Origin: a virus
DNA length: 64,000 bases
IMG/VR virus record: IMGVR_UViG_3300032893_000005
Span: 90,092-154,091 of that record
Reading direction: 5' to 3' (one strand)
Shown: piece by piece, positions 1 through 64,000 of the stretch
Numbering within the stretch: position 1 is the first letter of the stretch
How the letters are laid out: each line of letters opens with the position of its first letter
The notes under the pieces: generated by a model
The model's database searches: none
Seen by the model: only the letters and a program-made list of their open reading frames with translations
Told to the model about the DNA's origin: nothing
Translations under genes and position numbers: made by a program

Positions 1-28
1 TTGAGAAGTTTGTGACTGAGTGCATAAT
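1..28 (+). promoter_or_regulatory. sigma70-like early promoter
   Basis: TTGAGA-16bp-CATAAT upstream of a GGAGG RBS (65-69) and the first plus-strand gene. Confidence 0.4.
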
Positions 29-76
29 GAAGTTGCTCGATCCCCAGGAAGAGATCAACAAGTTGGAGGAAACCCC

Positions 77-262
77 GTGAAGTACCTTATCCTTGCCCTT
101 GTCCTGATGGCTGGATGCTCGAAGGGGCCGGACCCGATCGAAGTCTGCCGCGACTACTGCACTGGTTACCTTGACACCATAGTAAGGATCGGGACCGAGC
201 GCAGCGACAACCTTTACCACTGCCGCTGCAGCAACAGCGGGAAGAGGAACGGCGATGAGTAA
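77..262 (+). CDS. small Cys-rich lipoprotein
   Basis: GTG start after GGAGG; MKYLILALVLMAG-C lipobox-type signal; 4 further Cys. Confidence 0.7.
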   Translation: MKYLILALVLMAGCSKGPDPIEVCRDYCTGYLDTIVRIGTERSDNLYHCRCSNSGKRNGDE

Positions 263-551
263 GGTTAAGATGACCGTAGCCAAGCTGAAGACGATCAAGG
301 AGATGCGGGACCTAGCCCTCAAGCGCTTCAACAAGCTGGACGCGCAGCTCCGTAAGGCCTGCACGCATCCCAAGCGCATGTGCTACACTACCGAGAGCTA
401 CCATACCGATACCCTTGGGAACAACGGATACGGTGAGTACCAAGACCACTGCGGCTGCTGCGAAGCTTATCTTGGAGAGTCTTATAGAGCTGACGACCGT
501 CGCTACGGTGGTACCATGAACGAGCCAAACTACGAACTGAGAGAGGACTAA
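255..551 (+). CDS. hypothetical protein, possible Zn binding (CTH...CGCC)
   Basis: ORF in a tightly overlapping plus-strand operon. Confidence 0.7.
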   Translation: MSKVKMTVAKLKTIKEMRDLALKRFNKLDAQLRKACTHPKRMCYTTESYHTDTLGNNGYGEYQDHCGCCEAYLGESYRADDRRYGGTMNEPNYELRED

Positions 552-552
552 C

Positions 553-756
553 GTGAGGTACCTGGTCAAGATAACCTTGCCTGACGGCGAGCAGGTCGAA
601 GGTCAAGTAGTCCATCCCGACGGCCCGGACGGGCCAAAGCCTAAGGATCTTCGGCAGGCTCGCGAGATCGCTAAGAACATGCAGTGGCTGGACCAGAATG
701 ACGGTGAGTCTGTCAACGTCGTGAACAAGAAGAAGATAAAGGTGTGGGAAGCATGA
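553..756 (+). CDS. hypothetical protein
   Basis: GAGG RBS, operon context. Confidence 0.7.
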   Translation: MRYLVKITLPDGEQVEGQVVHPDGPDGPKPKDLRQAREIAKNMQWLDQNDGESVNVVNKKKIKVWEA

Positions 757-1076
757 GATCGATAGACTTCGGAGAATATGGACAGGGCGCTCGCTGGGTA
801 ACGCTGGAGCAGGCTGACGAGGCCAGAGAACTTCGACTAAGCTGTCAAAGCGGCATAGGTCAAGTATTCATGCACAAGGAGTACGGCGACATCATCATAG
901 CGTGGCCTGTGAGCTTTGACTCGCACTACCAGCCCGGCCAACCCACCAAGCACACTATCCATTACAAGATCGAGGGTGAACATTCACCTGGTTCCTACTA
1001 CGCCGACATGAGGGGTAATCCGTTCCTGTACAACTTCGAGTACCTAGGGGAGTTCGGAGACATGCATGAAGATTAA
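753..1076 (+). CDS. hypothetical protein
   Basis: ATGA overlap with the upstream stop. Confidence 0.65.
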   Translation: MRSIDFGEYGQGARWVTLEQADEARELRLSCQSGIGQVFMHKEYGDIIIAWPVSFDSHYQPGQPTKHTIHYKIEGEHSPGSYYADMRGNPFLYNFEYLGEFGDMHED

Positions 1077-1410
1077 CGCTGGGTTCGAGCAGAAGGATAA
1101 GACGCGCATAGTCTGGATCATTGACCAGAACCTCAACGTAGTGAGGGTTCGCGCCAGGTACAGAGCTGCGTTCTCGAGCTGGTCGTACACGTCCGTCGAC
1201 GGTAAGTCAGGCGGTTCCCACCTGTTCCCGTACTATCCGACCGTCGGCATGGGACGTCGCTCCTACTACGGAGACGGCCCGCACTACACGACTCGCAGCG
1301 AAGCCGTCGAAGACCTGCGCCCCATCGTACTGAAGGTCATGCGAGAACTCAGGAAGAGCATGCGAAAGGCCTTGAACTCACAGCTCGAAGAGTTGCGGAG
1401 TAAGCTCTGA
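1066..1410 (+). CDS. hypothetical protein
   Basis: GGAG RBS, operon context. Confidence 0.7.
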   Translation: MKINAGFEQKDKTRIVWIIDQNLNVVRVRARYRAAFSSWSYTSVDGKSGGSHLFPYYPTVGMGRRSYYGDGPHYTTRSEAVEDLRPIVLKVMRELRKSMRKALNSQLEELRSKL

Positions 1411-1754
1411 TGGAGACCGTGGAGGAACTCAAGGCTGAGGTCAGTCGCTTATCCACCGAACTGCTCGAGTGGGAGACTTCCTACACGGTAAAGCGCTTCA
1501 ACAAGAGCATCGCCCAGTCGATCCAGGACCTCGTGATGACGATCGGCTATCGCCACGATCCGAAGCAGTTTAAGATCATGCTGCCCCAGACTGTCATAGA
1601 CATCTTCAACGAAGAGCGCGACGAGTTCAACGACCGCGATACGAAGGTTACCTGGGACGCAGAGACTAGATCTCTGCAGCGCTTTCCTGTTAAGATAAGG
1701 AAAAACTTCCTAGAGTACATGGGAGTCGAAGTGGAGCTGGTGCCTTATGAGTAG
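1410..1754 (+). CDS. hypothetical protein
   Basis: TGATG coupling, GGAG RBS. Confidence 0.7.
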   Translation: METVEELKAEVSRLSTELLEWETSYTVKRFNKSIAQSIQDLVMTIGYRHDPKQFKIMLPQTVIDIFNEERDEFNDRDTKVTWDAETRSLQRFPVKIRKNFLEYMGVEVELVPYE

Positions 1755-1929
1755 GGAAGATATGATCGACGACCTAATAACGGCTGACGTTAAAGAGATC
1801 GTAGACGCTGTCAAAGCAGGCAACGAGTACACGCCAGGCGACATCCGCCACATCCTCGCTTACGGTCGTGGGTACGATACCTGGACCGACGAGGAAGTCT
1901 TGAAAGAGTGGAAGGAACGGCATGAGTGA
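1747..1929 (+). CDS. hypothetical protein
   Basis: overlapping start/stop, acidic small protein. Confidence 0.65.
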   Translation: MSREDMIDDLITADVKEIVDAVKAGNEYTPGDIRHILAYGRGYDTWTDEEVLKEWKERHE

Positions 1930-2440
1930 CGAGATGTTCTCAAACTTTGGCTCTGACCAGTCTGCGGTCCTTGACACAAGCGCTGTCCTGACTCAGGAGA
2001 TCATCGAAGAGGCCGCGCAGCGTTGCCTGGACAACTTTGGCCAGTACGATCCGCCTTACATGGTCAGTCCTGAGACCTACGCCCACCTTGAGCTGCACCA
2101 TAACCCCGTCTTCTACGACATCGTAGTCGAAGCGTACGTCACGCACCGTGGCCGGGTATCCAAGCGCCGGTTTAAGAACATCCTAAAGATGCGCAAGAAG
2201 CTCTTCGCAAAGATCATGATGGAGCACCTGTCCAACGAGAACGCCCATACCGTAGGCCGCCAGATCTACATGGCGATGGGAGCCAAGGCTGCGTGCGAGG
2301 AACTCGAGAAGTACCAGGACTCACCGGCCAAGGAAGCGGCACTCGCCCTGGTTACCTCCAAGGACCCTATCCGCTTCACGACAGACCACGTCCCTACCGG
2401 CTTCAAGCTCTACCGAGGCGAAGATGGTACAGACACCTAA
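1922..2440 (+). CDS. hypothetical protein
   Basis: AAGGA RBS, operon context. Confidence 0.7.
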   Translation: MSDEMFSNFGSDQSAVLDTSAVLTQEIIEEAAQRCLDNFGQYDPPYMVSPETYAHLELHHNPVFYDIVVEAYVTHRGRVSKRRFKNILKMRKKLFAKIMMEHLSNENAHTVGRQIYMAMGAKAACEELEKYQDSPAKEAALALVTSKDPIRFTTDHVPTGFKLYRGEDGTDT

Positions 2441-2726
2441 GGCCCAGACGTTCGAGCAGCAGGTCGAGGAGTTCTACTACTCCGTCATCGGAAGCCCGTA
2501 CACACCCGGCATAGAGGACAGCGTGATGAACATGCTTATCTTCTGGCAAAGATGCTACGACTCTGGTACTATCACCCATCAGCAGTTCGAACTGGCGAAG
2601 CCTTACGGTTTTAAGCTAATAAAGGCCATAAGGAATGTAGCGCACCGAGGATATGCCGGTCAGATAGAAGAAGCCGTGTGGATAGATGCACCGAACTACG
2701 ATGCGAAGTTTAAGTACAGAACATAA
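2424..2726 (+). CDS. hypothetical protein
   Basis: GAGG RBS, operon context. Confidence 0.65.
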   Translation: MVQTPKAQTFEQQVEEFYYSVIGSPYTPGIEDSVMNMLIFWQRCYDSGTITHQQFELAKPYGFKLIKAIRNVAHRGYAGQIEEAVWIDAPNYDAKFKYRT

Positions 2727-2739
2727 AAGGAGAACTAAC

Positions 2740-3948
2740 ATGAAGACCAAGAACCAAGAAGATAAGCCTGCGACCCCAGTCCCATCGCTGCTGACGTACT
2801 CTGCACTGAAGCGTCAGACACGCCTGACGGATGAAGAGATGATGCTCATCGTCCGTAAGTACTTTGCCTGCGAAGGATTCTTGAGCGAGAAGACTGAGGC
2901 TGCAATTAACAGCCCTCTGTTTAACGACTATAACTTCAAGTCAAGACTCTTCATCGAAATACTTAAAGTCGAGGCTTCGTCTATGAAGCTGTACAATAGT
3001 GAGGACATATACGACTACATGGTCGACACCAAGCTCATCAACAAGAGCGCAGAGTCCCGGCTTGCTGTCATAAGCACCGTGAGTAACCTCGTGAACGACG
3101 GCAAGCTTCGCGGCCTAGACTACGCACTCGTGAACTTCGACAACGGCAAGCGAGAGAGTAGGCTCTACCGCTTCGAAGACGTGCAAGGCCGGATCATCAA
3201 GAAGTTGCTCAAGCATGTGACCGTGAAGTCGCACCGCGTGGTGAAGGCTGAGCCCGTGATCAAGGCTGGCGAAGGGAAGAAGACCATCATCAGGAAGAGT
3301 ACTACGGTTACCCAGCCAACTTCGAAGGAAGTGTCCGAGCTTAAGGCTCAGCTCGCGTCTGCCAACGAAACGATCGTGCGCATGACTGCGGAGAACGAGT
3401 CTCTGAAGGAAGAGCTGAGGACGCTCAGGAACTTGGAGCGGAGCAGTATCCAGAAGATCTTGGAAGCTACGACCAGCATCGAGGAGAAGCTGTCCAAGTC
3501 CGCGCCGCAGCCGACGCCAAGACCAACCGCAGAAGTCGCCCAGCCCTTGCCCATAGACCAAGTTTTGGACATACCCGTATCGATCACCGATGCTCGGCTG
3601 ACGACGCCAGACAACCACCTGTGCCTGGTGCTACTCAACTACCTAACGCGGACGAGGGGTCCGTACACCACCAAGGTTGAGACCTTGAACTTGTGGGAAA
3701 AGTGGCTCGACGACGCCACTGACGGAAACCTCCTGCCGGGCCAGATGTACTGCGTAGTTCACAACTACGTCCTCGGTGTCTTGAACAACTACACGTTCCT
3801 GCAGTCTCAGTTCTCCAACCTGTACGACACTACCAAGACGTACCTGACGGCGAACGCTGAGGGTAAGAAGAACTACGTGAACTTGCTTGGGCAGTGGCAG
3901 GCAAACACCAACCGTACCGTTCCAGTTACTGGTAACATCGTCGTATGA
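2740..3948 (+). CDS. hypothetical protein with central coiled coil
   Basis: AAGGAG RBS before ATG 2740; heptad segment VSELKAQLASANETIVRMTAENESLKEELRTL. Confidence 0.8.
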   Translation: MKTKNQEDKPATPVPSLLTYSALKRQTRLTDEEMMLIVRKYFACEGFLSEKTEAAINSPLFNDYNFKSRLFIEILKVEASSMKLYNSEDIYDYMVDTKLINKSAESRLAVISTVSNLVNDGKLRGLDYALVNFDNGKRESRLYRFEDVQGRIIKKLLKHVTVKSHRVVKAEPVIKAGEGKKTIIRKSTTVTQPTSKEVSELKAQLASANETIVRMTAENESLKEELRTLRNLERSSIQKILEATTSIEEKLSKSAPQPTPRPTAEVAQPLPIDQVLDIPVSITDARLTTPDNHLCLVLLNYLTRTRGPYTTKVETLNLWEKWLDDATDGNLLPGQMYCVVHNYVLGVLNNYTFLQSQFSNLYDTTKTYLTANAEGKKNYVNLLGQWQANTNRTVPVTGNIVV

Positions 3949-4136
3949 ACAAGGGCGACGTCGTCAACCTCACAGAAGACTTCGAGTACCTGGGCGTCGG
4001 GCGCACGAGCCTCGGCGTCATAGTGAGCATAGCAGACACCGATGTAGAGGTGAAGTTCGTCGGTCGTCGTGGTACGATCATATGTCAACTGGATGAGTTA
4101 AAGGTGGTGCAAGATGGAGAAGAACGTAATGGCTAA
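3945..4136 (+). CDS. small SH3/KOW-like beta-barrel protein
   Basis: KGDVV...GVIVSI..DVEVKF..DEL pattern; ATGA overlap. Confidence 0.6.
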   Translation: MNKGDVVNLTEDFEYLGVGRTSLGVIVSIADTDVEVKFVGRRGTIICQLDELKVVQDGEERNG

Positions 4137-4392
4137 GGTGTACGTAATTGCGTACCTGATCTTACTGGGAACGCTGCTCGGCTTCGTGGCAGGCGGCATC
4201 GTCCAGAAGCACGAGATGAAGCCGATCGTACTGCACGACTTCAACGTGGGCCGGAACCAGGGCTTCGTGATCGGCTGCCAGTTCGCAGCCTCGAGCATGC
4301 GCGGGGTCGATCCAGGTGATCCGTTAGTTGAGATGTACAAGGAGTGGTGCACGAAGAACGCGATGGCCTTCAGCAAGATGGCGGATAAATGA
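4129..4392 (+). CDS. membrane-anchored hypothetical protein
   Basis: N-terminal hydrophobic helix; GGAG RBS. Confidence 0.65.
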   Translation: MAKVYVIAYLILLGTLLGFVAGGIVQKHEMKPIVLHDFNVGRNQGFVIGCQFAASSMRGVDPGDPLVEMYKEWCTKNAMAFSKMADK

Positions 4393-4622
4393 AGATGATC
4401 AACGAGGTCAGGATAAAGGCTCCCATGCGCCAGGTGATCGAGGTTCCAGACGCTCGGTACGACCGCGAGTGGAAGACCTACTTCTTGCCGATCACCGTCA
4501 CGGAAGAGCATCCTAAGGACAGTAATCCCATATCAGAGCTTGTCACGATCTGCCTCAACGACAAGGCAGACGCAGAGAGGCTCATCAGCCTGATCAGGAA
4601 GGCGACGAGGAAGATCAAGTGA
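4389..4622 (+). CDS. hypothetical protein
   Basis: overlap coupling. Confidence 0.65.
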   Translation: MKMINEVRIKAPMRQVIEVPDARYDREWKTYFLPITVTEEHPKDSNPISELVTICLNDKADAERLISLIRKATRKIK

Positions 4623-4861
4623 GCGAGTACGGCTATCACTACAACGTGATTCAGACCAACGGCGAAGGCTGGCACGTCCTGACCTTGATGGAGGACTACC
4701 AGCAGCATGGGTATGAGTCGTTCGGAACGATGGTCGACGCGAAGACTGGCGTCCTCTGCATACTGATGCGCAAGCCGATGACCGCCGAAGAAGCTAGGCA
4801 GAAGCGCATGAAGTGGGCCATTGACCAAGAGCGTCGTGAGAAGAAGGCTAGGTCAAAGTGA
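4619..4861 (+). CDS. hypothetical protein
   Basis: GTGA overlap, GAGG RBS. Confidence 0.65.
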   Translation: MSEYGYHYNVIQTNGEGWHVLTLMEDYQQHGYESFGTMVDAKTGVLCILMRKPMTAEEARQKRMKWAIDQERREKKARSK

Positions 4862-5511
4862 AGGTCTCGTTCGACGAGAAGATCAACCTGCTGCACGTCA
4901 CTTACCCGACCCAGGTCGAGCTGGCTCAGGCACTCGCTCGCTTCCAGGAACACTACGAGAACCCAGAACTTCGCGGCAAGGTCTTTACCCTAGGAGAACT
5001 CCGCGAGTGGTACACCAATTTCCACGGAGCTTGGACGTACTACGTGGACTGGAGCGGTTTTAACTTCCCATCGCACGTCCTCGAATACTTCAAGGACGGA
5101 TCGTTTGATCCCCTGACTGCACTGGAAGAGGAGTTCCTGGAAGCCGTCCGCTACCGGCGCGGCAAGTTCTACATCATCGGAACCTACGATGGCGACGACT
5201 CCACGGTCAAGCACGAGAAGCTGCACGCACTCTGGTACTCAAACGAGGCCTACAAGGAAGAAGTGCAGAAGTACTTCTCGATATGCTTTCACCTGAGCCC
5301 GCTGGCCGCTCACCTCCGCAAGAAGGGCTACCACGAAGAAGTCATCGAGGATGAGATGCAGGCGTACCTTGGAGCTTCGCACGAGTACCTGCAGGACCAA
5401 GGGCTGATCACGACGAACTGCGACATGAGCCCAGAAGCTCACTTATTTACTCACGCCTTGAAGATCGAAGAGATCGCTAACAAGTACCTGGAAGCGCAGA
5501 GGGGAAGATAA
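4858..5511 (+). CDS. HExxH putative zinc metallopeptidase-like protein
   Basis: VKHEKLHALW motif with a downstream DEMQAY candidate third ligand. Confidence 0.6.
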   Translation: MKVSFDEKINLLHVTYPTQVELAQALARFQEHYENPELRGKVFTLGELREWYTNFHGAWTYYVDWSGFNFPSHVLEYFKDGSFDPLTALEEEFLEAVRYRRGKFYIIGTYDGDDSTVKHEKLHALWYSNEAYKEEVQKYFSICFHLSPLAAHLRKKGYHEEVIEDEMQAYLGASHEYLQDQGLITTNCDMSPEAHLFTHALKIEEIANKYLEAQRGR

Positions 5512-5976
5512 GTGAACGGCAGCCTACTCCACTTCGAGAAGACGGACAAGGTCGTCGTTCACTACGCGAAGCTCAACTCCGTGGACCTGGGGGTCGAATT
5601 CTTCACGATGATCATGAGGCCGATCGCGTTCGCGACGCCAAGCCACGAGTACGTGAGGGTAGGTTACCAGGAGATGATGGCTGATCCGCGCGGGGCCTTG
5701 GGATGCCTGAAGCGGGCCGTGCTGAAGCGCTACGTGGGCATGCTGAACGCATCTGTCAACTCTTCAGACGAAGAGAGGCTGATGCAGGAGGCTGGCTTAG
5801 GATGGATGTGGGAGATCAACGACGTCGAGCTTGTCGAGTGTCGCCTGCTTGTCCCGAAGATGCCTGTCTACGACGTGCCGCACGCTCTGCTCGTCTCTCA
5901 CGTAGCCGATGCTCACGTCCTTCCTCATCCAGAAGGTTATGCACCGCCACTCGCATTCCAAGAACTGCAGCAATAA
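5512..5976 (+). CDS. hypothetical protein
   Basis: GTG directly after the upstream TAA, GAGGGG RBS. Confidence 0.65.
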   Translation: MNGSLLHFEKTDKVVVHYAKLNSVDLGVEFFTMIMRPIAFATPSHEYVRVGYQEMMADPRGALGCLKRAVLKRYVGMLNASVNSSDEERLMQEAGLGWMWEINDVELVECRLLVPKMPVYDVPHALLVSHVADAHVLPHPEGYAPPLAFQELQQ

Positions 5977-6006
5977 CCAGACAACCAACAGGGATGAGCG
6001 GACCCA

Positions 6007-6189
6007 TCAGTTCTGCCCCTGCTTCTTCTTGAGTTCCTTAGCCCGCTTGCGAGCCTTGGCCTCTTCGCCGACCTTGTAGCTGAAGCCGCAGGTCGGACAC
6101 TTCTTGTAGAACGAGTTCGTAGGGTGTCCTAGGACGTAGGAGAAGCACACCGGGCAGTGCTGGATGGGAGCGTCGCTTGAGTCTTCCAT
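6007..6189 (-). CDS. small zinc-ribbon protein
   Basis: CPVC...CPTC plus basic tail; start at ATG 6189 just after the upstream gene. Confidence 0.6.
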   Translation of the reverse strand: MEDSSDAPIQHCPVCFSYVLGHPTNSFYKKCPTCGFSYKVGEEAKARKRAKELKKKQGQN

Positions 6190-6196
6190 GAAGATC

Positions 6197-6919
6197 TTAT
6201 AGGTCGATGAGCGGAGTATTAGACCAGGCAGCGATCGGTACTCGATACTGGCCAGACTCAATCTGACCTGTAGCAAACGGAGAGGCGTTACCGTTCATGG
6301 GCGTACCGTTCAAGGTGTTGGCAGTGTTGAAGTACAGGTTGGATGTGGTTTGTCCAGGGAGAGCGACGAGGCGAGTCTCGCCCACGTTACTGTTGTTCAA
6401 GCACGTTCCCAAGAACAGTGTTCCAGAAGGGATCAGGGTTGAGTCGACCAGGATGTTCGTAGGCAGAGGAAGAAGTGCTATAGCAGAAGAAACGGTACCG
6501 GTGGTGAAGCGGTAGTCGCAGGTGATGTTCTTCCCGTCGCGGTTGTAGTAGAAGTTAGCCCCAGTGAGAGTGCCTAGACCGCCGCCAGCCGTGCCTTGAA
6601 ACAGGAGGGTTGTCTCTGTGCGTGGTAAGCCTACGATCGTGACGAACGATCCGAACGCTCCGCTGCTGTCAGCCAGGAAAGCCCCAACCAGGAGTGCACC
6701 AGAGTTCGATCCTCGAAACGTACTGGAGACGCTAGAGCTGACTTGTAGAGCACCGTTCAAGAGGTAGACGTAGTACATGGTTCCAGCAGTCAAGCTTGGA
6801 ACTGCGACGGTCAGCGTAAATCCAGCTACGGTAGCAGATATGATGCCGGAGCCCTGTGACAGACTGCTTGGCAGAACGTACGTAAGTCCGGGGGTTGTGA
6901 AGAGGTTGGTAGCTGGCAT
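6197..6919 (-). CDS. tail fibre-associated virion protein
   Basis: S/T/G-rich beta composition; C-terminal 'VPIAAWS' fibre-tip-like ending; end of the fibre cluster. Confidence 0.65.
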   Translation of the reverse strand: MPATNLFTTPGLTYVLPSSLSQGSGIISATVAGFTLTVAVPSLTAGTMYYVYLLNGALQVSSSVSSTFRGSNSGALLVGAFLADSSGAFGSFVTIVGLPRTETTLLFQGTAGGGLGTLTGANFYYNRDGKNITCDYRFTTGTVSSAIALLPLPTNILVDSTLIPSGTLFLGTCLNNSNVGETRLVALPGQTTSNLYFNTANTLNGTPMNGNASPFATGQIESGQYRVPIAAWSNTPLIDL

Positions 6920-6920
6920 G

Positions 6921-7265
6921 TTACTGTCCCATCAGCGCGTTGATCTCGTCGTCGGTCAAGCCCAGCGCCTTGAGCTTTGATAGACCGGAAGCCTTGGCCT
7001 TGGCCTGAGCGTTGGCGACGTCAGCTCTGCGATCCTCTGCGGACTGGTAGTTCTTGTACTCAGCCGACTTCTTGTTGATCTTGTTCCAGTAGCTGACGAC
7101 CGCACTGCGGACGTCTTGACCGGGCTCATCAGTGAAGTGAACCTGGAACTGTGAGTTCGCAGAGCATCCGCAGTACTTGTCGCCCGCGTTCTTGGCGAGC
7201 CAAGCGTGGACGAGGTTCATGTCTACTTTGAAGGCTTTCCAATCAAGGTTGATGTCGATGGTCAT
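6921..7265 (-). CDS. putative tail fibre assembly chaperone
   Basis: small gene after a fibre; C-terminal KLKALGLTDDEINALMG motif common in such phage genes. Confidence 0.5.
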   Translation of the reverse strand: MTIDINLDWKAFKVDMNLVHAWLAKNAGDKYCGCSANSQFQVHFTDEPGQDVRSAVVSYWNKINKKSAEYKNYQSAEDRRADVANAQAKAKASGLSKLKALGLTDDEINALMGQ

Positions 7266-7266
7266 G

Positions 7267-9903
7267 TTACCTCTCCCTCACGGTGAGTATGCGAGCGCCG
7301 ATGTTGCCTGTACTCGTGTTTACAAACCAGTACAGGTCTACCTTGTGATAGCCAGGGGCAACCTGAACGATGAAACTGTCAGTAATGGTAGAACCGGCTG
7401 TTCCCACCGCACTAGCCTTAGAGTTACCCACCGCAACACCGTCTACGTAAACTTGGAGGTTAACTGAGTCTCCAGCACCACCGCTGTTGGAGACGACGGC
7501 GGAGTAGCTTATGTCTAACGGTCCCCCGTTCGTCTTGATGGTGCATGATAGGTCGGGAACAGGGATTGCTGTAGTAGACGTCGTGGTCGGCGTTGCCGTG
7601 ACTCCAACTGCCTGCGACCACGCCTTCACTGCAGGCAAAGCATCCTTGACCGGAGTTGACTTTCGGTTATCGCTGATCGAGTTAGATCCAATGTTCAGGG
7701 TGTTCTGGAGATCCGCGTAGACGTTCGGCTTGTACGAGTGGATCGGAACGATGAGTTGGATGTCCGGGAAGAAGAAGCTTCCAGTTCCAGCACTCCTCTG
7801 GATGGTGATCGTGTGGATGCCTAAGCTTAGTCCAGAGATCGAGATGCGACCGGGGATCAGTCCAGTTGCAGTAGTGGTGGTGTACGTTCCACCACCGCCG
7901 TTGCTCATGTTCTGAAGGGCAGTTGCGGTAGCATACAGACTTCCGTCAACGGAGACCTGAACGCTGAACGTGCCTCCGACGGAGTTTTCTACGGTTAATA
8001 CTGCCCCAGTACCGAAGAAAGTGTACGATGCTGGTTGGCTGTTGTTGGTGGAAGTACTCGTGTCCCATCCAGAGGGGTACGTGGTGCTCGACTGTATCGT
8101 CCAGTTGGCACCCGTGTAGACAAACTCTCTGGCAATGCTCTTGTACAGTGTTCCCTGAGCTAAGATGAGAGCACCGTTCGCAGTGTTGTCTGTGAGTGCA
8201 GAAGTGCTGAAGTTTGCCATCACGTTGTAGTCAGCAATCTCCACGGTTCCAGAAGGAAGCGAAGGCTTCTTGGGCTGGTAAACCATGAACTTGACTATGC
8301 CGCCTAAACCGCTGGTAACAGCAGTCAGGGTGAGCTTAAACGTGTGGCTGCCGTAGGGCAGTCCAGACACGACCTTTACGATCTGTGTTCCACTAGTCGG
8401 CAAGGTGATGGCAGCCGCAGTGCTACCGTCGATTGCGTAGGTAAAGCTTGCTCCCACTAACGAAGACGCGGTGTACTGTATGTCAAGGCCAGTGCCGACG
8501 AACGTCAGGATATGGCTCTGCGATGAAGCGCTGTGCCCTAGCGCATCATAGCCGTTGATGGCTGAAAAGTTACAACCAGTCGACGATAACGTGGTCGTAC
8601 CGTCGTCCAAGGTAAATGCGGCAACTTGGCTACCCGACACTCTGCTGAAGTCGTCAGTGCGGCCTGCACCAAACTCACGCGGGAAGTATGTTTTAGCAAC
8701 TTCTTCGTTCGTGTGGTCCGCAGATGTCAAGAGTGCAGAAGAGGTGTTGACTGCCTGCCACGCACTTCCGATAGACCCGTCACCGTTCTGGTAGACCAGG
8801 ACTCGTCCGCCTCTGGTGCCGGTAGCGATAGCGTTGTACGCGAACGTAGACTGAGCAGAAGTGGTGTACTTCTTCCCTTGAACGTACCCAACACCAGGGC
8901 TAACCGTGATGTTCGATGACTCGTTCAAGAACTCAAAGCCCTGAACCCCGATCTGGACTGCGGACGTGAAGTTGATCTTTACGGTGTGAATGCCGAGGGT
9001 AAGGCCGGAGACCGCCTTGATGATCCCGTCCGATGCGTAGTTCCTTCCAGAGAGCACGTTTGAGAACGAGCTGCTCCAGATGTTAGCCCCAGCGGCACCG
9101 CCGTCGGTCGCAACGGTGATGGTCGCTGCCGCACTGCCGATCGCAAACAGGCAGTTCAGGCCAGTCCCGTAGAAGGTAACTTCGATGTAGTCAGAGCCAG
9201 AAGTTGACGGTAAGATGTAGAGGCCGGAAGTAGTAGCTCCGCTGTTCGTCCAGTTACCGACGAACCTTACTTGTCCGAAGGTATCGTTGATTAAGCCAGA
9301 GACCGTCTCCCCGTTTGGACCATACTCGTTTTGAATCTGAAAGATCGACTGAGAAGGTATGCGTTCAACGCCCATCCTCGCCTTCAAGTTCTGGGAAAGG
9401 TCAGCCATCGAAGCGCGGTTGGTTATGGTCGAGTAGAACGTGCCAGCAGCCGGAGTTCCGGTAGTGGTAGTGGCGGTTATCGTACTGTCAGTCTGACTGA
9501 CGAAGCCCTGGAAGCCAGACGCCATCTCAGCATAGAGCTGAGTGAACCGGTTGTCGGTCAGGAACTCAGACTCCTTCTTCAAGCCCAGCTTGTAAGCGAG
9601 GATGTTCAGGTTAGCGGGCAAGTTGTAGTTGAGCGTAACCTGCGAAGAGGTGTTGTCAGAGGCGATGCTGGTGAAGGTGTAGTCGTTCGACGAGCCGAGC
9701 GTGAGAAGCTTGCCATCTACGTACAGCAAGAACTGGTCAGTCAGGGACTGGTCGATGCTGAAGGTCATGTTGATGACGTTCTGGTTAGCGGTCGACGTCG
9801 CCGTGTACTTCGAGAGGACCGGTTGGATCGGCGAGTACGGGAGGTCGTTGGTCGTCGTCCGCTTGACCGTGCCTTTGGGATTTAGTACTTGTGATGCTGG
9901 CAT
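7267..9903 (-). CDS. tail fibre/adhesin with three repeated beta-sandwich (carbohydrate-binding-like) domains
   Basis: three copies of TF(Y/V/F)GTG...(T/V/I)DG...SGL..G.HT..I/L; S/T/G-rich. Confidence 0.7.
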   Translation of the reverse strand: MPASQVLNPKGTVKRTTTNDLPYSPIQPVLSKYTATSTANQNVINMTFSIDQSLTDQFLLYVDGKLLTLGSSNDYTFTSIASDNTSSQVTLNYNLPANLNILAYKLGLKKESEFLTDNRFTQLYAEMASGFQGFVSQTDSTITATTTTGTPAAGTFYSTITNRASMADLSQNLKARMGVERIPSQSIFQIQNEYGPNGETVSGLINDTFGQVRFVGNWTNSGATTSGLYILPSTSGSDYIEVTFYGTGLNCLFAIGSAAATITVATDGGAAGANIWSSSFSNVLSGRNYASDGIIKAVSGLTLGIHTVKINFTSAVQIGVQGFEFLNESSNITVSPGVGYVQGKKYTTSAQSTFAYNAIATGTRGGRVLVYQNGDGSIGSAWQAVNTSSALLTSADHTNEEVAKTYFPREFGAGRTDDFSRVSGSQVAAFTLDDGTTTLSSTGCNFSAINGYDALGHSASSQSHILTFVGTGLDIQYTASSLVGASFTYAIDGSTAAAITLPTSGTQIVKVVSGLPYGSHTFKLTLTAVTSGLGGIVKFMVYQPKKPSLPSGTVEIADYNVMANFSTSALTDNTANGALILAQGTLYKSIAREFVYTGANWTIQSSTTYPSGWDTSTSTNNSQPASYTFFGTGAVLTVENSVGGTFSVQVSVDGSLYATATALQNMSNGGGGTYTTTTATGLIPGRISISGLSLGIHTITIQRSAGTGSFFFPDIQLIVPIHSYKPNVYADLQNTLNIGSNSISDNRKSTPVKDALPAVKAWSQAVGVTATPTTTSTTAIPVPDLSCTIKTNGGPLDISYSAVVSNSGGAGDSVNLQVYVDGVAVGNSKASAVGTAGSTITDSFIVQVAPGYHKVDLYWFVNTSTGNIGARILTVRER

Positions 9904-9913
9904 GTCTTATCCT

Positions 9914-11029
9914 TTATAGTCCGCAGTCAACTGTCCAGTGAGCGGTATAGAAGTGTCCGGCAGTAAGAACAGCACCGCCCTCTATCGTCACGTAGTTCTC
10001 TCCCCAGTTGAAGTTGGTGGGAGTGATCGACGTATCGCTGGAAGAGTTGTTGTCGTGAACCTTGCCAGCGGTACCAGTAGTGTCCGAGTAGAACTGCACC
10101 AGAGTGTATGTTCCAGGAAGGCGCTTAGGTACCTTGAACCAGGCCTTACCACCGTCACTCATCGTTTGAGTATCGGTAGCGATGTTGCGGTAACATCCAT
10201 TTTCGTTGGCGGTGCCAGGAGCAACTCCTTGCGGATAGCTCTTCTCGTAGTAGCGCTGACACAGCGCAAGCTCTTGCTGGATGCTTCTGCCGTTGCGAGC
10301 AAACCCAGTCGCCGAGAAGCCCAAGGGTCCTTCGACGATCGAGAACTGAGCAATCTGGAAAGTTGCGCTGCTGGTAGCCATCCAGTTCGTGGCAGAAGAA
10401 GCAACTACGTAGCTGCCAGCCTGCCAAGAGTTGAGGGTAGAAGTCGCGTACGTGGTTCCGGCATAACTTCCTATGTCGACGTACAGTGCGTTCGTGTTGT
10501 CGAAGTTCCACGTGCCAACAGTGTCCATCTGGACTGAGATAGAAATAAACTGCCACGTACTGGCTCCGTTGATGGTAAACGTAGTGACGTAGCTTCTGTT
10601 GGTAGACCCATTTCTAAGAGCGAACGAGTAAGTTCCAGTTACGGAAGCTTGAGCCCAGAACCCAAAGGTCACTGTTTTTTGATGGATCTTCTCAAAGTCT
10701 AGCCCTTCCATTCGGTACTGACAAACCTCTACGTAGTCCGAGGCTGCGAAGGATGCTATCCCCGTAACCATCGTTGCCAGTAAGCTGTACGTACTCTGAA
10801 ATCCTGACTGGGCTACGGTAGGTATCGTAGCAGACCTAGCTATCGAGTAGTTCTTAACAGTTGATCCTCCAGAATCGTAGGTGAACATGTCGGCGGCATA
10901 TCCAGAAGTTGTGGTCGCAGTGTTGACCGTCGTGGTGCTACCCTCGACGCGCTGCCAGAAGTCGAAGGCACCGTTGATCGCCAGGTTCCTGATCTCAGAT
11001 GGTGTATGTGCGCCTATGATCTTACTCAT
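9914..11029 (-). CDS. tail fibre/receptor-binding protein
   Basis: NLAINGAFDFWQR...ELALCQRYYEKSY motifs typical of phage fibre proteins. Confidence 0.75.
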   Translation of the reverse strand: MSKIIGAHTPSEIRNLAINGAFDFWQRVEGSTTTVNTATTTSGYAADMFTYDSGGSTVKNYSIARSATIPTVAQSGFQSTYSLLATMVTGIASFAASDYVEVCQYRMEGLDFEKIHQKTVTFGFWAQASVTGTYSFALRNGSTNRSYVTTFTINGASTWQFISISVQMDTVGTWNFDNTNALYVDIGSYAGTTYATSTLNSWQAGSYVVASSATNWMATSSATFQIAQFSIVEGPLGFSATGFARNGRSIQQELALCQRYYEKSYPQGVAPGTANENGCYRNIATDTQTMSDGGKAWFKVPKRLPGTYTLVQFYSDTTGTAGKVHDNNSSSDTSITPTNFNWGENYVTIEGGAVLTAGHFYTAHWTVDCGL

Positions 11030-11037
11030 GTTTCACC

Positions 11038-13659
11038 TTAAATCTCCGCGTCCGCAGTCCAATGGATTTTATACGCAGTTTGCGCCGCTGGCGTGACGGA
11101 AGTACCAATAGTTACACTACCTAGTCCCACTGTCAATATAGATGATGCTATTGAAGCGCTGTTTGTACTAGTTTCCCAGGATGCTCCACCCGAGACAGGA
11201 TTGATACCGGTAACTGTCGGTGAAGCTCTCTTCTCTGCCTTGAAGCCAACTGACACTAATAGACCACCGGTAACATTTGTACCGATTGACCACCAACTTG
11301 CTGTATCTACGACTGTACCTGGAGCTGTTCCAATGTCATAACTCTTCTCGTAGTAGCGCTGACAGAGAGCAACTTCTTCACCAAAGTACCGTCCAGCTCT
11401 GGCAAATGTCATGGCAGTAGCGCCGATGTTGACTTCAGCTTGTTCAACCACGAACCCGTTGTTGAGCGCGTACAAGTTGCCGCTTGATACTCCAGTGATA
11501 CGAACCCTGATGCCTATCACGCCGCTCGCCGTTGGAGTGTTACCGCTGTTCTGGTTGAGCAGAGAAGCGAGCGTGAAGCCTGACGAGTTGACGGTGACAA
11601 GCTGCTCAGTTCCGAAGAACAAGGTCGGCTTGATCTCAGAAGTGGCGTAGGCGAACTGGATACCGACCTGGTTCACGTTGCCGAGAGCCTTGACGTACAT
11701 GCTGGCCGAGATGCTCTGGTTTATGAGGTCGATCGACATCGGGTTCTCTATCACCTGGTAAAGCTCGGTCACGTTCGCTTGCGAAGCTGTCGGGGCGGTC
11801 GTGATCTGAACAGAGCATCCATACTTGGAACCGGGCAAGGTGCCTGTAACTTGTGACATCGTGATGACGCCAGAAGTTCCGAGGCCGTTCTTCACGTACC
11901 ATCGATCGGCTGCGACGTAGGACGAGCTGCCGTTTGCGATCGTAGCCGAAGTCTGACGCTGCCACAGGTCGAAGGCGCCGTTGATCAAGTAGTTCTTGAG
12001 GCCGTTGGTCTGAAGCTGAGTGATAGCGGTCGAGTTCTGACTCGATACGTCAACGACCTGAACACGGTAGACGATCATGAAGTCAAGTGCCAGTGAGCTG
12101 TAATCCTTGTCGAGCTGGATGATGGTCGAGCTGACCTCAGTGTAGTAACCGTCAGAGGTCGGGACAGAACCAGCGACGTAGCGCGGGAGCATCTGACCGT
12201 TGACGTAGACGTCGAGGATGCCGTAAGCGTTTCCTGAGTTCACGCCGATCGGGTACTGAAGACCGCCGGTCAAGGCGATCTGTGTCTTACCACCTACGAC
12301 GGACAAGGTGCAGTTGATGGGAGAAGTCGAGCTGTTAGTTACACCGTAAGCAGACCAGAGGGTAGCGCCTGAGGCAGAGCCCAGAGCCTTCTGCATGAAG
12401 GCTTCGTAGTTGAGCAAGTTGACGAAGCCGGTGCCAGAAGACCTTGCCGAGAAGAAGCGGAGGTAGAGGCTCGTTCCCGAAGTCGGGGCCACGTCGCTCT
12501 GCATCTGGTCGGTCGTGTTCGTAGTGCGAGTCTGGAGGGTCATCCAGTTCGTGTTGTCGGTTGATCCTACGTAAGCGCAGAACGGAGCAACGTCGGGCGT
12601 CCAGAGGTTTGATCCAGAGGCCGCGTTGTCCTCGTAGTCCACCATGATCTCGGAGAACGCAGTAGAGCCGAAGGAGGCAGAGATCGCTGCGGCAGTCGAG
12701 TTCGCGTTGTAGTTGTAGATGTCAACCGTGTGGACGCACTGCGACACGCAGCAAGCCACAGCGCTCGGGTTAGAGGCAAAGGCCGACTCGATCGTGAAGG
12801 GGGTTCCCGCACCACCGTCGGAGTTGATCGATCCGATGACCGTGATCTTCCTGACCTCGCCAGTCACCAAGTTGATGACGACGTCACCAGCAGCGACCGT
12901 GAAGGCAGGTCCTGATCCACCGCTGATGTGCATGGTAACAGAAGTGTTGGCGGTTATCGTGCGCGATGCGTCGTAGTTGATCGTGTACATCTGCTTCGCG
13001 GCGTTGTACGAAGCGTTGGTGAAGCCAGTGTTCGCGTTGACGGCAGATACGGAGTTGGTCGGGCCTTCGGTGAAGGGCTCGATGAACACGGCACGGAACT
13101 GGAGGGTGTCCAGGTCGGAGCCAGAACCACTGGTACCGGAGCCTCCGCCTTGACCAAGGCGAAGCGTCTGACCAGCGTTCTGGGCGAAGCCGTTGCGCCA
13201 GTACAAGCGCTGGGTTCCGTCAGCAGCGTCTACGCGCTTGGCGATCAGGAAGACTTCCTGGTTCGCGTTGACCGCAGCAGACAGCGCAGAGCCGTTGGTG
13301 ACGATCGAGAGCGTTGCGGTTCCAGCCGTGCGGTTTAGGACCGCGACGAGCATGTCGCCGGAGTTCGTGAAGTTCTGGGAAGAAGAACCGAGGCTAATGA
13401 CCTGGGGTACAGCGCCAGAGATCTTCTGGTTGACTGTGATCTTGAGGTTGTCAGTGAACTGGACCTGAGTGCCGGTGAACGTGATGGTACCGCCGTCTGT
13501 CAGGAGGATGTTTCGATCCTCGAACAGCTTGCCCATCTCTCCGTCTATGTTAGAGAGGAGGGTGTCGACGCCGGTGTTCGCCGCGTTGCCGATCATGGAC
13601 GGAGTACTTCTCAGTATACTCTGCCTGATGTCCTGATTCGTTGTTCCTGGTCCTGGCAT
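11038..13659 (-). CDS. long tail fibre/receptor-binding protein
   Basis: NYLINGAFDLWQR...EVALCQRYYEKSY C-terminal module paralogous to 9914..11029. Confidence 0.75.
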   Translation of the reverse strand: MPGPGTTNQDIRQSILRSTPSMIGNAANTGVDTLLSNIDGEMGKLFEDRNILLTDGGTITFTGTQVQFTDNLKITVNQKISGAVPQVISLGSSSQNFTNSGDMLVAVLNRTAGTATLSIVTNGSALSAAVNANQEVFLIAKRVDAADGTQRLYWRNGFAQNAGQTLRLGQGGGSGTSGSGSDLDTLQFRAVFIEPFTEGPTNSVSAVNANTGFTNASYNAAKQMYTINYDASRTITANTSVTMHISGGSGPAFTVAAGDVVINLVTGEVRKITVIGSINSDGGAGTPFTIESAFASNPSAVACCVSQCVHTVDIYNYNANSTAAAISASFGSTAFSEIMVDYEDNAASGSNLWTPDVAPFCAYVGSTDNTNWMTLQTRTTNTTDQMQSDVAPTSGTSLYLRFFSARSSGTGFVNLLNYEAFMQKALGSASGATLWSAYGVTNSSTSPINCTLSVVGGKTQIALTGGLQYPIGVNSGNAYGILDVYVNGQMLPRYVAGSVPTSDGYYTEVSSTIIQLDKDYSSLALDFMIVYRVQVVDVSSQNSTAITQLQTNGLKNYLINGAFDLWQRQTSATIANGSSSYVAADRWYVKNGLGTSGVITMSQVTGTLPGSKYGCSVQITTAPTASQANVTELYQVIENPMSIDLINQSISASMYVKALGNVNQVGIQFAYATSEIKPTLFFGTEQLVTVNSSGFTLASLLNQNSGNTPTASGVIGIRVRITGVSSGNLYALNNGFVVEQAEVNIGATAMTFARAGRYFGEEVALCQRYYEKSYDIGTAPGTVVDTASWWSIGTNVTGGLLVSVGFKAEKRASPTVTGINPVSGGASWETSTNSASIASSILTVGLGSVTIGTSVTPAAQTAYKIHWTADAEI

Positions 13660-13669
13660 GTTTTCCTCT

Positions 13670-13972
13670 TTACGGTGACCTGTCGACTCGGAAGTCTACC
13701 AAGTCTCCGACTACTAAGTTGAACGTGAACGTGACTTGCGTCTTGGTGCCTGATCCCACGTAGTTGTAGTCAGCGCTGGGTTCTAGGCGTTGGCCGTTGA
13801 AGTAGACCTGAAGCTCAGCTCCCACGTAAGATCCGCTTGCTGGGAGAGTGACTGCGGTACCCGAAGTGATCGGCGATGCGACCGTGTACCGCTGGTCGTA
13901 GACTGGCACGTAGACGTTAGCCGCCTGGGACCTAGGAAACCCGTTTACTAGGGCTAGAAAGGTCCCTGACAT
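13670..13972 (-). CDS. small virion structural protein
   Basis: LQVYFNGQRL..DY module also seen in neighbouring fibres. Confidence 0.65.
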   Translation of the reverse strand: MSGTFLALVNGFPRSQAANVYVPVYDQRYTVASPITSGTAVTLPASGSYVGAELQVYFNGQRLEPSADYNYVGSGTKTQVTFTFNLVVGDLVDFRVDRSP

Positions 13973-16362
13973 TAGTTGACTCCAACAGGCACCGCATCCA
14001 CGTCAACGACGTTCGTAGACTTCACTATGCCGAGGCGAGTGATCGCTTGGCCAGTAGTCGACGGTGCAGTGTTACTCCAAGCACCTGCGGCCTGAAGGAA
14101 GAACGGCTTGCCCTGGTCGTTGGTAGCGAACGCAGTGTCGCTCGAGCCGAGGGTAAGAAGTCCCTTACGAACGACCGTGATGCTGTTACCAGCAGACACG
14201 GAGGTCGGGTTGTTGAACAGACCGATGACGTAGAACTCGTCGTAGGTTGAAGTGTCGATGTCGGCAGCGTACACCCGGCCAGCAGTCTCGCCGTTCTGAA
14301 CGATGGCTCTGCGGATTGCGTACGTCGTATTCGCGCTGAACGATTGACCGGCCACTTCGGTAGTGACCCAGGCGGGAGCGTTCTGAACGGCAGCGGCTGA
14401 ACCGTTACCGCCCGTGATGGTGAGCTGGTCGAAGACGTTGGTGTTGACCTTGGCAGCAGTAACCGCGTTGTTGACGAGGTCAGTCGACTGGATGCTGTTC
14501 GAGAGGTTCAACTTCGAGTACGCGATCGCAGCCGAGGCGTTGATGTCCGCGTTCACGATCGAGTTGCTCAAGCTCAGCTTGCTGTAGGCGATCGCGGCAG
14601 AAGGACTGACGTCGGAGTTGACGATAGAACCGGCAAGGCTTAACTTGCTGTAGGCGATCGCGGCAGAAGGACTGATGTCCGCGTTCACGATGCTGGCAGA
14701 CAGGTTCAACTTGCTGTAGGCGATCGCAGCCGAGGCGCTGACCTGGGTATTCGTGATACCGCCAGCCTTGACCTCGAGGTTGTTGCCGCTGAAGTCGATC
14801 GTGGTGCCGTCGACGTTTACGTTCAGCGTGTTACCGCTGTAGGACAGACCGTTACCGGCCAAGATCTTGGAAGGACCTGAGAAGTCAACCCACGAGAGGG
14901 TAGACGACACGTAGGTGTACGAAGATCCGTAGTGCTGAGAGCCAGGCGCGTTGACGTTGAACGCCCAGTTGTTTGCAGGCGAAGCGAACGTGTAGGCGTA
15001 AGAGCCAGGCGTTGCGTTCGTGACGGTCGCGATCGTGTTGTGGTGACCTGCGAAGCTGCCGCCAAGCTGCGCCGTGAAGGACGAGTACGTGATCGTAGAG
15101 TCGCCCGTGCCGCTGGACTTGGTGATAGTGCCGCTTGCCGGAGGATAACCGTTGCTCGTCGCAACTAGCGTTGTACCGCCAGCGATCGTGCTCTGGACGA
15201 TGAAGGCGTAGCCGTTAGAGTCGAGGTAGATAGCGCCAGCAGTTGCGTTCGCAGCCGTGACCGTGAACGTGAATACTTCGGGAGTGTCGATGGACACACC
15301 GAAGCGGTCGCCGACCTGCATGGCAGTCTGAGTTCCAGAGCCAAGGGGTAAGCCGTTCGAGATGTCGATCCAGTTCGCACCGTCCCACCACACGACGTGA
15401 CCAGCAAAGCCGGACCAAGCGCCCGTAGGCGATGCTCCGATGACGTAGGTCAAGCTGTAGATCGGCGATCCGGGAGGAGCGCTTAGGCTGTCGTCGGTGA
15501 TGTCTGGGTCTCTGACTGGGTTCTGCCACAGGAGGCCTGTGCTCGCAGAGGTCAACTGACCGTAGTTCACCGCGTCGTTCGGGTTCGTACCGTTCGCGAG
15601 GCCAGTGATCTTGTTGCTGTTCAGGTTGAAGTTGCCGGTAGCGGGTACTGTGCCGTCGGCCAAGAACAAGTTGCCTGACAAGATACCAGAAGCCTGGACG
15701 TAGCCAGAAGCACTCTGGATCAAGACGTCGTTGGTTGAACCACCGAGGGTAGCCAACTTCGTGTAGGCGATGGCCGCAGAGGGAGATACGTCAGAGTTGA
15801 CGATCGAGCCTGAGAGGTTCAGCTTGCTGTAGGCGATTGCCGCGCCAGCCGCGATGTTCGAGTTCGTCAGGTTCCCGAGGTCGACGTCGGCGTCGGGCAT
15901 CGTGATCGTGCGAGTGTGGCCGGTCGTGATGCCAGCAGCACTGAACGCGATCTTCTTGGTCGTGTCAGACACGTTCTCGATTCGGAAGACCGAGTCGAGG
16001 GGAGTAAGGATCGCGCCTAGGGCAGAGTCGATGCCAAGCAAAGCACCTTTGACGGTCGCAGCAGTAGGTGTGAAGTTCAGGTAGTTGTCGTAGTCACCGA
16101 TAAGGCGTGAGCCGTCGGTACCGTTGGTCGCAGCAGACAGGGAGCTGGTGCGGGTATAGACCGTGTCGTGCGTGTGGTAGGACGTGTTGACGTCGGTACC
16201 GTTCTGGAGGCTGACAAGGCGGTCTAATATAGTCTTGGTGAGTTCAGTGTTGGATACACCACCGCCTACCTTGACGGACAGCGTCACAAGCGTGTTGGCG
16301 CTTATGTCTATGCCCCTTGTTGCGGCTCCTACTAACCTGGCTAGTACGCTAATGTCTGACAT
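13972..16362 (-). CDS. long tail fibre-like protein (DUF2793-like segment, 22-aa repeats)
   Basis: NKITGLANGTNPNDAVNYGQL; APPGSP...GAWSG...WDG.W; six AAIAY(S/T)KL repeats. Confidence 0.7.
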   Translation of the reverse strand: MSDISVLARLVGAATRGIDISANTLVTLSVKVGGGVSNTELTKTILDRLVSLQNGTDVNTSYHTHDTVYTRTSSLSAATNGTDGSRLIGDYDNYLNFTPTAATVKGALLGIDSALGAILTPLDSVFRIENVSDTTKKIAFSAAGITTGHTRTITMPDADVDLGNLTNSNIAAGAAIAYSKLNLSGSIVNSDVSPSAAIAYTKLATLGGSTNDVLIQSASGYVQASGILSGNLFLADGTVPATGNFNLNSNKITGLANGTNPNDAVNYGQLTSASTGLLWQNPVRDPDITDDSLSAPPGSPIYSLTYVIGASPTGAWSGFAGHVVWWDGANWIDISNGLPLGSGTQTAMQVGDRFGVSIDTPEVFTFTVTAANATAGAIYLDSNGYAFIVQSTIAGGTTLVATSNGYPPASGTITKSSGTGDSTITYSSFTAQLGGSFAGHHNTIATVTNATPGSYAYTFASPANNWAFNVNAPGSQHYGSSYTYVSSTLSWVDFSGPSKILAGNGLSYSGNTLNVNVDGTTIDFSGNNLEVKAGGITNTQVSASAAIAYSKLNLSASIVNADISPSAAIAYSKLSLAGSIVNSDVSPSAAIAYSKLSLSNSIVNADINASAAIAYSKLNLSNSIQSTDLVNNAVTAAKVNTNVFDQLTITGGNGSAAAVQNAPAWVTTEVAGQSFSANTTYAIRRAIVQNGETAGRVYAADIDTSTYDEFYVIGLFNNPTSVSAGNSITVVRKGLLTLGSSDTAFATNDQGKPFFLQAAGAWSNTAPSTTGQAITRLGIVKSTNVVDVDAVPVGVN
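14500..14760 (-). repeat. 66 bp tandem coding repeat (AAIAYSKL-x-L-xx-SIVN-x-D) x4
   Basis: GCTGTAGGCGATCGC-type unit recurring at about 66 bp; two more copies at about 15760-15860. Confidence 0.75.
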
Positions 16363-16396
16363 CTTCTCGTTTTCCTACTTAAAAAATGATGGGAAG

Positions 16397-16660
16397 TTAG
16401 GCGGGTGTTACCTTCTGATTAAGATCTTGACCTAACTTACTGTCTTTGTTATCTTTTTCACTATCCTCAACCTCGCAGAAGTCGACGTTGAAGTTCGCGA
16501 GCTTCCAGCCGTAGGGCTTCAGGACCTTGTTGGCCTCAGCGTGGGCCTTCTTCAGGATGGCGTTCACCTGGTTACCCAGTTCTTCAGCCATCCTCATGCG
16601 CTCGCTGACTCCCATGCTTGCTAGTGGACGGGCGTTTTCTTTTACTAAGCGCTTACTCAT
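16397..16660 (-). CDS. hypothetical protein
   Basis: ORF with AAAGGG RBS; contains a late-promoter motif in its 3' end. Confidence 0.7.
   Translation of the reverse strand: MSKRLVKENARPLASMGVSERMRMAEELGNQVNAILKKAHAEANKVLKPYGWKLANFNVDFCEVEDSEKDNKDSKLGQDLNQKVTPA
16418..16450 (-). promoter_or_regulatory. late promoter element copy 1
   Basis: minus strand AACAAAGACA-gtaag-TTA-ggtca-AGATCTTAAT, 56 bp before ATG 16362. Confidence 0.75.
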
Positions 16661-16671
16661 GTGGCCCTTTC

Positions 16672-17106
16672 TTATAGTTGACCGATGATCGCGATGGCGA
16701 CCAAGAGGTCAAGCTGCGAAGGTGTGGTCTCGTTCTTAACTATGAAGCCGACTCGGACAACCCAGTCGCCTTCCACGAATCCGTCAACCCCGATGTCAGG
16801 CTTGTCGTTGGTGAGCCCACCGGAGAGCGATACGAACACCGCGTCACCGGGCGAGAACATGCCGACGTTGTAGATCGTGCCGCTCGCGATGATCGTACCC
16901 TGGCTTCCGTTACCCACAGTGGCGACCGTGAGGCCAGCCAAGGATAGGACGTCAGCTTCCAGTGTAGGATTTATAGTAGCCATGCCTGTAGCTGTAATCT
17001 TTACAGGCAAGGCAGCACCGATCGCAGACCCCGTGTTGTTGGTCGAGGTCTTGGTGATCGACTGCGCCTGCACTGGTATGCCGAAGCTCTGGGAAGAGTA
17101 GCTCAT
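16672..17106 (-). CDS. virion structural protein (cement/decoration-like fold, similar to C-terminus of 13972..16362)
   Basis: TAATG coupling; G.AVFVS.SGGLT..P...W.VRVG pattern. Confidence 0.6.
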   Translation of the reverse strand: MSYSSQSFGIPVQAQSITKTSTNNTGSAIGAALPVKITATGMATINPTLEADVLSLAGLTVATVGNGSQGTIIASGTIYNVGMFSPGDAVFVSLSGGLTNDKPDIGVDGFVEGDWVVRVGFIVKNETTPSQLDLLVAIAIIGQL

Positions 17107-20100
17107 TAGTTGATCCACCATTGTACCCCATCGCTCGACACGTCGATCGAGTCGCCTGGGTTCGTGAGTACCTTGGTCATCGCGAAGTCGATGTTGTCGG
17201 CTCCAGACACTGTGACGGTGTTAGCTGACATATCCTTCTTCTTGATCGTGAACCTTACGCCAGTCGCACTGCTCGCAGAAGGCAGCGAGATGATGATCGA
17301 GGCAGAAGATGCGTCAGCGAGCACGAAGTCGTCGACTCCTAGGGAGATCGTGTGATTCGCGCTGTAAGTCGTGAAGCTTCTGTTGTTCGAGATGCCTGCC
17401 AAGAACACGCCGCGAGTCTGCTTGCGGTAAGCGCCTAGGCCTACGTCGTAGATGAGCAGGTAGTTCGAGTTGTTCGCGACCGAGTCAGTCGGCAGGTGGA
17501 CGAAGTCGTCGTCGGGAGCACCGCCGCCAGTTCCAGGACCGCCAGGCATCCTGATCTTGAAGTCGAGGACGTCGCCAACGACTAAGTTCTGGTTGATCTG
17601 GATGGTAGTCGACTGAGCACCGAACACTCCAACCTCAGTCCAGCCGCCGGTCACAGAGTCTACGTTGGTGAGCGGCAGGAACTGACCGTTGAGGAACAGG
17701 TCAAGCCAACCTTTACCGACGGTGTAGTACTGCGTTGCGTTAGAGTTTCGAGAGTTGAGCGGCAAGGTGATGTTCGTGCCGGACGTTATCGGTCCGTTGA
17801 TCTGGTTGTTGCCAGAAGCACCGCTCGTGACCAACAGCAGAGACTCGTCGTACGCGGGGTTCGACAAGGTCGTGAAGATGCTGTTGATGTTACCAGCACA
17901 GATCGAGATCGCGATGGTCAGCGAGTCAGCGCTCGAGAACGTGTAAGGGCTTCCAGCCTGAGGGAAGATGGTGTAAGGCGGAGAGGTGTCGGACTCTGAC
18001 TCAGAGCCGATGAACTTCAGGATGTTGAGCAGCGTCGGATCGTCGATCTGAGCTGAGTCGCCCTGCTCGAGTACGCCGTTACCACCACGCAGTCTTAGGT
18101 AGATGCGAGGAGTCGCAGTGACAGAACCGTCGCCCGCTATGCCGCCGCCAGTCTCAGAGTAGACCTGGTAGTACGTCGTGTAGTTTGCGCTTGCGTAGCT
18201 CACGCCGCCGTTGGTAGTTGCGACCGAGTAACCGGCAGACTGAGGAGGAGTTCCGGTACTCTTCAGACGCGCAGCGTTGAAGCTGTCCGCCGTCGTACCC
18301 TTGATCATCCACACGTAGTTTCCAGCAGAGAGGCTCGGGTAGCCAGCGCCGGTGAACGTGAAGTCGATGTCTGCCAAGTTGGTGATGGCGGTCGCAGCTA
18401 CTACGTCAGAAGACGCGAGCACGGAGCCAGTGGGCACGTTGCCCGAGGCTGCGTACACGTCGATGTACACGTTGCCGGTCGGAGTTCCCATGGGGTTACC
18501 GCCGACGACCGTGATCTTACCTAAGTTGATGCCAGCGCCGAGCGAGAAGTTGTTACCCTGCCAGTCCTGAGTCGTGATCGATCCAGTGTCGAAGCCGCTA
18601 GATGGAGCAGGAGTAGCGCCGGTCAAGCCGTCTGCGACGAGAGTATAGGCCGGTGATCCGCCGGAGACGTCGGGGCCAGGGTTGTAGACCGTGAAGGTCT
18701 TAGAGCCCGTGACCGCCTGGATGTCGTACTTGCCGTCGAAGCTCGAGTCGTTGGCGCCCGCGATCGTGATCGCCTGTCCTACGACGAGGTTGTGGTTCAA
18801 AACTGTCTTAACAGTCGCGTAGTTGCTCGCCCGAGACAGACCGCCGTTCGCAGGCGTGTCGATCATGAGGGTCGTGAACGCGTTGTCGTCGCGCTTCGCT
18901 AACCAGTAAGTATCCCCTGACACTGGTACTGCCGTGGGATCAGCAGCGGTGACCGTGCCGTAAGTTCCCTGACAGCGAAGTGCCTTGCCAGTAACGGTCG
19001 TGCCGATGTAGTTGGACGCGAGGGTGATCGTGCTGCCGGACACCATGCTGACCTTGGCGTAGGCCGCGATGTTGTCAGCCGCGTACTTGACCCAGTCGCC
19101 AGCGCTGATGCCGCTTATGGTGTTCGCAGCAGTTATCGTGTTGGTGCCGTTGGTGAAGGAGAACGTGTTCGATGACTGGAAGTCTTGGTCGCGGACGAGG
19201 CTGACGTAGCAAACCTGACCGTCGTTGAGTTCGACGCTCCCCTGAGTGATAGTGTAAGTCAGCGGGCCGAAGATCGACCTGACGAGGACGTTTGAGGTCC
19301 ACTCGAGCAAGCCTGCAGTGGCTGGATCATGTACGAATGCGCCAGAGCCAGTGATGACTGAGAACTCAGCGTTGAACGCGAGGTTTGCGACGCTGGCACC
19401 AGGGATCAGCGAAGATCCGTTGACGTACCAGAGGGAGCCGCCTGACAGGTTCAGGATACGGCTCATCACCATGTCCATCCAGTCCTTGAACTTCAGGAGG
19501 TTGAAGTCACCGTTCTGGAAGGGGTCTGGCTGGCCGTTGGCCGTGACGATGAGAGGATTCTCAGCAGTTAATGACGCAGTGTAGTAAGGGTTCGGAGCAG
19601 CTCCACCTTGTCCTAGACGGAATGGCGAGTACTTGGCGTTCTCGATGCTGATCGCAGCGCCTGAGCTGTTGACGCCCACGATCGCAAGCGGCATGTTGGT
19701 GCCGAAGCCTGAGGTGTTGATGACGATCTGGTACTCGAGCACGAGCCCAAGCGGGACGTTCTTCGTGAACTCAACCTTGGCGTCGACGTCCCAGAAGCTG
19801 ACCAGGTCGTTGGTCGAGGGATCAGTCGCGCGGAGTAACTGGACAGATACGTAGTTGGTAGCCCCTGAGGTGAAGGAGCCGACGACGTTCGGGTTCGTCG
19901 CGTTCAGGATCTCGTTCGGGGTTCCAGCGGGAACTGTGAGGTAGGAGCCATCGGCCTGGCCAGGCATCCATATGACGCTGTCCGACACAGACACTTGGAT
20001 GGTCGATGCCTGAGCGTTGATGTAGTTCGCCGCGTTCGGTATGTAGAATCCCCTAAGGGTGTAGGGCGAAGTACCGATGAAGCCGGACAGTAAGGCCCTG

Positions 20101-20192
20101 AAGTCGAAGATGTTTCCATCCTCGATCATCTTGAGGTGAGGGACGTCTACGCGCTGAGCCTGAAGCCAGTTAAACCGCTGTGTATTTGCCAT
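17106..20192 (-). CDS. baseplate-attached long tail fibre/structural protein
   Basis: N-terminal R.NW...QRVD.PHL; multi-domain S/T/G-rich; C-terminal 'ADAS...ISLP...IKKKD.SANTVTV...DG..W' fibre domain. Confidence 0.7.
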   Translation of the reverse strand: MANTQRFNWLQAQRVDVPHLKMIEDGNIFDFRALLSGFIGTSPYTLRGFYIPNAANYINAQASTIQVSVSDSVIWMPGQADGSYLTVPAGTPNEILNATNPNVVGSFTSGATNYVSVQLLRATDPSTNDLVSFWDVDAKVEFTKNVPLGLVLEYQIVINTSGFGTNMPLAIVGVNSSGAAISIENAKYSPFRLGQGGAAPNPYYTASLTAENPLIVTANGQPDPFQNGDFNLLKFKDWMDMVMSRILNLSGGSLWYVNGSSLIPGASVANLAFNAEFSVITGSGAFVHDPATAGLLEWTSNVLVRSIFGPLTYTITQGSVELNDGQVCYVSLVRDQDFQSSNTFSFTNGTNTITAANTISGISAGDWVKYAADNIAAYAKVSMVSGSTITLASNYIGTTVTGKALRCQGTYGTVTAADPTAVPVSGDTYWLAKRDDNAFTTLMIDTPANGGLSRASNYATVKTVLNHNLVVGQAITIAGANDSSFDGKYDIQAVTGSKTFTVYNPGPDVSGGSPAYTLVADGLTGATPAPSSGFDTGSITTQDWQGNNFSLGAGINLGKITVVGGNPMGTPTGNVYIDVYAASGNVPTGSVLASSDVVAATAITNLADIDFTFTGAGYPSLSAGNYVWMIKGTTADSFNAARLKSTGTPPQSAGYSVATTNGGVSYASANYTTYYQVYSETGGGIAGDGSVTATPRIYLRLRGGNGVLEQGDSAQIDDPTLLNILKFIGSESESDTSPPYTIFPQAGSPYTFSSADSLTIAISICAGNINSIFTTLSNPAYDESLLLVTSGASGNNQINGPITSGTNITLPLNSRNSNATQYYTVGKGWLDLFLNGQFLPLTNVDSVTGGWTEVGVFGAQSTTIQINQNLVVGDVLDFKIRMPGGPGTGGGAPDDDFVHLPTDSVANNSNYLLIYDVGLGAYRKQTRGVFLAGISNNRSFTTYSANHTISLGVDDFVLADASSASIIISLPSASSATGVRFTIKKKDMSANTVTVSGADNIDFAMTKVLTNPGDSIDVSSDGVQWWIN

Positions 20193-20591
20193 TTAGATCT
20201 GCCTTCCAAGCCACTTGATGGGATCTCTGATGGACTCGTTCTGTTCTGGAGTTTGCCACGCAGAGACGCAGTAGTTGACCGGTTGAACACCGCCGACGAC
20301 GCCAGGCAAAGCTTCTACGTTGGTGCCACAAGTGACCTTGAACGGTTCCATGCCCGGAGGTAAGTCGCCGACGTAAGGTGCTGGGTAGCCGGGCCACGGT
20401 TGGACTGCAGGAGTGACGATGATGTTCGGGTGAAGGATCGTAGGAGGAATATACGGTGCCACGTAGGGAACTTGTACGGGCTGGGCCAACACTTCTGCCT
20501 TAAGCTTGAGGGCTTCGATGATCTGTTTCTGTATGTTAACCAGGTCTTTGAGAGCCTGGACCTCTTGCTCGAGGGCTTCTTCGCGGGTCAT
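20193..20591 (-). CDS. hypothetical protein (coiled coil + Pro-rich)
   Basis: AAGGTG RBS downstream of a late promoter. Confidence 0.7.
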   Translation of the reverse strand: MTREEALEQEVQALKDLVNIQKQIIEALKLKAEVLAQPVQVPYVAPYIPPTILHPNIIVTPAVQPWPGYPAPYVGDLPPGMEPFKVTCGTNVEALPGVVGGVQPVNYCVSAWQTPEQNESIRDPIKWLGRQI

Positions 20592-20618
20592 CGTTTCACC
20601 TTAGATTGGCAGGACTGC

Positions 20619-20771
20619 CTAGGACTGGGTGTCCTCAGGATTAAGATCTTGAGCTAACCGGCTGATTTGCTTGTCTTTCTTTCGATCGTATTTGGTCTCA
20701 TCACCGTGATTTTTGTTCGGCGGTAGCTTGAGGCGCATGCTGGGCTTCTGGACCTTCTTAGGCTTTCGCAT
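20619..20771 (-). CDS. small basic protein, 50 aa (not in ORF track)
   Basis: MRKPKKVQKPSMRLKLPPNKNHGDETKYDRKKDKQISRLAQDLNPEDTQS; fills the gap after the endonuclease. Confidence 0.5.
   Translation of the reverse strand: MRKPKKVQKPSMRLKLPPNKNHGDETKYDRKKDKQISRLAQDLNPEDTQS
20640..20672 (-). promoter_or_regulatory. late promoter element copy 2
   Basis: AAGCAAATCA-gccgg-TTA-gctca-AGATCTTAAT, 49 bp before ATG 20591. Confidence 0.75.
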
Positions 20772-21210
20772 TGAGGTAGTCCAGGACGCTGTGAACAACT
20801 TCGGGTCGATCTTCGAGATGGCCCAGTATGATGTTGCAGCTAAAGCAGATCAGACCGCGCACTCTGCCGGTCTTGTGGCAGTGATCAACCGTCAAGTTCT
20901 TGATCTTGCCTGTTTGAGGATAAACGGCAGTCTCCGGGTTCGTGCATATCTTACAGACCCCGTCTTGCTCGGCAAGCATCTGATTATATTGATCAAGTGT
21001 TATACCGTACTTATGCTTAAGCATGCGATTCTTGGCTTCAAGCGGATTTCTCGCCCTTGTAGCTCGTTGATAGCCCCGCTGCTTTGCCCGTCTGTCTGGG
21101 TTGTTAAGACGTGAAGCATCGTAACATGCCTGACAAAGACCCTTACCGATATGTTTTCTATCGGGATGACAAGTGGGATGTTCGTAAGTGGGTGGTCTAC
21201 CAATTCTCAT
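20758..21210 (-). CDS. endonuclease VII-family HNH (probable homing) endonuclease
   Basis: KYGITLDQY...Q.GVCKIC...VDHCH.TG.VRGLIC..CN; N-terminal KGLC..CY zinc motif; lower GC than flanks. Confidence 0.85.
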   Translation of the reverse strand: MRIGRPPTYEHPTCHPDRKHIGKGLCQACYDASRLNNPDRRAKQRGYQRATRARNPLEAKNRMLKHKYGITLDQYNQMLAEQDGVCKICTNPETAVYPQTGKIKNLTVDHCHKTGRVRGLICFSCNIILGHLEDRPEVVHSVLDYLNAKA

Positions 21211-21222
21211 ACAATTACTTTA

Positions 21223-21663
21223 TCATGCTTTGGCGTCCGAGACCTCATTATAGTAGAAGAGACCTTGGAAGCTCGCGCTGAAGGTGTTCACGCCTTTGAC
21301 GCTAGTTGTTATACTGTCCTTGTCGAAGATCACGCCGACCACGCGGGCGTAGGTCGTGTTGAGCTTGCGGTCGATCAGCTCGATCACGCAGTACTTCTGG
21401 TTGAGGAGGTCTTGGAGAGTCGAGGCATTGATGATGCCGAAGCCTGCGGGTCCACCGATGTCGCGGACCTGAAAGCCAGCCATGGTGCCGGTGACGGAGT
21501 AGGGGCCAGTCGTCGCGATCTCCTGAGGAGGAAGAACGTCGATGCCGTAGATGGCCTTGACACCCTGAGAGCGGTTGATGGTGACGTTGGTCGCAAAGCC
21601 CACCACCTTGCCGTTGACCACGACCTTTGATGATGCGCCTGTGACTAAAGATTGCTGTGACAT
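21223..21663 (-). CDS. tail tube-like protein (second paralogue)
   Basis: similar to 57371..57838 (TGA...VNGK..G..T; LQDLLN; I.LIDR; ASF.GL). Confidence 0.7.
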   Translation of the reverse strand: MSQQSLVTGASSKVVVNGKVVGFATNVTINRSQGVKAIYGIDVLPPQEIATTGPYSVTGTMAGFQVRDIGGPAGFGIINASTLQDLLNQKYCVIELIDRKLNTTYARVVGVIFDKDSITTSVKGVNTFSASFQGLFYYNEVSDAKA

Positions 21664-21688
21664 AAGTTACTCGCTGTAATTGTCCTAA

Positions 21689-21822
21689 AAGACTACTTTA
21701 ATGGTCTAAAACTGGGTTAACTGCTCTTCTTAGACTACTTAAGTGGTCTAAGTATTGGGACAAAAAATGTCCCGATTGTGTCCCGATTGTCGCATAATTG
21801 CGACAAACGATGTCGCAATACT
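21689..21822. repeat. array of phased palindromes
   Basis: (A/T)AGACTACTT(T/A)A(A/G)TGGTCTA x2 at 42 bp spacing; TTG(G/C)GACA-N5-TGTC(C/G)C(G/A)A x2 at 43 bp spacing. Confidence 0.8.
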
Positions 21823-22043
21823 CACTCCTTGAACTCCACTTCGCTGTTCACGATCGTCAAGTGCACTTTACACCCGACGAGCTGAAGGTACGAAGGGTTG
21901 ACGCTGAGCCGCTCGAGGGAGTTACCGATGCAGGTCCACATGCCGGGTCCGAAGGGGATCGTGATGCGATGCGTCCTACACTTTGGGCAGTCGAACTGGA
22001 GCCTTTGCGGTATCCACTTCGGGTTCAAGCTCTGCAACTTCAC
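21822..22043 (-). CDS. DUF6527-like small Cys/His protein
   Basis: FDCPKC...W...LSVNPS...C.VH.TI.N.EV; AAGGAG RBS before GTG 22043. Confidence 0.6.
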   Translation of the reverse strand: MKLQSLNPKWIPQRLQFDCPKCRTHRITIPFGPGMWTCIGNSLERLSVNPSYLQLVGCKVHLTIVNSEVEFKE

Positions 22044-22164
22044 GCCGGATCTCCTTCTTCGCTGCCATGCGGACCGATCCTTCGATCGCACGCTTCCACT
22101 TGCCGAACGGCTTGATGTCGAGGCTCATGTACACGTCTTGCCACTTCTTCTTATACGCCTTCAC
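21976..22164 (-). CDS. small basic hypothetical protein
   Basis: AGGAG RBS before GTG 22164. Confidence 0.55.
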   Translation of the reverse strand: MKAYKKKWQDVYMSLDIKPFGKWKRAIEGSVRMAAKKEIRREVAELEPEVDTAKAPVRLPKV

Positions 22165-22366
22165 TACCGTCTCCTGGCTGCTTGCCTGGCTGCGACGACG
22201 AAGCTGAGGGGAACGACTGGCTTCCAGTTCTTCCACGCTTCGGCGATCTCTCTTGCGGTTGGGACTTTCTTAGGTGGTACCTTCGCACCGTTTCCTTGAT
22301 CACCCACTCGTACTTCTCCTGGTCCGTGCCGTTCTCTGGGTAAGGGATGGGCGTATCGTCACTCAT
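22151..22366 (-). CDS. hypothetical protein
   Basis: ATG 11 bp after the upstream stop; 3' half overlaps the nested ORF. Confidence 0.4.
   Translation of the reverse strand: MSDDTPIPYPENGTDQEKYEWVIKETVRRYHLRKSQPQERSPKRGRTGSQSFPSASSSQPGKQPGDGSEGV
22164..22307 (-). CDS. small hypothetical protein, 47 aa (not in ORF track)
   Basis: AGGAG RBS; MGDQGNGAKVPPKKVPTAREIAEAWKNWKPVVPLSFVVAARQAARRR; TAGTG coupling to the next gene. Confidence 0.45.
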   Translation of the reverse strand: MGDQGNGAKVPPKKVPTAREIAEAWKNWKPVVPLSFVVAARQAARRR

Positions 22367-22376
22367 CTTAGACGTT

Positions 22377-22553
22377 TTACTTACTTTGTCTAGGATGAGA
22401 GCACAACTTTACAGGTTCACTGGGCTGCTTAAGCATCCATTCAAGAACTCTTGTGACAGCCTCGTACTCACCCTTCATGAACTCTTCCCATTCTTTGTTA
22501 GCTTCGATCATGATCTCGTCAGAGGTTCGTGCTTTCTCGGTTGACTCTTCCAT
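22377..22553 (-). CDS. small hypothetical protein, 58 aa (not in ORF track)
   Basis: AAGGAG RBS; MEESTEKARTSDEIMIEANKEWEEFMKGEYEAVTRVLEWMLKQ... Confidence 0.6.
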   Translation of the reverse strand: MEESTEKARTSDEIMIEANKEWEEFMKGEYEAVTRVLEWMLKQPSEPVKLCSHPRQSK

Positions 22554-22612
22554 CCTGGCTCCTTATAGTGAGTTTACTCCAGTTTACCAATTTTTCCCTA
22601 TAAGTGCCAGTC

Positions 22613-22804
22613 TTAGGACTTTGTTTGCTTTCGTAAGTGCTCGCGCTGGCAGTGGTCAGTGCAGTAGGCGAAGAACGCTGTGCTCGAGAACTCATGGCCG
22701 CAGTTTGGGCACTTGAAGTTAAAGAACTGCGACTCGTCGATCGGTTCCAGCTTGATCGGCTGAGGCTTGATGCGTCGCGGCTTAACTGATCTCACCTTAC
22801 CCAT
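22613..22804 (-). CDS. small zinc-finger protein
   Basis: CPNC...YCTDHC; AGGGG RBS. Confidence 0.65.
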   Translation of the reverse strand: MGKVRSVKPRRIKPQPIKLEPIDESQFFNFKCPNCGHEFSSTAFFAYCTDHCQREHLRKQTKS

Positions 22805-22832
22805 GATCCCCTGACTCCACTATTGTAAGGAG

Positions 22833-24428
22833 CTAAGTCGCGTCTCCAGCATAGACGTCCACTATGTTGTTCATGCCTGGCCCCTTGGGATAGACAACGA
22901 TTATGTTGACAAAAATCCCTGCTGCGGCGATCGACTGAGCCAGAGCTTCTGCCTCGATGCGGCCTTGCACAGTTCCAGTCAGGTAAGTCGGGTAGTCAGT
23001 GCCATCCGTTGCCGGGCTGTAGGGCTTGGTGGTTCTAACTAGCGAGACGTCCGGGTTGGCGTGCGTCCTCTTCATGACGTATGACGCATCGAGTAACAGC
23101 GTACCGTTTGACGGGCGACCGAGGTACTTGATCGGGCCTTCCTGATTACTGGTGCCGAAGTCCAAGATGATGTTGCCTGGGCTGTCCGGGAACTGCGCGG
23201 TGCTTCCTGATGCTGACACGACGGTGTAAGGCTGACCAGCTTCCAGCGTCTGGTTGAGCGTGCACGACACGTTGCCGATGGTAACCCCTGAGGTAGGGTC
23301 GAAGCAGTAAGCACCGATGAACGTGTCAGGCCCACCGGTCTCATGGACGTGCCAACCGCCGATGAGCTGCCGCTTGATGATCTGCGTCGTCGCCGGGATG
23401 TAGATCACGATCTCGTACGGGTTCACCTCGTAGAGCGTCGCGAACCTTGAGAGGTTGTTAAGTGTGGTGCGCCTGGGAAAGTAGAAGCGGATGTCGTTAG
23501 CACTCCCCTGACTTATGACAGAGGTAGTCTGGATCAGAGGGTTGACGATCTCGAAGTAGCCGCTTCCCACCACGTCAGGGTTGACCTTGGTGATGGTGAA
23601 CGTACCAGCCTGGATGCTCGTGAACGGTGGGTTCTGGATGACAGCGTAGTCGCCAGCGAAGATGTTCTGTAAGGTCGGGTCAGGGCCAGAAGTCCAGGTG
23701 TAGCGGATGAAGCCGCCGTTGACCGTGATGGTCCACTGAGTTCCAGCAGCCTGAGTCGTAGGCCTGATCTGAGGAAACCTGAACACGTTCTGGGCTAGTC
23801 CCCCGAGTACTGTGATGGAGGAGCGTGGACCGCGTGTACCGCTGAAGAGCTGGACGTAGTTTAAGCCAGCGCTCGAGTCGAGGTAGTCTTGAGCTGTGAG
23901 GCTTGAGCCTTGTTGCAATGCAGCGCGAGCGATCACCGTCGACACTTCGACAGCAGTCGCCTGTGAGATGTCTTGGAAGTCAGCCGCGTTGAACACGACG
24001 GACACCGGTGCAGCGTCAGCGTCAGTCTGGACCAGGAAGTCCATGCCGTCCTGGAGGAAGAAAGGCTCGGCCTGAGTTGACAGCACGTTTGCGTGCACTG
24101 CGTCAGCCCCGTAGAACAGCTCGAGCACTTGAAGGAAGATGTTGGAGACCGTCTTCGAGTTGTTGATCGAGATCGCGAGGTTACGATAGGAGTCATCATC
24201 GATGCCTACGCCTGCCGGACGCTCTACGCCGATCGCGGACGTAAGCTTATCCAGGAAGCCCTGCTCTGCAGTCCATATGATCATGTTCTGCTTGGCAGCG
24301 GCAACGGTAGCCACGTTGATGTCGTCGACCGCTGCGGTTGCCTGAAGCATCGCGTTCGTGAACTTACCCTTGATGTCTCCGCGCAGGAACTGGCGAAGAC
24401 GCTGGAACGAAGTCTGGTTATCAGCCAT
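22833..24428 (-). CDS. baseplate wedge protein (P2 gpI/T4 gp7-like)
   Basis: TA...LD.L...GV.RP.G..DD.YR N-terminus; C-terminal AAGI.V; follows the baseplate J-like gene. Confidence 0.7.
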   Translation of the reverse strand: MADNQTSFQRLRQFLRGDIKGKFTNAMLQATAAVDDINVATVAAAKQNMIIWTAEQGFLDKLTSAIGVERPAGVGIDDDSYRNLAISINNSKTVSNIFLQVLELFYGADAVHANVLSTQAEPFFLQDGMDFLVQTDADAAPVSVVFNAADFQDISQATAVEVSTVIARAALQQGSSLTAQDYLDSSAGLNYVQLFSGTRGPRSSITVLGGLAQNVFRFPQIRPTTQAAGTQWTITVNGGFIRYTWTSGPDPTLQNIFAGDYAVIQNPPFTSIQAGTFTITKVNPDVVGSGYFEIVNPLIQTTSVISQGSANDIRFYFPRRTTLNNLSRFATLYEVNPYEIVIYIPATTQIIKRQLIGGWHVHETGGPDTFIGAYCFDPTSGVTIGNVSCTLNQTLEAGQPYTVVSASGSTAQFPDSPGNIILDFGTSNQEGPIKYLGRPSNGTLLLDASYVMKRTHANPDVSLVRTTKPYSPATDGTDYPTYLTGTVQGRIEAEALAQSIAAAGIFVNIIVVYPKGPGMNNIVDVYAGDAT

Positions 24429-24702
24429 TCTTTCTCTCTGAAGCCCTTAGGCGCTCGATCCTGTGCTTGCGGTTACAGATCCGGTAGTAGCGGTGCCAGA
24501 AGCTCGCCTGGAAGAAGTCGTCGTCGTAGCTGAGCTTGACCTTGTCTTCCTCTAGGTCTGCCTTGTACTCAACCTCGGACACTGGGTAGTTGTTTCGGTT
24601 GACGTCGTCGTGGTGGTTGTTGAACATGGCGTAGCCGAGGTTGACGCCCTGCGTCCCGTTCATCCAGTTATCAGCGTTGGACAGCCTTCTGTTGATGCCC
24701 AT
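24421..24702 (-). CDS. hypothetical protein inserted in the baseplate operon
   Basis: TGATG coupling. Confidence 0.55.
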   Translation of the reverse strand: MGINRRLSNADNWMNGTQGVNLGYAMFNNHHDDVNRNNYPVSEVEYKADLEEDKVKLSYDDDFFQASFWHRYYRICNRKHRIERLRASERKNG

Positions 24703-24932
24703 CAGTCGTGCTCGTAAGTTCCGGTCCCGTAGTTCATCTCGTACTCCGTAGCGTTGTACTCGACCGCTATGTGCAGGTTATCAACTTCCCAGCACTTTCT
24801 GCCAGCCTCGAGGCCGTAGCCGTTCATGCATACCTCGTCGAGCGTGCCGATCATGTTGAACTTACCGAGGTGCTTGCTGAGAAGCGGGTGTCCTTGCAGG
24901 TGAAGTGATGAGTTTACGTTGCCTGACTTCAC
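24702..24932 (-). CDS. hypothetical protein inserted in the baseplate operon
   Basis: GTGA coupling. Confidence 0.5.
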   Translation of the reverse strand: MKSGNVNSSLHLQGHPLLSKHLGKFNMIGTLDEVCMNGYGLEAGRKCWEVDNLHIAVEYNATEYEMNYGTGTYEHD

Positions 24933-27900
24933 GAAGCAAGGCTCACGATCACGTCCGTGCTGAGGCTCAGGACGATCGGCTTCTCGTTCGGCTGGCTGAT
25001 GATCTGGTCGTTGGTCGCGTTGTAGGTCGGGCTCGAGATACTGACGGCCTGGACACCAGCGATCGACTGGGCAGCAGAGACGATCTGCGAGAATACCACG
25101 GGATCACCAGCACCAAGGCTGTTGATGTAGGAGGCCACTGCGGTCTGAACTCTGTTACGCACCACGGCAAACGGAGTACCAGTCTTGTTGCGGATGACGA
25201 TGCTGACCTGGATTCTCTTCTTGAGCGCCGAGTCGATCTCGATGTAGGAGCCAGCCGCTGCGACGCCGGGGTAAGTGATCGGGTCAGAAGCCTGACCACG
25301 GATGACTTGACCCACTGCGTTGATTAGGCCGCCGTAGTGCTGGTACGAGTCCGCGCCGACCGCCACGTTGGTGTTGAAGGCAAGCTTGCTGACTGCGCTG
25401 ATGCTGGACGCGCCCGAGCTGTTGATCTTGTTGAAGAGGTCGATGCCCTCCACCACGATGTCTGCGTAGTTCACGTTGATCGGTGACTGCGCGACGTTTG
25501 CGATCTTCGCGTACTGGGTGAACGGGAACTCCTCGATCACGGTCACGTTCACGAAGTCAGCGCCCAGGGTGTTGGTAGTGACAGAGTTCTTGCTGAGCGT
25601 GGGCGTAGAGATCGCGATCTGAGTGTCAGAGCTGATGCCGGTGACCAGGTACTCACCCTTGCGAGTCTCGACGGGAACGCTCGAGTCATCGAGTAAGCTC
25701 GTTCCGAGAGAGAACGTGTCGCCAGGACGCACTGAGTCATAACTTATGACGTGGATGTCTGAGGCGCCTGTCAGGATGTAGTCGCCGACCATCGCCGACG
25801 GATTCTCGAAGTAGATGGTGCTTGAGCCGAAGGTGTTGACGACCAGGAACTCGCCAGCGTTGCCGAACGTGAAGACGCCGGAGAACACTGCGCGATCGCC
25901 CTTGTAGAGTCGCTTGAGGACTGTGCCGGACGCGGCTGCTGATACAACGTCAGGAGAACCAGACTGTAAGTACTGGAACGCCGTGGTGCTCGAGGCCATA
26001 GCACGGAACTTACCGTTGAAGCTCGAGTCGTCAGAACTCACTTCGATCGTGGTGAAGCTGTTGACGGGGACGTTGTGCGCTGCGCTAAGAGTGATGGTAG
26101 ACACACTCGAGGTGCGCTGCTTGTTAGTGACCGTCATGGTCTTCGAGAAGTTAGGAGCCGTGCCGAGGCCAGTCCAGGAAGCTGCGATGAACTTGCCCTG
26201 CTTCTCGAGCCTGATCTGAGTCGTGTTGTCAGAGTCGTGGTAGCGCTGAGTCTGGAACCATCCAGTCTGCTCGAGGTTACCGGTGTTGGAGTTCGAGATG
26301 CTGATCTGTGCAGTACCGAGGCTGGGGTTAACGCCCATGAAGCTGATCTCAGTTCCAGCACTGAAGCCTAAGTCTTTGGTAAGCTGGACGCCGTTCTGGA
26401 TCTTCACCCACTGGCCAGCCACGAAGCCGCGCATGGCAGCCTTCGGGATCGCGAACTTGGTGTAGGACGTTGACACGACGCTTCCAGAATCCTGCACAGC
26501 CCCTGAGATGGAGTTGGCAGTACCGCCGGAGACCTCGACTGCGCCAGAGGAGCCGAAGAGTTCAGAGTAGAACTGGACAGCGCCTGCGTTGTCGCAGACC
26601 CCAGCCTGAGCGAGCGAGCTTAGACCGGTGACAGCGAACACGTTTACGTACCTGGAGAGCTGGTCAGCGTCGGTCGGGATCAAGTAGAAGTCTTCGCCGA
26701 CGAGCTGAGAGCCGCTGATGGCGAGCGGAGTCTTAAGCGAGAAGTAGTTCACCGGCACCGAGACAGTGCCGATGTTGCTCACGTCTACCCAGTTCTCGCC
26801 GTCTGCCAAACCAATGAACGCCTCAGAGCCCAGGCTATCGTCGAGGGTAGAGGTGGTGATGTTGCCAGCACCAGACTCCAACTGAGAGAGTGAGATGTAA
26901 GAAGCAAGGTTCGCGGTTACGTACGTCGCCGTTGTGAGTGCCGTATCCCCTGACAAAGGGAAGAACTGGAGCGACGATGCGCTTGACAGAGTGCGTCCGG
27001 TTTCCAGCGTGCCGCCGTACTTGGTGATCTCGAAGTAGACGTTGGTGATCGCGGTTATCTTGTAGGAACCCTGATTGTTCGCGCTGAAGGTGGAGGCTGA
27101 GCTGATCGCAACGACGTCGCCGACCACTATGCTCGCAGACAAGAAGTTAGGGGCAGTGCCGATCGTGTTGTAGGTGTAACGCCATGTGTTACCGATCGGG
27201 TTGGTCACGTCGAACTGAGTGGTAGCATCCCAAGTGCCGCCGGTGCGCAGAGCCCCTGATGACAAGTAGAGCTGGACGCTGGTGTTTAGGTCGTTAGTGA
27301 TCGCGGACGACATCGGAGTGCTGGCCGCGTTCGGGTAGAAGAAGCCGACCTGCACCTGGTTACCGCTGGGACCGTAAGTGGCCGCGCGTACCAGCATCTT
27401 GTTGTTGGCGCCAGCAGGGTCAAGGACTGTTCTGGCCCTGAAGTGGACCTTGAAGTCGTTGAAGACGAAGTTGTTGCCGAAGCTTGCCGGGAAGTTCGAG
27501 GTAGGACCGAGGTCAGTGTCGTACGCGTTGAAGCTGTTTGCGCCGGTAGACGCGTAGACAGTTCCATGACGCCCCATGTTAATGTTGAACGTCTTGTTGA
27601 CCGTGTCCTTGTCGAAGATGCTGACCAGGTTGTCCTGGTAGCTGAAGTTGTAGCCCGACGCCACGTAGTAGCGATCGTTCTGGATGATGTCATCCATCTT
27701 AGGAGAGTTACGCAGTGTGACAGAAGTTCCGGTGATGAGTTCAAGCCGCTGCTTCAGTCCCCTGTTCGAGCTGATGAGCCCGTTGTAGGGATCAAGCCAC
27801 TTGAAGACCTTGTTCGGGTTAACCCCTAAGGTAGCAAGGTTCTGGTTGGTGATCGCGTTGGTGTAAGGAGTCGTTGCGTCGCCTGTCGCGATGCTGTCGT

Positions 27901-30466
27901 GGATGAACTCGATGAAGGTCTCGTCCGGGTTCGAGTCTAGGAAGGCAGTGTGAGATACGCCGCTCTGCGACAAAGTTCCGGCAACAAACCCCAGACTGGA
28001 AGCAGAGCTGTTGTAGCCTGCCATGTACAGGTAGCCGAGGTTAGAGTCGTACGTGTCGGTAGAGATGCGTACGGTGTTCCCAGCGACTGCGGCAGCGAAT
28101 CCCCCAATTAGAGTAGAGGTGATGCTGTTCGCAAGCGAGCTTATGGTCTGAAGCCCCGAAGGTAGTAAGACCTGCTGCATGTCGCCAGCAGACCGCGCGA
28201 AGAACAGGTCGCTTACGCCGCCTAGGGTCTTTGACTCGGCCACGCCGCTGGTAGACCGGCGTACGTCGAAGTAGTTCGCGGCAGTGGCATCCACGCGCCA
28301 GTAGCCTACGTTGGTAGCGGAGAAGCCAGCGTTCTCGGGCACGACGACCCAGTCACCTACGTTCACGTTGACGAAGGCGTTCGCGACGCTCGAGGTGTAG
28401 CGCCAGATGTTCGTCGTGGGGTTCGATACCGTGATGGTTGATCCGCCCGTGGAGCCATGCGTCACAGCCTGAGCAGAGCCATCGACGATGAGCCATATCT
28501 TAGGATTAGGGCTGACGGACAGGTTGATCGATCCGCCGGTGATGACTGCAGAATCGAGGAAAGCCCGAGTGCTGGTAGACCCAGCCGTGAAGACGTCACC
28601 CTTAGTCGCAGGCGTTACAAGCTCGATCTGACCGGTTGAGCGGTTGAGCGCGTAGTCGCTTGCCTTGCCGTCTTCTGACACGCCGAGGGCAAACATGAGG
28701 CCAGATGCGACTAGGGTACCGCCGGTGATCGCGATGCTCGCGACGTTGCTTGCTCCCTTGTTAGAGCTTACCTGGAGAGATCCGAGTCCGCTGTCTGCGA
28801 ACGTGGCTCCTGCGATCTTAGTGTTGAGGACGGACGCCCATGCGAGGAGCGAGTTGTTGGCGTTTACGGTAGCGTAGCCGTACGGGATGAAGTCAGAGTC
28901 GTTGACGGTTGCAGTCTGACTGATGCCGTCGACTTCGACGATGAGCGTCATACCACTCGTTATGCTTGGTGACCAGGCGCTCTGAAGGTTCGAGAATACG
29001 GTGGGGACCACGCCGTCCTTTATCAGGAGCTTCTCGTTCTTGTAGAGGCGGAGGGTGTAGGTAAGCGTGGTCGGGAAGCCCAGGAACTGGTTGGCGTCTA
29101 TTCCGGAGATCGGCGCAGTAACCTGGATGTCCTCGTTCACGAAGTCTTTGGCAAAGAGCGTTATGAACGCGTCGTTCATGAACGAGCGAGCGCTGAAGAG
29201 CAGAGTGCTGTTCGCGTTGATGGAGTTGACTACCTCGAAGGTGTCAGCCGCGTTCGGAGTTGCGAAGTCGCTGTCTGCGAACTGGTGCTGACTTAGGACA
29301 CCACCGACTAAGACGCTAAGTGTCATTCCACCGGTGATGGCGAACGGAGTCTGAAGCGTCGAGATGACGATGGCCTTGGTGAGGTCCTGGTACTGGAGCT
29401 GGAGGTACTTCTCGCCGCCGTTAGCATCGTCGATGATGGACTCAAACCCCTGACCCGAGAAGATCGGCTCGTACCCTGCACCGTTGTCGATGAAGAGAGT
29501 GCCAGGCTCGTTGCGGTTGGCGGGCTGCCTGAACTTAGCGGACGTGACCGTTTGCTGGTCATCGCTCGAGGTGATGTCGATCGCGGAGTTCTCGACGGCC
29601 AAGGTCGTAGCCTTGGTCTTCGTGGCTGCCGTCTTCTTGATGAGGTCACGGTAGTCGTCGTCGGCCATCGTGTCCCGGCCAGAGGTGAATCCGATCGGGT
29701 TAGTGGCAGTGGCGTTTGGAAACGGTGCGTTACCAAATCCCACCACGGCAGCAGCGGGTACGTTGCTCGTCGATCCAGGCGTAGTGGCCACGACGGGAAC
29801 GTCAGATAACTGCTGCTCTCCGTCAAGGAGCGTGACTGATGCCAGAGTCCTGAACGTGGTAGCGGGGCTCGTGAGAGTTGCCTGTGTCTGGACGATGGAG
29901 CCGGACTGGACAACCCTGTTGCCGCCCTGCGCCAAGATGACGGTCTCGCCGAGGTTGTGGTTCTTTGCTGTGACGGTTGACAAGGTGATCTGGAAGTAGG
30001 AGCCCACCGGCGTGATCGCAGTGTAGGCGATCGGACCTTCTAAGTTGTTGGTTCCACGACCGATGTAGATCGAGCCTTGCTGCGGGAAGGCTGAGCCGTC
30101 GGCCACGTTGACGTACTGAGAGCCAGCCGGAGGTGCTGGGGTTCCCTGGTAGACCTTGGTCGCGACCTTGACGAAGCTCGCCTGAGAGATCGTGACGGTA
30201 CCGTTGGACGGCCTTGCTTGTGGTCTGGGAACTCCCTGTCCGTTGCCGTAGTTGTCGAGGTCTGAGCCCGACAGGTTGTCGATGTCGACTGAGGCCAAGG
30301 CAGTCATGATGTCGCCCTGGATCTTGAAGTCGTTCAGGACCGCAGTCTCGGCAAAGGAGCGCCCGGCGCTTCCTACGGCGAGGTCGTTCGTTCCCGACTT
30401 GGTTACCCAAGTGCGGATGAACGTGTTAAGCATGGACGTGAATGACGTTTGTGTCGGTACTGCCAT
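24929..30466 (-). CDS. baseplate J/gp6-like wedge protein with very large insertion
   Basis: GSA.R...G..LD..G....R..A N-domain; G.D...DD.YR; C-terminal YINSL..GD.V..S.I...I.GV..V. Confidence 0.85.
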   Translation of the reverse strand: MAVPTQTSFTSMLNTFIRTWVTKSGTNDLAVGSAGRSFAETAVLNDFKIQGDIMTALASVDIDNLSGSDLDNYGNGQGVPRPQARPSNGTVTISQASFVKVATKVYQGTPAPPAGSQYVNVADGSAFPQQGSIYIGRGTNNLEGPIAYTAITPVGSYFQITLSTVTAKNHNLGETVILAQGGNRVVQSGSIVQTQATLTSPATTFRTLASVTLLDGEQQLSDVPVVATTPGSTSNVPAAAVVGFGNAPFPNATATNPIGFTSGRDTMADDDYRDLIKKTAATKTKATTLAVENSAIDITSSDDQQTVTSAKFRQPANRNEPGTLFIDNGAGYEPIFSGQGFESIIDDANGGEKYLQLQYQDLTKAIVISTLQTPFAITGGMTLSVLVGGVLSQHQFADSDFATPNAADTFEVVNSINANSTLLFSARSFMNDAFITLFAKDFVNEDIQVTAPISGIDANQFLGFPTTLTYTLRLYKNEKLLIKDGVVPTVFSNLQSAWSPSITSGMTLIVEVDGISQTATVNDSDFIPYGYATVNANNSLLAWASVLNTKIAGATFADSGLGSLQVSSNKGASNVASIAITGGTLVASGLMFALGVSEDGKASDYALNRSTGQIELVTPATKGDVFTAGSTSTRAFLDSAVITGGSINLSVSPNPKIWLIVDGSAQAVTHGSTGGSTITVSNPTTNIWRYTSSVANAFVNVNVGDWVVVPENAGFSATNVGYWRVDATAANYFDVRRSTSGVAESKTLGGVSDLFFARSAGDMQQVLLPSGLQTISSLANSITSTLIGGFAAAVAGNTVRISTDTYDSNLGYLYMAGYNSSASSLGFVAGTLSQSGVSHTAFLDSNPDETFIEFIHDSIATGDATTPYTNAITNQNLATLGVNPNKVFKWLDPYNGLISSNRGLKQRLELITGTSVTLRNSPKMDDIIQNDRYYVASGYNFSYQDNLVSIFDKDTVNKTFNINMGRHGTVYASTGANSFNAYDTDLGPTSNFPASFGNNFVFNDFKVHFRARTVLDPAGANNKMLVRAATYGPSGNQVQVGFFYPNAASTPMSSAITNDLNTSVQLYLSSGALRTGGTWDATTQFDVTNPIGNTWRYTYNTIGTAPNFLSASIVVGDVVAISSASTFSANNQGSYKITAITNVYFEITKYGGTLETGRTLSSASSLQFFPLSGDTALTTATYVTANLASYISLSQLESGAGNITTSTLDDSLGSEAFIGLADGENWVDVSNIGTVSVPVNYFSLKTPLAISGSQLVGEDFYLIPTDADQLSRYVNVFAVTGLSSLAQAGVCDNAGAVQFYSELFGSSGAVEVSGGTANSISGAVQDSGSVVSTSYTKFAIPKAAMRGFVAGQWVKIQNGVQLTKDLGFSAGTEISFMGVNPSLGTAQISISNSNTGNLEQTGWFQTQRYHDSDNTTQIRLEKQGKFIAASWTGLGTAPNFSKTMTVTNKQRTSSVSTITLSAAHNVPVNSFTTIEVSSDDSSFNGKFRAMASSTTAFQYLQSGSPDVVSAAASGTVLKRLYKGDRAVFSGVFTFGNAGEFLVVNTFGSSTIYFENPSAMVGDYILTGASDIHVISYDSVRPGDTFSLGTSLLDDSSVPVETRKGEYLVTGISSDTQIAISTPTLSKNSVTTNTLGADFVNVTVIEEFPFTQYAKIANVAQSPINVNYADIVVEGIDLFNKINSSGASSISAVSKLAFNTNVAVGADSYQHYGGLINAVGQVIRGQASDPITYPGVAAAGSYIEIDSALKKRIQVSIVIRNKTGTPFAVVRNRVQTAVASYINSLGAGDPVVFSQIVSAAQSIAGVQAVSISSPTYNATNDQIISQPNEKPIVLSLSTDVIVSLAS

Positions 30467-30511
30467 CTTTACCTTAGGGTGACCAGAGAGGGTCGAGGTG
30501 AGTATCTCATG

Positions 30512-30544
30512 ATTAAGATCTGGGTTTAACTATATGATCTTACT
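30512..30544 (-). promoter_or_regulatory. late promoter element copy 3
   Basis: AGTAAGATCA-tatag-TTA-aaccc-AGATCTTAAT, 46 bp before ATG 30466. Confidence 0.75.
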
Positions 30545-30546
30545 AG

Positions 30547-33045
30547 TTAAGTCTCGAGGTCAAACGACAGGGGAAGCTCGGTGCCGGTCGAGGCCACAGG
30601 GACCACGAGCGAGATGTTGAGCGCGTCTTCGTCCTCAACTACCTGGATCGACTTAACTCCAGTATACCGCTCGTCTTTCTTGAAGGCGTCCACGATCCGG
30701 TTCCTGATGTCAGTCACCGATACGTCAGCGATCGAGTCGCCCACCTCCGGCTTAGCACCGTATTGAGGATGCAGAATGACCCCGCCGACGGCTGCCGTAA
30801 GCTTGAGCTTCGCGGCTTGAATCAGGTTCGCCTTCCCGAAGGCAAGGTTCCACGTACCGTCGGCTGTAACCGCGAGGTCGTTGTTCTGGTCCAGGAGCAG
30901 GTCGATCTTCGAGAGCTTGATCAGTGCCGGGTCTTCGTTTATGAACGGAAGCGGCTTAGTCACGGTGTTGTCGATGGTAGAAGGTGCGTCCACGGGGATG
31001 TAGAGCATCTTCTGCGAGTTCACGGTGTTGGGCAGGAAAGCCTTCATGAAGGCATGCTCGTTCACAGTGAAGTCTCCGAGCGTATCGTCTCCGTCCACGG
31101 TGATGAGCCAGTTGGTCGACGAGATCTCCTGGATGATCTTGATCTTCCTCGTCTGGATAGGCTGAGTGTCAGAACCGATCATGATGATCTGCTCGTTGAA
31201 CAGGTTCTCGGTGGTGCTCACGTTGAACTGGTTTCCGTCGCCGTTGCTCAGGAAGCTGTAGGTGAACCCATCCTCGTCTATGTAAGGAGGTGAGAGGTTG
31301 TTGACCGAGACGATCTCGATCCATCGCGTTGCGTCACCAAGGTACTGCTGAGCGATCCGCTCGAGCGATACCTTGAACGGGCAGGGGATGGCGATCTTCG
31401 ACTGCGGAGTCGTGAAGTCGATGCCTGACGCTGCGGTCGTCTCTGCGTAGAAGTTGATGAGCGCAGATACGCCGCTCTGCTGGTTAGCCGTCGATACTGG
31501 GCCAAAGGTGTTGCTGGAGAGTAAGGAATACATGCCGCTCTGACTTGACTGTAAAGCATACATTATAGGCCAGATCGGGCTGTCGTCGCCCTGCGAGATC
31601 GCAGTCGGCTCGAGCGCAGTCACCGTTGCCTGGAGCTGGTTGATCAGGTTGTTGATGTCGTTGTTGGTGATCGATAGTGCGTTGAGCTTAGCTGTCGCGA
31701 CTGCGTCCTGCTGGGACTTCGTGAGCTGGAGCGAGTCAGTTGAGATCGAGTCGGTGAAGTCGACGTTGGTCAAGACCGAGTCGGTCGTGGCCACTTCCAC
31801 GTTGAAGCTGCCCTGGGCCTGGGTGGACTGAGTTGAGGCCGAAGTGTTGGTCGCGGACTTGAACTGTCCCTGGAGGTTAGGAGGTATCTGGTCGAACAGG
31901 TCGTTTGCCTGCCTGATCACGTTCTGCTGGAACGACGACTGGATCTGAGACGGAAGGTCGGCTATGGTCGCCGGGATCGAGATCGCCTCCTTAAGCGCCA
32001 GGATGACGTTGTTCATCGGACCTATGACGTTCACGTCGATGTCAGTCTTGATGGCGGTTACCACGTCCTTGGCCTTCTGGATGAGCCCGCGAGCGTTCCT
32101 CAAGGTGTTGAGGACGGCCTGGTAGTCTCCTATGTTGTTCACCAACGACTGAGAGCCAGCAGACGGACCGTCGCTGGCCGAGTCAAACTGGATCTGATCC
32201 TTTGGAACTGCTCCCCAGGCAATCCCTTGGAACGTGTAGAGGTACTCGAGCGGAGAAGACGCCGAGCGCTTCACGTTGAACATCTGAGGAGTGACGAGGT
32301 ACGTCATCTTGTCCTTAGACATCTGGAACGCAAGGCGATACTGACCGCCGTCGGGCCGCTTCTTCATGTCAGCGTAGAGTTCGAGGAAGGACCTGATCAA
32401 GTGGTACTGGTAGTAGCCAGAAGTGATCACTTCTTCGCTCGGGAGTTGATTGCCGCCGCTTGCCGTGATGTTTGAGCCAGCGATCGCACGGAAGGATGAG
32501 GCTACGTTGTTGACCGCTGCGATGGTTCCGGCGAAGACCGTACCGATCAAGCTGTGGTCGGGAGAAGTCTGGGAGAAACTAGGTCTTCGTATGAAGACTC
32601 CGGTAGACGCAGTGAACGAGATGTTCCGAAGAGGGGCAGCGTTGTTCTCTTCCAAGATGCCGCGTGAAGTGACTGTAACGGTGGACGCGAAAGGGGTCGA
32701 CACGTTCAAGTCCTGTGGGGTAATTGGCAATACTACTTCAAGCCCCGAATACTTCACGTACTTCCCACCTTGAAGACTTAATATAATGAAGCTGTACGGA
32801 AAGACCCTGTTCCAATCCTCGGGCTGTATGTATTCTAAACGCAGACCCCTCGACATCAACTGAGTGGCAGTTGACAGCGCTCGGGTATTCTGTTGGAAGT
32901 TTTCTATCGCTATGCTTAAGTCTACTACGCTAGACTGACTGTTGGACTGAGAGAGCTGAAACGGATTAACGGCGTCCAGGCCGTTCTTCTCGATCGCGTC
33001 TACTACGCTGTCCTTGATGCCGTTTAGTGAGTCAAGTATTCCCAT
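30547..33045 (-). CDS. fused baseplate protein: tube-initiator-like N-terminus + LysM-like + gp25-like C-terminus
   Basis: LPITPQDL..S..F; SLERIAQQYLGD..RW.EI...N.L; NL.QA.KLKL....G....HP.YG...D.R. Confidence 0.65.
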   Translation of the reverse strand: MGILDSLNGIKDSVVDAIEKNGLDAVNPFQLSQSNSQSSVVDLSIAIENFQQNTRALSTATQLMSRGLRLEYIQPEDWNRVFPYSFIILSLQGGKYVKYSGLEVVLPITPQDLNVSTPFASTVTVTSRGILEENNAAPLRNISFTASTGVFIRRPSFSQTSPDHSLIGTVFAGTIAAVNNVASSFRAIAGSNITASGGNQLPSEEVITSGYYQYHLIRSFLELYADMKKRPDGGQYRLAFQMSKDKMTYLVTPQMFNVKRSASSPLEYLYTFQGIAWGAVPKDQIQFDSASDGPSAGSQSLVNNIGDYQAVLNTLRNARGLIQKAKDVVTAIKTDIDVNVIGPMNNVILALKEAISIPATIADLPSQIQSSFQQNVIRQANDLFDQIPPNLQGQFKSATNTSASTQSTQAQGSFNVEVATTDSVLTNVDFTDSISTDSLQLTKSQQDAVATAKLNALSITNNDINNLINQLQATVTALEPTAISQGDDSPIWPIMYALQSSQSGMYSLLSSNTFGPVSTANQQSGVSALINFYAETTAASGIDFTTPQSKIAIPCPFKVSLERIAQQYLGDATRWIEIVSVNNLSPPYIDEDGFTYSFLSNGDGNQFNVSTTENLFNEQIIMIGSDTQPIQTRKIKIIQEISSTNWLITVDGDDTLGDFTVNEHAFMKAFLPNTVNSQKMLYIPVDAPSTIDNTVTKPLPFINEDPALIKLSKIDLLLDQNNDLAVTADGTWNLAFGKANLIQAAKLKLTAAVGGVILHPQYGAKPEVGDSIADVSVTDIRNRIVDAFKKDERYTGVKSIQVVEDEDALNISLVVPVASTGTELPLSFDLET

Positions 33046-33053
33046 TGTTCACC

Positions 33054-34472
33054 TTATAGTGTCTTAAATACTCTGGCCTTGTCAGCGAGAGTGTATGTAG
33101 CTGGTATCGCAACTGTGACCTGAACCTGAGTCGTTCCCATGAACGCAACTATCGTAGTTGATAGTTCTGGCTGGGTCTCAGAGACGGCGGTCAGAACGTC
33201 ACCGGGATTCAGCCCAGTCTGATCAGTGACGTGTATGATGTTTGATCCGTCGTTGAACGTCAGCGCCTTCGTCAAGAAGTAGCTATCGTACTGTCCCTTG
33301 ATCGAGGTGTTATCATTCAAGAACTGCTGCACGCCTCCCTGGTTAGCGGTAGCATCGTAGTACCTGCGTAAGCTGCCAGTCGCCCTGTTGATGCGAAAGT
33401 TCAACCACTGGTACCTGATGTAGTACGGGTTCGTCATGTCGACCGCGCTGAAGGTTGAGCCTGACTGAGACAGGGCGTTGCTTCCGGTGAACGACGATGA
33501 GCCCAAGGCCGTGTTGATCTGAGTTATGCGCGTAGGCAAGTACGAGTTTCGAGTGGTGATCAAGCTCTGGATAGGAGCGAGTCCTCCCGACGTGTAACTA
33601 GGTGATGCCAGCCATGCAGCTAGCACAGTGTGGGCCGAGTTCGCGTTCGTCAGGGCTGTGGCGTTCTGCGTAGCGTAAGGCGAGCGTGTGTCGTTCTGTG
33701 TGCCCAGTGCAGTTACCTGACTAGATACTTCAGTCTGCCAGTACGTGATGTTCGCCAGGATCTGAGCCTGAAGCGTGGCCGAAGTGTTTGACACGGTACC
33801 ACTTGTGATGGCGGTCGGTGACGGTATGACGCTGCTCACTGTTATGGACACGTTGACGGTCGAAGCCGTGATCGTGTACACGCCGACGTTTGAGCCGTTC
33901 GTGATCGTGACCATCTGTCCGTTGCTTAGGCCGGTGGTAGAAGCCATCGTCAAGACGAGGCCTGTCACTACTCCAGCAGGAACCGTAGTTGTGGTAGGCA
34001 AGCTCGCTGTTCCGAAGGACCCAGCAAGGTAGTAAGTGATTAGTGTAGATAGCCCCGATATGACATTCTGCTCATGTAAGACGTCAGTACTTGACGGAAA
34101 GAACCTGCCGCGTACCTCGTTGTTCGTGAAAGATCCGTCTTGGATGAGAGGTAGGGTGAGGGCGTAAGCTGGTGCCGGAGTAGTAGGGTAGAACGGAGCG
34201 ACGTTCGGCGTCTGAGCCGCAGTCGTAAGGTCAGAAGGACTGTAAGTAGCAGCGACCTGACCATCGATGGCCCGAGCTTCGTTCTCATATGACTGAACCT
34301 GTGCGTTGTAGAAGTCATAAAATTTTTGATTGGATTGGTCAACCTGTAAAAGCATAGCTTGCTGAGTAGTGAACGCGTTGGACGAAGCTTGGTACGCCTG
34401 GTTCTCTAAAACGATGTTCAAGCTTCTTCGCGTAATTGCCAAACGATCAGCGGCGGTAAATACTATACTCAT
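33054..34472 (-). CDS. baseplate-region virion protein
   Basis: long S/T/Q-rich ORF; start ATG 34472 with GAGG RBS overlapping the endonuclease stop. Confidence 0.7.
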   Translation of the reverse strand: MSIVFTAADRLAITRRSLNIVLENQAYQASSNAFTTQQAMLLQVDQSNQKFYDFYNAQVQSYENEARAIDGQVAATYSPSDLTTAAQTPNVAPFYPTTPAPAYALTLPLIQDGSFTNNEVRGRFFPSSTDVLHEQNVISGLSTLITYYLAGSFGTASLPTTTTVPAGVVTGLVLTMASTTGLSNGQMVTITNGSNVGVYTITASTVNVSITVSSVIPSPTAITSGTVSNTSATLQAQILANITYWQTEVSSQVTALGTQNDTRSPYATQNATALTNANSAHTVLAAWLASPSYTSGGLAPIQSLITTRNSYLPTRITQINTALGSSSFTGSNALSQSGSTFSAVDMTNPYYIRYQWLNFRINRATGSLRRYYDATANQGGVQQFLNDNTSIKGQYDSYFLTKALTFNDGSNIIHVTDQTGLNPGDVLTAVSETQPELSTTIVAFMGTTQVQVTVAIPATYTLADKARVFKTL

Positions 34473-35272
34473 AGTATCCTCAGTTCTTTTAATTTGGATA
34501 GGTTCCACAACTCAGAATTGGGATGTTCGGCATGAAACCAATCCCACTTTACTTTAGAATGCGGTCGCATGTATCCTTTGATTTCAACCCATAAATCTTG
34601 ATCAGGCAAATAGAGATCTGGAATATAATGCGTGCCCAGGGAAGTCTGAAAACTTTTAGGCTGCCATTCAAAAAATATCTGTTTTTGATTCAAGAAAAGT
34701 ACCACCGCTAACTCATATGAACCAGTACAGACAAGCTCTTGTCCCGTCTTCCAATGTCTTTCAATATAAGATTTATTGCTCGACCTCATAGCTTTCTGGG
34801 CCGTTACGGGATTACATAAAGCGTGCGGGTATCCTGTTTTCTTGATAAATGTGTTTTTACGATTCTCAGAACGTCTCTTGTAATGATTGGCTTTACCGGA
34901 AAAAACATGTTTAGGAATGGCCCAGAATTCGCCATATACGTCATCAATAAAACGTGCTTTCTGTTCAGTAAATGTATAAGTACTAACATCTAGAGATATA
35001 TGCCGAGGTATGCGACTGAGTACTTCTGCCAAACCTAGAGGCTTTTGAGGCTTCAAACTTGCGATTTTATGTGCGGTGTGTCGCGATCCTTGCTCGTACA
35101 CAGAGGTTGGAGTAGTCCAAAAAATTCCATATTTTTTATCTATAAATTGAGCTTGTTTTTTATATCCACAGTAAGTTTCTTCAACGAGAACCACTTCGTC
35201 ACCGTGAACATCTCTAAGACGTTTCTTAAATAATTCAACCGTGATAGGTTTTGTAGAATGATTCTTTTTCAT
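34469..35272 (-). CDS. free-standing PD-(D/E)XK homing-type endonuclease
   Basis: GSYE...YIPDLYL...VEIKG catalytic motif; two FID..YG.FW..P repeats; strongly AT-rich compared with flanks. Confidence 0.75.
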   Translation of the reverse strand: MKKNHSTKPITVELFKKRLRDVHGDEVVLVEETYCGYKKQAQFIDKKYGIFWTTPTSVYEQGSRHTAHKIASLKPQKPLGLAEVLSRIPRHISLDVSTYTFTEQKARFIDDVYGEFWAIPKHVFSGKANHYKRRSENRKNTFIKKTGYPHALCNPVTAQKAMRSSNKSYIERHWKTGQELVCTGSYELAVVLFLNQKQIFFEWQPKSFQTSLGTHYIPDLYLPDQDLWVEIKGYMRPHSKVKWDWFHAEHPNSELWNLSKLKELRIL

Positions 35273-35274
35273 TT

Positions 35275-36363
35275 TTAAGTTCCTACCAATACACTACTAG
35301 AACCTGTCAAAATGGTTGATATAACTGGAAAACCCAAGTTCCCAACGCCCTGACACATGCTCACGCCTACAGCCGCACAGGGCGCAGTGCCAGCGCCAAT
35401 CATGTTGATGGTGCCCATTAACTGAGCCTGTCCACCTGCCTGAATCTGTACGTTACCGCCTGCCTGAACCATCACGTTGCCGCCAGCCTTTACCTGCCAG
35501 TTGGATGCGACCTTGGTATTAAGGTTGGCTCCGGCATCGTGCGTCATATCCTTAGCAGACTTCAACGTCGCTGCGGCGCCAGACTCCAAGTTCATGTCTT
35601 TGCCAGACTTAACGCTCGTCGCCTCGGTAGAGTTCGAGTTCACGTCCTTGCCAGCAGACATGGAGATTGACTTGGCTTCCTTATCTATCGTAACGCTCTC
35701 GCTGCCGTTCGTCCAGACCATGTTCTTTGCGACGCGGTCCAGCGTGATCGACTGCTTCTCGTTGTCAGAGATGCTGGCCCGACCATCCTTGTCTATCTTG
35801 ATGACGGTGCCTGCTGCAGCTTCGTTGAGCTTCTTACCTTCTTGGTCGATCGTCGAGTTGAAGGTGATGGTGTATGCACCGTCCTTGTCGATCAGTACGT
35901 TGAGGCCGTTGAACTGGTTCTCCCAGAACTGACCCCTGTCTTGCGAAGGCTTGTTCTTGAGTGACTTCTTGCCGCCGACGATCAATGCTCGACCAGAGAC
36001 TGAGGTGCCGTCTATGCAGAGTAAAGTAACTGTGGCGCCGCCAACAGGGACACCGTTTTCATCTAGCTTCTCAGCAGGCTGAAGGGTGAAGTCGTTGAAG
36101 TTGTTAACTGTTCCGAACATGTCGCTAACTTGGCAGTTTCTATACACCTGAAAGTTAGCACCAGATCTCATATCTCTTATAGCCACAAACACATCGTACT
36201 CGATGAAGTTCCCAGATAGATTGGCTGGATCTTCAGGGTAGTAGATCTTGAGAACCGTCCCCTGCTTGAAAGACACATCGAAAGAATAAATACTCTCCGC
36301 TGATGGTAAGGGGTCTTGACTTAAGTTTGAAGGTAGAACGCTACCGTCACCGAGCTTTGCCAT
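35275..36363 (-). CDS. baseplate central spike (gp5/gpV-like beta-helix)
   Basis: OB-like N-terminus; beta-helix repeats (VKAGGNVMVQAGGNVQIQAGG); follows the hub. Confidence 0.75.
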   Translation of the reverse strand: MAKLGDGSVLPSNLSQDPLPSAESIYSFDVSFKQGTVLKIYYPEDPANLSGNFIEYDVFVAIRDMRSGANFQVYRNCQVSDMFGTVNNFNDFTLQPAEKLDENGVPVGGATVTLLCIDGTSVSGRALIVGGKKSLKNKPSQDRGQFWENQFNGLNVLIDKDGAYTITFNSTIDQEGKKLNEAAAGTVIKIDKDGRASISDNEKQSITLDRVAKNMVWTNGSESVTIDKEAKSISMSAGKDVNSNSTEATSVKSGKDMNLESGAAATLKSAKDMTHDAGANLNTKVASNWQVKAGGNVMVQAGGNVQIQAGGQAQLMGTINMIGAGTAPCAAVGVSMCQGVGNLGFPVISTILTGSSSVLVGT

Positions 36364-38262
36364 CTATGCTATCCCATCGTTTCCAGTTATGCCCATATTT
36401 TTTTGAATGGCATCTACCTTCTCAGCCAACTGCTCACCTAACTTAGGGTTGGCTGGCGTCTGATCAGGAAGTATGTCTGGATCTAAGTGAGTTGATCTCC
36501 CCTCAGCAGACGATGCGATCATCTTCTCATTCGCGTAGATCTCTTCGTCTGTGATGCTCGGTAAGTGATCACCTTTTAGCTTAGCCCGAGTATGAACGCC
36601 ATTCGTGATGAGGCTTCCGTCTTTGTTGATGCCGTGACTGAGGCCAAGGATGGTGATGAAGCTCTTCTTACCATCAGGCGTTACCTGGTACTGATGGTCA
36701 ACGCTCTCGATGTGGAACAGCTTGCCGTCCATCTCGAAGTTGTCGCCGATGGCGATCGGTGGTTGAACACCAGCAAGAACGACCGAACCGTTCTGCTTGT
36801 AGTGGCCGTTCAGCCAGAAGTCTGCGACCAGGTTCTTCCAGTTAACGACGTCCGTCAGGGCCGTGTGATCCTTGCTGACGTCGGCGGTGCTCATAGCGAA
36901 GTGACTTCGTAGTCCGTTGCGAGCAATGTCGAGCGCATCTACGTAGATGTTATTGTTGTTGTACTGGTTGGCACGATCCCCAACTGGACTATTCTGACGC
37001 TCAAGGTTTGCCGGTTTACATATGAAAAAGTTGAAGCGTGATGAGTCAGACATCCCAAGGTTGTAGGAGATCAAAGGATATGTCTTACTCAGCCTCCACC
37101 TAGGAACACTTATAAACGGTGTGTAAGCTGTGAAGTTGCCCCCGCCGTTAGCGTCTAGTAAGTTAGGGTTGTTACTGAAAACGATCTGTCGCAGAACCAA
37201 GGTCGGCATTATACGTCCATTTTTCACTGAAGTTCTGAGCGTGCAGTACATCTCATTCAACGTAGGGTTTGAGTGTGCCTCCAAGAGAGACCATATGGTC
37301 TTGTTGTTGTAGTTATCCGGTGGGATTATGTAAGTTCCAGGGGCAGGATCGTTCAAGACTACTTGATTCTGTGTACCGCCATCGTAGTTTACAGGAATAA
37401 ATTGCTTGTATCCTGGCTGATTGCCATATTTTTGAAGGCCAATCATCAAGTGGAGCATGTCTGAATACTTGTTTCCAGCGGCATCTTCTTGTCGAGTGGT
37501 CGGCAGGCCAAGAGTGGTAAGTATAGGCGCAGGTATCAGCATAGATGCGTTTGGTGATATAACTTGTCCTCCAACAGCCTTAAATTCTTGTCCTGGACCT
37601 TTTCCCATGAACACGTTGATGAACAGCTTGATGATCTCTGATATGTTATTTGTTTCTTTCGCTTTATCGTTAGGGAAGATCGTCGTCCACATACTGTTCA
37701 TCTGATGCAACAGCCTCTGTAGATCTCCAGGTGTACCGTTGCCAGACACGCTAGAAAGCAGTGGATTCTGGAACACATATGTTCCGAACTCAGAGAATGA
37801 CTTCATGCTGACTGCGAACCGGAACTGCTTCTTGCCGTCCGCGTTCGTGTTGAGTGTCTCGCGTATGGAGTTGATGCGACCGACGAACTTGAGGCCAGAG
37901 TTGAAGTCGTTGGCCGTGGAGTTGGACAGTGCGGCGGCGGAGATCCGCTTGAAGTCTGACACGTTGTTCATCATCCACATCATGCAATGATCGCCAGGAG
38001 CTATGATGGCGCTGTAGTTCAGGTCGCCAGACGAGAGCATGACTTCGGCTGTAGACATAAAGTTTTCTTTAGATGATGATACCTTAGCAGTCAATACGTC
38101 TGAGACTATGACGATAGGGTTAGAGACTTTAAGCGCAGGGGAGTAGTTGCCCGTATAGGCGAACTGCGTAGTATCGCGATTTACGAACGACCACACCGCC
38201 AGTACAACTGCTGCCACTGACTGATGTGAGTCCTCCTGATTCTGCGCTAAGACATAAGACAT
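36364..38262 (-). CDS. baseplate hub protein (gp27-like)
   Basis: position between TMP and spike; FVGRI.S.R; C-terminal G...I.IGD...FHIESV.H...F.T.L.L.HG. Confidence 0.7.
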   Translation of the reverse strand: MSYVLAQNQEDSHQSVAAVVLAVWSFVNRDTTQFAYTGNYSPALKVSNPIVIVSDVLTAKVSSSKENFMSTAEVMLSSGDLNYSAIIAPGDHCMMWMMNNVSDFKRISAAALSNSTANDFNSGLKFVGRINSIRETLNTNADGKKQFRFAVSMKSFSEFGTYVFQNPLLSSVSGNGTPGDLQRLLHQMNSMWTTIFPNDKAKETNNISEIIKLFINVFMGKGPGQEFKAVGGQVISPNASMLIPAPILTTLGLPTTRQEDAAGNKYSDMLHLMIGLQKYGNQPGYKQFIPVNYDGGTQNQVVLNDPAPGTYIIPPDNYNNKTIWSLLEAHSNPTLNEMYCTLRTSVKNGRIMPTLVLRQIVFSNNPNLLDANGGGNFTAYTPFISVPRWRLSKTYPLISYNLGMSDSSRFNFFICKPANLERQNSPVGDRANQYNNNNIYVDALDIARNGLRSHFAMSTADVSKDHTALTDVVNWKNLVADFWLNGHYKQNGSVVLAGVQPPIAIGDNFEMDGKLFHIESVDHQYQVTPDGKKSFITILGLSHGINKDGSLITNGVHTRAKLKGDHLPSITDEEIYANEKMIASSAEGRSTHLDPDILPDQTPANPKLGEQLAEKVDAIQKNMGITGNDGIA

Positions 38263-40583
38263 TATGGCCCTTTCTTATTATTACTTGGTGTGGCAGTAGA
38301 GTAAGAGCTGTTCCCGTTGATGCGTGCTGCGGCATTCTCAAGAGCCGACGCTAGTGAGTCGGCTGCAGTCACTATATCGCCTACAGACTTGTTGAGCTGC
38401 TGAGTTCCAACTTCCTCGAACGTCTTGACGACGGTATCTTTGTACGTGCTGATGATCGAGTCGATGTTGGTCGCGATCTTGTCCTGCACATCCTTGTCCA
38501 TCTGCGCGATGCCCTTGAAGCGCTCGGTCTCAGCCTTACCCTCGGCGGTAGCTTGGGTTTTATTGTATATATCAACTTCCTGACCTTGACCTTCTTTAAG
38601 AATGTCCAAAGAACTCTTGCCAGCTAAAGCCTTAGCTCCAGCAGTACCGCCGTATAAATTACCAGAGATTATATCTACCATCTTCGCGCCGACGTCCTGT
38701 CCTGTTCCTTCTATGTCGGCAGCGTAGATAGCAGCTTGCGCTTTTTGTTGTGCCGTAGCACCTGGTTTGAACCCAGCAGAGACGTCTCTTCCCTCGCTAT
38801 ACCTTGTTAACCTAGATTCTAAGTTTTTAGCATACCACTGAGTCACTTCTTTATCAGATAGCCCAGTAGCTGTGCGCAACATGGCCGTACCTCCAGACAG
38901 CCCTTCCATTGCTCCCATCTGCTGCATCTGACTAGCCATCGATATGGCTCTAGGGCCTTCTATGCCTTTACTCTTAAGCAGTTCCAGCGCAGAGTTGAAC
39001 TTTAACTGCTGATCGAGAGTTGAGCCGCCTTTACCTCCGGCAAGAGCACCGACTCCTTGCATACCGCCTGGTAAGTTCTGCATCTCGCGGACGTCTTGCG
39101 TGTTCATGCTCTTGGCGACTACGTCGGCTACGCGACCGGCATCCATGCGAGTACCGGCTCCAGCTATCAGACCGCCGACGAGTTCCTTGAATCCGTCGAG
39201 CATGCCTGAGTCCTTGATGCCTGATGCCACACCGACGCTGAAGACTTCGCGCAAGTTGTCTGAGGCCTTCTTCTCTCCGCCGATGGCGTTTAAGGCCATG
39301 GCAGAGATCTGTCCGGTCGCGGCACCAAGGGAAGTTCCCTGCATGCGAGCTGCGGTCATCGCACCACCGGCCAAGTTCATCGCGTTCCTGTTACCGAAGC
39401 GTCGAAGACTCTGAGCAGCCTGAACTGCCTCGCCTTCTTCAAACTGGTTACCGTAGGCTCCCATGCGAAAGCCGTACATCTCACCGCTGTTCATCTGGAA
39501 CTGGTTTGCGAGTTCCATACGAGATCGCTGGGTGGACCTAAACTGGGCGAGGAGTTCTGGAGTCATGGTCTCGTTGAGCTTCTCTTGCTCAACCTGTGCA
39601 CGGACCTGCGCCTTCTCGATGTCGCGGCCCTGCAGGGCATACTTACCCTTCTGGTAGAGGCCGTAGGCACCGTGTCCCATGAGGCCAAGGCCAGTCGCGC
39701 CTGTCGCAAGTGTTACGGGAGAAGCTGTACCAAACGACGCTACGGTAGCAGCTACTGATGCTGCAGTGAGTCCAAATCCACCAACTATCTCAGCCACGTT
39801 ACCTACGCCGTAGGCGCTCTGCTGGACGTCGCGGGCACGCATTCGGTTCCGAGTCTCTTCTTCAACTTTCTTGTAGTAACCTTCTTGGCCTAGGGCGCCC
39901 CTGGTCAAGTTACCTTGGTAGCGAGCTTCTGCCGTATCCTTTAAGCGGGACGAGTAAGCTGACCTGATCTGTCCACGGTTTTCCAAGTACTCCCGAGCTT
40001 CGCCTGCTGCCCAGCCCACACCGCCTGCTACGGCACCGTACAGGTTCATGTTCCATGGCCCCCTGGCGTTCTGGATCATCATGCTGAGGGCAGACGGCGG
40101 ACCAGAATACGGCTGGGTAGGAGTGTAGCCTCGTGGGAGGTTCGGGATGCCTCCGTCGCCAGGAGCTGCTGGGACTGTGGGTCCACCCTCAGAGATCCTG
40201 TTCAAGAGAGCGTTAGCGGCCTTGATGCGATTAAGCTGGGCGTTTACTCGATCCTCTGGAGCATTGACGTTCTTAAGGCGCTCAAGCTCATCAGCCTGGT
40301 TCGCGATCAGCTTAGTGACGCGGTCGATCTTGCGGGCGAACTGCTCGACGTGGCGAGTGTTGAGTTCCTCAAGGATCTTCTTGACCTTGCCGAACTCAGC
40401 CGAGGTCTGCATGCCAGCCTTAGAGAAGCTCTGATTGATCTTCTGAAGGTTCTCGAGGGTCTTGTTGACGTCCTGCGGGCGTAGTCCACCGGCGCGAGTC
40501 ATCGCCTGTATCTGGCGCTGAACCTCAGATCCGCCTTCGGTCTTGAACTTGAGGACTATCTGCTTGACGATGTCGGACATCAT
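38262..40583 (-). CDS. tape measure protein
   Basis: helical A/G/Q/M-rich 773 aa with hydrophobic segment; follows two chaperone-like genes. Confidence 0.75.
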   Translation of the reverse strand: MMSDIVKQIVLKFKTEGGSEVQRQIQAMTRAGGLRPQDVNKTLENLQKINQSFSKAGMQTSAEFGKVKKILEELNTRHVEQFARKIDRVTKLIANQADELERLKNVNAPEDRVNAQLNRIKAANALLNRISEGGPTVPAAPGDGGIPNLPRGYTPTQPYSGPPSALSMMIQNARGPWNMNLYGAVAGGVGWAAGEAREYLENRGQIRSAYSSRLKDTAEARYQGNLTRGALGQEGYYKKVEEETRNRMRARDVQQSAYGVGNVAEIVGGFGLTAASVAATVASFGTASPVTLATGATGLGLMGHGAYGLYQKGKYALQGRDIEKAQVRAQVEQEKLNETMTPELLAQFRSTQRSRMELANQFQMNSGEMYGFRMGAYGNQFEEGEAVQAAQSLRRFGNRNAMNLAGGAMTAARMQGTSLGAATGQISAMALNAIGGEKKASDNLREVFSVGVASGIKDSGMLDGFKELVGGLIAGAGTRMDAGRVADVVAKSMNTQDVREMQNLPGGMQGVGALAGGKGGSTLDQQLKFNSALELLKSKGIEGPRAISMASQMQQMGAMEGLSGGTAMLRTATGLSDKEVTQWYAKNLESRLTRYSEGRDVSAGFKPGATAQQKAQAAIYAADIEGTGQDVGAKMVDIISGNLYGGTAGAKALAGKSSLDILKEGQGQEVDIYNKTQATAEGKAETERFKGIAQMDKDVQDKIATNIDSIISTYKDTVVKTFEEVGTQQLNKSVGDIVTAADSLASALENAAARINGNSSYSTATPSNNKKGP

Positions 40584-41104
40584 GACTTGTTACTCTCCGG
40601 GGAAAACGTAAGTGGCTTGTCCAGCTCGGCCTCGATGTCGCGCCCGACCTGCTGTTGCATGGACTTAAGCGCGTCGGCCAGGGAAGATGCAGCCTTGCCG
40701 ATCTTCTCGGATACCTGCTTCATGTCCTTGCCTGCCTTGGCCTTGTTCTTCTCTTCCTGCTCTCTGACGATCTGGTCCTGCATCGCGATCCACTCGTCGT
40801 CGGACATGCCGCCGTCGTCCGAGCCATCGCCGCTGGGGTCTCCGACGTAGAACTTGTCTTTGAGGTCAAGGAGCTTGGTCTTGATCTCTTCGAGGTCTTC
40901 GATGGGAAGCTCATCCATCTCGTTTTCCATCATAATCTGGATAGCTTCAAACGGTGTCAGTAGCTGCCTAGTGGTGTGCAGTGGAGTATGATAGGTCTGA
41001 GAATAATGCCTATATGCCTTTTCAGCATACCAAGCAAGACCTTTGGATAAACAGTTATCAACGGCCATTATCCTGATGTTGGTTATGACGTTTCTTGACA
41101 TCAC
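40580..41104 (-). CDS. tail assembly chaperone (gpGT-like position)
   Basis: acidic; RHYSQTYHTP motif; immediately upstream of TMP. Confidence 0.55.
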   Translation of the reverse strand: MMSRNVITNIRIMAVDNCLSKGLAWYAEKAYRHYSQTYHTPLHTTRQLLTPFEAIQIMMENEMDELPIEDLEEIKTKLLDLKDKFYVGDPSGDGSDDGGMSDDEWIAMQDQIVREQEEKNKAKAGKDMKQVSEKIGKAASSLADALKSMQQQVGRDIEAELDKPLTFSPESNKS

Positions 41105-41466
41105 TTCTCAGCTATCTTGTTCACTTCTTCAAGCCAAGCCTTCTGCTCGGCGTTGGTCTTCACTAGGAGGTCGTACAAGGGATCAGAGTCGATCAAGTCG
41201 CGGCCTTCGCGACTGCCTCCCCACCAGGGAGCAGTGCAGGATACGACGCGGACTCGAAGCTCGGCGATGGTCGCGTGCCTGAACTTCAGGTCGTCCTTGA
41301 CACCGTTGTCGTCCGGCAGCTCTTCCTTGTAGTTGCGCTCAACCTCGGCTTCTTCCGAGTTAGTGAGCACTACCTTGACCTTGAATGTTCCTATGTACCG
41401 CGAACCGGTCTTGTCGCCCTTACAGTCGATCTGAACCGTTCTGACGCGGTCTGGCAAAGTTTTCAT
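41101..41466 (-). CDS. tail assembly chaperone (gpG-like position)
   Basis: G..TG..Y.GTF.VK...L.VRV...P.WW motif; first gene of the TMP unit. Confidence 0.6.
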   Translation of the reverse strand: MKTLPDRVRTVQIDCKGDKTGSRYIGTFKVKVVLTNSEEAEVERNYKEELPDDNGVKDDLKFRHATIAELRVRVVSCTAPWWGGSREGRDLIDSDPLYDLLVKTNAEQKAWLEEVNKIAEK

Positions 41467-41519
41467 GACTTACCTTTCAGAGGGTCTCCAGAGACGGAGC
41501 GAGGAGGGAGCCTTCTCAC

Positions 41520-41552
41520 ATTAAGATCTGGAGTTAAGTTATTGTTATTGTT
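41520..41552 (-). promoter_or_regulatory. late promoter element copy 4
   Basis: AACAATAACA-ataac-TTA-actcc-AGATCTTAAT, 54 bp before ATG 41466. Confidence 0.75.
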
Positions 41553-41598
41553 AAAGAAGATACCCATTGCGACTAGGCTAAAACTAGGGCAAAATTAA

Positions 41599-41886
41599 GT
41601 GATGATGTTAGAAGCGTTCGTTCTAAGCATGTGCGTGGGCCAGTGGAACTGCCAGAAGGCGACCGAGGCCTACTACGCGGGCAACAAGGAGCTTCAGGCT
41701 GCTGTCATACGATACGAGAAGTACGGCGAGAAGGCTGTCGGCGAGGAAGGGAAGGTCGCGGCGATGATCATCGGCCCGGCGGTAACCCTCGCGACCCACA
41801 AGACTGCCAGCGTGAAGCTGAGTAGTCTGTTATCGATCGAAGCCAGTACGACCACCCAGAAGCTCGTCTTCAAGTGGACTTTCTAA
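41599..41886 (+). CDS. isolated plus-strand secreted/membrane protein
   Basis: hydrophobic N-terminus with Cys pair; C-terminal LVFKWTF; TTGCGA-17-CAAAAT just upstream. Confidence 0.6.
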   Translation: MMMLEAFVLSMCVGQWNCQKATEAYYAGNKELQAAVIRYEKYGEKAVGEEGKVAAMIIGPAVTLATHKTASVKLSSLLSIEASTTTQKLVFKWTF

Positions 41887-42109
41887 GCTTCCTCGTCCTG
41901 CGAAGGTAGGCCAGGTACTCTCGAGTATGCGACCTGTTGATCAAGTCTCCCTCGTGCGTGTGGTTCTTGTCGATCCACTGAGTGTTCACCTTGGACACCC
42001 GCTCAGCCCTAGCCGATACTCCAAACGACCAGTTGTTCAGGGAGGTCTCCTCCAAGATTCGCTGGGCGTTGTCATCGTATATCATGCGTCTGCGGGGTCC
42101 GGTTATCAC
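41870..42109 (-). CDS. hypothetical protein
   Basis: GTG directly after the upstream TAA, AGGA RBS. Confidence 0.45.
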   Translation of the reverse strand: MITGPRRRMIYDDNAQRILEETSLNNWSFGVSARAERVSKVNTQWIDKNHTHEGDLINRSHTREYLAYLRRTRKLRKST

Positions 42110-42463
42110 TTACTGTCCTGACTTATCGCCTTCGATAGTTATGTTACCCTTAGCATCGCCCTGCATCTTGCGACCGAGGTACGCGCCGAGGCTCATGCCT
42201 AGGAACTCAAGGCTGCACATGAACGCATCGTGCATCTCCTGAGCGGTCTCCGTGTTGAGCACGAAGTCGGACTTTATCTTAGCGATGCAAGTCCCGAGCA
42301 TGAGGAGAACAGAGATAGCGCACAGGCCGCTGGACACGATGACGAGCGTGGTGGTAACAGATCCTACCTTAGTCTTTGGATCTTTGACCATGGGAAGCGG
42401 GATGCCGCTGCTGTTCATCTTGTTAACGAAGTCTAGCCACTTCCGAGTTACGTTTGCCATCAT
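42110..42463 (-). CDS. two-TM membrane protein, possible holin
   Basis: DPKT..GSVT.TL followed by two hydrophobic helices and a basic C-terminus. Confidence 0.5.
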   Translation of the reverse strand: MMANVTRKWLDFVNKMNSSGIPLPMVKDPKTKVGSVTTTLVIVSSGLCAISVLLMLGTCIAKIKSDFVLNTETAQEMHDAFMCSLEFLGMSLGAYLGRKMQGDAKGNITIEGDKSGQ

Positions 42464-42464
42464 G

Positions 42465-42989
42465 TTACACCGCCATCAGGTTCGGGTTAAGGACGCACGG
42501 AAGTCCGAGCGATCCGAGGATAGAGTCTAGTTCAGTCGGGTCGATGTTGTCCGCGTCGTCTGGGATCTTGAGGCCCAGGAAGCCGCACACCCTTGCTGCG
42601 TTCTCAGAGCAGAAGGCGGCGCTCATCCCCTTGGCGAACGGGTTGTTCTTCACCCACTTGCACACCTTCATGATCAGGATGCCGAGGTCTTCCATCAGGC
42701 TGTACGGTATACCGAGGCTCGGGAGTATGTACTGACTCCACAAGGCGTTGGACTGATCCTGAGTCACGTCGATCTCGTACTCCTTCAAGGATTGGTTTGC
42801 GGCTACCCAGTTAAGGATGCTGTACATGTTCACCATCTCCTTCGATGCCTGGAAGATCATCCACTGACCGCTCGGCTCCTGGAAGCGAACGTAGCAGTGA
42901 TCGTAGGGACGCGCTTCAACCTTCTTGATGAGCCACGCGAACGGCTCGAACTTTCCTGTAGGGCAGGAGAACCCAATGTATATCTTCAT
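42465..42989 (-). CDS. permuted papain-like amidase (YiiX/YaeF, permuted NlpC/P60)
   Basis: I.IGFS...YDHCY...FQAS...LG.PYS...FCSE (His before Cys). Confidence 0.75.
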   Translation of the reverse strand: MKIYIGFSCPTGKFEPFAWLIKKVEARPYDHCYVRFQEPSGQWMIFQASKEMVNMYSILNWVAANQSLKEYEIDVTQDQSNALWSQYILPSLGIPYSLMEDLGILIMKVCKWVKNNPFAKGMSAAFCSENAARVCGFLGLKIPDDADNIDPTELDSILGSLGLPCVLNPNLMAV

Positions 42990-43309
42990 AAGCTTGATAT
43001 AGCCTGAACGAGCTGATTCTTCATCCAAGCTATCCTATCTTCAGTAATGAAAGGTTCCATTTCTTTGGTCACGGTGATCTGACTGAGAGCGTTGTAAGCC
43101 TCCCAGAGGGAGCCACTGTTCCCGTACATCATGACCGGGAACAAGGTGTCGGCAATCAGCTTAGTTTTACCTGACTGCGTGATGCCAAGCGCGATGTTTT
43201 CTGCACCAACCGTGACAACTATGTTATGCCAAGCATTCAGTGCGTTGTTCATGACCTGAACGCAGCGTCCGTAAGTTGGGTCTGGGATGTTGAAGAACGG
43301 CGATGGCAT
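42986..43309 (-). CDS. hypothetical virion-associated protein
   Basis: ENI.LGITQ.GK...GSL.EA; follows the Gly-rich fibres. Confidence 0.65.
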   Translation of the reverse strand: MPSPFFNIPDPTYGRCVQVMNNALNAWHNIVVTVGAENIALGITQSGKTKLIADTLFPVMMYGNSGSLWEAYNALSQITVTKEMEPFITEDRIAWMKNQLVQAISSL

Positions 43310-43312
43310 GAC

Positions 43313-43531
43313 TTAGCTCTCCGTCATCACTGCTATGATGGTGTTTTCTACTGCCGGAGTAATCACGATGGGGTTATCCTGATCGTCTACTCCCATCACT
43401 GCAGGAAACGGGCCGTCGAACTGACACGAGCATGATGCCATGTACATGTTCAAGTCGTCCTGAGTTACTACGTCTTTTTCAGCAACTGCTAGGATTCTGC
43501 CGCATTTTTGACAACTGACTGTTATTTTCAT
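43313..43531 (-). CDS. small Cys-motif protein (CQKC...CSC)
   Basis: AAGGA RBS, operon context. Confidence 0.6.
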   Translation of the reverse strand: MKITVSCQKCGRILAVAEKDVVTQDDLNMYMASCSCQFDGPFPAVMGVDDQDNPIVITPAVENTIIAVMTES

Positions 43532-43540
43532 ACATGTTCC

Positions 43541-44761
43541 TTAGAAGTCTAGTGACTTTGGAGTTCCGTTACCACCTAGGGCACCAACGATGCTTACGCC
43601 AAACGAAGAGTCTCCGACTGTGTCCGGCATGAGGATCGTGTCTTGGTTAGGCAAGGAGTATATGCCGGTACCGCTAGGTACGTTGTAGACTGTGATGCGT
43701 CCACTTCCACCACCGTTACCACCAGATCCACCATTTGTTGAAGCTCCGTACCCGTTGCCGCCGTTGCCGCCGTTACCACCGCTGGCCTGGATTAAATTTT
43801 TAACAGTAGGGCCAAAGCGATAGTTGTAGGCTATGTAGATCCACCCACCACCGCCGCCTCCTCCGCCTCCACCACCACCAGTAATACCGGCTGTAGCGCT
43901 TGCACCGTTACCGCCGTTGCCGCCGTTGGCCTGGATAGCTCCAGCAGCAGTAGAAGAACTGGTAACTATGGCGTTTACGTAGAGTGCCACGACTCCAGCG
44001 CCGTTTCCACCGGCACCACCGCCAGCACCGTTGTTGGTGCCGTCTCCAGAACCAGAAGACGAGCCTGAGCCGCCGACTCCACCCTGCGGCAAGAGCAGTC
44101 CTGCACTTAGCAAGGTATCGAACCGGCGCATCGCTGTCTTAAATACTGCTGAACGCGCAGCAGAACCGGCGGCAGGGTTACCGCTAGACCCAGTTCCACC
44201 TCTTCCACCGGCACTTCCTTCACCGCCCATGTTGTTAATCGGAACAGGCGCTACGCCGCCAGCAACTCCTAGACCAGTTCCACCTGCTCCACCAGAAGAT
44301 CCTAAGCACTGATCTCCTAAGGTTATGCCAGTATTTGCCGTAGGGCTACCGCCAGTAGCTCCAGAAGCATCTCCGCCGTTTGTACCGTTCCAGTTGATTG
44401 CTCCAGCCGGAGCTGCAGTTAGGTCAAGTATACCCTTAACGAACACCTTACAGCCGTTCGTGTTTAGGCTACCTGTTCCGTTGATCGTCAAGTTGTTGTA
44501 GTACATGTCCCTGGTCAGTAGAGTTACGCCTGAGGATATGGTTACGTTACCGTCAGAACCGTCACCAAAGCTGCGAAGTGGCAGTGTTTGTGTCGGACCG
44601 GTAGAGCCTTTGTACGAGAGAGAAGTCCACGTAGAAGTTCCATCGCCGATCTTAAATTGGCCAGTATCAGTCTCTACGCCTTTTTCACCCTGGGCTAAAA
44701 CTGGATTAGCCGAAGTCCACGCTGCGGCAGTTCCGTTTCGCCATTGAATTTTTATTGCCAT
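43541..44761 (-). CDS. glycine-rich tail fibre/adhesin with Mtd N-terminal-like domain
   Basis: IQWRNGTAA.W...NP.LA.GE.G.ETDTG..KIGDG...W..L.Y; polyglycine runs. Confidence 0.75.
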   Translation of the reverse strand: MAIKIQWRNGTAAAWTSANPVLAQGEKGVETDTGQFKIGDGTSTWTSLSYKGSTGPTQTLPLRSFGDGSDGNVTISSGVTLLTRDMYYNNLTINGTGSLNTNGCKVFVKGILDLTAAPAGAINWNGTNGGDASGATGGSPTANTGITLGDQCLGSSGGAGGTGLGVAGGVAPVPINNMGGEGSAGGRGGTGSSGNPAAGSAARSAVFKTAMRRFDTLLSAGLLLPQGGVGGSGSSSGSGDGTNNGAGGGAGGNGAGVVALYVNAIVTSSSTAAGAIQANGGNGGNGASATAGITGGGGGGGGGGGGWIYIAYNYRFGPTVKNLIQASGGNGGNGGNGYGASTNGGSGGNGGGSGRITVYNVPSGTGIYSLPNQDTILMPDTVGDSSFGVSIVGALGGNGTPKSLDF

Positions 44762-44762
44762 C

Positions 44763-46439
44763 TTACAAACTCACTTGGTTTAGTCCACCGGCACCTACGT
44801 TGCCGCCAAAGATGCCTGAGTTGCTTGGTCCAGTAGTTCCAGTTCCAGTAAACGACTCGGAGCCAGTAGAAGTAGTGACTTGAAGAAGTGTGATGCGACC
44901 GCCGTTACCACCAGATCCCGCGCTTGCACCTGTACCAGTGGTACCAGCAGTGGACGACGAGAACGTGATGTTACCAGAGCTAGTGCCGTTCTGCTTGGTC
45001 AGCGTTCCAGACGCAGACGGTGCTCCAGTGCCTATGGTGTTTAAGGTCGTCTGCGCTCCTGTTAAGTTCGTGATGGCTGTAAAGGTCTGGCCGTTGTTGG
45101 TGAACGTAGCACCAGCCGTACATGTTTGACCAGCGGTGACAGTAAAGACGTACGTGTTTGCTCCGTTACCTCCGACTCCGCCGTTGCCGCCAGAAGCGTC
45201 TAGGCAGTTTGTAGCTGTGGAGCCAGTAAGAGAGTTGTACTGGATCAAGATCCACCCACCACCACCGCCTGCTCCACCACCGCCGCCGCCAACTCCAGTC
45301 AAGGCATTCGTTGTACCGACGCTGTCTGTGACGCTTACGGCTGTGTAGGTAATCGTAGCGCTTCCAGTGCCTGAAGCCAAGGTAAGGGTTCCAGTATTTG
45401 TTGGAACTCCCGAAGTCATTACTTGTGTCACGACCGTGGTCGCCGATGCAATTAAGGCCGTAGTGACGATGAACGTCTGACCGTTGTTGGTGTAAGTAGC
45501 ACCAACCGAGGCCGTACTTCCTGCCGAGATAGTGAATGTGTATGTTCCCTGCGCGTTGCGACCGTTTCCTCCGTTGCCGCCCAACGCTTGGATGCATGAC
45601 GCAGGTGTTGATGGACCACGGTTAATGATGTTCGCCCAAATCGCTACGACGCCGCCGCCTCCTCCTCCACCACCACCTCCACAACCGTTACCAACAGTAG
45701 TACCGTCACCAGAGCCGCCGCTGCCGCCTGGTCCACCGCCGCCAGGAATGATAAGCGCTGCTCCGCGAAATAAGTCTGTTTCATACCTCCGAATAGGCAG
45801 AGTGTTGGTAGTTGCGGTACCAGCACGCGATGCTCCACCAGAAGTTGGACCGGCATTGGGTCCGCCGTTCCCACCAGCACCGCCAGCATTTGAAGCTCCA
45901 CCGTTCCATCCGGCAGAAGCCGCAGCAGCTTGGTTACCACCAGCAGTAGTTGAGTTAGCACCTGCAGTCGCTGCAGCGCTCGCAGCTAGCGTGACGCCTG
46001 GGGCTGCTACGCCAAGTGCTCCACCAGTCTGCGTAGCCGCGTTAGATCCAGCACTGCCGTTGTTAAAGATAGCGGCGACCCCAGCCGCTGAGATGTCCAA
46101 TGTACCAGCGACGAAGATCTTATACCCGGCCATGTTGATCTGGCCAGTGCCGTTGATCGTCAGGTTGTTGTAGAACATATCTCTAGAAAGAACTGTGATG
46201 CCTGAAGATATGGTTACGTTACCGTCAGATCCGTCTCCGTAACTTTCCAAGACTTGCGTGGATGCGGGTCCTACTGGACCACCGTACGGAAGCGATGCCC
46301 ACGCAGTTACTCCGTCACCGATCTTCATCTTGCCGGTATCCGTCTCGTAACCTTCTTCACCTTGGGCCAAGGTTGGATTGGCCGTTGTCCAGGTAGCTGC
46401 GGTACTACGTCTTAACTGAATTATTGTGCTTGCTGGCAT
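44763..46439 (-). CDS. glycine-rich tail fibre/adhesin with Mtd N-terminal-like domain (paralogue)
   Basis: same N-domain and GDGSDGNVTISSG..L.RDM.YNNLTINGTG; polyglycine runs. Confidence 0.75.
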   Translation of the reverse strand: MPASTIIQLRRSTAATWTTANPTLAQGEEGYETDTGKMKIGDGVTAWASLPYGGPVGPASTQVLESYGDGSDGNVTISSGITVLSRDMFYNNLTINGTGQINMAGYKIFVAGTLDISAAGVAAIFNNGSAGSNAATQTGGALGVAAPGVTLAASAAATAGANSTTAGGNQAAAASAGWNGGASNAGGAGGNGGPNAGPTSGGASRAGTATTNTLPIRRYETDLFRGAALIIPGGGGPGGSGGSGDGTTVGNGCGGGGGGGGGGVVAIWANIINRGPSTPASCIQALGGNGGNGRNAQGTYTFTISAGSTASVGATYTNNGQTFIVTTALIASATTVVTQVMTSGVPTNTGTLTLASGTGSATITYTAVSVTDSVGTTNALTGVGGGGGGAGGGGGWILIQYNSLTGSTATNCLDASGGNGGVGGNGANTYVFTVTAGQTCTAGATFTNNGQTFTAITNLTGAQTTLNTIGTGAPSASGTLTKQNGTSSGNITFSSSTAGTTGTGASAGSGGNGGRITLLQVTTSTGSESFTGTGTTGPSNSGIFGGNVGAGGLNQVSL

Positions 46440-46448
46440 GATAGTTCC

Positions 46449-49076
46449 TTACGGAGTTCCACCGTTTATTACTTGAGAAGGAGTGTACACGGAGTTCGCC
46501 GTTCCACCGTCGATGTTCACGACCGGGTTAGTCCACTGCAGAGTTCCAGAGTTATCGGCGGCTCCCAGGTACTGACCTGCGGTCGGAGCTGTAGGCGGCA
46601 TGGTCAAGGTAAAGTTGGCGGTCGGGTTCCATCCAAGTATAGCTTTGAACGCGTTTGCAAACGCGAGTGTCACTGAGCTAGACCCAGACTGAGTTCCTAT
46701 GGTGTAGTCTGCCCTGTAGTTTCCTGCTTCCGACGTAACTACCCACGTAGTCGCAGTAGTGTCTATGGTAACTGCGCCAGAAGTAGTCATCCTCCACACG
46801 GAACCTTGATAAACAGTTCCTAACCTGACCAGCGTGGTTATGAACTGGAACGCTTGCGTCGTTCCTCCCGACGGATACCAGGTAGGACGCGTCCAAGCAC
46901 CGCTTTGTACCACCCAAGGACCATTCTGCGATGCGGCAGACTGTGCAGTCAGTAAGACTATGGAAGTGCCAGCGGTAGTTGCTTGACCGTCGATGGTTGG
47001 TGTTCCAGACAGAGTTTGGTTAGTAGTCGCAACTACGCTGACGGCAGGCTTGTTTGCTAGAGAAGCCTTGGTGTCTGTGACGGCACCGACGGCTATCGTA
47101 GCTGGTACGTTCCCAGGGCCAGAAGCCGTGACATCGCCGGTGAGTCCGGTAATGGCCGAGGCAACGACGGCACTTATCTGAGCCTGTAACTTTCCAAAGG
47201 CTTGGACTATGCTGTCGGTAGCAGCGATTACTGCGTTGCTTCCGATAACGTACGTCGACATGATGAGGCCGCCGATTACGCCGAACGTAACTGCATGTAC
47301 GTGGTCAGACAGGGCGAAGGAAGCAGCAGATCCCCTGTTGTTGGAGGTTCCTACCTGAACAGGAGTAGCGCTGGGGATGTTGTGTACGTGGTCAGACTTG
47401 GCAAATGCGGCTGAAGATCCAGCAGAGTTCGACTGGTCTGGAGTCTGCGTGACCGGGGCTGCGCTGTCTACCGCGTGAGAGTGATCGCTTCTGGCAAACG
47501 TAGACGCAGAGCCTTGAGCGTTAGTCGTGTTCGGCGTAAGGTCTGCGACAGGAGCAGCAGTTGGGATGTCATGAACGTGATCTGCCCTTGCGAGGCTCGA
47601 CGAAGAGCCAGCAGAGTTCGACTGGTCTGGAGTCTGCGTGACCGGGACAGCAACGGCAATGTCGTGCTTGTGATCGGCTCTAGCAAACTTAGTCGAAGAT
47701 CCTTGGAGGTCAGTTCCGTCAGCGTTTGCCTGAATCGGAACATCTGTGGGGATGTTGTGGACGTGATCAGCCCTAGCAAGGCCCGACGAAGATCCAGCGG
47801 CGTTGGCTTGATCGGTGTTCTGCGTTACTGGAGTTGCAACTGCTATGTCATGCTTGTGATCGGCCCTAGCAAACTTAGTAGAAGATCCCTGAAGATCAGT
47901 TCCGTCAGCGTTTGCTTGTACGGGAACATCAGTAGGGATGTTATGAACATGGTCTGCTTTGGCAAAGTTCGGAGATGTTCCAGCAGCGTTGGCTTGATCG
48001 GTGCTCTGCGTTACGGGAGTGCCGCTCGCTACGTGGTGAGTGTGATCTTGGCGAGCAAACGCAGCAGCCGAGCCTTGCGTGTTGGTGCTGGTAGAGTCAA
48101 GGCCAGACGCAACTCCGGTAGGGATGTCATGGACGTGGTCAGACTTGGAGAAGGTCGTCGCACTTCCGTCGGAGTTACTGTTGTCTGGAGTCTGACTGAT
48201 TGGGGCTGCAGTAGGTATGTCGTGGACGTGGTCGGCTCGAGCGAGGCTTGCAGAAGACCCGGCAGCGTTAGACTGGTTAGGAGTCTGAGTAACCGGGGCT
48301 GCAGTCGGGATAGCGTGAACGTGGTCGGCCCGAGCTGCCTTCTCAGAAGTTCCAGCAGAAGCTGAGGCCGTAGCGCTCAAGTTCTGTATGTCAGACAGTG
48401 CTCCCCAGACCTGGTTCTTGTTCAAGATGACGCGAGCGTCTTCCAGGAACGTAACAGTGCTCAAGTTCGTCGAGAACATTGCCAAAGGAATGGCATTCGG
48501 AGGCAAAGTGGCGCCAGAAGTAACGGTCGCCGTTGTGTCGACGTAGACGAAGTTGTTGATTAAGCTGGAACCAAGGGTCAGGCTGCCAGCAGGCACGAAC
48601 GATACGACGCCGTTGAACTCTACGATCATGGCCGTGTAGTTTACGGACAGGCCAGAGCCGGGGTACGAAACAAGTCCTGAGTTAGCAGTCTGCTCAGCCG
48701 AGTGTATGTTCGCGGCAGTAGAACCGCCGACTGACGCAATGAGTAATGAACCAGTATCGCTCATAGTTGCGTCGCCGCTTATGTTGACCGGAACGTAGTT
48801 GGTTCCGTTCCACAGCAAGAACTGCGCGTCTGTGGGAGCAGTCGAGGATACAGGCTTCCCTTGGATACCCGTTACGGTCAATAGTGCATCACCGGGACCG
48901 TGAGCAACACCATCACCGTGCAAGTCTGTGATGTCGCTGACGGTACCGATCGCGTGCTCTATACCATCCGAGCCTTGAATGTAGAGGACGTTATCCGTCT
49001 TAAAGTAAAGGAGGCAGTATCCTGAAGGAGGAGAAGGAGGGGTCGAGGATACTTGTGAAAGTCTATGTAAAGCCAT
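46449..49076 (-). CDS. long tail fibre with 12 D-H-x-H repeats
   Basis: about 30 aa repeat AP..Q.....G.S..(F/L)ARADH.H.IP; LSG..TIDG...Q....QNG.W....AWTR domain. Confidence 0.75.
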   Translation of the reverse strand: MALHRLSQVSSTPPSPPSGYCLLYFKTDNVLYIQGSDGIEHAIGTVSDITDLHGDGVAHGPGDALLTVTGIQGKPVSSTAPTDAQFLLWNGTNYVPVNISGDATMSDTGSLLIASVGGSTAANIHSAEQTANSGLVSYPGSGLSVNYTAMIVEFNGVVSFVPAGSLTLGSSLINNFVYVDTTATVTSGATLPPNAIPLAMFSTNLSTVTFLEDARVILNKNQVWGALSDIQNLSATASASAGTSEKAARADHVHAIPTAAPVTQTPNQSNAAGSSASLARADHVHDIPTAAPISQTPDNSNSDGSATTFSKSDHVHDIPTGVASGLDSTSTNTQGSAAAFARQDHTHHVASGTPVTQSTDQANAAGTSPNFAKADHVHNIPTDVPVQANADGTDLQGSSTKFARADHKHDIAVATPVTQNTDQANAAGSSSGLARADHVHNIPTDVPIQANADGTDLQGSSTKFARADHKHDIAVAVPVTQTPDQSNSAGSSSSLARADHVHDIPTAAPVADLTPNTTNAQGSASTFARSDHSHAVDSAAPVTQTPDQSNSAGSSAAFAKSDHVHNIPSATPVQVGTSNNRGSAASFALSDHVHAVTFGVIGGLIMSTYVIGSNAVIAATDSIVQAFGKLQAQISAVVASAITGLTGDVTASGPGNVPATIAVGAVTDTKASLANKPAVSVVATTNQTLSGTPTIDGQATTAGTSIVLLTAQSAASQNGPWVVQSGAWTRPTWYPSGGTTQAFQFITTLVRLGTVYQGSVWRMTTSGAVTIDTTATTWVVTSEAGNYRADYTIGTQSGSSSVTLAFANAFKAILGWNPTANFTLTMPPTAPTAGQYLGAADNSGTLQWTNPVVNIDGGTANSVYTPSQVINGGTP
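47290..48370 (-). repeat. about 90 bp coding tandem repeat x12, including a 180 bp duplication
   Basis: DHxH every about 30 aa; TDVP.QANADGTDLQGSSTKFARADHKHDIAVA occurs twice. Confidence 0.8.
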
Positions 49077-49079
49077 AAT

Positions 49080-49400
49080 TTATATGATGACTAACTCACC
49101 ATCTCCATCAATGATAACTGTTCCACCAGCGTCGAGGTCCATGTACGAAGCTAAGGTCATGGTCTCGCCAGCACCTATCTCAACCGTGTCAGTGACGTGA
49201 TTCTTTGTTACGAAGCCCTGTGCTTCGATCGCGCCGCCGTCTTGAACCGTCGTGTTCGGACTGTTCTGTATCGTATCGCCGCCGGTTCCAACCCAGCGAG
49301 CGATAGCCTTGTCGGTCGTCGGTGCCACGCCGCTCACGTTGCCTGTGGGCTGAACGTAGTAGTCGAGGGTTCCTGTAAATGGGCTGAACTTGTACGGCAT
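49080..49400 (-). CDS. small virion protein
   Basis: MPYKFSPFTGTLD N-terminal motif; TDKAIARW.GT.G..IQNS. Confidence 0.65.
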   Translation of the reverse strand: MPYKFSPFTGTLDYYVQPTGNVSGVAPTTDKAIARWVGTGGDTIQNSPNTTVQDGGAIEAQGFVTKNHVTDTVEIGAGETMTLASYMDLDAGGTVIIDGDGELVII

Positions 49401-50032
49401 TAGTTGTCTATCCTGAAAGCGTTGGTGATCAAGTTCTTGCTCGCGTCACTGTAATTTACGGTTACAAGCTGTACGTTGGTACCAGAGACCCCACCGACCT
49501 TCGACTGATACTGTTCCTGGGTTGAGGTAGGATAGGTGACCACGACTGCGTCGTACGGCTTCGAGAATAAGGAAACGCTGTTGACCTCGACGTTGACTTC
49601 AGAGTCCGTACTAAGACGCACTTTGCCATCGTCTCCAACGGTGGAGTCGATGTAGCGTCCGTACTTGTCGACCTGGGCTTGCCTGAGTCCGACTATCGGC
49701 TCGCGGGCGTAGACAGCGTTCTGGATGTCGTCTGGCTTGATGACGGGTATGTTCTGACGCGGTGCAGTAAGATCCGCGCTGTCAGCTACCGTGAACGCCG
49801 TCAAGTCTGAGAACTGGTTGAGGTCAGTGCTGGGAAGACCGAGCTGGACTTGCGTGGGTGAAAGGACAGCTTTGACTTGGAACGTGGTCTTAGGCTGGGT
49901 ATTCGATGCCAGGGAGACTGCCATCTTAGTGTAGAGTCCGAAGGTATCGGCAACTGAGATGATCCCGTTGAGAGTGCCGTCTGCTGTGAGTGGAGTAGTG
50001 GAATACGCATCCCACCTGCGCTCTGTGGACAT
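49400..50032 (-). CDS. virion structural protein
   Basis: first gene after a late promoter; PYDAV..TYP...E.Y....GG.SGT...V.V.Y C-domain. Confidence 0.65.
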   Translation of the reverse strand: MSTERRWDAYSTTPLTADGTLNGIISVADTFGLYTKMAVSLASNTQPKTTFQVKAVLSPTQVQLGLPSTDLNQFSDLTAFTVADSADLTAPRQNIPVIKPDDIQNAVYAREPIVGLRQAQVDKYGRYIDSTVGDDGKVRLSTDSEVNVEVNSVSLFSKPYDAVVVTYPTSTQEQYQSKVGGVSGTNVQLVTVNYSDASKNLITNAFRIDN

Positions 50033-50101
50033 CTTCAGTTATCCTTGCCGTACCGACCCCAGCCATCTGGAGCCATCCCAACCGTATGAGACTCTTTCTA
50101 T

Positions 50102-50134
50102 ATTAAGAACTATACGTAACTCTATGTTTTCATT
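50102..50134 (-). promoter_or_regulatory. late promoter element copy 5 (one mismatch)
   Basis: AATGAAAACA-tagag-TTA-cgtat-AGTTCTTAAT, 70 bp before ATG 50032. Confidence 0.65.
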
Positions 50135-50162
50135 GACTTTATTCTTCTGATTACCTCCTGAC

Positions 50163-50191
50163 TTGACATGGGGCACCAAGGATGAGACGAT
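50163..50191 (+). promoter_or_regulatory. sigma70-like promoter
   Basis: TTGACA-17-GACGAT with TGn extension, before AAGGAGG RBS. Confidence 0.55.
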
Positions 50192-50217
50192 CTTTGTAAG
50201 TCTGACAAGGAGGGAAC

Positions 50218-50466
50218 GTGTCAGAAGTAGACGTTGCTCAGATTCGAGAAGACCTTCGGTGGAACCGGCTCGTGCTGGAGAATACCCGCCGATCAGTATC
50301 GATGGGGATCTCGGGCATGCAGGACCAGGCCAAGAGGATCGAAGCTACCGTGCTGGCCCTGGAGATCAAGCTGAAAGAGGCAGTTGATGCGAGCGGGAAA
50401 GCGAAGGGGAAACGTCATACACCTCGAAGGAAGGCTCGTAGACAGGGTAAGAAGGCGAAGCGTTGA
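50218..50466 (+). CDS. coiled-coil protein with basic tail
   Basis: AAGGAGG RBS. Confidence 0.7.
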   Translation: MSEVDVAQIREDLRWNRLVLENTRRSVSMGISGMQDQAKRIEATVLALEIKLKEAVDASGKAKGKRHTPRRKARRQGKKAKR

Positions 50467-50492
50467 CGTACTACTGCTAGTCGCGATACTAT
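50463..50492 (+). promoter_or_regulatory. sigma70-like promoter
   Basis: TTGACG-18-TACTAT upstream of the CYTH gene. Confidence 0.5.
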
Positions 50493-50537
50493 CGTTCCTA
50501 GCAGGCATGGCGACATGCGCGATGTGGAAAGGCTAAA

Positions 50538-51269
50538 GTGAGTAAGACCGAAGAACCCCAGACCCCAGTACTCGTACCCGAACACACCGAGTTCGAGACG
50601 AAGTACCGCGTTGATGCCGCGACTCTGACCGAGTTCAAGCGCATCATGGATGGGCTGCCTAACCTCAAGAAGTTCATCTACGTCGAGGGACCTGATCACT
50701 ACTACACGAACGAGCACATCACCAAGGCGTTCCAAGCGTTCGCCGACGGACTACCTGCTGCCCACCGCGACAAGCTCCATGCCCTGATCAACTCCACGAT
50801 CGGCGAGTTCCCACCGTTCATGCGCTTCCGTCGCCCGTCGCACGGCCTGGACGAGAACCGTCAGGAGCTGACGACCAAGTACCGCCAGGACGGGTCCAAG
50901 AACAACATCCAGCGCGAGGAGAAGAACCTTCGAGTCGACAAGACCGAGGAGAAGACCATCAAGGCCTTCGTTGCAGACGTTGGCTATAAGCCGAACTTCT
51001 CAGTGTGGAAGACTTGCCACATCTACAACCTCGACGACGCTACCCTCGTGTTCTACTCGGTGTACGATACCACCGACGGGCAGCAATCCCCTAAGGTAGA
51101 TAACTTCTTCGAGATCGAGGTCGACGAGGAGACGGTGTCCAAGATGACCGAGGCTGAAGCTTGGGGCATCATCACGAAGTACGAGAGCATCTTCGCTCAC
51201 CTTGGCATCACGGCTCAGAAGCGGCTTCGTAAGTCCATGTTCGACATGTACAAGCGTGAAGTGAAGTAG
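50538..51269 (+). CDS. CYTH (triphosphate tunnel metalloenzyme) domain protein
   Basis: EFETK (ExExK), D.YY, MRFR, LTTK, REE, WK, FFEIE motifs. Confidence 0.8.
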   Translation: MSKTEEPQTPVLVPEHTEFETKYRVDAATLTEFKRIMDGLPNLKKFIYVEGPDHYYTNEHITKAFQAFADGLPAAHRDKLHALINSTIGEFPPFMRFRRPSHGLDENRQELTTKYRQDGSKNNIQREEKNLRVDKTEEKTIKAFVADVGYKPNFSVWKTCHIYNLDDATLVFYSVYDTTDGQQSPKVDNFFEIEVDEETVSKMTEAEAWGIITKYESIFAHLGITAQKRLRKSMFDMYKREVK

Positions 51270-51500
51270 ATGAGGAACATCAACGAGTGGAAGACTTTCA
51301 TAAAGAGTAAGTTCTGGTTCTGGGGATTCGAAGATCGGTATCCGAGCGGTATCGCCGGAGTACCGACTGGCATGATCCCAGTAGAGACTGACGAAGAGAC
51401 GGGGTTACCTTCGAGCATGGAAGATAACCACCACAGAGAGATCTCCAAGCATTACGGACAAATCAACCGACGTATCTTCACTCCGAGAGGATTGCCATGA
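51270..51500 (+). CDS. hypothetical protein
   Basis: ATG directly after the upstream TAG. Confidence 0.55.
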   Translation: MRNINEWKTFIKSKFWFWGFEDRYPSGIAGVPTGMIPVETDEETGLPSSMEDNHHREISKHYGQINRRIFTPRGLP

Positions 51501-51667
51501 GTAAGGGTCACATCAACAACTATGCCGCTGGGATCAACCGGTACAACTCGCGACGCAACAAGAAGCTGTCAAACACTCACGACACCGGAGAGCGCAGTAA
51601 GGATACCTGCAAGCCTTCTGAGACAGGCTTTGCCATATCTGAGAAGAAGCATAAGGTGGAGGGCTGA
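51497..51667 (+). CDS. small basic protein, 56 aa (not in ORF track)
   Basis: GAGG RBS; ATGA and TGATG couplings; MSKGHINNYAAGINRYNSRRNKKLS... Confidence 0.55.
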   Translation: MSKGHINNYAAGINRYNSRRNKKLSNTHDTGERSKDTCKPSETGFAISEKKHKVEG

Positions 51668-51936
51668 TGTTCCTCTTCACACGCAGTCAGGGAATGCTGA
51701 CCCGCGCCGAACTCGAGAAGATGCCTGAGATCCCAGGGAAGAACCTGCGCATGTACCTTACACTTCCAGCGGGTCTCATCGTCGTTGCTGAGAAGGAGTT
51801 CAGCAGTGCCACGGCCTGGAACCCTCAGACCGGCGAAGTGAACGAGTATTCCTACTATGAGACGGTCTGCTACGACGTAAGTACGTCTCCCAGCTACAAC
51901 GGACACTATAAAGTTTCGCGTACTTACACAGTTTGA
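51667..51936 (+). CDS. hypothetical protein
   Basis: GGAGG RBS. Confidence 0.65.
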   Translation: MFLFTRSQGMLTRAELEKMPEIPGKNLRMYLTLPAGLIVVAEKEFSSATAWNPQTGEVNEYSYYETVCYDVSTSPSYNGHYKVSRTYTV

Positions 51937-51946
51937 GACAGGGGTA

Positions 51947-51975
51947 TTGACTTTCTTGCTGCACCGCGATAATCT
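51947..51975 (+). promoter_or_regulatory. sigma70-like promoter
   Basis: TTGACT-17-TAATCT in an intergenic gap before AGGAGG RBS. Confidence 0.5.
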
Positions 51976-52013
51976 GATTATGTCTTAAACACAAACTCAC
52001 TTAGGAGGGTAAG

Positions 52014-52979
52014 ATGAGTGCAGATGTAGAAAACATGTTCAGCGTCAAGGAAGTTCCTTGGCACAAGCTCGGAAGCGTCATACAGAATGCTCCGTCGATC
52101 GAAGAGGGCATCAAGCTCGCTGGCCTTAACTGGAAAGTCGCAATGGAGACCACGCACCGTCCTGACGGTACACTCCGCGCTTCCAAGAGCGTGATCCGCC
52201 TCTCGGACAACAAGGTCTTGGGCGAAGTTGGTCCCAAGTATCATCCGCTTCAAAACGAGAAGGCCTTCGCCTTCTTCGAACCCTTCATCAAGTCTGGCGA
52301 AGTCTCCCTTGAGACCGCTGGCTCACTCGATGGTGGTCGCAAGATCTGGGTCCTTGCCCAGCTCAACCGCAAGCCCCTGGACATCGGCGGCGGTGACGAA
52401 GTTCGCAAGATGCTCCTCCTCACAAACCGTCACGACGGCGTCGCCAGCGCGATGGTCGGCTTCACTCCGATCCGCGTCGTGTGCGCTAACACCTTGGCCG
52501 CTGCGATCAGCGCCACTGACTCAGCTCTCCTCCGCGTTCGCCACACCGCTGGCATCGAGACCGGCTTGGACAAGATCCAGGAGATGGTCAACACTGCCAA
52601 CCAGCAGTTCGAGGCCACTGGCGAGATGTACAAGGCGATGGCTCGCTACGGCGTGTCGACCGCTGACGTCAAGAAGTACGTCAAGCTGGTGTTCTACCCG
52701 AACATCTCTGACACCGAGATAACCGAGCGTCAGCAGACTCGCTTGACCATGCTGACCGAGAACATCACCAAGCTGTTCGAGACAGGCTTCGGCGCTGACT
52801 TGAAGAGCGCGAACGGCACCATGTGGGGCTTGTACAACGGCATGACGCAGTATCTCAGCCACGAAGCCAAGGACGACAGCGACAAGCGCTTCGACAGCCT
52901 GTGGTTTGGCACCAACAAGAACGTGAACGCTCACGCAATGTCGGTAGCGGTCAAGATGGCCGCTGGAGGTGCAGTATGA
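52014..52979 (+). CDS. DUF932/DUF945-family protein (phage/plasmid-like)
   Basis: PWHKLG...AGLNW.V...Y.PLQN..AF.FF...ETAGSL.GG...HDG...TPIRVVC.NTL...RHT...GT.WG.YN. Confidence 0.85.
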   Translation: MSADVENMFSVKEVPWHKLGSVIQNAPSIEEGIKLAGLNWKVAMETTHRPDGTLRASKSVIRLSDNKVLGEVGPKYHPLQNEKAFAFFEPFIKSGEVSLETAGSLDGGRKIWVLAQLNRKPLDIGGGDEVRKMLLLTNRHDGVASAMVGFTPIRVVCANTLAAAISATDSALLRVRHTAGIETGLDKIQEMVNTANQQFEATGEMYKAMARYGVSTADVKKYVKLVFYPNISDTEITERQQTRLTMLTENITKLFETGFGADLKSANGTMWGLYNGMTQYLSHEAKDDSDKRFDSLWFGTNKNVNAHAMSVAVKMAAGGAV

Positions 52980-53269
52980 AAACCAATAAGATCAAAGGGA
53001 ACCTGATCGTCAACCATAAGCTCATCCAAGTAATCGAAGACCCGGCGGTAGGATATCGGGTCCTGATCACCATGCAGAAAGGTGGTCAGGTCGAGACGAA
53101 CCCGTACCCTGGAAATCAGGCTGGCTTAGTAGCCGCCATGCAGATGGCGACCGAGGTGATGGCTGGCAAAGTATGGCTGTCGCACGTAGCGACGGACGCA
53201 CCGGGATGGACTGCTCCAACCTCGCACATGCTGGAAAGTGCAAAGCCGGACTTGACGCGACAAGGATAG
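52976..53269 (+). CDS. hypothetical protein
   Basis: GGAGGT RBS, ATGA overlap. Confidence 0.65.
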   Translation: MKTNKIKGNLIVNHKLIQVIEDPAVGYRVLITMQKGGQVETNPYPGNQAGLVAAMQMATEVMAGKVWLSHVATDAPGWTAPTSHMLESAKPDLTRQG

Positions 53270-53281
53270 TCGCTGCATAAT
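53252..53281 (+). promoter_or_regulatory. sigma70-like promoter
   Basis: TTGACG-18-CATAAT. Confidence 0.6.
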
Positions 53282-53291
53282 GAGACTGAAC

Positions 53292-53342
53292 ACCCGGTCT
53301 CGGGCGCCTGACCTCCCCCACCCTCGGCGCTCGGGATCGGGT
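53292..53342 (+). ncRNA. structured 5' leader / small RNA hairpin with C-rich loop
   Basis: 17 bp stem ACCCGGUCUCGGGCGCC / GGCGCUCGGGAUCGGGU with three G-U pairs and no true mismatch; loop UGACCUCCCCCACCCUC. Confidence 0.6.
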
Positions 53343-53364
53343 AACTTTATCAAAGGAGAATACA

Positions 53365-53739
53365 GTGGCACGGATCGTAGGCGAACGAGTTGACCTGGAA
53401 GAAACCGAGAAGAACCTCAACGACGAGTTCGGTCACATCTGGCGAACTTACGGTGAAGAGGCTGAAGTAAACAAGCAGAAGGTACTGCTGGTCCGTAACC
53501 AAGTCGCGTTCGAGGCCATGGTTCGATTCGAGGATAAGGACAACTTCGCAGTCGACCTCGACAAGCTGATCGCTGCTTACAAAGCTCGCATCTACGCTGG
53601 AGCGCCCAAGGCCGAAGAGCCTGTCCGTCCACCGCAGCAGCCCGAAAAGAAGAACTCAAAGCCTGCTCGTCGCGCTGCCGCTGCCGTAGCCCCGGCTCCT
53701 GCTCCCGATGCGCAGCCGACACCGGAGAACAAGGCGTGA
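53365..53739 (+). CDS. hypothetical protein with Ala/Pro-rich tail
   Basis: AAAGGAG RBS. Confidence 0.75.
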   Translation: MARIVGERVDLEETEKNLNDEFGHIWRTYGEEAEVNKQKVLLVRNQVAFEAMVRFEDKDNFAVDLDKLIAAYKARIYAGAPKAEEPVRPPQQPEKKNSKPARRAAAAVAPAPAPDAQPTPENKA

Positions 53740-53936
53740 CCGACGCAGCACTCGCCAACCTCGAGTATAAAGAGCGCGTCAAGAAAGCCGTCGCTGGCAT
53801 GAGGGAGATCACCGTCAAGAATCCTGACGATCGCTTCCGTAAGATCACCGAACTGTTCTTGGTTCCGGCGTACAAGGACAACAAGGTCTTCTACGTCGAC
53901 CTATTCAACGCTGCGTTTGACCTGGTGTATGGCTAA
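53736..53936 (+). CDS. hypothetical protein
   Basis: GTGA overlap. Confidence 0.65.
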   Translation: MTDAALANLEYKERVKKAVAGMREITVKNPDDRFRKITELFLVPAYKDNKVFYVDLFNAAFDLVYG

Positions 53937-54210
53937 GGAAGCTCTCTTCTTCCAGGTGGAAGATCAAGTCGGGGTTTTCCTTGTCAACCACGGAGTAATC
54001 GCCGTTGGACTCTTGGTCTTAGCGTTCTTTAGCTACCAGTTCTACTTCGAGTTCTACAAGGTCAAGCGATCATCCGACGAGTACGATGCCGCGCTGTTTG
54101 AGAAGTACCTTGACTTGACGCGTCTACGTCTGCTACGATCCAGGCAGTTCACAGGAGGGAAACAAAGTGACAGAGTTCAAGAAGTACAAGAATCGAAAGA
54201 TCTACAATAA
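53929..54210 (+). CDS. membrane protein
   Basis: single hydrophobic helix. Confidence 0.55.
   Translation: MAKEALFFQVEDQVGVFLVNHGVIAVGLLVLAFFSYQFYFEFYKVKRSSDEYDAALFEKYLDLTRLRLLRSRQFTGGKQSDRVQEVQESKDLQ
54110..54139 (+). promoter_or_regulatory. sigma70-like promoter
   Basis: TTGACT-18-TACGAT with TGn extension, before AGGAGG RBS of the PhaR-like gene. Confidence 0.55.
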
Positions 54211-54604
54211 GAACACGAGCAAGTACGCTACGCTCAGCGAAGTGTACTACGCATCGCTCGGCGGGCCGGTCTCCGTGACTGACGCGACCACTGGCGGAGA
54301 CATCACCGATGACACCGTCATCCGTGGCGCCCTCGAGATCTTCAGCGGTCAAACCTTGAAGGTTCTTGCTGACGAAGCGATCGCCATCGGTCGGAAGTAC
54401 TCCGTGCAGCCTGAAGAGCGAAAGCTCGAGCTGACCGAGACGGCGCAGCGTGCCATGAGTCTTGGCAGTTTTCCTCAAGAATTGAAGACCAAACTCGCAG
54501 GCCGTGGCATCGACGTCTCGAAAGAAACGCCATTCACGCCTAGTGAATTGGAAACAGTAAAAGAAGAAGTCCAAGATCTATTCTCCGGGAAAGGAGCCCA
54601 GTAA
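54167..54604 (+). CDS. PhaR-like (PHB accumulation regulator N-terminal DNA-binding domain) protein
   Basis: KKYKNRKIYN..TSKY.TL.E........V.V.D..TG.DIT matches the PHB_acc_N pattern. Confidence 0.75.
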   Translation: MTEFKKYKNRKIYNKNTSKYATLSEVYYASLGGPVSVTDATTGGDITDDTVIRGALEIFSGQTLKVLADEAIAIGRKYSVQPEERKLELTETAQRAMSLGSFPQELKTKLAGRGIDVSKETPFTPSELETVKEEVQDLFSGKGAQ

Positions 54605-55209
54605 TGAACCCGAAGACGTACATCGAGAACGTGCTCGTTACCGAAGCCCGCGACATGAAGCCGCTCAAGAAGCGCTTCTCAGACCTCGCGAACATCCGCC
54701 TGCTCCACGGTGCCATCGGCATCATATCGGAGCTTGCCGAGATCCAGGAAGCTGCCGACGCTGACCACGTCGATCGCACGAACCTCATGGAAGAAGCGGG
54801 AGACCTCTTCTGGTACATGGGCATCATGGCTCACCAGCTCAACGTGGTCGATGAAGTGTTCATCAACAACGACATGATGGCCATCCGCACGGCACGCCCG
54901 ACGGACGCCAAGGCTCTGCTTCAGCAGAACATCAACTACATGGTGAAGAACGCTGGCTACATGGTCGATACCCTGAAGAAGACCATCATGTACGACAAGC
55001 CGCTCGACGCCAACCTGATGAAGGGTTACCTGCGCGGCATGGACTACAACATCAACCAGGCTCTCCGCATCTACGGGCTCACTTCACAGGATGCCCGCCA
55101 GTCGAACATCAACAAGCTCAAGGAGCGCTACAGTGAGAAGTTCTCTGAAGCTGCTGCCTTGAACCGGAACCTCGCCAAAGAACGTCAAGCCTTAGAAACA
55201 AAGGGGTAA
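54604..55209 (+). CDS. MazG-like nucleotide pyrophosphohydrolase
   Basis: LLHGAIGI.SE..E...NL.EE.GDL.WY; NI.KL..RY..KF. Confidence 0.8.
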   Translation: MNPKTYIENVLVTEARDMKPLKKRFSDLANIRLLHGAIGIISELAEIQEAADADHVDRTNLMEEAGDLFWYMGIMAHQLNVVDEVFINNDMMAIRTARPTDAKALLQQNINYMVKNAGYMVDTLKKTIMYDKPLDANLMKGYLRGMDYNINQALRIYGLTSQDARQSNINKLKERYSEKFSEAAALNRNLAKERQALETKG

Positions 55210-55212
55210 CAG

Positions 55213-55869
55213 ATGGTCATCATCGTATCGGGAAAACAAGGTAGCGGGAAGACAACGACGACCGAGAGGCTCGTCGAGCACTACGATGGTCACCACATCA
55301 AGTTCGCCGATCCGCTCTACTCGGTTCACGAAGCCATGTGGGACGTGTTAGAGGGTTACGGTGTTCCTCGCGAGAAGAAGTCTGGCGACTTCCTCCAGTA
55401 CCTCGGCACTGAGTTTGGTCGCAAGCGTGACGCAAACATGTGGGTCAACATCGCCAAGTACCGCATCAAGCAGATCTTGGAGCAAGATCCTCACGCAGTG
55501 ATAGTCGTCGACGACTGCCGGTTCGAGAACGAGTTCTCGGCGCTGGACGAGTTCAACCCGATCAAGGTTCGCCTCGAGTGCGACCGCGACGTCCGCAAGG
55601 GCAGGGCAGACGCATGGCGCGACAACGAGTTCCACACTTCCGAGACGGCACTCGATGCCATCTCTGCCGACGGCCAGTTCGACCTGTACTTCGACACCGA
55701 GGAGCAAGACATCGACACCGTCGTTGCCTCGATCCAAGCTGCCGTCCAGGACATCGAGACGTTCGGCGACATGCAGCGCTCGCCTACGACCTTCACTCAC
55801 TTGACCAACAAGTACTTCGACAAGGGATTCAAGAAGCTCGAAGACGGTCGGAACGTGGGTACTTGGTGA
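55213..55869 (+). CDS. deoxynucleoside monophosphate kinase
   Basis: SGKQGSGKTT P-loop; FADPL; LQYLGTE.GR; W; DDCRFENE; H.SE. Confidence 0.85.
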   Translation: MVIIVSGKQGSGKTTTTERLVEHYDGHHIKFADPLYSVHEAMWDVLEGYGVPREKKSGDFLQYLGTEFGRKRDANMWVNIAKYRIKQILEQDPHAVIVVDDCRFENEFSALDEFNPIKVRLECDRDVRKGRADAWRDNEFHTSETALDAISADGQFDLYFDTEEQDIDTVVASIQAAVQDIETFGDMQRSPTTFTHLTNKYFDKGFKKLEDGRNVGTW

Positions 55870-56102
55870 AGAAGTCCAAGTTCTTGGCCCAGCTTACAGA
55901 CGTCGCTCGTAACACAACCAGGGAACTGGGCGTGTACAACGAGCAGCTCGTCCAAGCTCTGGTCACCAACATGTTCAACGCTATCACAGCATCAGGGATG
56001 CTTCCTCCGCGTACCGAGTACGACGTGAACGGAGTGAAGTTCTCTGACCACTTCTGGGAGTCTGAGGACACCCTTCCAACAACCCGAGCGGAGTCTCCGT
56101 GA
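55866..56102 (+). CDS. hypothetical protein
   Basis: GTGA overlap; GMLPP...WE.E motif. Confidence 0.6.
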   Translation: MKKSKFLAQLTDVARNTTRELGVYNEQLVQALVTNMFNAITASGMLPPRTEYDVNGVKFSDHFWESEDTLPTTRAESP

Positions 56103-56305
56103 CCGTCACGATCCCAAACGAAGTCTTGATCCCGATCATAGCCTTCCTTGCAGGTGGGTTCTTGGTCTACGACATGAACAAGGATCTTGACGTTGACGGT
56201 CCAGGGATCACTTGGTGGTTGTTCATTGCAGTACTCTGGATACTAGGCATAATCTGTTACCCGTTCTACTGGGTACACGGCAAACTTACAGGAGCAAAGA
56301 GATGA
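56099..56305 (+). CDS. two-TM membrane protein
   Basis: two hydrophobic helices. Confidence 0.65.
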   Translation: MTVTIPNEVLIPIIAFLAGGFLVYDMNKDLDVDGPGITWWLFIAVLWILGIICYPFYWVHGKLTGAKR

Positions 56306-56916
56306 CACACGAGTTCGCACTACACTACAACATCCACAACGTAGTGATGCGCTACCAGAACACCAAGGAGACGCGGCGTAGTCGGCCAATGCGCAGTAGC
56401 ACAGCGCAGAAGTTAGCCCGCCTTCGAGCCAAGACCTTCTTCATTCGTATAGACGAGATCGACGTCATGTTCGCACTCGACCAGCTCGCTAAGAACCATG
56501 AAGGCGTATCGGTACTGATGGAGATCGGGGTATCCAGCGTGAACCCTGGAAACTTGCCGAAGTATCACATGATCAAGCAGGACATCAAGAAGATGAAGGA
56601 TAGCTTGAGGGAGATCAAGTCCGAGACGCTCAGTAAGATGACTGAAGAAAGCATCAAGAGAGCTGAAGAGGCTGCCGCCAAGGTGAAGCCGGACAACTAC
56701 TCGCGCAAGCTCGGACGAGAGCGTGCGAAGGAAGCCGCGAAGAACGCCGTCCTGAAGCTGACGTCTGCGTCCGTACAGGATGGCAGAGCAGTGTTGCGAC
56801 TTGTGAGCGATGAGATCGCGTTTGACTACGTGAAGAACTTCAAGACAGGATCGGTGCGACTGCACCTTGTGGAAGTAGACGGCATCGAAGTTGCGGCCAT
56901 GTTGCCGTACAACTGA
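56302..56916 (+). CDS. hypothetical protein
   Basis: AGGAG RBS; D.YSRKLGR..A motif. Confidence 0.7.
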   Translation: MTHEFALHYNIHNVVMRYQNTKETRRSRPMRSSTAQKLARLRAKTFFIRIDEIDVMFALDQLAKNHEGVSVLMEIGVSSVNPGNLPKYHMIKQDIKKMKDSLREIKSETLSKMTEESIKRAEEAAAKVKPDNYSRKLGRERAKEAAKNAVLKLTSASVQDGRAVLRLVSDEIAFDYVKNFKTGSVRLHLVEVDGIEVAAMLPYN

Positions 56917-56928
56917 GCCCAGAAGCAC

Positions 56929-56961
56929 GAAAAGCCCACGCCTGTGACGACGTGAGCTTTC
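56929..56961 (-). terminator. intrinsic terminator between convergent units (possibly bidirectional)
   Basis: minus strand AAAGCUCACG-loop-CGUGGGCUUUU. Confidence 0.65.
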
Positions 56962-56989
56962 CTGCTCGATGATCGACCCTTAAGTCGAC

Positions 56990-57337
56990 TTACAGAACAG
57001 TGGTAAGGGGAGCCGGAACCGCAGCAGCGCGGAGAGCGATGTAAAGATCGCCGACGACAGCAGCCGATGGTTTAGTGCCCGCAGTAGCGACAGTCTCGAA
57101 GACCGCGTTACCGGCAACAGCCGGGATGTGCACGAGCTGATCGCCCACTGCAAGAGCCGCGAAGTCAGTCGTAGCGCTGGTGTGAGCAGCGACGATGACG
57201 GCAGCGATCATCCAGGGGTTCGATGCCTGAGCCTGACGCGTCTGAGCGACGTTCAAGATGTTGGCAACTTCGAGACCTTCCGTCTGAGCGGTCATGACCT
57301 CAAGAAGCTTCTTGATTGAGTTTAATGAAAGAGCCAT
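56990..57337 (-). CDS. virion protein downstream of the tail tube
   Basis: AAGGAG RBS; Ala-rich. Confidence 0.7.
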   Translation of the reverse strand: MALSLNSIKKLLEVMTAQTEGLEVANILNVAQTRQAQASNPWMIAAVIVAAHTSATTDFAALAVGDQLVHIPAVAGNAVFETVATAGTKPSAAVVGDLYIALRAAAVPAPLTTVL

Positions 57338-57370
57338 TTTTTCTCCTTATGGTCTTATCTTAAGTTAAGG

Positions 57371-57838
57371 TTAGGTTCCCGAGAGAAGGTCAGAAGCGCC
57401 AGCCGACTCACCCTGTGAGCCCGACTCGTCTTCAGCTCTCAAGCCGAGGAAGCGTGCAGTGAACGCGCTGATCGATCGAGCAGCAACGTCAGTGTCGTAA
57501 CCTTCCGGGCGTACGCCGAGGACGGTCATGATCTGCTTGTTGGTCTGACGATCAAAGATCGCGATGCTGATGTCTTCGTGGTTCAAGAGGTCTTGTAACT
57601 TCGGGATGTCGGCTGCAACGTGAGCACCGTTGTTGACCACACGGAAGCCAGAAGCCGTCACGCGGATAGCTTCTTGAGCGGTGTACGTCAACTCAGCGGG
57701 CGAGTAGCGACCGAGGATGAAAGCAGGCTGAACATCGTATGCGACGCCCCAGCTACAGTTCGTGAAGATCCCTTGGATCTTCCCGTTGACGATAAGCTGA
57801 GCCCTCGCACCATTTAGAATTTGCTGGGTGGTTCCCAT
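57371..57838 (-). CDS. tail tube protein
   Basis: 155 aa gene immediately after the sheath; GARA...NG...G; ILGRYSP.E. Confidence 0.8.
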   Translation of the reverse strand: MGTTQQILNGARAQLIVNGKIQGIFTNCSWGVAYDVQPAFILGRYSPAELTYTAQEAIRVTASGFRVVNNGAHVAADIPKLQDLLNHEDISIAIFDRQTNKQIMTVLGVRPEGYDTDVAARSISAFTARFLGLRAEDESGSQGESAGASDLLSGT

Positions 57839-57855
57839 GAGCTATTTACCTTTCC

Positions 57856-60663
57856 TTAAGCAGCAGCGCTGGCCTTGATGCCTTCGATCTCGAGCGTGAT
57901 CGGGGCAAAGCGAATCGAAGTGGCTTCGATGACAACTGCGTCAACGAGCAAGACGTCCTCGTCGAGTTCAGCGTTGATGCTGATCCAACCGCCGGGAGCA
58001 CCTTGCTGAGGCGACCTGACGATGAGCTTCTTGTTCAAGAACTCTTCCATCTTCGCCTTGACGAAGGAGATGACGGTCGAGGGTTGAACGTCGGCCACAG
58101 ACTCACCGACGAACGCGTCGCGGATTGCCTGAGCCAAGCTGAGGGCGATGATGTCGGCCACGTAGACAGCTTGCAAGCTGTTGTAGACGAAGTTGTTGTC
58201 GACGCCGTAGGTCGTTTGGTCAGTACGGAACCGGAACGAACCGTCTTCCATCTGACTGACGGGGATCATGCCGGACAAGATGGCCTGTTCGACCAGCGAG
58301 TCAGCCTGATCGTCGAAGCCGACGGGGTTCACGACGCCAGAGATCTGAAGAGCCTTGTTGTAGATGGCCTTGTAGAAGCCAGCGGCTTGCATACCGGCGA
58401 CCTTCGCAGCGCCCATCCAAGGTTGGAAGGTAACGATGGCGCCTTGTGAGTTCAAGTCCTTGATGCTCTGGAAGCACATCGTGCAACGGAAGCTTGCCAG
58501 GATCTCAGCAGCGGACTGCTGGTTCTGGAAGGTATCGAGCTTCGAGACCTGAGCAACGCGGTGACGCTTCACCTTAGGAGTCGACATCGCGATGACGTGG
58601 GCGCGGGCCGCAGCGTTCGCAGCGTCGACTGTGTAAGTAGAAGACTGGTCAGTAAGTCCAGCCGCCGAGTCAAGAGTTGCGTCTTGGCTGACGAGGGGAA
58701 CTACGAAGTTGCAGCGAACGGTCGACAGTGCCGTGATGGACTGAGCCATCTGCAGCGCGGTCGTTCCACCCTTGGCACCGCCAGACAAGAAGTAGGGTCC
58801 TTCGTCGTCGGGGAGACCGGCAGTAGCGATCGGCATGTAAGTGACCTGAATAGAGGAAGCGGCGATGTTGCCGGGTCCAGCGGTCAAGTCCCAGATGTCG
58901 CGCTTGATGAGTCCAGGAGCAGTGCTCGCGACGTCCGAGCAGATGCCGACGTTAGAGACTTGGTCCAAGATCATAGGCGAACGCTGAGCATCCGTGCCAG
59001 ATCCAGGCTGAGCGTAGTAGCCAGCGTTGGAGCTGATCAAGGCGCAGAGGTCAGAGATCGTGTTTACGCTGTTCAAGATGATCGACAGGTTCGTGCCCGA
59101 TCCACCAGTGACGCTGGTGGTGAGCATGAGGTTCGCGCCGCTCATGGCTATGCTCATGGTAGCAGTCGTTCCCAAGTAGCCGACTTCGAGGGCGATGTGA
59201 CCGCCGACGATCGGGCTCTCGTTCACGTTGGTGATCGAGTTTGAGAAGCTGAACTGCTTGGCGAACTCGGAAGCCGAGTCGAGCTGTTGGCCGATCCACG
59301 AAGCTGCGTTGGCAGTTCCGAGGTTCAAGAACAAGGTGTTGATGTTGACGGCACCGGCGTTGTCCAAGATCATCATGGACTTACCAACACCGCGAATCTG
59401 ACGATCCAAGACTTGGACGTCCGAGGTAGCGGCGATCGCGGTCGAGCTGACAGCGACGGGCGAGCCGTTAGACAGGCGAGAAGCCGTGACGTAGGCAGAG
59501 CCAGCGACGTTGTTCACTGCCGAGACTTGGTACCAGCCGACGTTGGCAGAACCAGCACCGGCGTAGGCCGAGCTGGAAGGAATGTGCAACCAGTCACCGA
59601 TCTGCGGATTTGAGGCAAACTTGCCAGTAGCCAGAGCGAAGGTGATGGCCGGACCAGCGACGGAGACGGAAGCGTTGACGCCGACCAGTCCAGTCAGTAC
59701 TTGTCTATCTGTTCCTGACATGTTGTTGATCGATATCGAGCTGTAGTCGACCAGGTCGTTGGCGGGAGTGGCGGAGAGGGCTACGGAGGAGACCGCGACC
59801 GGAGCACCGGCAGTGATCTTCACTGCAGATATGCTGGCCGAAGCCGACGTGTTGCTGACCGCAGTGACGATGTACCAACCGACGTTGGCGTTACCGACAC
59901 CAGCTATGACGGAGCCAGACGGGATGTTCATGGAGTCGCCGATTGCAGGCGAAGCACCGAACACAGCCGGAGCAGTCAAGCTGATGGTTACGTTCTGGCC
60001 AGAAACCGCGACTGCGATCTGGTTTGACGCACTGAGTCCAGACATGATGTTCTGGTTGACGCCGCCGACTGCGTTGAGGTTGTTCAGCGCGGTGATGGCC
60101 TGTGCAAGAGACGAGGGAAGGGTGTTCGCGCTGATCGCGAGTGCCTGCTTGGCTCCGCCGTTTACGCGGATGTCGGCAGAAGCGCCGGAAGCAGACGGAG
60201 CGTACGAGAACTTGCTGGTCGATGGAGCGACTTCGTCGACTGCGGTCGAGATGCTCTCCTTGATGCTGTTACCGGGAGCACCGGCAGCATCGGCGAGGAT
60301 CTTGCCGTGACCGTCGTCAGTCTGCTTCATGGCGTTTAAGCCAAGGTTTGACTTGACAAGGATGAATCTCTGAGGCGAACCTTTAATACGAGACGAGGCA
60401 GAAGCGGCAACGGCGCCGCGATAAGCATCGACCAGGCGGCCCGAACCGTACTTGGCCACAACGCGGTTAATGTCGCCGGGACCGAAAGAATTGCTTGAAA
60501 GACGATCTTCTTGGGACCACTGAGGACCTTGGTCAGCTTCGCCAACGAGAGCTATGACGCCAGTCGTGGCAAGACCTTGCGGATTCGAGATCACCGACGT
60601 GGCGATCGACGAGTCCGGGATAATCAGTGTTGATCCATCGGCTGTAACATAAACTCGAGCCAT
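57856..60663 (-). CDS. contractile tail sheath protein
   Basis: N-terminal VIALVGEAD.GP; LSGG.KG; C-terminal sheath domain (AG.QA...LI..G...D.TT...AD...F.PI). Confidence 0.85.
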   Translation of the reverse strand: MARVYVTADGSTLIIPDSSIATSVISNPQGLATTGVIALVGEADQGPQWSQEDRLSSNSFGPGDINRVVAKYGSGRLVDAYRGAVAASASSRIKGSPQRFILVKSNLGLNAMKQTDDGHGKILADAAGAPGNSIKESISTAVDEVAPSTSKFSYAPSASGASADIRVNGGAKQALAISANTLPSSLAQAITALNNLNAVGGVNQNIMSGLSASNQIAVAVSGQNVTISLTAPAVFGASPAIGDSMNIPSGSVIAGVGNANVGWYIVTAVSNTSASASISAVKITAGAPVAVSSVALSATPANDLVDYSSISINNMSGTDRQVLTGLVGVNASVSVAGPAITFALATGKFASNPQIGDWLHIPSSSAYAGAGSANVGWYQVSAVNNVAGSAYVTASRLSNGSPVAVSSTAIAATSDVQVLDRQIRGVGKSMMILDNAGAVNINTLFLNLGTANAASWIGQQLDSASEFAKQFSFSNSITNVNESPIVGGHIALEVGYLGTTATMSIAMSGANLMLTTSVTGGSGTNLSIILNSVNTISDLCALISSNAGYYAQPGSGTDAQRSPMILDQVSNVGICSDVASTAPGLIKRDIWDLTAGPGNIAASSIQVTYMPIATAGLPDDEGPYFLSGGAKGGTTALQMAQSITALSTVRCNFVVPLVSQDATLDSAAGLTDQSSTYTVDAANAAARAHVIAMSTPKVKRHRVAQVSKLDTFQNQQSAAEILASFRCTMCFQSIKDLNSQGAIVTFQPWMGAAKVAGMQAAGFYKAIYNKALQISGVVNPVGFDDQADSLVEQAILSGMIPVSQMEDGSFRFRTDQTTYGVDNNFVYNSLQAVYVADIIALSLAQAIRDAFVGESVADVQPSTVISFVKAKMEEFLNKKLIVRSPQQGAPGGWISINAELDEDVLLVDAVVIEATSIRFAPITLEIEGIKASAAA

Positions 60664-60691
60664 CTCTGTCTCCTAACTCAACTTGTCAAGG

Positions 60692-60724
60692 ATTAAGATC
60701 TACGGTTAAATCCTTGAATTTACT
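60692..60724 (-). promoter_or_regulatory. late promoter element copy 6
   Basis: AGTAAATTCA-aggat-TTA-accgt-AGATCTTAAT, 29 bp before the sheath ATG. Confidence 0.75.
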
Positions 60725-60958
60725 TTACTTCTCAATGGGGATGCCAAAGTGTATGAGGCCATCGATCCACTTAGTCTGGTCATTCCACATGCCAATACGC
60801 TTGAGGTGGACCTTCGCGGACTCCTTCAAGATCTTGTCCCCGTTCTTAACGCAAGAGGCCCAGCATTGGTCAAAGCTCGTCCATACAGGTCGCTGGTGGT
60901 TCCTAACGTCCTGGTTCGACTGAGCTTCTTGCTGTTCTTCACTGCGCTTCTTAGCCAT
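60725..60958 (-). CDS. small hypothetical protein upstream of the sheath
   Basis: AAGGTGAG RBS; F...W...HLK.IG.....GL.HFG. Confidence 0.7.
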   Translation of the reverse strand: MAKKRSEEQQEAQSNQDVRNHQRPVWTSFDQCWASCVKNGDKILKESAKVHLKRIGMWNDQTKWIDGLIHFGIPIEK

Positions 60959-60967
60959 TTACTCACC

Positions 60968-62263
60968 TTACGGGAGGTTTGGTTTCTTCATGCCCTTCAG
61001 AGTGCTCAAGATCTTTGTATGCATCGCGTGAGCCTTCTGGGTGTACTGGTTCTTCAACTCAGGAACTTGAGCTGCGCGGGTCGCCGCGCCAGCCGGGGAA
61101 ACACCCTTAGGATTAACTCTCAAGACCTGATGAGCTTCACCCATCGGGATCTCAGGATGAACGCCCTTCTGATCTTTCACGACCACGGCGCCAAAGCCAG
61201 CATCTGGACGGGGAGTCGGCGTAGACGGTGCACCAGTTCCTCCGAGAGCCTTATCCATCTCTTCACCCTTGCCCCACTTAGCAGGCTTCACGCCTTCTGC
61301 TACGCAGACGGCATGTGGGTTCTTGACTTCAGGACTGTTTTCTTTCACATGTTCAACGCATCGATCGTGCTTTGACTCGCTGGCCTTAGCAACGTGCTCA
61401 GGCAACTTCTTGCCCTTAGTTTCTTCGTCCCAGTGATGAACTGCAGCTTTGCCACCCAAGGCTTTGGTTCCAGCTTCAGTATGAGCCCACTTCCTCTGAG
61501 CATCTGACTTGTAAGGCTTCATCAAGGGCTCAGCCTTGTTCACGACCTGAGGAATGAGAGACTTGTTGGCCGGGTTGACCACTTCTCGACCCTTGTCTTG
61601 GTCGATCTTGTCTTCTTTGTAAGCGTTCGCGGCCTTCTGATGCTCAGAGACCTGATCTTCATGTTCTTGGCGCTGCGCAGCTTCACTGTCTTTCCGGCGC
61701 TCGTTCGCGACGACGCCGTCGGTGATGCGCTGACGCTCCATGTCGTTCTTGCACATCTTCATGCAGCCAACAGCCTTCTGCATCCACTTCGCGAGGTGAG
61801 CTGGATCGCGTCCTTCAGACTTCGGAAGGTTCGGCTTTGGCTCTTGCATGGTGCGGTGTGCTTCGTTGCGCTGTTCTTGAACGGCAAGTCCCATGTGCTG
61901 CTTGGCATCTTTGGGAAAACCATGCTGCTTCATGTGCATTGCTGTGCGAACGATTGTTCCAATCGTCGAGTGACCAGGCTTACCTTGGGGCTGCTGCACT
62001 GCCTTGTCCATGTTCATGTTCATAGCTCCACCGCCGAACGAGCCCATGGCATCTTTCTTCATGCCTGGCGCCTTCATGCCGGGAGGAGTCGGGGGTTTGG
62101 GAGCACCGGCTACTGTCATCGGCTTCTGCACTGGAGCAGGGGCCGGAGCTGGCGCGGGAGCAGCCTTGTTGATGAGGACGCCGGGAAGCTTCGTGGCTGG
62201 ATCTGCCTTCACCAGGTCGATGATCTCGTTCACCTTCTTGATCAAGCTGTCAAAGTCACTCAT
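60968..62263 (-). CDS. low-complexity modular head-region protein (candidate protease-processed internal protein)
   Basis: K/A/P-rich; repeated hydrophobic-x-K-(A/S/D/G); mini-modules PYKSDAQRKWAH and HDRCVEHVK...NPHAVC. Confidence 0.6.
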   Translation of the reverse strand: MSDFDSLIKKVNEIIDLVKADPATKLPGVLINKAAPAPAPAPAPVQKPMTVAGAPKPPTPPGMKAPGMKKDAMGSFGGGAMNMNMDKAVQQPQGKPGHSTIGTIVRTAMHMKQHGFPKDAKQHMGLAVQEQRNEAHRTMQEPKPNLPKSEGRDPAHLAKWMQKAVGCMKMCKNDMERQRITDGVVANERRKDSEAAQRQEHEDQVSEHQKAANAYKEDKIDQDKGREVVNPANKSLIPQVVNKAEPLMKPYKSDAQRKWAHTEAGTKALGGKAAVHHWDEETKGKKLPEHVAKASESKHDRCVEHVKENSPEVKNPHAVCVAEGVKPAKWGKGEEMDKALGGTGAPSTPTPRPDAGFGAVVVKDQKGVHPEIPMGEAHQVLRVNPKGVSPAGAATRAAQVPELKNQYTQKAHAMHTKILSTLKGMKKPNLP

Positions 62264-62776
62264 CTACTTCCCCTTGGGTCTGCTCAGCATAGAGCTTAAA
62301 ATTTTATTCACCTGACTGCCGCACTTACTCATGGTCTGACTAGGGTACGGATTCATGACAGCAGGGTTCTGAACGATGCGAGGTTCAGAGGTAGTTGATC
62401 CAGGATTCGCTACTACGATCGGTGTCGAAGTTGACGCAGGCATGACGTCGACCGCCTTCTTCACCGGGCTATCTTCCATGTCGCCGTACTTCGTCCGCTT
62501 GTGAGGAGGAAGTGCATTCGGGTGAAGGACCTTGCCGCCTGATCCGATGCCTAAGTACTTCTCAGACATGCGAGCGCCTTCGTAAGGATTGCGCCGGTGA
62601 ACGTCAGTAACGAAGTTCACCGCAAGCTCGCGGTGTGGATGCTCATACGGAACTGGCTCGTCGTGCCCCTTCAACTGGAGAGGAAGCTTGACGCCAGCGA
62701 CGATGTCCTCATGGTGGGACTTCGCCAAGACGTCTTTCAAGACTTCCAGCCTGTTGAGCAGAACTAACCTACTCAC
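62264..62776 (-). CDS. head-region hypothetical protein
   Basis: LAKS, VKKA, MSKC motifs. Confidence 0.65.
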   Translation of the reverse strand: MSRLVLLNRLEVLKDVLAKSHHEDIVAGVKLPLQLKGHDEPVPYEHPHRELAVNFVTDVHRRNPYEGARMSEKYLGIGSGGKVLHPNALPPHKRTKYGDMEDSPVKKAVDVMPASTSTPIVVANPGSTTSEPRIVQNPAVMNPYPSQTMSKCGSQVNKILSSMLSRPKGK

Positions 62777-63000
62777 TGCCTCATCCTCTCGTACGCTCTG
62801 ACGAGTTCTCTTCCGAACGGCGTCACTAGCGTATCTTCGTCAACTGCTTCGAGCTGCACCAGCTTGTAGAAGGACATGCCGAAGCAGAACCAATTCTTCT
62901 CGGGTAGGTAAGACGCTTGAGAGAGCAGGTCCATGTCACGAACAGTGAGGTCCTCGATCTTCCACTTGCGCTTCTTCTTCAAGATTACTTGGTTCACCAT
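62773..63000 (-). CDS. hypothetical protein
   Basis: overlap couplings on both sides. Confidence 0.6.
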   Translation of the reverse strand: MVNQVILKKKRKWKIEDLTVRDMDLLSQASYLPEKNWFCFGMSFYKLVQLEAVDEDTLVTPFGRELVRAYERMRQ

Positions 63001-63425
63001 GACCCCGTCTTGTGATGATTGTTGACCACCTTCACAGCGTCCTCGACGTTTGAGAACATCTGCGGGTGACGTGCGATCGCGGAGCCATTAGCGCCTACTT
63101 GAGCGATCGATACGTGCGGTACCTTGCCCATCTTGTGGGCGTCTACCGTAACTTCATAATGCGGTGCAGCAGAACCCTTCATCCCCATCATGTGCACGAT
63201 CTTTCCGGCCTGAGTCGCCTTTCGACCTAGGTACTGGAGTGGACCTGCACTGGCACTGACCGGCGCCTTAGGCGCCTGGTTACCAGCCCTCATGAGCGGG
63301 ACGATGTTGTTGTCCTTCTTCAAGTCGGCTTCCCGGTTGAAGTGACCACGAACTTCTTGGATGGCCTGAGTCAGGTTCCTGAGTGAGGTAAGCTTCTTGT
63401 AGAGTTCTGGAGGGACGTCAGCCAT
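62994..63425 (-). CDS. head-region hypothetical protein
   Basis: LKKD motif; directly after a late promoter. Confidence 0.65.
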   Translation of the reverse strand: MADVPPELYKKLTSLRNLTQAIQEVRGHFNREADLKKDNNIVPLMRAGNQAPKAPVSASAGPLQYLGRKATQAGKIVHMMGMKGSAAPHYEVTVDAHKMGKVPHVSIAQVGANGSAIARHPQMFSNVEDAVKVVNNHHKTGSW

Positions 63426-63435
63426 ACTGCGTTAG

Positions 63436-63468
63436 ATTAAGATCTTGACCTAAATGGTTGTTATCATT
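63436..63468 (-). promoter_or_regulatory. late promoter element copy 7
   Basis: AATGATAACA-accat-TTA-ggtca-AGATCTTAAT, 11 bp before ATG 63425. Confidence 0.75.
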
Positions 63469-64000
63469 GAGGATCATCGGGAGAGTCCCAGCCTTGATTC
63501 TGGGCCTCTTCCTGGTACGCGGGAGGGGTAGCTGGCATGTTCGCGATCTTGATGCCGGTAGCCTCGCCCTGGACCATCTTGTCGGTGCGCTCGATGTAGG
63601 TGTGCTCGACCCGGCCAACCATGATGACTTCCCGACCAAAGACCTGCTGGGGGTCGTTTATGACCTTATGGATCTTGCCGTAGGATACGGTCGCGGCTGC
63701 AAAGTTCTTAGAGTCAAAGAACGTGATGCGGTATCGACCGATTATGTACAGGAGGAGCGAGTAGACGTAGATCAGCTCTGCCGTCTCAGTTGCCATGCAG
63801 GTGAACGTGACTTTCTCGTGGAAGAAGAAGCTCCGGCGCGTATTCGACACGACGTTCTTCATCGCCCTGATGGTCATGCCGTCAAAGTTAGGCTGAGACC
63901 CAGCCGTGATCAGCAGAGTCTGGTCGTCTAGTACGACTTGGATCGGGTATCCCTGCCTGTTCTTCTCGTCGTAGAGGATCTGCCCGTCAAAGACACGCTT
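63464..64000 (-). CDS. partial neck/tail-terminator-type virion protein (5' end outside the window)
   Basis: frame open from 64000; E.V.F.C.A...LIY.YS...Y...RYR...F; VF.R...M.G.V. Confidence 0.55.
   Translation of the reverse strand, partial: KRVFDGQILYDEKNRQGYPIQVVLDDQTLLITAGSQPNFDGMTIRAMKNVVSNTRRSFFFHEKVTFTCMATETAELIYVYSLLLYIIGRYRITFFDSKNFAAATVSYGKIHKVINDPQQVFGREVIMVGRVEHTYIERTDKMVQGEATGIKIANMPATPPAYQEEAQNQGWDSPDDPQ

Follow-up and report, generated by a model that had tools for sequence, protein, structure and literature searches.

What are the short elements that recur along the minus strand of this phage genome, and what reads them? The stretch analysed here (the window, 64,000 nucleotides) belongs to the 154,091-bp genome of an uncultured relative of Myxococcus phage Mx1, referred to below as G000 where it must be told apart from other phages. 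A first-pass annotation had counted seven copies on the minus strand and read them as late promoters in which an IHF/HU-like DNA bender replaces the -35 contact; in its computationally testable predictions this interpretation is supported. All seven copies were found: the core AGATCTTAAT is exact at window positions 16418, 20640, 30512, 41520, 60692 and 63436, and at 50102 the core reads AGTTCTTAAT, one mismatch away. The CA, the TTA and both 5-bp spacers are invariant within the window, where the full pattern CA-N5-TTA-N5-AGWTCTTAAT has seven matches against 0.00 expected (100 dinucleotide-preserving shuffles), and the longer upstream string ARNNANNWCA holds in the window copies as well.

In the whole genome, exact cores number nine on the reverse strand and none on the forward strand, in agreement with the earlier statement that no copy precedes the plus-strand early genes. 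Further copies lie outside the window at genome positions 9948, 18023 and 24539, and a probable variant with the core GCATCTTAAT lies at genome 7522. This gives ten clear copies and one variant, 11/11 on the minus strand, with TA replacing CA in two of the copies outside the window. The one-mismatch cores at window 6188 and 20191 were rejected as sites since they have no upstream half, and a plus-strand near-match at genome 65223, which lies inside a gene and has an incomplete core, is likely due to chance. Every copy lies 8-69 nt ahead of a minus-strand virion or morphogenesis gene. Behind the sites we find the sheath, tube, baseplate and fibre genes, a head protease followed by the major head protein, and a gene followed by the portal; the top enriched upstream k-mer is the late element itself. 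In position order, the cores of the seven window copies end 55, 48, 45, 53, 69, 28 and 10 nt before the ATG of the gene behind them, which bears out their placement shortly upstream of minus-strand late genes, although some of these distances may be off because genes were called simply as the longest open reading frame.

The same two-part element is present in four related uncultured phages (G001, G002, G003 and G006), where, as in G000, it repeats 10-17 times per genome. Its strand bias, position bias and fixed spacers hold in these relatives as they do genome-wide in G000: in G006, for instance, TTA-N9-CTTAAT occurs 20 times on the reverse strand versus twice on the forward strand. At least nine of the 11 G000 sites have positional orthologues in relatives.

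Going through the window site by site, the putative late promoter at 16418-16458 (minus strand; core 16418-16427, TTA 16433-16435, CA 16441-16442, A/T tract to 16458) precedes a 796-aa gene (13972-16362) with fibre-like PHROG matches and has a positional orthologue in G006. It overlaps the 3' end of a plausible 87-aa ORF (16397-16660), forming its last 11 codons, in which it is read as QDLN. Two copies had been described as lying inside coding sequence in this manner, and the description stands for this one only: the 73-aa ORF that reads QDLN at 63436 is spurious, and the upstream gene, which stops at 63464, reaches with its final codons into only the distal part of the site, from about -28 outwards. 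The copy at 20640-20680 (minus strand) precedes a 132-aa gene (20193-20591) and a 1028-aa fibre gene (17106-20192); its upstream box AATCAGCCGGTTA has one mismatch to the IHF consensus, and orthologous sites lie ahead of the homologue of the 1028-aa gene in G003 and G006. At 30512-30552 (minus strand) a further copy precedes a 1845-aa baseplate-wedge (gp6/J-like) gene (24929-30466), the homologues of which in G003 and G006 have orthologous sites 83-90 nt ahead of them.

The candidate promoter at 41520-41560 (minus strand; box TAACAATAACTTA) precedes a 121-aa gene (41101-41466), the first of the tail and baseplate operon, and that at 50102-50142 (minus strand; core AGTTCTTAAT) precedes a 210-aa gene (49400-50032) and heads a cluster of large genes (106, 875, 558 and 406 aa), called a fibre cluster in the first-pass annotation only; both copies have orthologous sites in G003 and G006. 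The copy at 60692-60732 (minus strand; box ATTCAAGGATTTA) lies 28 nt ahead of the gene for the tail sheath (57856-60663), with the tube gene (57371-57838) next in line; its orthologues lie 36 and 45 nt ahead of the sheath homologues in G003 and G006, respectively. Finally, the copy at 63436-63476 (minus strand; box TAACAACCATTTA) lies 10 nt ahead of the ATG of a 143-aa gene (62994-63425), which would imply a near-leaderless transcript; G003 has an orthologous site at the same short distance.

To judge from sequence and placement, these repeated elements are almost certainly promoters. The core reads A-R-A-W-C-T-T-A-A-T. The element had been described as unlike T4 late, sigma-70 and sigma-54 promoters, which holds; the core does, however, resemble a -10 element, its second position (A) and its sixth (T) fitting the A-11/T-7 pattern. 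Either GATCTT or CTTAAT could be the -10 element, and the register is ambiguous. A hexamer, AWWTCA, lies 17 bp upstream of CTTAAT, the classic -35/-10 spacing. A host sigma-70 promoter would have TTGACA rather than AWWTCA at this position, and there is no TATAAT; nor do the conserved columns hold a GG or GC pair at the GG-N10-GC (-24/-12) spacing of sigma-54 promoters. A purine stands 6-8 nt past the core in 10/10 clear sites of the studied phage. Control of the core by Dam methylation at GATC was rejected as a general explanation, as GATC occurs only in the AGATCT of G000 and the relatives have AAATCT or AAAACT.

What would read such a core? As the first-pass annotation had anticipated, a phage sigma gene lies outside the window: a sigma-70-family gene at genome 28745-29746 on the minus strand, encoding 333 aa and devoid of region 4.2. 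The protein scores 21.3-24.1 bits against PF04542 (Sigma70_r2, region 2), which is at the cut-off, and reaches E-values of 5e-14 against RpoD/RpoS/SigA models and 1e-8 against sigma chains in the PDB, where the alignment stops at region 4.1. Region 3 is present, with alignments covering RpoD_Cterm positions 2-188 and running through region 3 of SigA/RpoS chains. Its AlphaFold model (pLDDT 75.6) matches sigma chains only in Foldseek, with probability 1.00. Together with 18 aligned relatives it ends at or shortly after LKGV (14 residues past it in G000), where RpoD goes on for ~40 residues, and about 77 relatives likewise stop where the helix-turn-helix of region 4.2, the -35 reader, should start. 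Without region 4.2 this sigma cannot read a -35 box in the usual manner.

We looked for the missing part elsewhere. No match to PF04545 or PF08281 (Sigma70_r4, r4_2) was found in the G000 genome at E≤10. A frameshifted region 4.2 was rejected, with nothing alike in the other frames and the whole family truncated in the same way, as was a split sigma whose region 4 would be encoded by the 96-aa ORF overlapping the sigma stop codon: this ORF has no Pfam match at E≤10, and its atlas look-alikes are of the Cpn10/GroES type. A search for a T7-like polymerase gave no match, its controls being likewise silent. The sigma operon, on the minus strand outside the window, comprises a helicase gene and the sigma gene and has TTGAC-type, sigma-70-like promoters; TTGAC-N17-TAnnnT promoters were found ahead of this operon and of the early genes, for which such promoters had been proposed. 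The core is very probably read by the phage sigma.

The sigma family comprises 168 loci in IMG/VR, the closest relative (P0002, 67% identity) lying on a 14-kb contig. A scan of representative bacterial genomes returned one distant member on a 2-kb Gammaproteobacteria MAG contig, which carries no information on the host of G000. No cultured phage was matched by 6 kb of the window in a megablast search, a sheath-based IMG/VR search returned no close relative, and an exact IMG/VR scan for the G000-specific motif produced single chance matches only. In the relatives AGAT is replaced by AAAA or AAAT, and they were found only via the sigma family; TCTTTAAT k-mers seen in AT-rich relatives proved to be coding noise. 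The five two-part phages form one clade of the sigma tree (support 97/91) on a long branch (stem 1.45), and distant sigma-bearing phages keep the core alone, about AATCTTA. Co-occurrence alone is the basis on which sigma and core are paired here. Within the clade the box is unchanged among phages that range over 36-54% GC and share 32-42% identity between their sigmas and 27-55% between their proteins; the core, in contrast, drifts in its 5' part between AGAT, AAAA and AAAT, as expected if a conserved host protein reads the box. However, with a sigma this diverged and clade-specific, the box could also be explained by alterations of that protein or of some other phage protein that escaped recognition.

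IHF sites are defined by WATCAA close to the site's centre, a TTR 4 bp 3' of it, two A-led steps 9 bp apart and an A-tract of 4-6 in the 5' half (Senear et al. 2007, PMC1874591). We combined 43 sites from the five phages (G000, G001, G002, G003 and G006) into one logo and compared it with the IHF consensus of E. coli. TTA (at -8 to -6), TAAT and C4 are each present in 43/43 sites, A-23 in 42/43 and R-22 in 43/43 (A/G, 29/14). Positions -18 to -13 read A-A-W-C-A-A, with C-15 in 38/43, A-14 in 39/43 and A-13 in 29/43: the WATCAA element is present in the 43-site consensus and weaker in G000, with one to three mismatches per site. The TTR element appears as TTA after a 4-bp gap in every site. The A-led steps, A-23 and A-14 (with A-13), are 9 bp apart, the spacing of IHF proline intercalation, and positions -31 to -28 are A or T in 37-43 of the 43 sites (A in 24-29; A or T at -29 in all), forming an A/T-rich stretch rather than a pure A-tract.

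The upstream half had been said to fit the spacing of the IHF consensus, and the arrangement WATCAA-N4-TTR, joined by the second A-led step 9 bp farther upstream and, in the 5' half, by an A/T-rich stretch, points the same way. Ten of the 43 sites match the E. coli consensus perfectly and 18 with one mismatch, set against a background for at most one mismatch of 2e-4 to 1e-3 per position; none of the G000 sites is perfect, five have one mismatch, four have two and two have three. Conservation of T-21 (37/43) and A-19 (38/43) lies outside the published IHF elements, and R of TTR is A in 43/43 sites where the published consensus permits A or G, which suggests an extra constraint or a different reader. 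This IHF-type half spans about 30-34 bp, and its 3' end, the TTA, lies exactly 5 bp from the core. Searches of six phages including G000 for an HU/IHF gene returned nothing, so that a bender would be a host protein; we consider it probable that host IHF binds the upstream half.

Our preferred reading, which we hold to be rather likely, is that these late promoters are read by the phage sigma with host IHF bending the DNA at the -35 position. The sequences themselves show the motif, its strand and placement, its conservation in five phages, the domains of the sigma and the likeness to IHF sites; late firing, recognition of the core by the phage sigma, IHF binding and its mode of action are inferred. 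Host sigma-70 polymerase would first transcribe the plus-strand early genes and the minus-strand helicase/sigma operon. The phage sigma, with regions 1.2, 2 and 3 and a 4.1 stub, would join the host core polymerase and read the core as a -10-type element, most likely in the register that places position 2 at A-11 and position 6 at T-7, and transcription would start ~6-8 nt past the core. In the two-part clade the IHF-type site would fill the -35 position, and a U-turn made by host IHF, centred ~32-35 bp upstream of the start, may stabilise or recruit the polymerase via direct contact, wrapping of upstream DNA back onto it or help with melting. It is an evenly balanced question whether the late promoter complex has IHF as an architectural component that it cannot do without, the U-turn replacing the missing region 4/-35 contact in an arrangement that arose once, in one Mx1-like clade, from core-only ancestors.

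Other readers of the box have to be weighed. The phage sigma could read these late promoters together with a clade-specific phage protein, a MotA- or Lpa-like activator, that binds the box, the IHF likeness being convergent or coincidental. Confinement of the box to one sigma clade would fit this, as would the clade's private function-unassigned genes, such as a 129-aa gene adjoining the sigma operon, and the invariant TTA and conserved T-21 and A-19 beyond the published IHF elements. We nevertheless think it unlikely, if worth serious attention: none of the clade-specific genes could be assigned to a DNA-binding family, the sigma-coupled 96-aa gene looks Cpn10-like, and the box, which lacks symmetry and shows each of the four IHF elements in register (the A-tract as an A/T-rich stretch), has not drifted among these divergent phages, whereas the sigma-proximal core has.

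With no bender at all, the holoenzyme alone might read the whole element, taking the upstream half as a UP-like or extended element through the alpha C-terminal domains or a clade-specific sigma surface. Such a reading, which we regard as improbable, would draw on the exact 17 bp between AWWTCA and CTTAAT, the A/T-rich upstream region and the strong divergence of the clade's sigma; it is hard to square with a sigma without region 4.2 in a genome with no region 4 anywhere, and the separated fixed positions (A-23, CA and TTA) with free spacers between them are unlike UP elements and like IHF elements. Very improbable, in our judgement, is that the repeats are not promoters but operators or RNA-processing, translation, packaging or replication sites. 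Two copies do lie only 8-10 nt from a start codon, but the spread in the distance to the ATG (8 to 69 nt) speaks against a translation signal, and all these roles are at odds with the shared orientation of each copy and the gene that follows it, the placement of each copy at the start of a block of virion genes, the -10-like core, the co-occurring dedicated sigma and the rank of the element as top enriched upstream k-mer.

In T4 middle promoters (MotA box) and P1 late promoters (Lpa box), the -10 element is paired not with a -35 hexamer but with a conserved box near -30 or -22. The box of the studied phage likewise substitutes for a -35 element; however, theirs are read by phage proteins with host sigma-70, whereas here the box matches the site of a host architectural protein and the sigma is the phage's own. 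The late -10 box of T4 is TATAAATA, unlike the core AGATCTTAAT. T4 late transcription uses the gp55 sigma, the gp33 co-activator and the gp45 sliding clamp (PMC2988020, PMC7892883). Common to both systems are a truncated phage sigma-family protein with no -35 reader, which here would likewise direct host core polymerase, and a short -10-type late promoter before virion genes, and the distant phages G004 and G005, with core-only promoters, are the most similar to T4. The G000 sigma, in contrast, keeps regions 1.2, 2 and 3 and part of 4.1 where gp55 has region-2 likeness only, and its clade has added a conserved upstream half, unlike a T4-type -10-only promoter. No match to a gp45-type clamp (PF02916) was found in the G000 genome, in a search that held no control genome carrying the family.

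IHF is a fixed promoter part elsewhere, as in sigma-54 enhancer-type promoters and in the Caulobacter GTA (GafY, IHF and GafZ; PMC11150451), where a canonical IHF site takes part in driving phage-like structural genes. In those cases it lies between a full core promoter (-24/-12 or -35/-10) and a far-upstream activator, which it loops in, while in the studied phage it is the IHF-like site that takes the -35 position, with 5 bp between it and the core; the sigma is without region 4.2, and no upstream activator site is visible at the late promoters. The canonical E. coli IHF site, such as lambda H' (PMC1874591), shares WATCAA, TTR and the 9-bp A-led steps in register; it differs in that the G000 clade always has A for R, also conserves T-21 and A-19 and has, at the place of the 5' A-tract, an A/T-rich stretch rather than a pure A-tract.

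We found no paper in the literature describing this promoter design. Bacterial promoters are recognised through -10 and -35 contacts by sigma, or through activators that touch sigma or the alpha subunit. Here we see what appears to be a natural system in which a sigma has lost its -35 reader and the predicted site of a host DNA bender stands there at a rigid distance. TTA-N9-CTTAAT plus the box offers a rule by which late operons can be annotated in the large phage group marked by this sigma family, of which hardly any member is cultured. If IHF binds, the system would be a model for DNA bending alone replacing an upstream promoter contact, would give synthetic biology a promoter and a sigma that form a compact, orthogonal pair, and could let the phage tie late expression to the IHF level of its host and hence to growth phase. 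If IHF is indeed obligatory, these phages would represent a promoter class in which a nucleoid protein serves as the upstream recognition module of the holoenzyme.

The first-pass annotation had described seven minus-strand copies of a two-part late element with fixed spacers, and we confirm this observation. The sequence AGATCTTAAT, allowing at most one mismatch, occurs nine times in the window, always on the minus strand (2.07 ± 1.44 expected), and in seven of these nine occurrences the upstream half is there as well; CA-N5-TTA-N5-AGWTCTTAAT, the complete pattern, matches seven times versus 0.00 in shuffles. The strand bias holds genome-wide: the IMG/VR contig (154,091 bp, of wetland metagenome origin, rated 94% complete; the window is bases 90092-154091, and genome coordinate = window coordinate + 90091) has nine exact cores on the reverse strand and none on the forward, and the reversed control pattern gives none. 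With a one-mismatch copy these cores make up ten clear sites, and GCATCTTAAT with TTA-N5 at genome 7522 is likely to be an eleventh; from each site it is 8-69 nt to a minus-strand start codon. The most frequent 11-mer of the genome is AGATCTTAATC, and the top enriched 8-mer in oriented upstream regions is ATCTTAAT (P ~3e-12). The one-mismatch core AGATCTAAAT (window 20191-20200, minus strand), which overlaps the initiation codon of the gene for the 1028-aa fibre, lacks the upstream box and was not counted.

Sites in the window lie upstream of the sheath and tube genes, of the gene for a baseplate-wedge protein of 1845 aa and of a block whose last product is an 832-aa baseplate protein. Others precede two blocks of fibre type, a further block of large genes without annotation here (behind window 50102) and a 143-aa gene adjoining the head region. 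Sites outside the window precede the head protease gene, which is followed by that of the major head protein; a 411-aa gene with the portal gene after it; a block with a tail-fibre-like protein; and the gene for a 1065-aa protein. As the first reading had it for plus-strand early genes, no plus-strand gene of this phage is faced by a copy of the element; TTGAC-N17-TAnnnT promoters of the ordinary kind precede both the plus-strand genes and the sigma operon. In two cases the operon would be near-leaderless, with ATG 10 nt past the core in the 143-aa gene (window 62994-63445) and 8 nt past it in the head protease gene (genome 17064-18032, outside the window); both very short distances are kept at the orthologous sites in two uncultured relatives, G003 and G006. 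A plausible 87-aa gene (window 16397-16660, minus strand; last codons ...LGQDLNQKVTPA), which has no homologue among the relatives, ends inside the putative promoter at 16418, which is therefore under coding constraint too.

Column counts over the ten clear sites, with core positions numbered 0-9, reveal conservation reaching well past the positions initially listed: A-23 and R-22 (10/10 each), T-21 (7/10), A-19 (9/10), W at -18 to -16, C-15 (8/10), A-14 (10/10), TTA at -8 to -6 (10/10) and C-2 (8/10). A purine at +15, present in 10/10, is a candidate start site. At two sites outside the window (genome 9948-9990 and 18023-18065) an identical TTAAGGGTTTA, with TA for CA, replaces the CA box; these copies may belong to a variant subclass in which upstream recognition is weaker or different. 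The BglII site AGATCT, containing a Dam-type GATC, is found in 9-10 of the 11 cores and in 6/7 of those in the window (e.g. 16418-16427); it is missing from AGTTCTTAAT (window 50102) and from the GCATCTTAAT variant (genome 7522). Since the relatives read AAATCT or AAAACT at this place, any methylation link would be private to this phage.

A phage-encoded sigma factor outside the window had been proposed as a possible reader of the element, and we find one: the only sigma-70-family gene that a search of the whole genome gave (28745-29746, minus strand; 333 aa) is located 60 kb outside the window. The protein matches RpoD, RpoS and SigA models across regions 2, 3 and 4.1, and ends 15 residues past the expected start of the helix-turn-helix of region 4.2, the -35 reader. 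No region 4.2-like sequence follows the stop codon in any frame, and the genome contains no Sigma70_r4 or r4_2 match. An assembly fault is ruled out because about 77 related proteins of 330-370 aa, as well as 168 IMG/VR loci, end at the same LKGV motif; two RpoD in the same alignment continue past it through the helix-turn-helix. The AlphaFold model (pLDDT 75.6) is all-helical to residue 317, and its PDB matches are sigma chains only. The gene comes after that of a helicase, behind sigma-70-type promoters, an arrangement that fits early or middle expression. Its stop codon is overlapped by a 96-aa gene (genome 28471-28761, minus strand) that has no Pfam or PHROG match and is limited to the clade of phages with the two-part promoter.

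The sole cultured relative, Myxococcus phage Mx1 (37.7% identity in the sheath protein), is of the core-only type and may use t-AGATCC as its core. It has a member of this sigma family, whose annotation goes no further than putative sigma factor, and promoters are not mentioned in the announcement of its genome. We took the four uncultured phages with the closest sigmas (32-42% identity; GC content 36-42%), and all four have the two-part element: the partial contigs G001 (46.8 kb) and G002 (35 kb) contain two sites each, G003 (119.5 kb) contains 11 of the form AATAAAATCAA-N4-TTA-N5-AAAACTTAAT, and G006 (159.3 kb) contains 17, with AAATCTTAAT. In G006, TTA-N9-CTTAAT has 20 reverse-strand and two forward-strand occurrences (control: 3 and 1). 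For at least 9 of our 11 sites, G003 and/or G006 have a matching site in front of the orthologous gene; among these are the sites of the sheath, the protease, the baseplate wedge, the fibres and the genes of 121, 210 and 143 aa. The proteins encoded behind them are just 27-55% identical.

In the maximum-likelihood tree of the sigmas the five two-part-promoter phages form one clade (ultrafast bootstrap 97, SH-aLRT 91) with a stem of length 1.45, and the two-part pattern is confined to the five closest of 80 sigma loci. Two more distant phages with this truncated sigma family, G004 (171.7 kb, complete) and G005 (94 kb), lack the upstream box and have only a core, a-CAATCTT-ag, which lies 13-31 nt ahead of the start codons of many virion genes. 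This motif would represent a T4-like -10-only late promoter class, of a type described in no paper that we found. Since distant members keep the short core, the shared core is approximately A-W-C-T-T-A, as one would predict for the target of a conserved sigma region 2; judging by this distribution, the upstream box is a clade-specific addition.

What, then, reads the box? The canonical IHF site has four elements (Senear et al. 2007, PMC1874591): a central WATCAA, a TTR four bp downstream, two base pairs, mostly AA and 9 bp apart, at which the prolines intercalate, and an A-tract in the 5' half. Our pooled logo of 43 sites from five phages has A/T at -31 to -28 (43/43 at -29), A-23 (42/43), A or G at -22 (43/43), T-21 (37/43), A-19 (38/43), W at -18 to -16, C-15 (38/43), A-14 (39/43), A-13 (29/43) and TTA at -8 to -6 (43/43). 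The A-23, spotted prior to comparison with the published list, is exactly 9 bp upstream of A-14 of the CAA, and at the place expected for the 5' A-tract there is an A/T-rich stretch, though not a pure A-tract; with this qualification all four elements are in register, and the upstream half is IHF-like, as originally suggested. Compared with WATCAANNNNTTR, 10 of the 43 sites match perfectly, 18 with one mismatch, 11 with two and four with three, the background rate for at most one mismatch being 2e-4 to 1e-3 per position. The boxes of the phage under study are the weakest of the clade, none having the perfect consensus; its only perfect WATCAANNNNTTR match (genome 65223, plus strand), which lies inside a plus-strand gene outside the window and is followed after 5 bp by TCGACTTAAG, is probably due to chance.

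In every site the R of TTR is A, and the conservation of T-21 and A-19 goes past the IHF elements given in the literature; this leaves room for an added constraint on the box or for a reader other than IHF. The clade with the box is further marked by a strongly diverged sigma and by private genes of no assigned function. No DNA-binding family is represented among these genes, and the small gene coupled to the sigma looks Cpn10/GroES-like by its protein-language-model neighbours. As for IHF itself, G000-G005 (this phage and five of its relatives) encode no HU/IHF family gene, and the bender would therefore have to come from the host. Across phages of very different base composition the box stays the same, while the four 5' core bases drift (AGAT, AAAA, AAAT); this pattern is consistent with a box read by a conserved host factor and a core read by a phage factor that co-evolves with it.

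Centred at approximately -18/-19, a predicted IHF site of 34 bp would stop 2-5 bp short of the core, and the midpoint of the predicted U-turn would fall 32-35 bp upstream of the likely start, the usual place of the -35 hexamer. The -10 register may be either GATCTT or CTTAAT; the former (A-11, T-7) is the better fit to the family-wide conserved positions. As far as computation reaches, the first reading of the element is supported. T4 late transcription likewise combines a truncated phage sigma with a -35-less late promoter, but it relies on the clamp and gp33 and has no bender (PMC2988020, PMC7892883). IHF does take part at sigma-54 promoters and at the Caulobacter GTA promoter, but its place there is between the complete core promoter and an activator farther away (PMC11150451); in the same paper, CA-to-GG and TT-to-GG mutations abolished the binding of IHF. 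In a search that had most subscription journals outside its reach, we found no paper pairing an IHF-type site at -35 with a sigma lacking region 4.2.
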